A stretch of DNA of 64,000 nucleotides from Macrostomum lignano (taxonomy: Eukaryota), in contig NIVC01000897.1 of the NCBI GenBank assembly GCA_002269645.1, positions 1 through 64,000 on the forward strand, given 5' to 3'. The notes below the pieces were generated by a model. It was given only the letters and a program-made list of their open reading frames with translations. It searched no databases and was not told the DNA's origin. Position 1 is the first letter of the stretch; each line of letters begins with the position of its first letter. This document shows positions 1 to 64,000 of the stretch, one piece after another. A program made the translations under genes and the position numbers.

Positions 1-965
1 CACTCGCTCCCGCCTCCAGCAAAATCACTCCTCTCCTCCTTAGCACACTCCATCCAGCCAGTTCAGCTGGAGGGAGAGAAACGAAGGGGGGTTGAAGAGA
101 GGCAGGCCAGTAGCGGCAATGCAAGCCGGTTGGTGCAACTTGCGGCGCAGGCGTGTTCAGTAGCTGGGGGAGGGGAATCGGGTTCCAGGCGGCCAGACTC
201 TCTCCCAAACTGACCCTCGGGCTCGATCCGGCACCCGGGCCACACGCGATGCCGGTGGCGGATCGGGGGGAGGCCAAAGACGTCAGCAAGAGAGGTGGTT
301 GGGGCAAGCGGCAGGACCAAATGGGAAGAAGAGGATGCCGGACACTGGGGGGAGTTGGGAGTTGCGCCAGTGTACAGCCGGGAGAGGAGGGAAATCGGAT
401 TTAAAAGCGTAGGAGAATGCCGAGATTATCGCTTTCCCCAGAACTCCCCCCTGTGGAGCGAGACGCGCACAGACTTCAATTACTATTCTAGCTGGGGGTC
501 AGTCTGAACCGGGGCCCGCTAACAAGCTTAAGAAGCAGAGAAGCAAAGAAGAGAAAAAGTGAATTGAATTTCTCAGTGCTAGGTCAGCTGCGAAAGGGAG
601 CAGTGAGACGAGAGAGCAGCTTCAAGTTTCGCTTGACTATTGGACTAAAAGCGCTGACGCCCTCCGCCCCGATTCTCTCCTTCTTATCCGCGAATTCTCC
701 CCACCCGGGTGCTTGCAACTCATCCGCCATCCGCGGCCGACGCTGCTGCCCCTCCTAAGCCACCTCGCTGACGCCTCGGTACCAGCCAGCAATATGGAGC
801 CGGCCCGCTGACAGACCGGGGGCAGTCAGACCCAACAGTTGCAGAAACATCCTTGCCGACCTGAGCTGGTGAAACTTCGAACTTGGCGCCTGACCCCCTT
901 CCCGCTCGCGCCCAGCTACCGCAACTGAAGCAAGCAGCTCTGCCGCTACTTTAAATAGCGCCGGG

Positions 966-10747
<9,782 letters not shown>

Positions 10748-12039
10748 TTTCACAACTGTTGAATCTCCGTTGCGTGAAGCCCCACCCCGCCCCACCGATT
10801 TTGTGAGCACGTGACTGTCGGGCCTCAGGATTAAGCAAAGAATCCATTAGCGAACTTCCTGGTTGCTATACAGGTCGAATAGCTGAAACGCGTACACTAC
10901 TCACGGCGCGCACTTCTGCACGCTAACGCCTGTCTGTCAGCTCTCTCGGGTTAGTATGTTTGAAATAAATAAAAATTCATAATTCAATGCTCTACTTTTC
11001 TCCCCTTCTACACTGCATGTAAATGTTGGCCTGTTGTTGTGTGATTCTTGCTGTTCAAACTTCCTCAGCCCAACAGCCAGCCTGCGGCATTAAGATTATA
11101 TTCTCCTCATCAATAATCCATATGCAGATCTTCTTAAAGCGCCTGCCCCTCTCGGATTGTATTTGCCGAGCTGCTCTTGCAACTTTGATTCTGGGTGCAC
11201 CCATTTGTGCTGCATTAAGAATTTCGATTTCTTCAGCACAGTGCAGCACTGTAGGAGCACCATCACTTGCTATTTTTTGAAGGCCTTCGTTTCATTGAGC
11301 TTAATGAGCTAGGAAATCCAGTTTATTAAATTATTGTTGTTAAACATTTATTTCATTCAAAATGTGACATTTTAAAAGAAGCAAGTCTCTTCTAGCTTGG
11401 GGCAATCTAATTGTTGCAGCTCTCGTAATCACATTATTGAACAGGTCGGCTCTGCGTTCTTAAATCAATATTTTATCGTTTATTTCCATATATATTACTC
11501 TAATCAGTGTGTAGCAATTGTACGCAGTATTTTTGGCACAGGAGGCGCACTTCAAATACTCCAAGTGTGTGTTACTGTGTGTACAATGTTTTGATGGACA
11601 AAGGCTTCTTGCGTATTTTTTGGTCCGAACTGCGGTATTGCAGATCCTGATACACTATTATATACACACGACTCCACATATTTTAGATACAATTGTACAC
11701 TGTTATATTGTATGAAATTTCTCTTAACTCAAGCGCAGTCGCTACAGTACTATAGTTCACAGCTGTTAATAATTGTGAAAATCATTGATCTAAAGAATAT
11801 TTAATAGACTCAATTCTATGTTCTCCCCCCATCTTCTAAAAAATCTGTCATCTTTTTCTGTTTAAAACTGATGGATCGTAAAGGCAGAGAAGGATAAAAA
11901 ACAATGTATCCGATATATGCGACGTACTAAATATATGAGCATGACTATAAGAAGATTGACCTTAAAAATACCATAATGACCCTCTCGTATGGTGACCTTT
12001 ATATTCATATGCGAAGCAGATGAACAGTATGCCACTGAT

Positions 12040-13175
12040 GACGCTGTATCCAGGATTCGGGTTTGAGGGTAACTAACACTGCATCTACGATTCGGGTCTA
12101 AGGGTAGCTGACACTGCATCCAGGATTCGGGTTTGAGGGTAACTGACACTGCATCTACGATTCGGGTCTAAGGGTAGCTGACACTGCATCCAGGATTCGG
12201 GTTTGAGGGTAACTAACACTGCATCTACGATTCGGGGCTGAGGGTAGCTGACACTGCATCCAGGATTCGGGTTTGAGGGTAACTGACACTGCATCCAGGA
12301 TTCGGGTTTGAGGGTAACTGACACTGCATCCAGGATTCAGGTTTGAGGGTAACTGACACTGCATCTACGATTCGGGTCTAAGGGTAGCTGACACTGCATC
12401 CAGGATTCGGGTTTGAGGGTAACTGACACTGCATCTACGATTCGGGGCTGAGGGTAGCTGATACTGCATCCAGGATTCAGGTGCGAGGGTAACTGACACT
12501 GCATCAGGTAGACGTATTCAGGTGCGAGGGTAACTGACACTGCATCTACGATTCGGGGCTGAGGGTAGCTGACACTGCATCCAGGATTCGGGTTTGAGGG
12601 TAACTGACACTGCATCCAGGATTCAGGTTTGAGGGTAACTGACACTGCATCTACGATTCGGGTCTAAGGGTAGCTGACACTGCATCCAGGATTCGGGTTT
12701 GAGGGTAACTGACACTGCATCTACGATTCGGGCTGAGGGTAGCTGATACTGCATCCAGGATTCGGGTTTGAGGGTAACTGACACTGCATCAGGTAGACGT
12801 ATTCAGGTGCGAGGGTAACTGACACTGCATCAGGTAGACATATTCAGGTGCGAGGGTAACTGACACTGCATCAGGTAGACGTATTCAGGTGCGAGGGTAA
12901 CTGACACTGCATCAGGTAGACGTATTCAGGTGCGAGGGTAACTGACACTGCATCAGGTAGACGTATTCAGGTGCGAGGGTAACTGACACTGCATCAGGTA
13001 GACGTATTCAGGTGCGAGGGTAACTGACACTGCATCAGGTAGACGTATTCAGGTGCGAGGGTAACTGACACTGCATCAGGTAGACGTATTCAGGTGCGAG
13101 GGTAACTGACACTGCATCAGGTAGACGTATTCAGGTGCGAGGGTAACTGACACTGCATCAGGTAGACGTATTCTG
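12040..13175. repeat. Composite minisatellite: 35-bp variant units grading into 41-bp units; shared core GAGGGTAACTGACACTGCATC
   Basis: 35-bp period at about 12040-12780; 41-bp period at about 12780-13170. Confidence 0.93.
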
Positions 13176-14220
13176 GACAGATGCAGATGTAAGAGTACAG
13201 ACGAGGTGCCGCAGACACAGACAGACACTGAGGCGCAGCAAGAGACGAAATAAACAAGTATTTAAGTCACAACTGCAAAAGAATTATCCATATTTGTATG
13301 ACGAAGCTTATGACGCAAAAACCGCAAAATAGAATATTTTGGCCGCAATTAATGCGATTTTCTTTAGACGCAGAACATTTTTGTATTTTTTATATCCTTT
13401 TCAGTTGCAAATATAGAACAGTAAATAAAGTATATTGATTAATGGAGCGCGTTGTTATTATAAAATAGATTGGAAATATTTCAGATGGGTACGGGTCGGG
13501 CAGTGCTACACTATTAGCAGTCTAGAAACGCTGGCTATTTGATACGAGTATAACTATTATTTTTACAAAAAATTGGAGCGCAAACTACTTGAAGTAGAGT
13601 CCGAGAATGATGAGAAATACTGGTATTATGAACCCGAATATGCAAAAAGTTCGACTTGAGGTGCCTATTGATGAATTGAATTATTTATGAACAAAGTACA
13701 CTGCTAAACAATAGTTTATTAATCAAAATTAATAAAAGGATGAACAAATCGATACAAAAATGCGATTAAGCAGTAATTTTAAATGTTAATTAGGCGTTTG
13801 TCAACGTTAAAAAGCATCATTAACTATGCTGATTTGCATATTTCTCATTAGCAATGATAATATTAAGTAGTTGTTTACTTAACTTTAAACAGTTTAAATT
13901 CGTGCCAATACCCGAAATTTTGCCAATAATAAACGACTTACTAAATATGGATTCTCCTGGATTCTGTTAATTCCTACGTCGGATCTATTTTTAGCCACTA
14001 TTTAGATCAGATTTACAAAACTAAAACATAACAATTGCCATCAGGACTAAAGTACGTTAAAACTTAAGGAGCAAAGCGATAAAATGAGCTGCGAAGTTAA
14101 ACAAAATAACAAGGAAAACAAACAAATGTTGAATGAAAAGCTCTCACGCACTTATCAGATACGGTCCATAAACACGCAGTTCATTGTCAATTGGATACCG
14201 GATTGTAAACTAAAAGTTTT

Positions 14221-17200
14221 TTAGTCATTCTTAGGCTCGTTCTGCTGGTTCGGCGACGAAGGGCTGTATGTGGGCGAAGACGGACTGTAAGTCGGTGACG
14301 TTGGGCTGTAGGTCGGCGAACTCGGACTGTAAGTTGGTGATGTCGGACTATACGTCGGCGACGTCGGGCTGTATGTTGGTGACGTCGGACTGTAGGTCGG
14401 CGAAGTCGGACTGTACGTCGGGGATGTCGGACTGTACGTAGGCGACGTCGGGCTGTAAGTCGGAGAAGTCGGACTGTATGTCGGTGACGTCGGACTGTAG
14501 GTCGGTGACGTCGGGCTGTAGGTCGGCGAAGTCGGACTGTAGGTCGGCGACGTTGGGCTGTAGGTTGGTGACGTCGGACTATAAGTCGGTGAGGTCGGGC
14601 TGTAAGTTGGCGATGTCGGACTGTAAGTAGGCGACGTTGGGCTGTATGTTGGCGAGGTTGGACTGTAAGTTGGTGACGTCGGACTGTAGGTTGGCGATGT
14701 CGGGCTGTAGGTCGGAGAAGTAGGACTGTAGGTTGGCGATGTCGGACTGTATGTTGGCGACGTCGGGCTGTAAGTCGGAGAAGTCGGACTGTATGATGGC
14801 GAAGTCGGACTGTAAGCAGGTGAAGTCGGACTGTATGATGGGGACGTCGGACTGTAAGACGGCGATGTAGGGCTGTAGGAAGGCGACGTCGGACTGTAAG
14901 ATGGTGAAGTCGGACTGTAAGACGGCGATGTCGGGCTGTAAGAAGGCGACGTCGGACTGTAAGACGGCGACGTTGGGCTGTAAGACGGCGACGTCGGACT
15001 GTAAGAAGGCGACGTCGGACTGTACGAAGGAGATGTCGGACTGTACGAAGGCGAGCTGGGAGAGCCAGTACTCGGACTGTAGCGCGGCGATGTCGGACTG
15101 TACACTGGAGAGGTGGGCGCGTAGCCAGGCGAGGTGGGGCTGTAGCCGGGACTCGAGCCGTCCGGACTGTAGCCGGGACTCTGCGGCGTGGCCGGGCTGG
15201 GCGGCATGAAGCCGGGCGAAGCCGGACTGTAGGGCGGGCTGAATTCGCCGACGCCCATATAGGCTCCGTCGGGCGTCTTGGGACTGAACGCGGCGCCAGG
15301 TGAGAACGGTGACATCCCGCCGCCAGGCGACATGCCGGCTTCGGAGGCTCCGGCCGGTGAGAAGCCGCCAGCTGGCGTCATGCCAGGCGTGATGGCCGGA
15401 GACCAGGCGCCGGCGTATGGCGTTGCCCCGCTGTTCCACGGCGTGGCATGCGGGGTGAATCCGCCGCCTGTTGGCGAAGCTGCGCCGCCGAAGATGATGC
15501 CGGTGGTGCCGAGCCCCGTGCCCATGGGGATCTCCATGGCGAATCGACACTGCTCGTGATCCAACAGCAGGTCGAAGCAGCCGGTGCCGATGCGGGCTAG
15601 CTGGCCAAGCATAATGTTCTCGCTGACGCCCTTCACCGGGTCAACCTCGGCAGAGCTGGCCGCCTCCATCAGGATGTCGACAGTCTCTTCAAAGGAGCAG
15701 CGGGCCAGAGCGCCGGTGTCCTGCCTGTTGATGCCGTGCCGGGTGATGGCCATCAGATGGCCCTTGACAGTCATGATGTCGCATAGCAAGGCCAGATGGC
15801 GATAATTAACGTAGCTGCCGTCAAAGCTGATCACGTGATTCATCTCGCGCTCGATGGCCTTGCGAACGGCTTCGATGCCAAGAACTTCGAATATTTCCAC
15901 GATGTCGTTGCTAACAGTGCGCACAGGGTCGACGTTGCGTTCGGCAAGCACCTGGAACAAAAGTTTATACACGGTGGATTTGATTGCGTGACAAGTAGCG
16001 TTTTCATCTATCCCTATTGTGAGCTTCCATATGCGGGTCAAAAATCGAGATTTTACTACTATTGAGTAGTAACGCTTGTATTATGAATAAATTAAGACGA
16101 ACCTTCATCAGACAGGTGCCGTCAGTCTCCAGTATCCAGTCAGCAACATAATGATAGCTTCCGTCCTCATTGAACATAACCCGCTTCTTGCTGTCCTCCT
16201 TCGGCAGGTGCATGTACACCTTGGCGATTGACTCGATGCCCTGCAGGGTCATATCGCTAAGCAGATTCTGCTCGATCAGCCGCAGGAAGGTCTGATCCTC
16301 CAGCTTGTCAACGCCTGTGGCGGCGGCCTCCTCTTCGTCGTCCTTTTCGCCATCCTGGCCCATGATTCGAATGCGCAGCACCAGCTTCTCCGAATTGTCG
16401 TCATTGAAGATGCAGCTGAGATCGTTGCCGAAGCTGGCCGACACTTTCTCAGCGATGCTCTCCATAGTGAGCTTCTTGTCCACCATCCGCTTCCTATCTA
16501 GCTCGATCCGCAGCATCCACGGGCTGGCCCGGGCAACATCAAAGTCGCCCAAATCGTAGTAGAGGCTGACCCAGTCGCGGTCCTCTTTGATGACGGTGTT
16601 CCGCGGATCCGGATCGTAGTAGATAGCCGTGTTGGCGACAACCTTACGCAGAGTGGTGTGCTCCAGCCGGCACAGGACATCCTTAGCCTTCTCGGCATCG
16701 ATAGCAGCTTGGCCAGTGAGAAACACCGTTAGGCTGGGCGTCTTCGGCCGCTTAGACACGTTGATAATCTCTTTAAGCCGGGGCACGCCCAGCGTGACGT
16801 TCTTGGCCGACACGCCGGCATAGTGGAAAGTGTTGAGCGTCATCTGCGTGGCCGGCTCGCCGAGAGACTGCGCAGCGAGGGCGCCGACCATCTCGCCAGG
16901 GTGCACGTGGGCGAGCTGGAATCGGGACTCGATCTCGCCTAGCAGCCATTCGAATGCTTCGGCACTGAGCCTGTGCTCCTCAATCACCTTCTTGCAGCAC
17001 AGGGACGAGCGGATCAGGCAGGCCATCAGCAGCGTGGCGTTATTGTTAGCCTCCCGGCTAAGCTTGTCGTCGCCTTTCACAATGCACAACTGTTCGCAGA
17101 GGCCGCGGACGCCTTGGACAACCCGGGTTGGATGCAGATCGGTAGGCCGGCGCACGTTTAGCTTGAATATCTTGGTGGCATTCCATATCAGGCGCTGTAT

Positions 17201-20200
17201 GTTGCAGGGCAGCACTGTGCGCGCGTCGCCTCGAGGAAAAATTGCTCTCAGCTCTTTGCGATCTGCCTGCAGCTGATTCCACTCTCGCTCAAGCTCCTGT
17301 TGGCAGTTGTTATCGTGTAATACTCGCCTCATCTGCTCCTCGGTCATGCAGCGGCGGAGCATTCGCTCGTTGCTCAAATCGAAACGGAAATTCCGTTCGA
17401 ATGCCGGATTAGACGGCTTGATGATTGGCACGGCTTGGAACTCGACGTGACAGGCGTCCAGGCCGTCTTCGCCGTACCTCAGCTGGATGACCTGTTCGAT
17501 CTGGTTGCGCACAGTATTGTCGTACTTGACCATCACAGATTCCATGGCTTTGATCAAGCGACGCTGAATATAGCCAGTCTCGGCGGTTTTCACGGCCGTG
17601 TCAATCAAACCTTCGCGACCGCCCATGGCGTGAAAGTAGAATTCGGTGGGCGTCAAGCCTGCGGGGCGAGTGAATGCGTAAGATTATAACTTCAAGACTT
17701 TTAGAATTTCTATAGTTAATTAAGTTCCTATTAGACACTTTATATTTGCCCCAAAGTGGTACGGGGGCCGTAGCCCAGAGGTCTAGCGCGGCGCTCTGAT
17801 GTGCCAGCGGGCCAGGCTCAATTCCAAGGGTAGTCACATTAATTTGGGGCCAAATTGAACTCTTGGCTTAGCTTTGCTCGTGCAATTAACTCTTAAAGTG
17901 TACATGCCTAACTATAAATAAAGTTAGGGCTGTTGCACACTCCTGTGTGAGTCTATGTGTGCCTTTTTAGGGGAGTCGGCAAAATGGGAAAGAAATGTCT
18001 CTCGTCGATTGTGTAATGGTAAGGACCAGGTAATGAGGACTCATGGTTCGATTCCCCGTGCGACGCCGGCAAAGACAAAGAGTTGTGTACTGATTAGAAA
18101 GTCAGGGCCACTGTGCGAGTGCGTGCCGGCCTACACATTACACACAACTAAAACCACTCAGAACGGTGGCTCACCTGCCAGGTAGGAGTTCTCAACGAAG
18201 CCGCGAGACTCTGGCCCGTAGTCGTCTTTGATGAAGTGCGGCAGAGTCCGATGGCAGAAGCCGAACGGAATCCGTTTACCTTCGACGTTCTGCTGGCCTA
18301 CGCAGGCGATAACCTGGGAGATGTTGATCTTGGAGCCTTTGGCGCCGGACACCACCATAGCGTTGAAGTTGTTGAACTCAGACAGAGACTTCTGAGCGCA
18401 GCTGCCAGTCTTCTCTCGGGCATCGTTGAGTATCTTATTAACCATGTTCTCAAACGTCTGTCGAAGAGTATTGCCGGGCGTAGGCGTCAGCTCGTCGTGA
18501 TGCGCCTGATTGATGACATCTTCCACATTCTCCTTCGCCTTCTTGATAGTCTCGCGAATGTCGCTGTAGGTCTTATTGTCCGCAATGGTGTCGCCTATGC
18601 CAATAGTGTGGCCCTCGATCAGCAGCCAGTTGTTTACTACAGTCTGGATTTCGCCATAGAACCGACCGGCGTCCATGTGGCTGCACTCCAGGGCGACAAT
18701 GTGCACCAGAGAGCCAGCGGACGCGCCCAGCGACTTCTTGCACAGGATGCCGCTAAGCAGCTGGCCGTCCTCCACCAGAACCTTGGTGTCGCCCGGGCTG
18801 ATCCATTTATAGGGCCCGTTGTCCTCCTCGTCCGGATGAGTGAAGTGCGTTCGTACGCAGTTAATCCTTGGCGGAATGATAAGGCTAAACAGCTGCTTGC
18901 CAGTCCACAGTGGTTGAGGCTTCAGTATAGCAGGATTTGGCATCCGACCGTCCCAGCTGGGCAGGTACATTAGCAAGTTCATCATCTCGGCCCGAGTTAT
19001 AAACACGTCGCGCTTAGTCATCTTCCTGACAGCGGTCAGGGTGTCCTGCACAATGCCCATTACCGGCCGGTTGCTCTGCGGCGTGATGATCATGCGGGGC
19101 ACAGTGGCAAGCTGGGCGATCTCGGCTTTGGTCTCCAGCGACTGCGGCATGTGCAAATTCATCTCGTCTCCATCGAAGTCGGCATTGTACGGAGTGGTGA
19201 CCGACAGGTTTAGGCGAAAGGTGGACCAGGGTAGCACCTGGGAAAATTAAGAAAGATTAGAGCTAACTTTAAAATTGTAAGAGCCAAGTTCATCAAGTGA
19301 TACATGGACTCCACATATGTTGTATCAACAGTAGCATACATCGGATTTAATGCGCTTATTTGCATTTTGACGCAACGCATTCGGCCACATCTTCCCACAG
19401 CCAACTGTGAGGCACTTATTCCCATTCCGCTGACTCTTGAGCAAGTGCAAGCAGCGCTCCAATACTTCCCTGACTTTCAAATTGTCAGGCAATGCACCTT
19501 TTGTCATATGAAATCTAATAACACTCCTAAATGAGGCGCAACTATCTACTTTCAACCGCCTACGAGCAGTATCAAGCAAATTCGTACAAACCTTGACCCG
19601 ATGGCACATCATAGACATTTTGTGCAGAGTTGGCTGTCGATTAAACACAACATAATCATCGTCCATCATGTGACGCTCAACAATGTAGCCAATTTGCAGA
19701 GTGAGATCGGCGGCCTTCGGATGGTAGCGCAGATCGATGCGATCGCCGTTGTCGCGAATGATGTACTTGGCGCCTGGATAGTGATTGGCACCGTTGCGGA
19801 CCAGCTCCTGAAGCCATTCAATGTTGAACGGGGTCACCACCTCCGGGAAGGTGAGGTTCAAAGCGATGGTTCGGGGCACGCCGACCTGGTGAATGCCGAT
19901 GTTCGGATCGGCAGTGATGACGGTACGACCGCTGAAGTCGACGCGTTTGCCCATCAGGTTGCCTCGGATCCGGCCCTCCTTGCCTTTCAGACGCTGTTTG
20001 ACCGACTTGAGCGGTCGGCCAGACTTTTGAGTAGCCTTGGGCAGGCCAGGTATCTCATTGTCAATGAGGGTGGTGCAGTGATACTGCAGCATCTTAGTGT
20101 CCTCCTGGATAATGTGAGCAGCCGCACCGCTCTGCTCATTCCGTCTCAACTGATTATTAGCTTTGATAATATCTGACAACTTGTGCGTCAGATCGTCCTG

Positions 20201-23200
20201 ATTTTTGGCGGCTCCGTGCATCACTACGGCCGGCCGAACCGGAAGCGGCGGCACGGGCAGCACGGTGGTGATCATCCAGTCGGGCCTGGCGAAGCGAACA
20301 TTCATGCCGAGGACATGGCAATCGTCGTCAGAGATGCGCTTGAAGATTTCTAATACGCGCTCGGCCGACAGGGCGATCTTGCGCTCCTGGCTTTCATCGT
20401 TTACCTGTCAGTTTGGTATGGGTTATATTAAGGGGTTATATAGAAATGACAAAGGTTAGAATAAAAAGGATGCGTAAAGCCGAGATTGTAGGAGGGGGGT
20501 TGCTTTTTCAATCGCAACTCGTTTACGAGACTATGAGGTAGAGCAAGTATAGCTTATTAATTTGCGTACTCTGTCGGCAAATGTACTTTACGAATTTTCA
20601 TTGGGTGGCCCGTAACACAATGTCAGACCTTGTTCCACTCGGCCGACAAGTCCAATCCGGTTTTGCGAATCTTCGGCTGATAACGGGAGCAACCAGACCG
20701 GACGGTGACTTCGCCGCCGATGCCTTCGCTGAACGCCGCCCCGCCAGCCTCGGCGTCCGGCTGGTCCTGCTGGCCGCCGGTGGACGGAGCCTCGCAGATG
20801 CTTTTACCTTTGCACTCGTCGTAGATGTAGTTTAAACGCCGCTGCGGATGATGGGCCGTTTTAATAAGAATTTCCTTCACCTTCTCCGACTGCGGATCGA
20901 TTAGCAGCTTGGAGCAGAAGAAGCAAACGCAGCGAAGTATCTTCACTATCTTAGTCATCATTGGCACGTGGAACACCGGCTTGGCCAGCTCAATGTGTCC
21001 GAAATGGCCCGGACATTGCGACATGTTGCCGGCGCAGGTCTGGCAGCGGGACATTCGGTCGATGACGCCCTGCCTCGGGTCCATAAGGCCGCCCAGCTTC
21101 GGCTTGCCCGCCTCCATGGTCTCTGGATAGAGTATGCCGCCCTCGGTCACAGACATGCGCTTCTACAATGGGCAGGTGGGCAAAATCAAATAGCAATGGT
21201 TTGGACATCAGAACATTTTTTGCTACCTATCCTTTCCAAGTAGGCCTTGTTTTCCATAGCTATTGTTTAAAGCCCTACAAGTAATTGTAATTGCAATTAC
21301 TGCAAATTAGGGGCTATCAAGGGGTTGGGACTAGTTTAGGCCCATTGATTAGGATAAAGCTTTGAGCTTATTTGTTTTCCTCTTGCATGCTATGGCACAA
21401 TGTTGCTTATCTACATGTATTTTGTTACTCTTATGCAAACTCGAAATAGCAAACTATTACAATTATCTTTGGCAATTCCTTAATATATATCCATAAGTAG
21501 AAATGTCTAGCTAGGTTCAAGGAGTAGTACTAATTAGTGATGGACCAAATGTGGATTTTTGCAAGTTGACAAAACCGAATCCAAATGTACAAAAAAATTC
21601 TGAATCCGAATCCGAATATCCAAATGTGTTTCCGAATGTAAACAAGAAGTAAAAGGTAAACAGCGGGAGTAACTATGATACTTTTAAGTAAAAAAGCCTC
21701 GGAATCTATTAATGATCTAAATAAGCAACTAGTTTACTCTTTAAGCAAAATTCAAGTGAAATTGCAAGAATTAAAACTTAGTAGAGAGTAAGTTTGAATT
21801 CAACATAATTCATATATAACCACAGATACTAGAATATTTGGATCTATTATAAGTACTAATTAGTGTTCTGCCATGTGCGATAGCCATAGTGTAAGCAAAA
21901 CTTTGGCTTATTCCAATTCTCCATATTCCATAGCATAGGGACCCCAATATTACCATATTCCTATAGTTCCTGCAGCCATAGTCATAGTTTTAACAAAAAG
22001 TCTAAGATACAAAATATTTTGAATCAAGATAATCATGCTTAAACAATTACACAATAAGGTAGAAAATAAAACAAACACTCAATTGCCTTTGTAGGATTAT
22101 ATTCCATCCTTCTTACAAAGAGTAATAATACTTAATCACTACTAAAAGTACTAATGCTGAACTTTTTTATATTGATAAAAGTTAGTTTGCTAGTATTTTA
22201 TTGTACTTTAAGTAGGTATAATCTATCCAAATATACTAAATCTCTAAGGTTTGTATATTTGAATGCTTGTCCATAATGCTCTAGAGATTGCGATTCTTGA
22301 CCATAAGTTTTTAAGTCTATAATAAAGTTTACCAAAGTATCTGTTTTACTCTACCTATTTCTAATATTTTCTATTTTTTTAATTAATAACTATGGCTATG
22401 GGTCCTAGGAATTTATAGAATATAATAACAACTACCATAGATTTTTCCAGTCATAGCCATAAGAGCAGCTATCTACTATAGGCTTATCTATAGTTGCCAT
22501 AAGTACTATTTTACCATATTTGCTATAATATCCCATAGCCATAGCCATAGCAATAGTAAAACACTAGTATTAATACAATGGATACAGGCTCATTCCATAT
22601 AAGCACGGTCGTAACATGACAGACTATTTTTACTTATAAAATGAAATATAATAATAGAATATACTAAACCAATATTTAAATAAAAGATAATTTTGTCAAG
22701 AATATTTTTATAGAGTTTCATGTAGATATCATCATTAGTATAGATGCTATTAAACCTTGAATGGCACTTATGGTCGTAACAACAGGATTTTTGACATATA
22801 GAAACTAAAAGGTAAAAGTCTTATAACATTTTTTATTTTTGATATTTTGCAATACATTTTTTAAAATTTGACTAACAACATCTTCAGTAATCATACTCTT
22901 TTTGTAGAATATATAAACTCAAAAGGCAACAAAGATACAAAAGAAAAGGCAGCCTTATGGTCGTAACATTATGGTCGTAACATATTTTTTTCTGTCAATT
23001 CAGTAACTTTGAGGTACCAATATATTAAAAATATAATAGATTATTTGGTCACCAATACTTTTATCTGATGATGCAAGTACTATACTTTTATCTATAGTTT
23101 GTTTCAACCTTCCAAAGCTTTCTATTTGTTTTCAAAAGGTACACAATTTTAATGATGTCTTTTGCTTAGAAAAATGTCCAAATTTTTACAAAAATGACTT

Positions 23201-24837
23201 TTTGCCACTTGATAACATACTAATCCAACATTTTATCATTTATTTATTCTTAGATTGTAGATATTACACATTTGGTAAGAAAAACATTTGGTAAAAAAAT
23301 TGGCTGATAAGGCAATGACAAGCAAAAATATTGACTTTTTTCTATTTTCCAAAAATGTTCATCTTATATGGAATGAGCCTACACACAAATTTGGCAACAA
23401 ACAAATTTGGCAATAGAAATTTAACACATATAAATTTGGCAAAAGCAAATTTGGCTACAATTTAGGCAAATTTGGCAACAAGTCTTTTTTAAGAGGTGCC
23501 TTAAGACTCTAGCCTAAAATTGTATTCAAGGCATTATTTATCTTTGAGAATGAACAAACATTTGGTCTAAGAAGCATAATTAATTGAATGAACATTTCTT
23601 AAAAAGCATATTTGAATTAAATTTTGAGATAAATAATAGATAAAACAAACTCAATTAAGAAGAAAGCCAATATGCATTATCTAATACCATTGTAATGAAA
23701 GAATTATTAAGATTATTATACAGATTATTCTGTCGCCAAATTTGTCTATGGTGAATTTTCTGCTACTAAATTGGTCAGTACCTAATATACTATTATCTAT
23801 AAAGTAAATGCTTTGTCTTACTTTTTTAGTATATAATTACAAAATTTTATCAAGTGTATAATAAAATCTTTTTATTATACACATTATTTATTTTTTTTTA
23901 AATATGTTTTGCGCTTTTTTTGTCATTTGCAATAGTTTACCTTTAATCTATTAGTTGTTTCATTGATAATTGAAACCCTATGGTCTATTGGCTGCTTTTC
24001 CCCTTCTTTTTAGCCTTTTAGCCTTTTAGCAGCAATTTATTAATTGCTGCTATTCCTTATACAGTCTAGATAGAGAATCCATTAGTGTTCCACTATAAGC
24101 AAAGTCCATATGAAATAGCTATAGCCATAAGTAAAATTATGGCCTATTCTAATTCTTTATATGAATTTGCTAATGTTTTATTATACTTTTTTAGGTATAA
24201 TCTATAAGCTTCTAAGTCTATAATACAGTTTATAAAAATATCTTTGTTTTATTCTATCTGTTTCTAATATTTTAATTGTAACTATGGCTATGGCCGTATG
24301 GGAATCTATGGAATATGATAGCAACTACTATATTTCTGTAGTTGTAGCTGTAAGAGCAGTTATCTACCATAGGCATATCTATTGTTGTCATAGGCACCTA
24401 CTTTACTATATTTGCTGTAGGATCCCGTAGTCATAGCCATAGCTATGGTGGAATACTAGAATTTATTGAACATTATAATATAGCATATCAGGCAAGCCAA
24501 AAAATCATATTCATAATGCATATTTAAGACTATAGGCTAAAGATAGCCTTTAGTACCATGTCTAAATGTATAAGAAGACTGCTTAGATGTACTTTAATAC
24601 TTCAGACTCAAAAGGATTATTAACACTAGTGCTTGTATGCAAGCTAATAAGAACCTGTATATTTTAAAAATCTAATTATTTATTACATACCCATCATTTT
24701 CATATCATAGCCATAATAATTAAAATTAGAGTATAACTACTACGACTTACAATTTCATCAGGGCTGAGAATACCAAATTGAACTCTTTTAACTGTCCTCA
24801 ATGGTGCAGTTGAATCTGCGACCTCGTACATAAGCAT
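14221..24837 (-). CDS. POLR2A: DNA-directed RNA polymerase II largest subunit (RPB1), 6 exons, about 1925 aa
   Basis: Exons on the minus strand: 24837(or 24831)-24751, 21162-20629, 20404-19592, 19237-18175, 17658-16103 and 15951-14221. Phases are consistent. Diagnostic motifs: [55 protein letters not shown], the catalytic [12 protein letters not shown], the bridge helix [23 protein letters not shown], the trigger loop [15 protein letters not shown], and the YSPTSPS CTD. Confidence 0.99.
14248..15045 (-). other. RPB1 C-terminal domain: 38 contiguous heptads plus about 5 degenerate proximal ones
   Basis: First Tyr codon ends at 15045 and last at 14268, which is 37 x 21 nt apart. Composition: 11 YSPTSPS, 1 YSPTSPA, 25 with Thr at position 7, and a last heptad YSPSSPN. 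Confidence 0.95.
17763..17838 (+). mobile_element. tRNA-derived short interspersed sequence (SINE head) in an RPB1 intron
   Basis: A-box-like TAGCCCAGAGG and B-box-like GGCTCAATTCC at tRNA spacing; no acceptor stem; a second copy lies at 43671-43747 (-). Confidence 0.65.
22587..23379. mobile_element. Non-autonomous DNA transposon (793 bp) in RPB1 intron 1
   Basis: TIR GGCTCATTCCATATAAG / CTTATATGGAATGAGCC, flanked on both sides by TACA (22583-22586 and 23380-23383); internal repeats of GGTCGTAACA. Confidence 0.8.
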
Positions 24838-25051
24838 TCTGACAAGCTTCTAATGATGTCAGCGAATGCAAAATAAAAGTAAGGACAATATCAACTATCT
24901 TAATCCCAACCTGTATAAAGGTTGGGTAGGTCCCAAATTGTTTTTAGCAGGCCTTCTTAGTATACTATAGAAAATTTCCAAACTAAACGCTACTGTGCAA
25001 ACGAATTCGTTAGTCACACTTAGTGAGTGAGAGCTTGAGTGAGAGAGGATC

Positions 25052-27265
25052 TGTAAAATATCTGCGTCAAGGACCGACTTAAGTAGAAGGACGGGAAACC
25101 TCGTTTCTTAGAAAAGTTTTGAAGGCACTTCCTCCCGAAAAAATACACTACGGAGATAGGAAGTTTTCATTTTTTCAGCACAAAAATTGTTATTGCGTTT
25201 GATAGGAGGCGGATCCAGTGTTCATCTTTTGATATGTTGTGCCTTTTTTATTGCTCTATCGATATTTATAAAGCTTTTCGTTCAGAAAATTAGGATTCTA
25301 TGTTAATTTTTTATTCTACGTATATTTCCTGTATCTAAAAATCACAAAAATGCATGACACAGCTCCAATATTTGGTTTTATGAACCTATTTTATCATCTC
25401 TGTTACAAATATTTGCTACACAGTCGGGTAAGAATGATAAAAAAGACTCATGAAGCTAAAGAGCCGAGCCGTGGCATTCTAATGTATTTCAAGCACAAGA
25501 CACGCGAAAATATACGTAGAATAAAAAATTAACATAGAATCCTAATTTTCTGAACGAAAAGCTTTATAAATATCGATAGAGCAATAAAAAAGGCACAACA
25601 TATCAAAAGATGAACACTGGATCTGCCTCCTATCAAACGCAATAACAATTTTTGTGCTGAAAAAATGAAAACTTCCTATCTCCGTAGTGTATTTTTTCGG
25701 GAAAAAGTGCCTTCAAAACTTTTCTAAGAAACGAGGTTTCCCGTCCTTCTACTTAAGTCGTCCTTGATCTGCGTATGTAATTTAAAAGTAAATAATTTCG
25801 TATTTACTCTTATTAGGTTGTATTGGTATTATAGTATTTATATTGTATTTATCTCACTGTACTTTTTACTGTATGTAATTTATGTTATTTTGCAAGATAA
25901 TTTTATAATGAAACTTTTGTTTTAATGACTGATAAGTAACCAATATAAATATAAATCATCGATTGTTAATAAGAGTTCGCGCTCTGACTTGGCACTCTCG
26001 ACGGCTGAAAGTTCAAGTGTTAGTATCGGCCATTCATTTCGTTACAATGGCGACCACACCAGAACTCGGATTCTATGAAGGACTCCGCTGAATCTTCTGA
26101 TCGACCGCAAATGTACAGCAACGCAGCCAATCACATCAGCATGCAGCGCGCGTCCAGCTAGCCGACGCCAACCAGTATGTCAGCCAGCCGCGAGCCAGGC
26201 CAACAAAATCACAGGTGCCGAAGATGCTGCCAAAGGACAGGTGCTGCAGATACTGTCAGTCGCTGAATGATTTCGAATATTATATTTGTTTTCTTAAAAG
26301 CATCTATGTTCAAATACAATACTAGCTGTAAAATATACATGTAGATGTGTACCCAGTTCAGAGCAAAATTTTGTTTTTAAATTTGTAATTATGCTGTTCT
26401 AAAGTCCAGAACCAGGAAGCTGCATTTTCCAATTCCTATGCTTTGTTGATTGATTTTAATGTAATTGTACTTAATTGTTAATTAATATACTTACTGTAAT
26501 TCCTTCATATGTACTTTATACTGTATTTTGGCAATTGCCATGATGTACTTTACTTTTCAAATAATTTTTCAATGTTGTACTGTATTTTCTTCTGTGTTTT
26601 GTAAGGTTTCACCCAATGGCAGTGTATCACAATAGTGTGCACAGGCAATTCCTTTTATTAAAAAAGTGTTTTTTGCTTCATTCATGCTGTGCTCTGCACT
26701 GGTTGTGGTGGGGAGAACCCAGGGCTCTGCTAACCCTGTTGGGTTCTGGTTTTTGTGTTGGTTAACTAGCTTCTCTTTTGGTCCAGACCATTGTTTTAAA
26801 ATGTGTTCTGTCACCTCATTGCGACGTCTAGTTGGGAATGCGAGTTCAATCTTTTTTTTTGCTCAAAATTTAGCATGTACTGTATATTTAATAGTTATTT
26901 TCTATACGTTGTATTCTACTCTTTTGTTAATTGTACTTTTGACAATGTGGACATTGTCTTTTCTAAGAGGAAGATAATGTAAAATATCTGCGTATGTAAT
27001 TTAAAAGTAAATAATTTCGTATTTACTCTTATTAGGTTGTATTGGTATTATAGTATTTATATTGTATTTATCTCACTGTACTTTTTACTGTATGTAATTT
27101 ATGTTATTTTGCAAGATAATTTTATAATGAAACTTTTGTTTTAATGACTGATAAGTAACCAATATAAATATAAATCATCGATTGTTAATAAGAGTTCGCG
27201 CTCTGACTTGGCACTCTCGACGGCTGAAAGTTCAAGTGTTAGTATCGGCCATTCATTTCGTTACA
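25052..27265 (+). mobile_element. Small non-autonomous LTR retroelement (TRIM-like) with 288-bp LTRs
   Basis: 5' LTR is 25052-26046 (interrupted by a MITE) and 3' LTR is 26978-27265; both run TGTAA...TTACA and look identical by eye. PBS TGGCGACCAC follows the 5' LTR; PPT AAGAGGAAGATAA precedes the 3' LTR. The 4-bp TSD is GATC (25048-25051 and 27266-27269). The 931-bp interior has no gag/pol. Confidence 0.92.
25068..25766. mobile_element. Foldback MITE (699 bp, about 260-bp inverted arms) of hAT/P type, nested in the 5' LTR
   Basis: Termini CAAGGAC(C)GACTTAAGTAGAAGG / CCTTCTACTTAAGTCGTCCTTG; perfect 8-bp TSD ATCTGCGT (25060-25067 and 25767-25774); the uninterrupted 3' LTR shows the empty site. 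Confidence 0.93.
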
Positions 27266-27773
27266 GATCGATAGGTTGCACAATTAAGAAATATGTAGTA
27301 ATTTGAAAGTAAAAGTCTACTAAATTAATGTTTTTATTTAATGAATAAACAACACATTTCTTGTGCTTTTTGGCGATGCTTAAACATAGTTATTGATAGC
27401 ACATCAAATAATTTAATAACCTTGTTGTAATCGTTGTGACAGATATATATTTAGCCTAAAGTTTTAACAAAATCGTTGACTGTATACAGTAAAAAGGACA
27501 TTACTGTATTTATTGCTGTATGCTAAAATTCTGTATTTAGACATACGCAGAGAAAATATAAATTTTATAAAATAATTATACTTACATACTGTGCATAGTT
27601 TAATGTGTTTTTTAAAGAAACCTGCTGACGAATAAAATTAGTGAGCTAAGAGAAGGCTGGGCCTGTTTATTGATTAATAAATTTAATCCTGCGTTAGAAT
27701 AGTTGTGCGTGTTCGATTTTCTTCTGTAGAATTTTACAGTCTATAAAGCATTCGTTTTGCAACAGAAGACGAA

Positions 27774-30700
27774 ATGTCATCTTTGTTCCTGCGCAAAATT
27801 TTCAGCATTAATCCTGCATGTAAGTAGGAATGGCCTACTAGACTAGGCTAAGTTTATTAGTCTATATGGCTTTTAACCTAGGTTGGGTTCTGCGTTTATA
27901 TCAGGTCGCATGCGTGGCCCTTTTATGTATTACTTACTGCTACTTTTAACTTTACATAAGCCTGAAAGGCTATTGCTAGCTGGGTTGTTTGTGTATAGAA
28001 TGTGCAAATGCACCTTAAAATTGAAAAGTGGGTGCAGTTTAGGTGTGGTCTCATAACCTTTTTTCTTTTTAAGGTTCAAGCCTCATTTAATACAATAAAT
28101 TACACTTTGGGCTTTTAAATTGCATTTTGAAATTGAGGTATAAGGTGCAATTTTGCACCTAATCTCAGGCAAAAAACACAAATTTTCTAGGTTTAAAAAT
28201 TGTATTAGGTCTAATATCCAGTTGCATAGATAGGGCAAAGGTGTTTTTTAGGGTGGAACCAGCTTGAAATTTTTATAAAATAAAGCAAGGGCAAGGTGTT
28301 CTAACTGCCCTGTGGTGTCACTGGCTGACAAAGAAGTGCAAGTCTATAGACTGATAGATTTATAGCACACTTGGCACTCTTAACGCTTAGCCCCTCATCT
28401 GAGCGGGCCTGTGTATTTAACCAAACAGTTTCTCATACCACCTCAACACGGGACCTTAGATTGGCTCACCGGAGAGACCGGGTAAGACACCGGCACATAG
28501 ACATTACTCACACACAAACTGTGGGGTGGGGAGGCCGGGGATGAGACAGCTTAGTCATGCTGTCTGTGCTTGGGAAAGGGGGCATGGGTGCACTGGGTAC
28601 GCAGCAGACAGGGGTATCAAGCCTAGACAGGCTCTAACGTGTCACTCCTCGCTCACAGTCACAACAACCAACTTCCCCTCCCAAAAGTCCATGTCAACGT
28701 CAAGTGTCACCCCAGCACCCCTCAGTAGGTGATCATGCCTCCGTAGTGGTCCGGCGGACCCGTGACCCGGCCGCTCCTCCGCACCTCGGGAGGCGCAGCG
28801 GCGGCGTCGGGCGCGGCGGCATCCAGGCCGCCACCGGGCTGTGGAACGTCCGCCAGCTGGCCGCCATCGCCGCCCGTGTCAGGAGGTGCTTGCATCAGCG
28901 CCGTGACGTGCCACCAAGATCCGTCGTCGAGCTTGACGATAGTGGGGCTGCACATGCCGGCGACAGTTCTCGGCGTTGACATCCGGCTGGCCAGCTTGCC
29001 TCGTGCCTGCGGCCGCCGAACGTGGACTTTCTCGCCCGGAGCGAACTGCGGTGGCTGGCCGCGGCCCCAGTTTCGTGCTGCCAGGCGCTTTCGCTGTCGC
29101 TCCTTGATAGTGTCTGCTGCTGGATGCGACTGTGGTGGTTGGGTGGGCATCAGCGACGAGAGCGGCGTCGACATCTTTCTCCCCAGCATCAGCTCGGCCG
29201 GGGAGACGCCGGTGAGCGCGTGACTTGTCAATCTGTAGGCCCACAGCAGCATCCAGATGGCGTCCTTGAACTCGTAGCCATCAGCCAGGTGGCTCTTAAG
29301 CCCCTCCTTCAGGAAGCGATTGAGCCGCTCCACGCCGGAGTTGCCTTGCGGGTAGTAGGCTGGTGAGCGGCGGTGCTTGATGCCATTGCCGCTGAGGAAC
29401 TGCTCGAACTCGTCAGAGATGAACTGCGGCCCACCGTCCGTGTTGATGACCTTTGGCAGTCCCCACCTGGCGAACAAAGACTTCAGCACGCTGATCACTT
29501 GCGATGACGTGACCGACGAGAGGCAGGAGAACTCTGGCCACTTTGAGTGCAGGTCGTGTACCACCAGGATGTAGCGGCACGTCTGGGGCGCCGGTGCCGT
29601 GAGTTCGCCGAAGATGTCGATCTGTATCTCGCTCCACGGCTGGGATGGCCACCTTGTCGGGGTCAGCAGCACCTTTGGCGGCTTGAAAGATTTCTCGCTC
29701 ACGGCGCAGGGCTCGCAATTTTTTACGAAGGATTCGACGTCGCAGTCGAAGTTTGGCCACCAGACAGCTTCTCTGCAGTGCTGTTTCATCCGGCTGATGC
29801 CCATGTGTCCGAAGTGAGCCAGGTTGAGCACAGTCTCCTGCAGCGCCTGAGGAATGACCGCGCGCGTGCCCTTGGCCAGGCAGCTGCCGCTGTTCCATGT
29901 TGACAGCTCGTCGCGTACCCTCCAGTATGGCACCAGTGAGTCCGCCAGCTTCTTTGACGACTCAGGCCAGCCTTCTTGGACTTTCTGGAGCACCTGCTGA
30001 AGCAGTTCGTCGGCCTGGGTTGCGGCTGCCAACTGCTCCACGGACACCATACTAAGGGCTCCTGACAGCAGCACTGCATTGATGCCTATCTCGTCATCGT
30101 TCTTCACCGTCCCCTCCGCTGAGTGGCACCTGGACAGGAAGTCGGGCACGATGTTGCTCTTGCCTGCGATGTACTTGACGTCAAAGTCGTACGCCATCAG
30201 TCTGTCGGCCCAACGATGGAGTCGCAGCGGCCTGTGCCCGATGCCTGATCCGCTGAGCAGGGTAGTCAGAGCTCGATGGTCCGTCTGGAGCTCGAACTTT
30301 CGGCCGAACAGGAAGTAGTTCCACCGTTCACACGCAAAGATGCAGGCCAAAGCTTCTCGCTCTGACGCGGAGTACTTCTGTTCAGCGGGATTCAGGGTCC
30401 TGGAGGCGAAGGCGACAGGTCGACACTGGCCTTGATCATCCTCTTGGGCGAGTACTGCGCCTATCGCAGTAGCCGAGCTGTCACAAGCGACAACCGTCCG
30501 GTGCTTGGTGTCGAAGAACCTCAGGCATGGCGGCGACACGACCATCGACTTCAGGGTGTCGAAGGCCTGCTGTTGAATTGCCGTCCATTGCCACGGAACG
30601 TCCTTGCGCAGCAGCTGCATCAGCGGCTCCGCCACGGTTGACAGGTTGTCCAGAAAATTGCCGTAGAACTTGACCATTCCCAGGAACGACGCCACTTCCT

Positions 30701-33700
30701 TCTGGCTGGTCGGGCACGGGATGCTGGTGATGGCCTCCACGTTGGACGCCATTGGACGAAGTCCGTCACCGCTGACTACGTAGCCGAGGAACTCGACGCT
30801 GTCCCTTGCCCACTGACACTTCTCCAGGTTCAGTGTGATGTTGTGCTCCTTGAGCCGGTCAAGGACCGCAGTCACCGCTTTGTCGTGCTCGGCCCGTGTC
30901 ACCGCATGCACGACGATGTCGTCGATGTAGTGCACTACTCCCTTGACCTTCTCGAGCACCTTCGACAGCACCTTCTGGAAGGCCGCCGGCGCGCTGTTCA
31001 TCCCGAAGCAGACGCGGGTGTACCTATAGAGCCCTTCGTCCATGATGAAGGTCGTCAGGTTTCGAGACTCTTCTGCGAGTTCCAGCTGCAGGTATGACGA
31101 GTTGAGGTCCAGCTTTGTGAAGATCTTGGAGCCGGCAAACTCCGCAGACAGCTGCTCGAATGTCGGAAGGGGGTGTTTATCCGGCACGATTGCCTTGTTA
31201 GGGTTCCTGAGGTCGTTGCAAATCCTCAGCGATCTGTTCGGCTTTGGTACGACCACCAGGTTCGACACCCACTCCGACGCGTGCACCTCCTCGATGACGC
31301 CTTCGGCCAGCAGCTTGTGGATCTCCTTCTTGACTGGCTCCTTGAGACTAAGCGGCACCTTCCTTAGAGGCTGTGCCACAGGTGTCACGGCGGGGTTCAC
31401 CTTGGGCTTGTGAACGAAGCCTTTGATTTTGCCGAGGCCTTCGCCCACGTTGCTTAATCGGGCCGGCAGCCATGTCGGCAGGCTATTGGCTTGGACCTTA
31501 CGCACTGGCTCTCCCTCGCGGCTCACCAGTTGGAACTTCAGCTTAATGATAGAAATGCAAAGTTAGATAGTTAAAGGTCTAAAGAAAGTGCTTTTGCTGA
31601 AAAAAATTGTTGTTCCCATTTTGCCCATGTAAAATTTTAAAAGTCAAATAACTTTTTTTATCCCATTTCACACAATTTTAAATGCTGTTTTTTGCGCCTT
31701 AATGAAATGAACACATAGAAAAAACAATTTGCTTGTATCTCTTCTCACTTAAAAGTTATCAGGCTTTTTTAGACTCATTTTTTGCATATCTCCGCAATGT
31801 ATTTCTTACCCAAGAACTGAAAATTGGGTTTTTTATAGATGACCCAAATAAAAGTATTTTGCAGACTTTTTGTGTTTTGTTTTTTAGAAAGTGGTATAAA
31901 TGCAATTTTTAGCAATCCACTTTTATTTTACATGTCTTACTTTGTAATACCATTTTTTATTTTTGGTGAACATGAGCATTTGCACTACTTGCAAACTACT
32001 TATGCAGAAAAAAATAAAGCTTTGTGCTACATGCCATTTTTTACTGCATTCAATTCACTGATTTTGGAGGGTCTTTACCCTCTAAAATTTGCTCCTCTCA
32101 ACAAATTTCTGTTATGCTACTATAAACAAGCAATATATTTTCTTTGTTTCTTTCTTTGTATTGCTAAAAGGTTCTAAGAACTTTTGTCAGAAACAATTAA
32201 AAAAATTTTTGCTACTTATCAAAAAGTTTATATTAGAATGATTATTATCAAATGAATTTTGGGTACAGTTAGTGAGTTAGTGAATTAATAGTTAATTATG
32301 CTTCTCTATAATTCTACTTTGCTATTACTGACATGAGCACAAAGGCTAAACTTGTAGGCATAAAGTTAAATTATAATGGCCAGCTATATATATTATTAAA
32401 AATATATAGAGTTTAAAAATGATGCCTTTATTTCTTACCTTTTTAGTGAACTGTGTTACAAGGAGATGCTTTCAAACATCACATCCAGTTGCCACATACA
32501 GTGAGTTCTTGATTTGATGTTTTGTCTTTCTTTATATTTAGCATGGTAATTGAGTTTATTTATATTCTTAATTCAAAGCCTCTTATAGCTACCTAAACCT
32601 ACCTAACAAAAACTTTCTAAACCTAAGCCTGACTCAAAAGTAATACCTTAATGATTCTCATTTATTTCTTAGCATGTTTAACACACTTCCTTGAATTGTT
32701 AATAAATGAAGAGTTCAGAACTGTCTTCATTAAATTGTATTTAATTATTTTCCATTTGCCTGTCTAAAATCCTTTTCTTGCATAACTTCAACCAACGAAT
32801 TGCATTTAACAAGATTATCATTGTTGCTAGCTTTTTGCAGGCCTCCCACAACTGACTAACAACCTGAGCCCCAATCAGTACCTGATTCCTAATGAATGCC
32901 CAGCCCAACAGCCCAATCCCAGCCCAGCCCAACAGTCACACCTGTCCAATCCCAATACAAAGCTTGTCACACATGTTCAATCCCAATCCAATGCCTGTCA
33001 CATCTGCCCAATACCAATCCAAAGCCTGTCACACCTGTCCAATTCCAATCCAAAGCCTGTCACGCCTGTCAACTCCAAATCCCAAGCTTGTCACACCTGC
33101 CTAATTCCAATCCAATGCCTGTCACACCAGGTCATATCAACCCAGAGCCTGTCACACCTGCCAAATTCCAATCCAATGCCTGTCACACCGGGTCATATCA
33201 ACCCAGAGCCTGTCACACCTGTCTTTACAGACACGCCTTATCATAAGGCAGTATCCCACAATCCTGAGCAGTTCTGTCTAACCCATTACCCATTCTCAGA
33301 GCTGGTCAGCCGGCCCGATCCATCTGATGACTGGCGCACCATTGGTGACGAGAGCGCTCGCCACCTATTCCTAATCGAACTGCTGAAAGGTTTGGGCATC
33401 ACCATGGCTAAAGTGTTCCAGGAGCCGGCTACTATCAATTACCCATTTGAAAAGGGTCCACTGAGTCCGCGCTTCCGCGGCGAGCACGCCCTGCGCCGTT
33501 ATCCCAGCGGCGAGGAGCGCTGCATCGCTTGCAAACTGTGCGAAGCCATCTGCCCTGCCCAGGCCATCACCATTGAGGCTGAGGAGCGCGAGGACGGCTC
33601 CAGGCGGACCACTCGCTACGATATTGACATGACCAAGTGCATCTATTGCGGCTTCTGTCAGGAGGCCTGTCCAGTTGATGCCATCGTTGAAGTGAGTGTC

Positions 33701-34459
33701 CTTTCACTCCTAGCTGCTAAGTTAGGTCTAAATAGAAATAAGATCTCTTATGTAACATTTCTCTATTCGTCCAACCTTTAAGATATACACTTTAAAATGC
33801 TTATAAGCTTCTCTGTTACAATATTTAGGCTCGGTCAACCCGTTCTATGCTTGGGGTGTGTAGTATTGCTTTTATCAGCTGAGTTGATTGTTACGCCAAC
33901 CAAGTTGAGAATTCCAATTTAGCAGCAGTAGATTTGGTCTTGCCCATAGGCATATATAGAAAAAAGACAAGCAAGTTGATAATTCTCATCTTTACTGCGT
34001 GGAAGTCGATGTTTAAGCATGGTTTCAGTGCTGGAATCCTTTTCATTGCTGATGTCTATGGCCTAGCGGAATGGGCGACGCTCGCCTCCCCGCTGCGTCT
34101 TCGGACCGCCCTGCAGCTAAAGATGTCTATGGCCGAAATATCAACTTGGTTTGCCTTTTTCCGTCTATGTCTATGGGCAAGATCAACTCTACCGCTGCGT
34201 AATGGGAATTCTCTGTTCGATTTTGGCCATAGACAACTGAATAGTCCTATGAATGCTTGTTGGTTTTAAATCCAGCATCGATCTGTCTGTAGTTCTGTGC
34301 TCTATCGATGTTAATAAATTTTTTCAGGGCCCGAACTTTGAGTACTCCACAGAGACGCACGAGGAGCTGCTCTACAACAAGGAGAAATTATTGGCTAATG
34401 GCGACCGCTGGGAGGCTGAAATAGCTGCTAATCTCAAAGCTGAGCACTATTACCGCTGA
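27774..34459 (+). CDS. NDUFS8: NADH:ubiquinone oxidoreductase iron-sulfur subunit 8 (TYKY), mitochondrial precursor, 207 aa, 4 exons
   Basis: Exons 27774-27819, 32447-32500, 33300-33691 and 34328-34459 (624 nt, phases consistent). Translation: [34 protein letters not shown]... (presequence-like), then [85 protein letters not shown]. Two 4Fe-4S motifs are present. Confidence 0.97.
28311..28666 (-). mobile_element. Probable 3' LTR of the Gypsy element (about 356 bp)
   Basis: On the minus strand it follows the pol stop and a purine tract (GGGAGGGGAAG), begins TGTTGTGAC and ends GACACCACA (imperfect terminal inverted repeat). No partner LTR is present to confirm it. Confidence 0.55.
28722..31545 (-). 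mobile_element. Ty3/Gypsy LTR retrotransposon pol (RT-RNase H-integrase), 5'-truncated, antisense within NDUFS8 intron 1
   Basis: Uninterrupted 934-aa ORF with RT ([32 protein letters not shown]), RNase H (VACDSS, ASRTL, EREALA, TDHRAL), integrase HHCC (H...HMG...CEPC) and DDE core ([23 protein letters not shown]). Domain order RT-RH-IN is the Gypsy order. Gag and protease are absent. Confidence 0.97.
32900..33225. repeat. Degenerate minisatellite (about 30-35 bp, core GCCTGTCACAC...CCAATCC) just before NDUFS8 exon 3
   Basis: Repeated cctgtcacac and ccaatcc cores. Confidence 0.8.
34115..34243. mobile_element. Small inverted-repeat element (MITE-like) in NDUFS8 intron 3
   Basis: AGATGTCTATGGCCGAAAT ... 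ATTTTGGCCATAGACAACT inverted pair; no TSD identified. Confidence 0.45.
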
Positions 34460-35672
34460 CAGAGCTGTCTCCGCAATCATTTAAGGCTATTAACTGTGTT
34501 CTGTCACCATCAGTTCTCCCTAGAAATCCCTCCCAGATCCCACCACAGACCGACCAGCATGGCTAGAATAGTTTCAAAATGTTTTCCATCGCCCCAAGAT
34601 ACCTGTCATGAATGTCTGTCTACATGCGTGTAAACTAATGCCCAGATTATATATGATATACTACTTACTGTACTACTGGTGTAACTCGTGCACTCGTCTA
34701 TCTGATTGCCCTGAACCATTTGTAGTGTGGATAGTAGACTATCAGTGTAGAAATTATATCGAACTAAGAGAGTGAAATAGATGGGGTCGTTTTGCACACA
34801 TCTTCTCAGTTTCTGTCGCATTGTTTAAAGCTTAAATTATTTTTTAAGTGTTAAAATGTCTAATTATTTTCGGCTGCTAAATAATTTTAATGAGAATTGT
34901 CTGCCTTCTTAATTCTTGGAGGTGCAACCGAGTGAAATTTGATGTTCGAGTGTGAAATTACTTTTAAAATGTTGCCATAAATCAGGGCATTTCTTGGCCT
35001 CGGCCAAGAAATGAATAAATGACCTAGAGTCGAATTCGGTAGTCTATAGTAGAGAACAGAGAAGAAAGAAGAGAAGAGAGTAAGGCGAGGATTAGATCGA
35101 AGAAAGAAAGAATTCGGAGAGGCGACAAATTTCATATACGATATACCAGTGCTTGCAAAAGACGTGCGCGACCCGTCTGCATGAGGCGGAGGTGCAGAGA
35201 GCGCTGATATTTGTCGAGTTACTGGCCACAGCAGCTCAGCCGTTGAGCGTTACATCGGAGTTTCTGTGGAACAAGGTTTACTACAGACTTCATCAGTTCG
35301 GCCAGACCAGCTGTGCCCGCCAAGTCTGTCCCCATGCACACAGCTGACACTCCGTGTGTTGAGCAGCCATCTGGCCAAAAATGCGCATCGAAATTTGCGG
35401 TGAGATCCACAAACAAGATTTGACTGACATTTTTCGATTACACTAAACTAACTAATCGATGCTGACGGACGTGCATCCTGCTATTGGTTGGACTTTTACC
35501 GTACACAGTACAGTACGTGGGCAAGATAAACTCTGCAACGTTTTTAATTGGTCGAGCCATTTATTTGGCAGGCACGGCCAGATAAATTAACCATAGACTG
35601 CAAATTGCCTGGTTATTTCATTTCCTCGTCTATGGTGAATAAGAATTTTGCTGGACTCTTTGCAACGAATCA

Positions 35673-36538
35673 ACTATACCTTTTCAACTTCGGATTCGTC
35701 AAAAGTGAGTTCAAATTCGTCAGCGTATGCAAAACTATCTAGCGCTCCAGGGGAAGAGAGTGAGTGTCTATGGTAAATTTTTAGAGAAAGTGACTTCGAA
35801 TTCGTCTGAGTAAGTGAAATTCGCCAGTGCAAATACAGCCTGACCATAAAAAGTGTCTGCTTTGTCCATGGTAAGAAAAGAAGTTGTCTATGGTAAATTT
35901 AGGTAAGAAAGTGAGTGCAAAGTTCGTCTGTGGATCGCTCTAGACTCGTGCGATGTTTTCAACAAGGACGAGACTGGAGACAACTCGCAATTGAACTGGA
36001 TATCAAGAGGACAACTGCCAGTGACATCATCAGGAGATATGTTGATGAGGGTAGGATTGATCTTAACGTGCGTGGAGGTGCAGTGAGACCAAAGTTTTCT
36101 GAGGAGATGCTCGGGGCGTTGACCAGGTATGTGGAAGAGAAGCCGACTGTGACCCTCAAAGAAATGCAGCAAAAGCTTGTTGCAGATTTTCCTGCTGCTC
36201 CTGCTGTGACATATGGCATCTCTGACAACAATCAAAGCATGAAATGAAGATTTCAGGAAATTGGGCTACTTTTCCACAGACGAAATTCACTCACTTTCTT
36301 ACTTAAATTTACCATAGACAACTTCTTTTCTTATGGTACCATGGACAAAGCAGACACTTTTTATGGTCAGGCTGTATTTGCACTGACGAATTTCACTTAC
36401 TTAGACGAATTCGAAGTCACTTTCTCTAAAAATTTACCATTAGACACTCATTCTCTTCCCTTTGAGCGCTATATAGTTTTGCATACGCTGACGAATTTGA
36501 ACTCACTTTTGACGAATCCGAAGTTGAAAAGGTATAGT
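35673..36538 (+). mobile_element. Internally deleted Tc1/mariner (IS630-like) element with about 260-bp inverted arms and a transposase N-terminal HTH fragment
   Basis: Arms 35673-35934 and 36273-36538 are reverse complements, with TA near each end. The spacer encodes RSRLVRCFQQGRDWRQLAIELDIKRTTASDIIRRY...RGG...KPTVTLKEMQQKL, typical of a Tc1/IS630 DNA-binding region. No DDE domain. Confidence 0.85.
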
Positions 36539-36787
36539 AGGAAGCAAAAGGATATACCAGGTATTAAAAAACAAAGCCAACCTACTATAAGGTTCGAGAA
36601 GTTCCATCAGATTCTTCGGGTTCCCCAAATTACTGCTTAAATTGTCTATGGTACTCGGGCACTTGATATAAAATACCCAATTCTTGAGCGACAAAAATCC
36701 CTCCTTACATTCGGGCTCTGTTGATCCGAAGTTGAATTTAGAACAAGTTAAATTAGCATCAGGTCTACTAAAAGCAGAACCGAGCAC

Positions 36788-37264
36788 ATGGCCTGGATAT
36801 CTTACGGTGGCCGCAGTGGCGCGACCATTCTCGATAAACGTCGCAGCCGCTACGCCGACAACACTTCCAACAGCGACGACGGCGGCGCCGTTGGATCTGA
36901 CGATCCGCCGCGTTACAAAGGCGTCCCATTGTGCGGCGCCGGCCTCTGCTCGGGCCCCGGCCTGCCGCCGAAGCGGCTGCCCCGGCCGGGCATCGACTGC
37001 GTCAACGGTGACCGGCCCTGTCTGCCCTGCGACATCGTCAACGTGCGCCTACGTGTGGCCGTCGCCGGCTCCAAGGTGAAGCGGGCGGTGGCCGAGTGTC
37101 AAAGGCGCTACTTCTGCCGAGTGTGGAACCTGCTGTTCGCCTACCTGTTCCCTGGCGAGCACCGCGATGGCCCGTGCAATCCTCGAGTCGTGAGGCCCAA
37201 CGATCCCATGCCCGTTTGCCGTGGCCAGCCGCAAACTAGTCAATGGCGGCAGAGACAAAAGTGA
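36788..37264 (+). CDS. Single-exon 158-aa protein of an unassigned Cys-rich family (CLPC...CQRRYF..VW motif), copy A
   Basis: ATG-to-stop ORF, GC-rich against an AT-rich flank, with clear homology to 40329-40778 and 55334-55789. Confidence 0.7.
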   Translation: MAWISYGGRSGATILDKRRSRYADNTSNSDDGGAVGSDDPPRYKGVPLCGAGLCSGPGLPPKRLPRPGIDCVNGDRPCLPCDIVNVRLRVAVAGSKVKRAVAECQRRYFCRVWNLLFAYLFPGEHRDGPCNPRVVRPNDPMPVCRGQPQTSQWRQRQK

Positions 37265-37984
37265 GCGTTTCTTACATTTCTGGGGCCGAAAAATCGCTGT
37301 TGGAAAGTTGATTTCCTGCCTTTCTACTGTCAAAGTTTCAATCTCGTTCGCTTCGACATCAAATCTTGGCAGTTCAGTTGCCAATGTTGATTATACTTGC
37401 TCGTCTAATTCTCGTCAAAACTCGATTACAAACGAGCAACGAGCACTTGCTCAGCCCTGGTGCCCACTAGTAGTAGCTCGGCTCTGCTTTGAATTTTCCC
37501 GTATTGCACTAGGGAAATTCCTTAAACTTCTGGTTAGTAACAAAGTGGCAGTTTTCCCAGTTTCCAGGAATCAATAAATAGGGTAAGAGGGAAACTTGCA
37601 TTCATAATTGTCAGACGGGAGGAGTTAAATGCTATTGAATAGCTTTGAATACCTGCCGGTGTTGTGAGAGGCTTCGCATGGCTTTTGTGGAAATATTTGC
37701 TAAATTGGACTTACCTAATCTTCAATCAGTCTTAATGTCTCTATCGGAGATGAGATTAGTAAATTTATTTAACCCTTAAGGCACGGGTCGGAAAACTCAG
37801 CTCTCTTCTCTATTTTCTCTCCCCTCCCCTCTCATCTCATCTATCATCTCCTTGTTCCTCTTCTCTTTCCTCCTTTATCTGATCAAAAACAATTTGCAGA
37901 CTTCTGGCTCGGGTTCTGTTCCCGAGGTTGCTTTAATGCGGCATGCACAAGCGGAATTCGATCGGGTTTCGGCTAAATTTAAAG

Positions 37985-38266
37985 GGTCGCCATCATAAAC
38001 CCGAAAAATCACAACTCCGAAAGCACTTCCAATCATAAACCCGATATATCATAACTCCGAAAACCTAAATAGTGTTGGACATTGCTAGAACTTTCGGAGT
38101 TATGATATTTCAGGTTTGTGATATTTCGGGTTTGTGATATTTCGGGCTTGTGATATTTCGGGTTTGTGATATTTTGGGTTTGTGATATTTCGGGTTTATG
38201 ATATTTCGGGTTTAAGATGGAAAGCGCTTTTCGGAGTTGTAATTTTTTGGGTTTGTGATGCCCCCA
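37985..38266. repeat. Foldback-like repeat with an internal 14-bp tandem array (GTTTGTGATATTTCGG-like)
   Basis: CATAAACCCGAAAAATCACAACTCCGAAAG on the left is the reverse complement of the right-hand CTTTTCGGAGTTGTAATTTTTTGGGTTTGTG; tandem units at about 38095-38215. Confidence 0.65.
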
Positions 38267-38517
38267 TTGTTGGCCTAGCTGAAACTACAGCTGATTATCA
38301 TTATCATCGGTCATCATATAAAAGTGTTTTACCTTTGGTCGATCGAAACTTCCGAAAGATACTAAATTAGGTCCATAGGCCCCCCAACAGTCTCAACACT
38401 GTGCAAGTGTATTCTAATCATTTCTCTGTGTCAAATTGAATCCCGCCTTGCTATGTTTATTTGCAGGCAGAGCCAGCCCAGGCCTGTCTGGGAGCGAGCG
38501 CTCAGCCCAGTTGAGGA

Positions 38518-38809
38518 CATGAAGATGACGGACCATCGGGTGCGCAGACGCCTGCCAGACGAGCAGAAGCAACCGCCTGCCAGCACGCCGCCGCCACCGC
38601 CGCCGCCGCCGCCGACAGCTAAGAAGCGACCAGCAGTTCAGACGCGCCGACAGGCCGGCAACCTGCGGTATAACCTGGTTGACAGGCCCTACCTGACTGG
38701 TGACAGCCTCAAGAGTCACCAGATTCGCGGCGCCACGCCAGCGCGGAATGGACAGTTGCGAGGCAATTTCTACGACCTGCCGGCAATGGATTCTGAGAAG
38801 AGAGCCTGA
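38518..38809 (+). CDS. Possible orphan coding exon (Pro-rich, basic); no family recognised
   Basis: GC-rich open frame preceded by an acceptor-like TTTATTTGCAG at about 38456-38466; no recognisable homology. Confidence 0.3.
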
Positions 38810-39336
38810 TTTCTTGAGGAAACAGCGGCTTAACTGCAATTTTAAAATACGTGCAGGTTTAGACTGACTGCATATGCGCTCATCTGTATCATAATGTAAT
38901 TTCTCTAAAGCTTTATAACGCATATGATTTGTTTAGTACACAAGTGTTCATTTTAGTGCTAACGCTTCTATATTTTGTTCCTATGTTAAAAAAGATGACT
39001 AGGTCTGTACTACTGCAGCTCATTAAGTAGTTGATACAACTTGCTTTTTATTTTATTGGGCAAATTTAATACACCTTTGTCACTTGTACATCACTTTTTG
39101 TATTGTTTTAGTTGTGTCGGCAACTTCAAATTTCAAATTATACATAAACTGAGCTCTTGAAAATAGTTGCTATGCCCTCTCTGCATACTGCATGTAAGAA
39201 TCTTTGGGTTTAGCGCCTCGTATTGTCCACACTTTAGTCTGTGGCTAATTGTGTCTAGTTTCGTTTGGGCCACAAACGATTGCGTCGACGGAAATTGTGA
39301 ACTAAGTAAATTTTTGCGCGCCTTTCAGGCATCGAA

Positions 39337-39462
39337 ACAGGAATACAACAGATTGCTTATCTGCGAATAGTCTATGGTCAAGCCGCCCCCATCTTTGGAT
39401 ATTCCCAACGGGTTATATTTGGATATACCCATTTGCAGATAAGCAATCTGTATATTCCTGTA
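39337..39462. mobile_element. 126-bp MITE-like hairpin
   Basis: About 31-bp arms ACAGGAATACAACAGATTGCTTATCTGCGAAT / ATTTGCAGATAAGCAATCTGTATATTCCTGT; no clear TSD. Confidence 0.55.
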
Positions 39463-40328
39463 TCAATGCGTTTGCGAGGATATTTTTATTCAATACAGCA
39501 AAGCTGAATAAACAACTTGTATAAATATACGAAAACGGTAACGTGGGCATAATGAAACGTGGACCAATTGTTCCGCAATAATCGATGAGTAGAGCTAGAA
39601 TCGACAATAATTACACTCACATCGGCCGAATTGCATGGTTTGTTCCGCATGGGATCCTTGGGGCAAGCCTCTTCTTTGCTTGGCAGTGGTGGCAGAGCAT
39701 CATCGTTACCGCATTCAATGAATCGGATGAACTCCATCAACTCTTCGTCATTCGCCTCGTCACGTCCACCCATACTCAAGTCGCTGAGAAAGTTGACCTC
39801 ATTTCCATTCAAGCCGTCAATGCTTTCAATCGGCAAATTCGATCAATTTATCATTCGTATGAGTGGCATGAATAGAGGTTAGGGCAAACAGAAGAAACAG
39901 GAACATGTATCCTCTGCTGCAGGGTTCCAGCTTATAAGACCACAACTTCATTTAACATGTTTCGTCTATGGTAATTTCAGACTGTTCATTCCGCTTAACT
40001 TTTCGTTCCAGACGTTTAGTCTATGGCCATCATTTGGCTTGCGCCAAGTGGAAAATGCCTATGACACAAATCCCTTGAATCACTCAGTGAACAATTCCCG
40101 TCTGGGAAGTTGTATCCTAGCCGTTTTGAATTGGATTTTGGACAAAACTAGACACAATTCCACTATCGAGAGTTCACGCCTCACACACAACTGCCATAGC
40201 GTCGAGGCCGGTTGTGACCTCTTGATAATCATACATTGTGTGCAGCAAACAATAACGAGTGCCCGCATGTTCCGCTCGCGCTATCTATCACACCAGACGC
40301 AGTGATTGACATTGACAGAGTTGACAAT

Positions 40329-40778
40329 ATGATGTCAAGGATTGATAGCGGAGGAATTTCAGTTGCGGCCGACCGTGGCTTCGAGCCATGTACATTACAT
40401 TGCCTACTAGACATGCCACACAGTGGTTGCTTGGACGTTCAAAGGGTCTCCCTGTGGGATGTCCCACTCTTCAAGATCTGCAGAGACTCAGTTAATCCTT
40501 GCCTACCGTGCGACATTGTCAAACTGCGGACGTGTGCCTCTGAAGCTCAGCTAGAGCGAAAAATGGCTGAGTACCAGAAGCGCTATTTCTACTGAGTCTG
40601 GGGCCTGCTATTTGCCCACCTGTTCCCAGTTCAGCCTACAAGTCCAGCCGAGTCCCAGTCAGCCAAGCGCCAGAGAAAATCTCACTGCGAAGCAAACAGC
40701 CAGCAGCAGAAACTGGAGCAACAACCGCAACCGGTTGAGTCGACTGACACCCAGGAAAAAAGAGTTTTCCCAGTTTAG
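40329..40778 (+). pseudogene. Unassigned Cys-rich family copy B, with an in-frame TGA inside the conserved motif
   Basis: ...NPCLPCDIVKLR...AEYQKRYFY*VWGLLFAHLFP... The TGA at 40593-40595 aligns with Arg of copy A, and the frame stays open for 60 more codons to a TAG at 40776-40778. Confidence 0.7.
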
Positions 40779-41065
40779 ATAGACGAGGCACGGGGGGAGC
40801 GAAGAGCAACAGACAAAAAGACTCATGAAAGAACGCCGGCGTGTGTACGTGTACTACGACTATCTACATGTAGGTGTGCCGTATTTTTTCGGTATTCATT
40901 CGACCATATCTGAAACCATATCTCGACCATATTTTGAGCAATCTACATGCACAAATGCAAGCGCAATTACACTATATATTAAAGTAGAATATTTTGATAC
41001 ACCAGTATTTGTACACTCATAATTTTTGTGTTAACTGTTGTTCCAATCTTTTTTAAAACGCCTAA

Positions 41066-41351
41066 ATAATAATAATAATAATTGATTACCTGCCTGATTG
41101 GCCAGGTGTGAAACCGACAGCTCAGCCGCAGCTATTGCGCGGCGCATCTGAAGGTTGCCTACGGCTGTTCAGTCCAAGGACTGGGGGGTCGCCACACAGC
41201 CTCAATTACCCCAGCTAATGCTGGCACCCATTACACAGCTGGGTGAACTGAAGCAAAGACACAAATTGTTACGATGGGATCGAGAGTCGAACCTCCGACC
41301 GTCAAGTCGTGAGTCGGACGCTCTAACCGCTAGGCTACAACCCCCAACGCC
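41066..41351 (-). mobile_element. tRNA-headed SINE with a central domain and an (ATT)n tail
   Basis: Minus strand: TAGCCTAGCGG (A box), GGTTCGACTC (B box), a CACCCAGCTGTGTAATGGGTGCC segment of the kind seen in invertebrate SINE cores, and a 3' ATTATTATT tail. Confidence 0.75.
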
Positions 41352-41830
41352 TAAAAAAGATTCCACTATGAATGGCTGCTGACTTGTATGAAGGCTTGAG
41401 TCCAATGCTTAGTGTCTTGTCCTGGAGTACTTTTTGGTCTACAAAACTTTTAATCTCATATTTCATTGCAAAAGATTTGGTTTTTCTTTTTGATACATGT
41501 ATACTCGTAATACGAAATCAGGACCCCAACCGTTGATACCATTAGCATTCAACTCAAATGAGCTTCTGGTGGTCAAAGAACGGGGTCATTAATTTTTCCG
41601 TTCTGTGAGATGTTCAGTGAAACATTGATGGAGTCATTTGGACTGTCGCTAGTTCAAGATCGCTAGGTATCAGTTTTTTTTTCTGCTAGGCAGTTACTGC
41701 CGATGTATTCGTAATTAAAAACGATGCCGGAAAAAATCTCTTTGGTATAGCAAAAAATGCTTGAAAAGCAAAGTCAATCCAGCTGATAAAATGACCATGG
41801 TAAACATCCGTTGGCAGTTTCCGCCAACCA

Positions 41831-42178
41831 TCAGCAGTGCATGTACCTGCCGACAATCTGACCACATCCGGGACAGGTGTGCACCGCGTCTTTGGCTCGG
41901 TCGCAGCAGAATGGAAAGCAGCAGAAAAGAGGACACAGAAGCCACGGCATGAGACCGTTGTACTTCTTCACTAAGGTAACGATATCCTTGTAGCAGTAAG
42001 GACAGGTCATAGGCAGCGGGTCAGGCCCGATCTGGGTGATCACAATGTCCGGCTGGTGCTGGCTCTGATGCCGGTGCTGCCGGCCCTCGTGTCCGGGCGG
42101 CCAGTCGTCCACTCCACCGCGGTCGCGAATTCGGCCGCTGGAAATCGGCGGCGATCGAAGCCGCTCCGACCTGAGCAT
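41831..42178 (-). CDS. Divergent LITAF-domain protein (115 aa) with a shortened hydrophobic segment
   Basis: PLPMTCPYC...NGLMPWLLCPLFCCFPFCCDRAKDAVHTCPGCGQIVG; both zinc-knuckle motifs (CxxC and HxCxxC) present. Confidence 0.8.
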   Translation of the reverse strand: MLRSERLRSPPISSGRIRDRGGVDDWPPGHEGRQHRHQSQHQPDIVITQIGPDPLPMTCPYCYKDIVTLVKKYNGLMPWLLCPLFCCFPFCCDRAKDAVHTCPGCGQIVGRYMHC

Positions 42179-42443
42179 GCCGAGTTGTGTGCGCGTAATT
42201 TTGGCTGGAGTTGACTGCCGTTGGCGGACCGTTCAATGCGGAGCTTCCAGGCCGGGCGCATCAAAGATCAACAATACGCGACTATTCCGTGGCTAGATGC
42301 TACAGCATTTCGCAGCTAGTTTCTGCTGCCTCTGTTGTTAATTATTTTTTAAATAGGTCTTTCCACCATAGAACCCTTATTTATTGCTGCTATTCCCACC
42401 CGATTTACGGGGCTCAAATGTCACGGAAATTTTCAATCCTCAT

Positions 42444-42887
42444 CACAGATACTAAAATAACTAGATGGGCCACTCAGGCATATATACTTAGCAAAACAGC
42501 TTTCTGCTTTCAGTTCAGTAGCAAAGAAGAATACATAAGCTATTTTTTAAAAAATAAAGGCCGCTGAAATGACTCTGACTCTGACTCTGAGTTTAGAAGC
42601 CCAAACTTGCAGGCGTAAACGACTTGCTAATTGGTTCAGCAATACTGTAGTGTACATTAGCCAGTCCCCTGAAATGTACATGGCAGCTTTAGGCTGGAAT
42701 AAAATTGGGGCGGGACGGTGGTAAAGTGGTAAGGCGCGGTTGGAGGGTTAAGCTGGGGGTAAGAGCCATTAAATAAGCCTTGGCTTTAAAAATACATTAA
42801 AATGCTTCAGTTTAACTTGCTACTAAACTAAAAGTAGCTTACACGCAAATGTGCTGAGTGGCCCATCTAGTTATTTTAGTATCTGTG
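42444..42887. mobile_element. 444-bp non-autonomous DNA transposon (P/hAT type)
   Basis: 34-bp TIR CACAGATACTAAAATAACTAGATGGGCCACTCAG; perfect 8-bp TSD ATCCTCAT (42436-42443 and 42888-42895). Confidence 0.9.
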
Positions 42888-43670
42888 ATCCTCATGATAG
42901 ATTTGGGCTGGGTAAGGAGGGATTTGGAAGAGCGGAGGGCGAAGACTGGATGGATTGAAACTACCACCTGGTTTTCGTTGTTTTTCCAGCATTTTTAAAT
43001 ATCAAAATGGTTGACCAGGTGATAGACGCTGATCGAAAGACACTGATCACTTGGGGCAAAGGGTGGCGACTTTTCAATGTTGCTGAGTATAATTATTTTC
43101 CCATATTCTCTATCGGCAAAAGGAAGAATTCCTAATTCTATCTCCAATTGTGAAGTATTCGATAATTATGTACCTTTATGAAGCATTGCATGCTAAATGA
43201 TCCTCACCGAGTCGTACTGCTCACCGCTGGTGCAACAGGTGCAGCTGCTGACGCTATCGGCGCCCTACTGGTGAGGACAGGCGCGCACTCGGCAATTCGT
43301 CGGATGCCTGCTGACTGATGTCGGCGCCCTGGATTTGGTCGGCAGTGCAGCCTGCACTGCGACGCTGTTCTCATCTCGATATTAAGACTTACTGACAGGG
43401 AATTCTTTGCTGCTCCCAGGCTTAAAAGATACGAGTACACATGTTGCGATACAATGTCCCAGGGCGAATGATGTCTTTAAAATCCAGTAAGCCGCCACTA
43501 ACTGCCCTACAAAGAACGGAACAGTGATGAGCTGATTAAAATCGGGTATACGAGGGCCCAAAGGCTTTTTTGCTGATTCTTTCAAAAAAAGTTTCGTAAA
43601 AAGATCCGAGCATATGAGTCCGGTAACAAGAAAACAGCACATCAGGAGTTTAGTAGCGAAAAAGCTAAAA

Positions 43671-43747
43671 TGTGACTGCACTGGGAATCGAGCCTGGGCT
43701 GCTGGCACATCAGAGCACCGCGCTAGACCTCTGGGCTACGGCACCCC
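43671..43747 (-). mobile_element. Second copy of the tRNA-derived short element seen at 17763
   Basis: GCCGTAGCCCAGAGGTCTAGCGCGGTGCTCTGATGTGCCAGC...GGCTCGATTCC on the minus strand. Confidence 0.65.
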
Positions 43748-44259
43748 GAAGACAAAGCTTTATTGAGAATAAAAGCTTTCCTTCGACAAAAATTTTCTGA
43801 TTAAAAGTTGGCTTTGTGGATCCGATTAAGAGAAAGAAACTCCGATTTTTCCGTCATGTTGTGAGAAGTGATGGAGTGCTGAAGGCTGTGGTAGAAGGTG
43901 GTGTTGAGGGAGGGACACAGGGGCAGAGGCAGGCCACAAGATGACTGGGCAGGCAATCTGAAGCTGGGGAGTGGAGAGAGTATGATGCAGCTGAGCAGGA
44001 TGGCCTTGAATCGTAGGTGGAGAGTCGCTGTCGAGAATCGTGTGCACCAACGGCCATACTGGCTACGGACCTGATGATGATGGCAATTATGAAAAGTAAA
44101 TTATGAAAAAGTATTATGAAAAATGTACTTAGAAATAAAGTACATTTAGATAGTTTCTGTTCTATGATTTTTTAGAATGATGCGGCTCCGTTTACATAGT
44201 GCCAATGCGATAAAGTTTGTTTGGTCAAATGTTAGCGTTTTCTTTTCAAACAGAAGCAT

Positions 44260-44585
44260 CTAGTTGATCAGCCTGTGCCTTCCAACCACTTGCTGGCAGC
44301 TGGGGCAGCGGTGCTCCGAGTCCTTCAGTTTGTCAATGAAGAACGGGATGATGCAGCAGCCGAAAAAGCACCCAACCAACGCCAGACCGCCGCAGACAAG
44401 CCAAGGAGCCAAGCCATTGATTTGATTCACCGCTGTGGTGATGTTGACGCCATCATCGTCACCGGATGCTTATCGAATGATACAGACGGTTTGTCAACAA
44501 CTTGCACTGCCGGCGGCTGCTGCTGCTGCTGGTAGCATCCCTGTGGAACATCGTATGCCGGTGGCGTAGCCTGGCCCTTCTCCAT
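44260..44585 (-). pseudogene. LITAF-domain pseudogene, frameshifted, first CxxC deleted
   Basis: MEKGQATPPAY...SFDKHPVTM, then a frameshift where the paralogues have TCPHC. The downstream frame gives GVNITTAVNQINGLAPWLVCGG...HRCPSCQQVVGRHRLIN*. Confidence 0.85.
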
Positions 44586-46533
44586 GGCTGGCTTTCAACT
44601 TGTTTGTCCTGTCTGTTATGTAGAATCTAGTTTTTACCCCGACTGCGAGCGGTAAGTGTGCTGCCGAATTCAGAGTCTACTTATATGATGTGTCCGAATG
44701 CCTTCCGCTAGACCGCAAGTAACCCAAAGAGTGGACAGCATGCCACACAAAAATTTCTCTAAAATGCGTACAAAACCAATGATCTCTAATTCAATCAGTG
44801 ACAGCTCAATATTATTGCGCAAAAAAATCGTGAGCATCTTGCTGTGGCAAATGTTTCTCATTTCCACATATACTGAGCTCAAAATGCTGACTGGCAGCTT
44901 TTCTACATTGTAAATCTTGAGCTGTACGTCTTGTAGAATTTCGGGTCTCTGTTTTGGGGCGTTGTTTTTTTTCGATGCGCAGCGATAAGCCAGTAAATTC
45001 ATAACAATTATTAAGCGTGCCTGTTATTGTATAGCGCCGAGAAGCATATGCAATAGCTAAAAGCAGAAATTCCTTCTGAGCTGCACTGGAGTTAAGGACT
45101 TGATGCCCGAAGCTTTGGATTTAGAATGCCTTTTGTTGTACGCTCCGTGTTGGTTTGCACCAACTAATAGCTATATTCAGCTCAAGTTACTGGCCGTAGC
45201 TATAGAAACTCGATGGAAAATGCTCGACTTTATTGCGATTGATGTCATCTACATGCACTAGTAATGCAGAAATATCACTATTCATTTTGCATATCACAGA
45301 AATATGTCTGATGCTCTGCAATATAGCCAGGTTACAGCCTGCTGCTCAAGCTGCCTACAGCTTGTACGAAAGTGTGACAATTGACTGCTGCAATTTGACT
45401 GCTGAAAATTTAGGCTGTGGTTAGGTTTAGGGCCTAGGGACTGCTGTGTTTTCGTCAATTGTGAGAAATAGCCAACATGGAGACTGGGATTGTCAGTTCA
45501 GTAGCTTGCGAGATATAGACACTTTTTTGACAATTTGTTAAGAATGATCGCGGAAGTGAAACTATATATCTGGTTCCATTCACTGGGTTAGATATTGAGC
45601 AACATGAGCAGCTTCTTGCACAACTCGAGGAGTTGCTGTGCAATCACAATTTTGACTCGCACATACGAGTATTTTCTTCACAACGGGATGGTGAAGTCAT
45701 ATGGCACCCCTTTTCCGAACCTTGACGTTGGATTGAAACTTTAAAAGAGGCATTCTACTAAAAGTAGCGAGCTGACGACGCCAACTCTTCACTGCTTATC
45801 TACACAGAAAAAGCAGCAGGAATCCTCAAAAAGAAATACTGGTGTAAATTTCACGCCTGAACAAGAAGACTATGCAGGCCCGTGGAATCCGTTGGACTCG
45901 AAGAGATGCTGACGCTGTTCTCATTTCGATTTTAAGACCTACAGACGGTGAATTCTTTGCTGCTGTTGCTGTTACTCTAGCATATCTCAAGCAGCTCCCA
46001 AGTTTTAAAAGGTACTCTTTCATAAATTACAAAACAACGGCCCACGGAAACTTTGATGATGAATGGTGTCTTTTAAATCCAGTTCCATCCGGCATATACG
46101 GCTCGTATTTGGTTTGGCCGTATCGTCCATCGGGAGAAATCATTTTATATTTGCTTAATGAAAACTTTGCAACAATGAGACAGTGGCTCGTAATGAAGAG
46201 CATGTACAGATCCGTGTGAATGCGAGACATCAGCAGATGCCTTACCTAGGTTAATGCTTAGCTTTCGCTTACCATGATTGGCTAAAAAAGTTTTATACAG
46301 CAATAGATAGAAAGCCATACTTAAAGAAGAATAGAATTTTCAATCAGAAATTTTTTCAAAGATAAAAACACAAAAAAGTACATTGGATGGCTTTGTGAAC
46401 CTTGTGAACCTCTAATTACGAGCTTATGATTTTAGAATGATGCGGCCCTTTTTACATTGTGCCGATGCGATAAAGTTTGCTTGGTCAGGTCTAATCGTTC
46501 TTTTCGTTTCTTTTTGAGCAGCAAAATCTGTGC

Positions 46534-46944
46534 CTAGCTGATCAGCCTGTGCCTTCCAACCACCTGCTGGCAGTTGGGGCATCGGTGCTCCGCGTCCTTC
46601 AGATCGTCAATACAGAACGGGATGAGGCAGCAGCCGAGCCAGCAGCCAATTAGAATGAGGCCGCCACTGACAAGCCACGGAGCCAAGCCATTAACGTAGC
46701 TCACCGCCGTGGTGATGTGGGCGCGGCAGTGCGGGCACGTCGTCGTCACCGGTTCCTTATTGAATGACACCGCGGCCGCAGGCTGTTGGACGACAACTTG
46801 CACTGATGACTGCTGCGGCTGCTGCTGCATTGGGTAATGCTGCTGCGGAGGAGGATACGGCGCTCCAGTTTGAGGATAGTGCTGCTGCTGGTAGCCTCCC
46901 TGCGAAGCATTGTATGGCGGTGGCGGAGCCTGGCCCTTCTCCAT
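46534..46944 (-). CDS. LITAF: LITAF/SIMPLE-like membrane-associated zinc-binding protein (136 aa), coding region intronless
   Basis: N-terminal PPPY motif and Pro/Gln-rich region, then TCPHC...hydrophobic PWLVSGGLILIGCWLGCCLIPFC...HRCPNC. The family call is secure; one-to-one orthology is not. Confidence 0.93.
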   Translation of the reverse strand: MEKGQAPPPPYNASQGGYQQQHYPQTGAPYPPPQQHYPMQQQPQQSSVQVVVQQPAAAVSFNKEPVTTTCPHCRAHITTAVSYVNGLAPWLVSGGLILIGCWLGCCLIPFCIDDLKDAEHRCPNCQQVVGRHRLIS

Positions 46945-47884
46945 GGCTGGCTCTCAACTTGTTTTTCCTGTCTGTGTTATGTAGAATCTAATTTTTACCC
47001 GGACTGCGAGCGGTAAGTAAGTTCGCTGCCGATTTCAGAGCCCACTTATATTTTGTGTCCGAATGCTGCCTGCCTGTCGCTAGACAGCAGCAGCCCAAAG
47101 ATTGGACAGCGTGCTACTCAAAATTTTCTTGAAAATGCGCACAGCATTTCATCTCTCGTCCATTTTGCAACGACTGCATATTATTGAGCGAGAATGGTGA
47201 GCATCTTGTTGGCAAGAACTTTCCGAGTGTAGCTGCTTTAATTGCTTCACATCAATCCTTAAGTTTACTTTACTCGAGTCTGCTAACTTTACCAATTAAA
47301 TGTGCGCATGTCTGAGAGATGGCGTGCGAAAGGCTTTCCTGGCTCGGTTGTATGATCAGACCAGGGACGAAGTCCCTGGCCTGAGTTAAGAAGTCCCTGG
47401 CCTGAGCATACAACCGGGGCCAGCTTAAGAAGTCCCATGGCTCAGGCACGTTGTTTGAAGAGTTTTTCATTTCCACGTACTGAGAGCACAATGCTGGCGG
47501 ACCGCTTTTCTTTATACTAAATCTTGAGCCGTATTTAGGTAGAATTTCGGCTTTCTATTTTGGGGCGTTGTTTTTGCGATGCGATGAGTCAGTAAATACG
47601 TGGCTGTTTATTGTACAGCGCTAACTAATAGGTGCGAACAGCTGAAAAAACTCGATGGAAAAAGCTCAATTTTTTTGCGATTGATGTCAACTACATACTA
47701 ATGCAGCAATAGCACTGCTCAGATATCAAATCGCAACAATAGCTAGTATGCCTGATGCGCTACAGCCTGCGGCTCTGCTACACTGCTTTGATTTGGAAAT
47801 CCATACACATTGGTAGGTAGCATCTTTATACTAACGCAGATCACAGAGCAGGGTGAACCAGTTAGTTTGCTACTAACTCACTTT

Positions 47885-48550
47885 GAATGAATGGCCGATG
47901 AATTGAATGAGTCAATGAGCAGCCTTATTTACGCTGGTAGGGCGCCTGCATCTTCCTTACACGACTGTGGGCAGTGCGACTCAGCGCGGATGATGTGGTC
48001 TGCCTACTGGAGTTGCCGACAGCGCAACAGGTCGCTTGGACGGTCCAGACAGTGCACCGTTGGATACTCGCTCGTCGCCGGTCTTGATCGCGGCGTGCAG
48101 CAGGCCAGCGTGCTCCGCGTCAACGTCAACTCGCTGTTCGAGCGATTCAGTCAACGTCCAGGTCTCGGCAGTGTAAAGCAGGACGGTCTCGACCACAGTC
48201 TGGAACAACACCGTCCTCTGGCGGTCACGGAGGACCTCGGACTGCAAGACTGTTCTCACAGAACTAAAGGCAGGCGGACGTCGGGAGCCAGACCGTCAAG
48301 TTAGACGATATACTGGCATCCGTATGTTCCGTCGTCTGTCCATATACGCCTCGTCAAGAAATTGCAACCTCGATGTTGTGCTCGATGTGGTGGGGCACGC
48401 AGAGCACGACGGGCTTCTACGTGTTGACCACCAGCCCACACTCACCGCAACCGCAACCACCCCGTCCAGCTCTCGCTGGATGCTCTCGACGGTTAAGGAC
48501 TCTAGGGCGAGATCGTCGGAGTAGCCAAGCACACTGAGCCGTCTGTCTGG
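47885..48550 (-). mobile_element. Degenerate non-LTR retrotransposon (RTE-like) RT, 3' part
   Basis: Minus strand: LSVLGYSDDLAL (YxDD), then LFQTVVETVLLYTAETWTLT, with an (ATTC)-like tail near 47885-47920; frameshifted. Confidence 0.8.
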
Positions 48551-48739
48551 TTGGCGTCAACCCATGCTTCGCCGCAGCAGAAAGCCATCGTAGTAGAAAA
48601 AGCATCCCGCAGCACCCAGTTAAGCTCCAAAAAACAGGAACGTCACTAGGATATTTCCCTGGAGCACCCAGAGAATATCTCAAAGAAATCCGATAGGCCG
48701 TCAGGTGTTAACACAGCAGCTTTACTGTTAGCACACCAG

Positions 48740-49340
48740 TTAACACACCAGCCTGCTGAACAAGCACTGCAACCTTGGGAGGCAACGAGGCTGCCTCAGC
48801 TCCTCAGTAATGGCGCACCTACAAGATGGTCTCCATCCCGAAGAAAGGCGCCTCCACCATCCTGGACAACCAGCGGGGCATCGCGCTAGAAGGCACAACA
48901 CCGAAGCTGCTGAACGCAATTCTGCGCAACCACCTCCTGCCCGGCCTCAAATCGCTGCTGCTGAGCCTCCAAAGCGGCTTCCGCCCGGGCAGATCCACTA
49001 CCGACCAGGTTGCCACCATCCGCTCTGTCATCGAGGCCTGCAAGACCCGCCAGCGCTCCGCGTCAATCATCTTCGTCGACTTTTGCAAGGCGTTTGACTC
49101 GGTGTCCAGGCCTGCGATCGCGTGGCTTCTATCTCATTATGGCGTACCTGCTGCGCTAGTGAGCGCGGTGATGGATCTCTAACGCGACTCCAGGGGTTTT
49201 GTCATGTCAAACAACGGCCCCACAAAAGATTTCGGCACCAGCTCAGACGGTTGTGGACTACGTGCTTCGTCGGTCCCACCGCGAGGATGACAGCTACTTG
49301 CTGGTCTCGCGCCGAAGCTCCACACACCGTGCTGTTTCGC
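48740..49340 (+). mobile_element. Degenerate non-LTR retrotransposon RT, 5' part, in opposite orientation to its 3' part
   Basis: IPKKG...NQRGIAL...KLLNAIL...QSGFRPGRSTTDQV...IFVDFCKAFDSV...VVDYVLRRS, the early RT subdomains of LINEs. Confidence 0.85.
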
Positions 49341-50135
49341 TTCCCGCTCTCGCGGGTTAAGGGAAAGGGTTAGATTCGGTATGGAGTCGCACTCCATCCT
49401 GAGGGCCTATGAGTTTCACAACAGCTGATCGATGCCAAAACGTCGTTCTACCAACGACACGAGAGCTGCTGTTGTGTCAGCGGAAGCCTGTCTGACCTCT
49501 TCGACACCTCGTCTGGTGTTTGCAACACGCTGACTTTGTTTGTGCTGCTCAGTGTCAGTGTGCTGACCCTGAGAGTGCACTCCATCCCCAAGCAGTCACC
49601 CAGACATCCCACGTACTGTCGCTGTCTGTCTGGCGTTACCCGTCTCTCTTCGTGGGCGAGCCTCCATTGGCTGACTTACCCGCAGTAGGGTCTGTGTGTC
49701 GGGGGCAAGGGGTGAGACTTACGAGCTACATCGCTCTGGCCTAGTATAAGGCTCTTTGTGTCTCCTTTCCCTGCGAAATACGCTCGCTCCGCTTTCCATA
49801 TATGCGTAGCAAGCTTTGTTAGTCGCTACAGATCCTTGTAAAATAAGACATCAGCAAGTCATAATAATGCTTCATTTTCAATTGTCATGAATGGCTAAAG
49901 AGGTTGTTATAAAGCATTAGATAAAAAGCCATGTTTTATATTTAAAAGAAGTTTCAGATTAAACTTTTATTGTAGGTAAAAGTACAAAAAAGTACATTGG
50001 GTAGTTAGTTTAGTGTATCTCTGAATATGATTTTTAGAATGATGGGGCTCTGTGAACATTGTGCCGATGCGATAAAGTTTGCTTGGTCAGGTCTAATCGT
50101 TCTTTTCGTTTCTTTTTGAGCAGCAAAATCTGTGC

Positions 50136-50546
50136 CTAGCTGATCAGCCTGTGCCTTCCAACCACCTGCTGGCAGTTGGGGCAGCGGTGCTCCGCGTCCT
50201 TTAGATCGTCAATGAAGAATGGGATGAGGCAGCAGCCGAGCCAGCAGCCAATTAGAATGAGGCCGCCACTGACAAGCCACGGAGCCAAGCCATTAACGTA
50301 GCTCACCGCCGTGGTGATGTGGGCGCGGCAGTGCGGGCACGTCGTCGTCACCGGTTCCTTATTGAATGACACCGCGGCCGCAGGCTGTTGGACGACAACT
50401 TGCACTGATGACTGCTGCGGCTGCTGCTGCATTGGGTAATGCTGCTGCGGAGGAGGATACGGCGCTCCAGTTTGAGGATAGTGCTGCGGCTGGTAGCCTC
50501 CCTGCGAAGCATTGTATGGCGGTGGCGGAGCCTGGCCCTGCTGCAT
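50136..50546 (-). CDS. LITAF: LITAF/SIMPLE-like protein (136 aa), near-identical paralogue of 46534-46944
   Basis: MQQGQAPPPPY...TCPHC...HRCPNC. The first ATG is at 50546 (the ORF track starts at an upstream TTG). Only about 4 aa differ from the 46.5-kb copy. Confidence 0.93.
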   Translation of the reverse strand: MQQGQAPPPPYNASQGGYQPQHYPQTGAPYPPPQQHYPMQQQPQQSSVQVVVQQPAAAVSFNKEPVTTTCPHCRAHITTAVSYVNGLAPWLVSGGLILIGCWLGCCLIPFFIDDLKDAEHRCPNCQQVVGRHRLIS

Positions 50547-51076
50547 GGCTATAGCTTTCAAGTTATTTGTCCTGTCAGTGCTATGTAGAATCTAGTGTTT
50601 GCTCAGACTGCGAGCGGTAAGTAAGTTTGCTGTCGATTTCAGAGCCCACTTATATTTTGCATCCGAATGCTGCCTGCCTGTTGCTAGACACAAAAATTTC
50701 TCGAAAATGCGCACAGAATTTCATCTCTTCTCCATTGTGCGACGGCTGCATATTATTGAGCGAGAATCGTGAGCATCTTGTTGGCAAGAACTTTCCGAAT
50801 GTAGCTGCTTTAATTGCTTCACATCAATCCTTAAGTTTACTTTACTCGAGTCTGCTAACAGTACCAATTAAATGTGCGCTGGGCTGTGAGAATAGTCGTG
50901 CGAGACGAGAGGCTTTCCTGGCTCGGTTGGATGCTCAGGCACATTGCTTGAAGATTTTTTCATTTCTACGCACTGAACTCAAAAATGAGGGTAGGGCGGG
51001 CAGATCTCGAGCTGTGGAACTTTGGCTTGTTGCCTTGTTGCCTGTTTATTGTACAGCGCCAACTAATAGGTGCGGA

Positions 51077-51120
51077 CACAGATGCTAGAATAGCAGATAC
51101 TAGTTATTCTAGTATCTGTG
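51077..51120. mobile_element. 44-bp hairpin micro-element with CACAG termini
   Basis: Arms CACAGATGCTAGAATA / TATTCTAGTATCTGTG; flanks GGTGCGGA / TGTGCGAA; the paralogous empty site near 47630 reads TAGGTGCGAACAGCTG. Confidence 0.75.
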
Positions 51121-51497
51121 TGTGCGAACAGCTGAAGAAACTCAATGGAAAATGCTCAACTTTTCTGTGATTGATGTAATCTACATGTACTAGTAATGCA
51201 GAAATATCACTGTTCATTTTGCATATCACAGAAATATGTCTGATGCTCTGCAATATAGCCAGGTGTACAACCTGCTGCTTAAGCTGCCTACAGCTTGTAA
51301 TATCCAGACACATTGTAAGTAGCATCCGGATACTAAACGCAGATCACAGGGCAGGGTTGAACTGAATAGAGATTCGACAAGTTAGAACTTTGCTTGTATC
51401 TGTGTTAGTTATCGACAATGGAATTCAGTATTTTTAACAGAATATGTAATTTAGCGCCAAATACATGTATAATATTAATCATTAACAAATAGTTTAC

Positions 51498-51533
51498 CAA
51501 GGACTTCTAGACTAGTTAGTCTAGAAGTCCTTG
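51498..51533. mobile_element. 36-bp perfect hairpin micro-element with CAAGG termini
   Basis: CAAGGACTTCTAGACTA-GT-TAGTCTAGAAGTCCTTG, flanked by a perfect 8-bp TSD TAGTTTAC (51490-51497 and 51534-51541). Confidence 0.85.
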
Positions 51534-51989
51534 TAGTTTACTTTGAGTGGAGCCAGCCAGAGTCTAGCTTTGGGTGTGATTGTTTAGTTACAATCGCTGG
51601 AGATTCTGCTCGTATGGCAACAAGAAACTTTCGACATTCTTTCGTCTTACGATACCCCACAGCCCAATTGATTACTTGCGTCAAATGGAGAATGGTAAGA
51701 ATGGAAACAGACGAGCAAACTGCAAAAATCTTAATCGTAGCTTACTAGAGCCATTTTAACAAATTTTCCATTTAGGGTATCGTATAACGAAAGTGAATAT
51801 AAGGATCGTGCTCTAGCTAGTAAGCTAGTAAGCTAGTAAGCGCGATTTAAAACTGGAAAGATCTTTGGGTTGTATTGGAATACCTGGTACATGTATTGCA
51901 GTTATGTACAAGCGCGCGTAATTCAACTGTACTCGTACTTTAATCGTACTTAAAAATTCCGACGAAGTTACGCACAGCAAAATCTGGAT

Positions 51990-52343
51990 CTAGCAGATCA
52001 CCTTGTGCCTGCCAATCATCTGCTGGCAGCTGGGGCAGCGGTGCTCCGTGTCCTTCAGAGTGTTGATGCAGAATGGGATGAGGCAGCAGCCGAGCATACA
52101 GCCAATCAACGCCATACCGCCGCAGACAATCCAAGGAGCGAAGCCATTGATCTGATTTACCGTCGTGGTGATGTTGGAGCCGCAGTGGGGACACGTGGTC
52201 GTCACCGGTTCCTTGTCGAATGATATTGGCTGCATGACCATATTGTACGGTACTGGCGGCTGCTGCTGTTGCAGCACTTGTTGGTATTGCTGCTGCTGTA
52301 TGCATTCCTGCTCGCATTCATTCCTTCCCGCCACTTTAGTCTG
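51990..52343 (-). CDS. LITAF-domain protein; 5' end uncertain (upstream exon, trans-splicing, or a short form starting at ATG 52241)
   Basis: SFDKEPVTTTCPHCGSNITT...PWIVCGGMALIGCMLGCCLIPFCINTLKDTEHRCPSC. There is no in-frame ATG upstream of 52241. An acceptor-like TTTTGATATTGCCACAG lies at about 52340-52357 (-). Confidence 0.8.
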   Translation of the reverse strand, partial: QTKVAGRNECEQECIQQQQYQQVLQQQQPPVPYNMVMQPISFDKEPVTTTCPHCGSNITTTVNQINGFAPWIVCGGMALIGCMLGCCLIPFCINTLKDTEHRCPSCQQMIGRHKVIC

Positions 52344-54219
52344 TGGCAATATCAAAACGGGACTTCTTGAATTCTTTTTTATATATTTAGTTATATAGAT
52401 TCAAGAAATTAGTTATTGGTTATTTCGATAGGATAATAATTTCATCACTAAGGGGGCTTTTGACGGTGCTGATTTCGAATTTATCAGCTTTGTTTTATTG
52501 GTAGCTTCAACCCAACTATATGTAGCTTAAAGCCAACCACTGGGGTACGGGGATGGGGGGTTCTAGGATAGGGAGATTCTTCATGGAGATTGATTTTTTA
52601 TGTACCTAAACTTCAATAGGTCTATAGTCTTGGGGGTCTATTGAAGATTAGGCATCTAAACTTTTAGACCTTGAGGGGGGTAGCTAGCTCACCAAAGAAC
52701 CATGGCCAAGAACTGGGACATGAGGAATGGGGGGTTAGGGTTTCATTTACCATGTTAGCATTCAGAAACATTTGGCATCGTTACTAGCTTCCTAATTTCA
52801 TATCTTGAAAACACTTTTTCTTAATCTTTTTGTTTCTAAAAAATGTTTATTTAAATGCATTATTTTTACAAACTGTATCCAATTCTCATTGACAGCATTT
52901 GGGGATTAACAAATTGACCACGAGGCATGATCAATTTGCACAGAATCGCCTCTGGAGAGATTAGTGCCCATCCTGGACCTCAACGACATTGAACTTTTTG
53001 ACGGAAGTGAGGAATCTGGGTGATTCCGTATCGCGACTGAGATGTACAAGAAACGGCTTGAACAGTTGTCAAAGAGGGCATCAATGCCTTCATTGTGCAG
53101 TGGTGAACCTGCGCGTGTCAAAGCGACGTTCTTCTAATTAAAATGTCCATGGACTTCTAACCCTCTGCTATCACAACGAGTATATCAATGATATATTTTC
53201 TAGTGGCATATTTTCTGATTTTTCTTGTCCCCAAATTTGTCTACGGTGCAACATATTTGATGCAATGCATTCTCCAAAATGTCGGTTGTGAAGTTGCTTG
53301 TAGAGTGCAATCAATAAATAATAAAGGCTACCGTCACAACTAAATGTTTTGGATCAACCAGAAAATCTGGTTTTTAGGAATTCAATAAGGAGATTTTAAG
53401 TAAAAATTGTGAGTATATTTGCGGACTCAAAAAATAATACAATTCGGGTTTCATAAAACTTATTCAAACTTTTTGTTTAAACACTATATTATAAGTTAAA
53501 GTCGTGTCTTGTAAAAGATTGATAAAAAACGTAATGGTTGAGCCTCCGATGTTCTTTGCGAACAATTTAAAATACTCGATGCTCTTCCAAACTTAATTAA
53601 ATGTGTACCAGTAAAACACTGTTTGAACGGGTACAGTTACAGCTCCTCCAATCGACCACTGTTTCAGTAGCCAGGCTCTGAAAGAATAGAATTCAGAAGG
53701 GCAGAGCAATGCGGGGATGGTTGAGTGAAATGTACATACGGGGAAGGGGTAGAGCAATGGGGGTTGGTTGTGTGAAATGTACATACGGGGAAGGGGTAGA
53801 GCAAGAGGGGATGGTCGTGTGAACTTTACGAGTAATAATAGCAACAATAGCTCGTCAGCATAGTCATAAAAATCAAACTTACACTATGCATCGATATTGA
53901 AAAAGCAATCCAGCTCTACATGCCAATAAAGGAAGCTTTTCGCGGCGGCGCCACGGCGATTTGATCGGTAAGCGAAATCCGACGACTGTCGCTGGTATCC
54001 AGCCGCGGCGGGGGGTCGAAACTTTGAATCGACGGCTTTCCTGGCCGGTTGCTCACCTGATATTCGAAAATGAGTTGTCTTATAACTATTGACTGATTGT
54101 GTTTCTTAATGGCATTAACAGGGACGTCGCCAGGAGGAGGGACAGGGGCAGGGGCATAGGAGGGACAGGGGAAGACAGTGGGGACAGGTGGGATAGGGGG
54201 GACAATGGGGAAAGGAGGG

Positions 54220-54560
54220 ACTAAAATGAGTGCCCGAGGCGCCAAAATGAGTGCCTGAGGCGCCACAATGAGTGCCTGATTTGGCGCTAAAATGAGTGCC
54301 TGAGGCGCTACAATGAGTGCCTGATTTGGCGCTAAAATGAGTGCCTGAGGCGCCACAATGAGTGCCTGATTTGGCGCTAAAATGAGTGCCTGAGGCGCCA
54401 AAATGAGTGCCTGATTGGAGCGCTAAAATGAGTGCCTGATTGGAGCGCTAAAATGAGTGCCTGAGGCGCCACAATGAGTGCCTGATTGGAGCGCTAAAAT
54501 GAGTGCCTGAGGCGCCACAATGAGTGCCTAATTGGGGCGCTAAAATGAGTGCCTGCGGTG
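54220..54560. repeat. Minisatellite with alternating 21/24-bp units (AAAATGAGTGCCTGA core)
   Basis: aatgagtgcctgaggcgcc / aatgagtgcctgatttggcgct dimers. Confidence 0.9.
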
Positions 54561-55049
54561 CCAAAGTGAGTACTAACAACAGCAATTCCTTTGCTATAAT
54601 ATTAATAACAGAATGCTTTGCTCTGGAGTTTAGGTTTTGTCCCTCTCACCATAAAAGCCATGGCAACGCCCATTTGAATCATACTCTTTATAAGAAAAAA
54701 TTCTTGACGTAAACGATAGATCCTACTTATACGAGTATAAAGTAGAAAACGGCTGCAATAGTGTCAGTGCGCCTATTAAAGATAAGTTTTTTATGTACAT
54801 AATTATACTTTAGGACATTAAGTGGAGGACACTTTACTACTTTATTTTAAATAAGTTTAAGTAGTAATTTCAATTTTAGGAAGTCCTTGGAGAGACGGCA
54901 TTTTGTCCTTCAGCTGGAAGGTGATTAACCTCCAGGACTAACTCAATTAGTAGGACGGAAAGCAACGTTTCTTGGAAAATTCGAGGCGCGCAGGTTTCAC
55001 CGAAAATGTATTCTGTTGCACATTTTGTCATATCAATAGAGCTATAAGA

Positions 55050-55214
55050 ATGGCATATCATATCAAAAGATAAACATTGGGTCTGCCTCCTATCAGAAGC
55101 AACAACAATTGTTGTGCTGAAAAACCAGACACGTCTTTTATCTTTGTAATGCATTTTTGGTAAAAAACTTGCCTCCTAACATTTTCCAAGTCCTTCTACT
55201 TGCGTAGTCCTTGT
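55050..55214. mobile_element. Relic right arm related to the CAAGG-terminated MITE at 25068-25766
   Basis: ATATCAAAAGATAAACATTGGGTCTGCCTCCTATC...TGTGCTGAAAAA...GTCCTTCTACTTGCGTAGTCCTTG matches 25600-25766. Confidence 0.65.
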
Positions 55215-55333
55215 CATAAACTATTCCCGAAAAATGTTATTTTGAGCTTTGCTATCACCTGGTTTAGGCTGACTTTTGACAGTGCTCATAGGTCATGACA
55301 TTTTTAACAACTGGGAGAATCATGGGCCTTCTC

Positions 55334-55789
55334 CTAAGGAATGATAAATTGCTCAGGCAGTCTCAGTGCCTTGGAATATAAGCGAGAATTCTCCACCCCT
55401 ACCTTGAAGAATTTCTTCTTTTTCGCAGCAGCCGGCTGTGCATCACTGGTTTCGCCTTCAGCGTCAGCGTCCTCGTCAGCACCAGCATCTTGCTCTGGCT
55501 CGACGTCCGCGTCAGCGTCCGCCTGTCCGAACAGCTGGCCGAACACGAGGTGCCAGACGTCGCGAAAGTAGCGCCGCTGGCAGTCGAGGGCGCGCATCGC
55601 CAGCAGTTTGGCGTTGTCGGGATCGGTGAAGCGCAACTCGGCGTAGCAGCAGGGCAGGCAGCAGCCAGGGGCGCTGCAGCGCGTGTACACCGGCATGCAG
55701 GTGGACTCCAGGGAGAAGTCCCTGCTGATCGGAAATTGCCTGTCGGCGGCATGGCTGCGGCAGCATTGGGTAGTGCTGTAGCGTTGCAT
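55334..55789 (-). CDS. Single-exon 151-aa protein of the unassigned Cys-rich family, copy C, with an acidic tail and a KKKK basic patch
   Basis: GCCLPCCYAELRF...ALDCQRRYFRDVWHLVFGQLFG; GC-rich ATG-to-stop ORF homologous to 36788-37264. Confidence 0.7.
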   Translation of the reverse strand: MQRYSTTQCCRSHAADRQFPISRDFSLESTCMPVYTRCSAPGCCLPCCYAELRFTDPDNAKLLAMRALDCQRRYFRDVWHLVFGQLFGQADADADVEPEQDAGADEDADAEGETSDAQPAAAKKKKFFKVGVENSRLYSKALRLPEQFIIP

Positions 55790-56130
55790 GTTGAAGGCTG
55801 CTTTAAAAGGCGAGCTGCTCGAATTCCAAATTGAAAGTTGAAGCTAAGTGAGCAGAATTTTACTATACATTTATTTGTACGACTGTCTCTGGCAGATAGA
55901 CTGACTGGAGTATTCATTAGATACGCACTTTTAGCCTTCGACTGTTGCCACAGACCATGGGCCGGCGAAATTTTTTACCATTTAAAAGAATTATGGCCGC
56001 GGGCTAGATGAGAGCGGAAAAATAGATTGAGAGATGAGAGAGTAGAGGCGATGGAGAAGATGAAAGAAAAAAAAGAGGAGAGGGAGGGAGGGGACAGAAG
56101 AGTGCGAAGAAGGGAGAGGAAAAGGGTGAG

Positions 56131-56186
56131 ATGAGAAAGAGAAGGGAAAGAGGAGAGAGAAGAGAGAGAGTGAGTGAGAGAGAGAA

Positions 56187-56241
<55 letters not shown>

Positions 56242-56280
56242 AGAGAGAGAAAGAGAGAGAGAGAAAGAGAGAGAGAGAGA

Positions 56281-56338
<58 letters not shown>

Positions 56339-56353
56339 AGAGAGAGAGTGAGT

Positions 56354-56449
<96 letters not shown>

Positions 56450-56455
56450 AGAGAT

Positions 56456-56533
<78 letters not shown>

Positions 56534-56535
56534 CA
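56131..56535. repeat. (AG)n-rich microsatellite
   Basis: Imperfect GA run of about 400 bp. Confidence 0.97.
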
Positions 56536-56556
56536 GAAGAGACGCCAACCTTGAGC

Positions 56557-56642
56557 GGGCCGGATTGCTATTGTGAAGTTTCAAAGTACCCGAGAGGGCC
56601 GGATAAATTTAACCCACGCGGGCCGTAGTTTGCCGACCCCTG
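56557..56642. mobile_element. hAT-like transposon end
   Basis: Ends GCGGGCCGTAGTTTGCCGACCCCTG (reverse complement CAGGGGTCGGCAAAC, typical of hAT/Charlie termini); partner end not found. Confidence 0.5.
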
Positions 56643-57338
56643 CCATAGACAAATGTCCGGTAGCAACGAGAAAGCTATTTTTAGAAGTCTAATCACCGAC
56701 CAAACTGCAAAAAGTTATATTATTGCTCAACAATCAATCCACATTTGAACAGTTACTTCACACTTTAAAAAGTTCTAACAACAATGTAGCATATCTACTT
56801 TTAGTAGGATTTATTACAATGCTTCTAGGATAAATCTAGCTTGTCGGGAACTGCAGTCTCTGCAGTATCCACGAGACAGTTGTCACTAGATGAGTCTAGG
56901 ATTTGTGAATAGCTCGCTCTCCGTGTATATAGTCAGATGAAGTACAATGGAAGGACTCTGCGCTCAATTTACATAGAAGTGAGCTGGAAGCCGAAAGAGC
57001 GTAAATTTGCATTTAGTGTGCTCTATAATAGAGAAATTGAATTTGTCTATGGGAAAACCCATTCAGCGCCATTTTCAAGAGCGTACTAAATGGCTCATTT
57101 ATTTAAGCTTTTAGGCTCTCCATGAGTGGAATTCGAATGCGGAGCGACATTAGGCCAAGAAGATCACGGATGCGACGAGTTTCATGTTATAAAAATCGAC
57201 CGCACCTTCGAAAGCTGTGATACATAAGATTTTTTTATTTTCCAACAAATTTGAAACAAAGTGGCGTCATTTAAAAGAGCTGACTTTTTTTAAGACAAAG
57301 TATTATGCAAATAAAAGAAATTCAACCAAGAATAAATG

Positions 57339-57619
<281 letters not shown>

Positions 57620-58214
57620 CGGTCAATAGTCAAAATCGGTTTGGCTGTTCTGAAATTATTGAGAATTTTGTGCAGATAATAGGATTTTTGAAACTGAACA
57701 GGCCCGGGCTGGTCAGACCGTGAAGGCTGCGCAGCCAATCGGGAGAGAGGTCGGCTGCCTCACAGCGATGCGAGAAAATAACGGCAGTTCGGGGACTGGA
57801 CTGATGAAGAAGCGACGGCCGTCGCTGATTGGGGGAGCAGCCGGTGCTTTGGGGAAGCTGCGAGGAGCCAACTGCAAGGCGGCAGGCGGTGGATGCGACA
57901 TCCCCCCCCGGTGCGCCCAGGTGAGTATCGAGCAACTCCCCCTCCACCTGGACCAAAAAATTATTTGCCGAGAGAATTAAGAAATATATAAGCGACGCTT
58001 TCCTTAGCCTGAGGATAAAAGCAGAGTGCTGGAGATCCAATCGTGAAGTCTTGCTGGCACAGCTGCTGTGGAAGCGTTCAGAGGAATCGCGCTCCAACTC
58101 TTCTTCAACATCAAAATCCCAAACAGGTAGAAGCGGAGCAGGATTTCACCTGGCCTCTCGAGGAACGGCGCTTTTTCATGACGATGGACGAGCGACCTGC
58201 CGCTCTGCGAAGCA

Positions 58215-58278
58215 ATAACAACAACAAAAACAACAACAATAACAGCAACAGCAACAACAACAACAGCAACAGCAACGG
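58215..58278. repeat. (AAC/AGC)n trinucleotide repeat
   Basis: aacaacaac...agcaac run. Confidence 0.8.
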
Positions 58279-58849
58279 ATGCCCAAGTTCTATTGGGGCC
58301 AAATTACCGCAAAAGCAGGTGAGAGAGACGTTTAATTATTTTCTGCTTGTGTATCTCGGTTCGGTGTTTCTATCTCGGAACACACGCGCGTGCACACACA
58401 CATCTGCCGTCCCGTCTGTCCCAGCGGCTTTCAGTCTGTTAATTGTGCAACTGTTCGGGGGAGGAGTTATACATTAAATAAATCCAAGTGCGCCCCCTCA
58501 GCGGAGATATCTCTGGGAAAACATCCCGCCGGGTAATGATAGGGTCGGCTGTAGATTCCCCGGTCGGCAACGAGTGCGTCCAGTTTAATTAAAACATTCG
58601 GGGCGATGATGCGGACGCTGCTCTTTGTCACTCTTTATCCTCATTATGTTGTGACCCGTGCAGCCTAGTGTGGAGTAATCTTTATCTTTATCGTTATCTC
58701 AACCTCCCCTCTCCATCGAACAATGCGGCCGTGAGGGCTCGCTGTGTTGCCCTGCCATGCAGCCAGTATTGTGCATCAGGAATGCATCAGACTTAACAGC
58801 CTGCATGGATTCTTCTGCAAGGGGATTCCTCTGCACTTTCATGGCGTCC

Positions 58850-59012
58850 CCAGAGTGGCGCCCCCAGAGTGGCGCCCCCAGAGTGGCGCCCCCAGTGTTG
58901 CGCCCCAGAGTGGCGCCCCCAGAGTGGCTTCCAATGTGGCGCCCCCAATGTGGCGCCCCAGTAGGTACCCCCAATGTGGCGTCTCAGTAGGCGCCCCAAT
59001 GGGTGGCGCCAC
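58850..59012. repeat. Degenerate 14-15-bp GC-rich minisatellite (GTGGCGCCCCC core)
   Basis: Repeated gtggcgccccc(ag)a. Confidence 0.85.
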
Positions 59013-62000
59013 CCTAAAAAACTTAGCCTTCTCACCCTAAGCAACAGACTGGATACGCCATGCACTGGCTGCAGTAGGGAATTATCGGGATTTTCAAGGT
59101 ATCTGATTTCGGGTAGCCCCAAACCTTACAGCGGCTCGGGTTGTATCCTGGCTGGGGATCAGAGGAGAGGGGAAGAAACTCCGCATTACGCGGGTAACTC
59201 GACACCCAAGAGCGATGCCTGGACTGCAGGGGGATTCCAATCGCGAGAGGGATTTGAGCAGGCGCTGCCTCTATCGATACACGACGACAGTAGCGAGTTC
59301 TATAGTCACACATGCCAGCCTCTCTTGGTGCCCCATTCTTGATCTGCTCAAGCACTCGACTACTCGTCTCTTACCTGACCGTGTCAAACTCGATGGAGTC
59401 TTGACCCAGCATCGCTGCGTTCTTTAGTGAAGTGGGAAATTTTCCCAAGGGCGTCACGCTGGGATCCGTGGTCTCCCCTTCCCTTAGCTGCGGCAGGCCG
59501 CGGTGAAATGGGCGAATCACTTAACTTTAAGAATGCTTGTGAATCCCCTCAACCTAGACCTACCAACTCTTCTGCATCATCTTTCTTGAGTCCACTTGCT
59601 TCTGCTGAGTTTAGCCAAGCGGGTTATTCTGCCAGAGAGAAAGTGTGCCCGCGCCAGTTTTCACAGCTCCTTATCTGCTTTATTTCCAACTGCTCAATGG
59701 AACATGCCGGCAGCCTATTTTATGGAGGCCTACAGCGATGGCCGGGACTCAGCGATCAGCTTAGGGAGACTCTGAACTGAGCAATGTCAACAACAGCTCA
59801 CTCCACAGCCAGTCCAGATTGCGAAGCCTGCAGTCAGTCAGACTGATTGCCAGTCCCATGCAGCCTCATTAGAGTCGAGGCGAGGAGGTGTAACAATGAA
59901 AACAGAGAAAAAGCATATAGGAGAATTTTCCCTGTGCTGAGTCGGAGAAGGCACGGACTCGAGATTCCGAGCTGATTAATCCTTGGCTGGGTCCCCAGTG
60001 AATGAGGAATCTCTACCTGATGAGCAGTGAGTGATGCAGGATTGCAATAATTGCTGCTCAACGCAGCCTCTCCACTTCGGGGCAATTGTTTTGCTTTGTA
60101 AAAAAGAGAATTGCGAGTGAATTCTTTCGCGCTAATCACCCCCCCTTCTCTTGAGCTCGGCACCCTTGAGCGACTCGTTGAAAACAGCACACCACTTCCC
60201 AAAGAAAACTTTCTTTTTTCCTGTGCAACAAAGGATGAGCCTGGGCGCGTGCGTGCAGATCCACACAGAGGCGAAAACATAACTCTCTTTTTATTGCGAT
60301 TAGTTGTTCTGCTCCAGCATTGCGGCACTCGAAATGAAGCCCGAGGGACGGAGAGAGGGAGAGAACACGCGGTCGCCGCGTCGACACATGGGTGGACAGA
60401 TTTCCCATATTATTCATCCCTTGCCACTCAGTCAGCCAGTATCGGTTCTCCACCCCTGCCTCACGCCGAGTCGCCGTTCATGCCTCACTTAAATAGAGGG
60501 CTCAGGCTCCGTAGCAGCAGCATCTTAAGTCGATAGCCCTGTGGAGTGCGCCAGAGTAGCAGTAAGAAGTTAACGGGCAGCAGTTGCGCTAAGAGAGGGA
60601 CCTGGCTGAACTGAGCTGAAGTGGGCTTAAGGGTTTGACGGTCTCACTAAGAGAGTGAAGAGAAAAAAACGATGCAGCTGAGACAAAAGACTCAACCGTT
60701 TGAGTCCGGCCAGCAGCCACGTGTCCACCAGCCAGTGGGAGTCACAGGGAAGCCCGAGGATTAGGGCAGCGAGGCCACCTTCCAGTTTCCTCAGCTGCAC
60801 CTTGTGGCCCCGTCAGCGCCGGGCTGGTCCGCAAGACTCCACCTCCCGCGCCGTTTCCTCTCCCACGCTGCCAGTCCCGCGCGTCACGGGGCCCGCAGTT
60901 GGGGCGCCTGCTGCCGCAGCCTCCTCCAACCCTCCCCCCTTTCCCCTCCCGCCAAACGGGAAGAAAAGCCAGCAGAAGATGCATCTTTGAATTATTCAAC
61001 TGCGCAGCGGGAGTCGCAGAGGCGGCTAAGACGTCTCGGTGCAGGCAGACAGGCAGGCAGGGGATGGACTGGACTGCGGGTCTCGGGGCCCCCGCCGAGT
61101 CATCCACGGGACCTCGCCTGCAACTCCAGCCTCCACAGGTGTCACTCCGAAATATATGGGAATGAATGACGCTGCGTGGGGAGACGTGGGAGGGGTGCGG
61201 GGTGCTGAGACAAGCGGGTGAAGTTGAGGATTATAGCCGCGACTTTGCCGACAAGGACAGAGCAAGCAGGAGCTGGAGTTTGCAACAAACAGCTCGGCCG
61301 CATGCATTGGTCCTGAGCTGAATAATTTAGGCCCAGACTGCCACCCCCTCTTAACTTCAACTCCCCCACATTTTTCTGTTGCTTTCTGGGGAACTGACTG
61401 GAGAATTTAGCTGTCAGACAAATAGTCACTTAGAGGTAAGCCCTGCAAACACAATAGGCTTTTAATTCAAGTTCCAGGACTCAGTTTCTACATTGAATGC
61501 AGCTTTAACTATTAATCCCTCCTAGGCATCCATGAGCGCATTGAATCCTCCTTTTTTTAAAAGGATAACTTTGTCACTTTTTAACTAGTCTGATGATAGA
61601 TAGATAAATTGGCTAAAAAAGAAGAGGAAACAGCCTGACAGGCGGCGCGTGCCGCTTTCCCTGCCTCGCAGCTTCAGTCCTCGCTAGCTGCATCAGCAGC
61701 AGCAGCATCCCCTTGCCGCAGAGGCTTCAGGAGTTTCTAGACGTCAGGTGCATGCAGTCTCTGGCGCAGTTTTTCTAATCCAACTCTCGAACTCAATAGG
61801 TGATGTCTCAGCTCCAGCTCAAGGCTGGAGGGGGGTGGGCGTGAGACGTGCTCAAGTGGCTGGTTGCTTTGCAGTTCGATGTAAAATGTTAAAGTGGCGA
61901 GGAGAGGGAGATGCGAACTACGGGGGCTAAACTAGAGACAGGGGATTCTATAGTTGAATAAAGTCAGCCACACCCCTAGTCAAGGGCCAGGACAGGTTTC

Positions 62001-63066
62001 CAAGCCACAGAGATGTACAGCCAGTTTCGCATGGGAACTATTATAAAAATCTCCCCCTTCTTAGCACCCACATCATTCTTCCGGGCATCATTGAAACTGT
62101 CCTATCCTATAGATACTTTTGTTTCGTATAGAGAAAAATAATGGCGCACCTGGTCACTCATAGAGAGAACTTTAATAACGGAACAATAGGAGAGCCAGTG
62201 GGAGGAATCTCCGCAGATTGCGCTTTCTCTCAGTCCTCAGCGCTCGAAAAGACACAAAATGATTTGCAGACTCCCCGCAACCGTGCTCTAAGCATTTGTC
62301 CAAGTGCTCTATTGTCCTCTATCTGTCACGCGACTCAAGGGGGGGGGGGCGCCGGACACAAACTGTCGGAAAAAATCCAGCCTAAGCAGTGATTTCTATA
62401 AATAGCTTGGCGCACCCGAAGGGGCGTGGAAATTTCGCAGGTCGCCCAGCGGGGTGCCAAATCTTCAACAAATACAGCGAGTGACCCGGACAGTCCTCTA
62501 CACACTACCTGGGAAGCATAGCAACCCGTCAGCAAGCCGGGACCCCAGCTTTGTCTTCAGTTTGCTCTTCGAGCCCATGAAAAAGCGCGGGTAGCACACG
62601 CAGACTTCATCACTAGGCTGATGATGAGGCTCAGCCTCCGCAAACAGGAGTCTCCTGTATGTCAGAGCTGTTTGTCCTTTTGGTTAAAAAAACCGCTACT
62701 TTTTATACCAAAAAAATTGCAACAAGGAAAGCTCGTGTCACGAAGCGAAAAACAGGCAAATGGGGATCTCAGTAAAAAGTCAGTTTTTTTACTTTTTCTT
62801 TTCCCCGATTTGTAGAGATTAAAAGCATGGAGTCGGGTTGGCTGATGTTCGGAATCAAAAAGCCGCACTGCTTGAGGTGCACCTGAGCAGTTGTCTTTTT
62901 GTCACGTTCCGCCTCTCTGTTGAATCTCTGAAGAGCTGCAAACTTTTTCTTCACTGCTGCCTCTCAGCCGCTTGTTGTCTCTATGGGTCAGGTTTTATCC
63001 GGCACTGAGGTCATTGAGTTAATCAGGACAGCTGGCTCAAACTCTTACTGCATCAACCCGCCCGCA

Positions 63067-63308
63067 GCAGCAGCAGCAGCAGCAGCGTGGAGGCGGCCAA
63101 TGGCAGAGCGAGCCCGACAGCCCGACCCGACAGCCGCCTGGTGTCAGGCCTGCCTGCAGCCCATCGCTGACCGCTACTTCCTGCAGGTTGGCGACTGTCT
63201 CTACCACAGCGGCTGCCTGCGCTGCCAGCAGTGCCAGCGGTGCCTGGAGACTGCCGGCTCCTGCTTCGCTAAGGAGGGGAAAATCTTCTGCCGAGACGAC
63301 TATTATAA
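63067..63308 (+). CDS. LIM-domain exon (first LIM), probably of a LIM-homeobox gene of the Arrowhead/Lhx6/8 type; the gene continues beyond the window
   Basis: CQACLQPIADRYFLQVGDCLYHSGCLRCQQCQRCLETAGSCFAKEGKIFCRDDYY has canonical LIM Cys/His spacing and is followed by the donor AA|GTGAGA. The 5' boundary is uncertain (acceptor CCGCAG at about 63066 or ATG at about 63099). The subfamily call is from recalled similarity only. Confidence 0.8.
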
Positions 63309-63419
63309 GTGAGACTGGTTTGAGCTGCACGCGCGGGTTGCTATTGAACTCGTGTGATACCGGCGCTGGTTGACCCTCTCCGTTCCTGTCTGACCTTCTT
63401 CTGTTCCTGTTGGATCCTC

Positions 63420-64000
63420 TTCCGCCCCTGTCTCACTCTGTTCCGCCCCTGTCTCACTCTCTACCGCCCCTGTATCATTCTATTCCGAACCTGTCTCATT
63501 CTATCCCGCCCCTGTCTCATTCTATCCCGCCCCTGTCTCATTCTATCCCGCCCCTGTCTCATTCTATCCCGCCCCTGTCTCATTCTATCCCGCCCCTGTC
63601 TCATTCTATCCCGCCCCTGTCTCATTCTATCCCGCCCCTGTCTCATTCTATCCCGCCCCTGTCTCATTCTATCCCGCCCCTGTCTCATTCTATCCCGCCC
63701 CTGTCTCATTCTATCCCGCCCCTGTCTCATTCTATCCCGCCCCTGTATCATTCTATCCCGCCCCTGTCTCATTCTATCCCGCCCCTGTCTCATTCTATCC
63801 CGCCCCTGTCTCATTCTATCCCGCCCCTGTCTCATTCTATCCCGCCCCTGTCTCATTCTATCCCGCCCCTGTCTCATTCTATCCCGCCCCTGTCTCATTC
63901 TATCCCGCCCCTGTCTCATTCTATCCCGCCCCTGTCTCATTCTATCCCGCCCCTGTCTCATTCTATCCCGCCCCTGTCTCATTCTATCCCGCCCCTGTCT
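63420..64000. repeat. 21-bp minisatellite (CTATCCCGCCCCTGTCTCATT) in the intron after the LIM exon
   Basis: About 27 near-perfect copies running to the window edge. Confidence 0.97.

What the first reader, a model, noticed from the sequence alone, without database searches (positions are those of the whole stretch)
36788..55789. Three dispersed single-exon paralogues define an unrecognised Cys-rich protein motif
Seen in sequence: three separate GC-rich ORFs share a motif. A (36788-37264,+): DCVNGDRPCLPCDIVNVRL...AECQRRYFCRVWNLLFAYLFP. B (40329-40778,+): ICRDSVNPCLPCDIVKLRT...AEYQKRYFY*VWGLLFAHLFP. C (55334-55789,-): RCSAPGCCLPCCYAELRF...LDCQRRYFRDVWHLVFGQLFG. Consensus: C-x5/6-CLPC-x~20-CQRRYF-x2-VW-x-L-[LV]-F-x2-LF. 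The flanking regions are unrelated and low-complexity, so the motif has been kept across deep divergence, which suggests selection on a small domain (possible metal-binding knuckle plus amphipathic helix). I do not recognise the family. The copies bracket the LITAF array, with A and B on one side and C on the other. Inference: this is a lineage-specific gene family that may be co-regulated with the LITAF cluster.
Basis: partly seen in the sequence, partly recalled or inferred. Interest (0 to 1): 0.72.

Follow-up and report, generated by a model that had tools for sequence, protein, structure and literature searches.

The report
Flatworm-only small gene family with new motif
The three motif-bearing reading frames are real relatives: two are transcribed, two-exon genes and one is a dead copy, forming a small family so far seen only in the flatworm Macrostomum lignano. 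They share one short cysteine-plus-helix module of unknown function, which makes this an ordinary lineage-restricted "orphan" family, not a new kind of system.

Summary
A, B and C translate as written, and they resemble each other far beyond chance, but only over about 45-55 residues. The window is Macrostomum lignano contig NIVC01000897.1.

A and C are already annotated from transcripts as hypothetical proteins: Mlig017691.g3 (271 aa) and Mlig007488.g2 (175 aa). Each has two exons with canonical GT-AG introns, so they are not single-exon genes. B is a pseudogene. It carries an in-frame TGA in two of the three near-identical contigs that carry this locus (homeologous contigs) and a frameshift in the third. 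It is not annotated on any of them.

Substitutions between the copies preserve the amino-acid sequence in the annotated frame (P from 5e-4 to below 5e-5; A-B dN/dS 0.22). The motif is therefore coding and has been under purifying selection.

An exhaustive HMMER search of 1.84 billion protein representatives found only the two M. lignano clusters. Pfam, PDB sequence search, Foldseek and a profile comparison with the neighbouring LITAF domain found nothing.

AlphaFold predicts a mostly disordered protein. Its only confident element is the conserved helix (…CQRRYFxxVWxLLFxxLF), preceded by a C-x6/7-C-x2-C knuckle.

My best reading is a docking or self-association helix capped by a cysteine cluster, but the function is inferred, not shown. 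Co-regulation with LITAF was not tested. Interest is modest.

The parts
36788..37260 (+). Gene A (BOX15_Mlig017691g3), exon 1 coding part. It ends at the donor AA|GTGAGC (phase 2).
   Evidence: ORF and sequence. P0001 equals this exon joined to 38467-38809. The gene sits at record position 36788 of NIVC01000897.1.
36995..37159 (+). Conserved module in A: DCVNGDRPCLPCDIVNVRL…AECQRRYFCRVWNLLFAYLFPGE.
   Evidence: GC3 is 0.85. There are 0/165 nt differences among the three homeologous contigs. Helices are predicted at protein residues 81-89 and 94-120.
38467..38809 (+). Gene A, exon 2 coding part, after the acceptor TTTGCAG|G. It is Pro-rich and basic and is not shared with C.
40329..40778 (+). 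Copy B, a pseudogene. The module lies at 40476-40631 and the in-frame TGA at 40593-40595 (CGA in one homeologous contig).
   Evidence: It is not called as a gene on any of the three contigs. GC3 is 0.58 and CpG o/e 0.6. Differences between homeologs are spread 12/12/9 over the codon positions.
55403..55789 (-). Gene C (BOX15_Mlig007488g2), exon 1 coding part. It ends at the donor AAG|GTAGGG (phase 0). The module lies at 55526-55687.
   Evidence: (P0008). GC3 of the module is 0.91.
53916..54056 (-). Gene C, exon 2 coding part, after the acceptor ATATCAG|G.
41831..52355 (-). Context: an array of five LITAF-like (zf-LITAF-like) single-exon genes or gene remnants, all on the minus strand, bracketed by B and C.
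   Evidence: PF10601 is recorded on the equivalent genes of the homeologous contigs.

Best explanation
A and C are two live members, and B a decayed member, of a small protein-coding gene family so far seen only in the flatworm Macrostomum lignano. Each live gene has two exons. The encoded proteins (271 and 175 aa) are predicted to be almost wholly disordered and have diverged beyond recognition, except for one module of about 45 residues in exon 1. That module is a cysteine knuckle (C-x6/7-C-x2-C) followed by a short helix and a 27-residue helix. The long helix carries a fourth conserved Cys and an invariant aromatic/hydrophobic stripe (C-Q-R-R-Y-F-x-x-V-W-x-L-[LV]-F-x-x-L-F). Shown here: homology of the three copies, coding constraint on the module, spliced transcript-based gene models, the restricted distribution and the disabling of B. 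Inferred: the module is the functional part. It most likely acts as a docking or self-association helix whose start is fixed by the Cys cluster, probably through a bound metal ion. The fast-evolving tails would then supply different outputs: PPRY, poly-Pro and basic stretches in A, and an acidic run plus KKKK in C. The duplications are old (synonymous sites between A and B are near saturation) and long predate the recent genome doubling that produced the three near-identical contigs.
For: Homology. Coding constraint: the annotated frame scores best of all six frames in all three pairs. Relocating the observed substitutions at random reaches the observed BLOSUM score with P=5.5e-4 (A-B), 1.5e-3 (A-C) and <5e-5 (B-C). 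Nei-Gojobori dN/dS for A-B is 0.22 over the module and 0.14 over the C-terminal block, with pS=0.67. GC3 is 0.85-0.91 in A and C, compared with 0.70-0.73 in the neighbouring LITAF genes. Gene models: P0001 and P0008 equal the window exons joined at GT-AG sites. The Mlig_3_7 annotation was built from StringTie/TACO transcripts with TransDecoder ORFs, and transcripts overlapping repeats were removed (PMC5730564). Distribution: the exhaustive HMMER search gave two representatives, both M. lignano; a word-index search with full-length profiles gave the same two. Structure: in the 271-aa model only residues ~90-125 exceed pLDDT 65 (82-84 at residues 101-120, helix 94-120) and the rest is below 50. 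The module folded alone gives helices at 14-20 and 25-51. The central 18-mer has a hydrophobic moment of 0.56-0.64, and the conserved Cys lies on the hydrophobic face. B: TGA on contigs 897 and 640; a 7-nt indel separates the ATG from the motif frame on contig 1827; no gene is called there on any contig.
Against: There is no functional, localisation or expression-pattern data. The gene ids occur in none of the supplementary tables I could search. The AlphaFold alignments have only four rows (A, C or a C-type relative, and B in two pieces), and pLDDT for the knuckle is below 60, so the fold of the Cys part is not established. Amphipathicity of the whole helix is not significant against shuffles (P=0.08-0.2). 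A-C dN/dS over the whole module is about 1.0; I attribute this to shared high-GC3 codon usage depressing dS, but that is an inference. Only one species is available, so constraint cannot be measured on orthologues. Differences between homeologs are too few to be informative. The exon-2 reading frames are TransDecoder choices, with no conservation to back them.
Confidence: 0.55

Rival explanations
1. Same genes, different mechanism: the module is a membrane anchor. The clustered cysteines (CCLPCC in C, CLPC in A) are S-acylated, and the basic/aromatic amphipathic helix lies in the membrane interface. This would tether a disordered tail to endomembranes, where the neighbouring LITAF proteins also act.
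For: Neither protein has a signal peptide or transmembrane segment (sequences). The Cys cluster lies immediately upstream of a helix with one aromatic/hydrophobic face and one Arg/Lys face. The genes lie next to LITAF genes.
Against: The helix in the B-type copy has net charge 0. One conserved Cys sits inside the helix on the hydrophobic face. Mean hydrophobicity is about 0, and the hydrophobic moment is not significant over the full helix. Nothing links the family to LITAF except position.
Confidence: 0.15
2. Same genes, different mechanism: the four conserved cysteines form a structural zinc site (knuckle plus helix, similar to a treble clef), and the basic protein binds nucleic acid or chromatin in the nucleus.
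For: C-x6/7-C-x2-C-x21-23-C is kept in A, in C and in the contig-1827 copy of B. The A-type protein has pI 10.3 and KKRP/RRQ stretches; the C-type has KKKK.
Against: There is only one CxxC pair, and no zinc-finger family matches even at E<=10 in Pfam or in PDB sequences. The C-type protein is acidic (pI 5.7). The fourth Cys is Tyr in two B copies, though those copies are pseudogenes.
Confidence: 0.12
3. The family is not truly new. It is a fast-evolving 'hidden orthologue' of a known protein family, or a domesticated fragment of a mobile element, diverged beyond what sequence methods detect.
For: Flatworm genes are known to diverge so fast that many orthologues are hidden (PMC5495077, listed; abstract only read). 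The window holds mobile-element debris close by: an ORF that I read as a Tc1-like helix-turn-helix at 35915-36247, inside inverted repeats at 35673-36538, and an ORF that I read as a reverse-transcriptase fragment at 48826-49182. Neither ORF was searched against a database.
Against: There is no hit in Pfam, PDB sequences or Foldseek. The profile comparison with LITAF gives probability 0.1%. There are only three copies per contig and no other M. lignano protein cluster. The GenBank annotation excluded transcripts overlapping repeats. The copies have no terminal repeats of their own.
Confidence: 0.1
4. The shared block is not a protein at all. It is duplicated non-coding DNA (for example a regulatory element or part of a long non-coding RNA) on which TransDecoder called chance ORFs.
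For: There are no homologues outside the species. The flanks of the ORFs are unconserved and low in complexity. For A-B, other frames also keep about 40-50% identity.
Against: The annotated frame is the best of six in all three pairs, and the substitutions are significantly protein-preserving. GC3 is 0.85-0.91, against 0.45-0.50 at second codon positions. Long open frames are kept in A and C on all three homeologous contigs, while B has acquired independent lesions.
Confidence: 0.05

Closest known systems
Taxonomically restricted ('orphan') gene families of flatworms, for example the flatworm-specific Mlig-sperm1 family described in M. lignano (PMC5816591)
   Same: Short, transcribed genes with no homologue outside the lineage and no Pfam domain. 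They are present in several near-identical copies because of the recent genome doubling, and are annotated only as hypothetical proteins.
   Different: No phenotype or expression domain is known for this family. It was not in the neoblast/germline tables of that paper that I could search. The two live members share only one ~45-residue module.
LITAF/SIMPLE-like domain proteins (PF10601), the neighbours in the array
   Same: Small Cys-containing proteins with a CxxC-type knuckle, a hydrophobic stretch and a PPxY motif (PPRY in A). They sit in the same gene cluster.
   Different: Our module has no second (H)xCxxC knuckle. Its hydrophobic part is a soluble-type helix, not a 20-plus-residue membrane-inserted stretch. 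hhalign probability is 0.1% and there is no Pfam hit. It is not a member.
Zinc-knuckle-plus-helix (treble-clef-like) mini-domains
   Same: A CxxC knuckle is followed about 20 residues later by a helix that carries a further Cys. The module is small and self-contained within disordered proteins.
   Different: There is only one CxxC pair, and the other two ligands would be single cysteines at unusual spacing. There is no sequence or fold match, and metal binding was not tested.
Cys-cluster plus amphipathic-helix membrane anchors (S-acylated cysteine strings, as in phospholipid scramblase; UniRef attaches the scramblase name to one C-type entry)
   Same: CCLPCC in the C-type resembles acylated Cys strings, and an adjacent helix has a basic face.
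   Different: The Pfam scan of that entry (P0010) finds no scramblase domain, nor any other domain, so the name appears to be an annotation artefact. Acylation was not tested.

Membership tests
Lineage-restricted (orphan) protein-coding gene family | No detectable homologue outside the lineage | tested here: met
   The exhaustive HMMER search of 1.84e9 representatives gave only P0001 and P0002. All 11 listed cluster members carry M. lignano names or, for one unnamed fused prediction (P0009), contain the same C-type sequence. The profile search of 5.8e9 clusters gave the same two. Caveat: other Macrostomum species are hardly represented in these databases.
Lineage-restricted (orphan) protein-coding gene family | Transcribed and spliced | tested here: met
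   The deposited gene models are transcript-derived, and they join the window exons at canonical GT-AG sites. I did not examine the reads themselves.
Lineage-restricted (orphan) protein-coding gene family | Sequence evolves as a protein (purifying selection in one frame) | tested here: met
   A-B dN/dS is 0.22; relocation tests give P=5.5e-4, 1.5e-3 and <5e-5; the annotated frame is the best of six.
LITAF/SIMPLE-like (PF10601) | Two zinc knuckles (CxxC … HxCxxC) flanking a long hydrophobic segment, and a match to the family profile | tested here: not met
   No Pfam hit at E<=10. hhalign against the window's own LITAF paralogues gives probability 0.1%.
F-box (considered because of LP…W spacing, from memory) | Match to the F-box profiles | tested here: not met
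   No Pfam family at E<=10 for A, C or the full-length proteins.
Described zinc-finger families | Profile match and four metal ligands in a known spacing | tested here: not met
   No Pfam or PDB match. The four conserved Cys have a spacing that I cannot assign to any family. Metal binding itself cannot be tested with these tools.
Transposable-element or viral ORF | High copy number, terminal repeats, or homology to transposase, reverse transcriptase or capsid proteins | tested here: not met
   There are three copies in 64 kb and only two protein clusters in the species. No repeats flank the copies. There is no Pfam hit. The annotation excluded transcripts overlapping repeats.
Phospholipid scramblase / DUF4708 (names UniRef gives to two C-type entries) | Match to the corresponding Pfam profiles | tested here: not met
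   P0010 and P0011 match 0 families at E<=10.
Pseudogene (copy B only) | Disabling lesions, loss of coding-type constraint, no gene model | tested here: met
   B carries a TGA on contigs 897 and 640, and on contig 1827 a 7-nt indel leaves no in-frame ATG. Differences between homeologs are 12/12/9 by codon position. GC3 and CpG have decayed. B is not called as a gene on any contig. Whether it is still transcribed was not tested.

The most novel reading that the evidence does not exclude
The module is a genuinely new mini-domain, a metal-capped or acylated docking helix, that arose within Macrostomum. It would be functionally tied to the LITAF cluster it brackets. For example, C could be co-transcribed with the co-oriented LITAF array, and both A and C could feed, through the PPxY or Pro-rich tails and the helix, into the same endosomal or ubiquitin-ligase adaptor pathway.
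Probability: 0.08. Interest if true: 0.55.

Novelty: new member of a known kind. Interest (0 to 1): 0.3.

Why it matters
If it holds, this is a clean small example of how a lineage-restricted family evolves: one short module is kept for a long time while everything around it, including the second exon, is replaced and one copy dies. It would also add a Pfam-absent motif to the M. lignano annotation. M. lignano supports transgenesis and RNAi, so the function is directly testable. The finding does not bear on a long-standing open question, and flatworm genomes contain very many such orphan genes.

Tried and rejected
1. The word-index protein search with a 91-aa fragment of A found nothing. That result was uninformative, because the later exhaustive search and the full-length profile search both recovered the window's own protein.

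2. Exact-sequence look-ups of the A ORF and of a LITAF ORF failed, because the annotated products are spliced or start elsewhere.

3. I looked for further shared exons downstream of A, B and C. tblastx found none, and the second exons of A and C are not similar (E=3.9). No exon-2-like sequence follows B.

4. I tested whether the module derives from the LITAF domain, and rejected this.

5. PDB sequence search gave only chance-level hits (E=0.19 and 0.42). Foldseek of the module model against PDB gave no match. The model is small and of moderate confidence, so this negative result is weak.

6. I searched for the gene ids in the full text of the paper library and in the supplements of five M. lignano papers. 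A sixth paper had no held supplement. There were no occurrences, so no expression pattern could be attached.

7. A bacterial-type promoter and terminator scan upstream of A is irrelevant for a eukaryote and I ignored it.

8. The position-of-difference counts alone, for A-B, are not significant by my own rough chi-square. The relocation test replaced them.
Full report
**1. The observation**

A-B gives E=1e-14 and A-C gives E=1e-7; the next hit is at E=0.06. BLASTP of the full-length proteins aligns only the 56-residue block (E=2e-8). tblastx of the three loci with kilobases of flank finds no other shared coding segment. The ORFs are GC-rich islands in AT-richer surroundings: A is 66%, C 60% and B 52%, against 38-44% in the flanks. 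So the motif is real, lies at the stated coordinates, and is well beyond chance.

**2. Where the window comes from and what is annotated there**

A first word-index search with a fragment of A found nothing. An exhaustive HMMER search with a profile of the three modules against 1.84 billion representatives found exactly two proteins, at E=9e-26 and 2.5e-23.

- P0001 (271 aa) is ORF A joined to part of the ORF at 38453-38809.
- P0002 (202 aa) is a near-identical relative of ORF C joined to the end of the ORF at 53916-54401.

All 11 listed cluster members carry Macrostomum lignano names or, for one unnamed fused prediction (P0009), contain the same C-type sequence. The A-type genes are BOX15_Mlig017691 g1-g3. 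The C-type genes are Mlig007488 g1/g2 and Mlig015263 g1. Older UniProt predictions are also in the clusters.

The gene for P0001 lies at position 36788 of NIVC01000897.1 in assembly GCA_002269645.1. The window is therefore the first 64 kb of that contig. The same locus is present on two further contigs, NIVC01000640.1 and NIVC01001827.1. This fits the large duplicated fraction that the genome paper reports for this assembly (PMC5730564).

That paper also states that the deposited annotation consists of StringTie/TACO transcripts with TransDecoder ORFs. [quoted passage not shown] A and C therefore rest on transcript evidence. I did not see the reads themselves.

**3. Gene structure**

- A: exon 1 is 36788-37260, with donor AA|GTGAGC. 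The acceptor is TTTGCAG|G and exon 2 is 38467-38809. The two coding parts total 816 nt, giving 271 codons plus a stop.
- C: exon 1 is 55789-55403, with donor AAG|GTAGGG. The acceptor is ATATCAG|G and exon 2 is 54056-53916, giving 175 codons.

Both introns are canonical, and their phases differ (2 and 0). The second exons show no similarity to each other (E=3.9), and nothing like them follows B. 'Single-exon' is therefore wrong. The shared module lies in exon 1.

**4. Is the module coding?**

In all three pairwise comparisons the annotated frame gives the highest BLOSUM62 score of the six frames. I then kept each pair's substitutions but relocated them to random sites. The observed score was reached with P=5.5e-4 (A-B), 1.5e-3 (A-C) and <5e-5 (B-C).

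Nei-Gojobori dN/dS for A-B is 0.22 over the module and 0.14 over the CQRRYF…LF block. Synonymous sites are near saturation (pS=0.67). A-C gives about 1.0 over the whole module and 0.35 over the C-terminal block. Both A and C have GC3 of 0.85-0.91. I infer that this shared codon bias lowers the apparent dS between them.

Taken together, the block has evolved as a protein under purifying selection. The duplications are old compared with the ~1-2% divergence of the three homeologous contigs.

**5. Copy B is dead**

On contigs 897 (the window) and 640, B carries TGA where A has CGA. On contig 1827 that codon is still CGA, but a 7-nt indel separates the only ATG from the motif frame, and the C-terminus is also shifted.

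Differences between the B homeologs fall evenly on the three codon positions (12/12/9), and B diverges faster than A or C. Its GC3 (0.58) and CpG o/e (0.6) have decayed towards background. No gene is called at B on any contig.

B was evidently functional for a long time after the A-B duplication, given dN/dS of 0.22, and is now a pseudogene.

**6. What the protein looks like**

There is no Pfam family at E<=10 for the ORFs or the full-length proteins. This includes the entries that UniRef labels 'phospholipid scramblase' and 'DUF4708'. PDB sequence search gave nothing significant. Foldseek of the module model against PDB gave no match. A profile comparison with the LITAF domain of the neighbours gave probability 0.1%.

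AlphaFold2 on the module gives mean pLDDT 68, with helices at 14-20 and 25-51. AlphaFold2 on the 271-aa A-type protein gives mean pLDDT 49. In both predictions the conserved helix is the only confident element: residues 94-120, with pLDDT 82-84 at residues 101-120. Almost everything else is below 50. Both alignments have only four rows, so these models are indicative only.

The conserved positions are four cysteines (C-x6/7-C-x2-C-x21-23-C) and the stripe Y-F-x-x-V-W-x-L-[LV]-F-x-x-L-F. On a helical wheel the hydrophobic residues and the fourth Cys share one face, and Arg/Lys occupy the other. The central 18-mer has a hydrophobic moment of 0.56-0.64, but the full helix is not significantly amphipathic against shuffles.

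Neither protein has a signal peptide or a transmembrane segment (read from the sequences). A is very basic (pI 10.3) and carries PPRY, a poly-Pro run and KKRP. C is mildly acidic (pI 5.7) and has an Asp/Ala run and KKKK.

**7. Most likely mechanism**

Shown: this is a lineage-restricted family with two live members and one pseudogene, whose only constrained part is the Cys-knuckle-plus-helix module.

Inferred: the module is a docking or self-association element, with the cysteines most likely holding a metal ion that fixes the start of the helix. The divergent disordered tails would carry other short motifs.

Rivals for the mechanism are an S-acylated membrane anchor and a small nucleic-acid-binding zinc finger. 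Rivals for the identity are a hidden orthologue or mobile-element derivative, and non-coding DNA with chance ORFs. The coding tests argue strongly against the last.

I put about 0.85 on the identity and about a third on the specific mechanism. The stated confidence of 0.55 reflects both.

**8. Relation to the LITAF array**

The arrangement is A→ B→ ←LITAF×5 ←C. C is therefore head-to-tail upstream of the co-oriented LITAF genes, and A and B are convergent with them. The same order holds on the other two contigs.

There is no sequence relationship to LITAF, and I could find no expression data. Co-regulation remains an untested idea. It is slightly more plausible for C than for A.

**9. Novelty and verdict**

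The genes are already in GenBank and UniProt as hypothetical proteins. As far as these tools show, the family relationship between the two clusters, the motif, and the pseudogene status of B are not described. This is a new, uncharacterised family of a well-known kind: taxonomically restricted genes, which are abundant in flatworms.

Interest is modest (0.3). No step had to be referred.

Noticed in passing
window 14147-15055 (minus strand): The 21-nt tandem repeat encodes YSPTSPT heptads, the C-terminal domain of the RNA polymerase II largest subunit. An Rpb1 gene is annotated on the minus strand at the equivalent place on the homeologous contigs.
   Followed up: yes
window about 27800-34500 (plus strand): A multi-exon gene for a 207-aa protein with 4Fe-4S ferredoxin-type domains lies just upstream of gene A. 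From memory it looks like NDUFS8. It is conserved on all three contigs.
   Followed up: partly
window 44263-44448 and upstream to about 44560 (minus strand): The second LITAF copy matches only residues 75-136 in one frame. The part that should hold the first CxxC knuckle reads in another frame (…KHPVTMMASTSPQR*), so this copy may be frameshifted in the window. The equivalent gene on contig 640 is annotated as a 113-aa zf-LITAF-like protein.
   Followed up: partly
window 35673-36538: Nested inverted repeats (arms 110-113 nt, 92-96% complementary) enclose an ORF at 35915-36247 that I read as a Tc1/mariner-type helix-turn-helix. This looks like a decayed DNA-transposon remnant 250 bp upstream of gene A.
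   Followed up: no
window 48826-49182 (plus strand): An ORF with a reverse-transcriptase-like sequence (…FRPGRSTTDQV…FVDFCKAFDSV…) sits between the two near-identical LITAF copies (97% identical, at 46534-46944 and 50136-50561). This suggests a retroelement fragment inside a recent tandem duplication.
   Followed up: no
L004 15205-15460 versus window 39957-40328: The 5' flank of B on contig 1827 does not align with the other two contigs (44% mismatch), and the B ORF there is 7.5% diverged against 1.6% for its 3' flank. A rearrangement or insertion next to B on that contig is likely.
   Followed up: partly
window 63275-63994, 2307-2950, 8220-8870, 57259-57700, 56050-56600: Long, very regular tandem repeats (periods 21, 8, 8 and 8 nt, plus GA-rich tracts) fill much of the intergenic space. 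The 21-nt array at the window's end reads as an open heptad-like repeat in several frames, but I did not link it to a gene.
   Followed up: no
P0009 (1031 aa, older prediction), C-type locus: An older gene prediction fuses the C-type protein to an upstream low-complexity region that has a weak tubulin-tyrosine-ligase / ATP-grasp match (E=0.002-0.08). This is probably a gene-merging artefact of the earlier assembly.
   Followed up: partly
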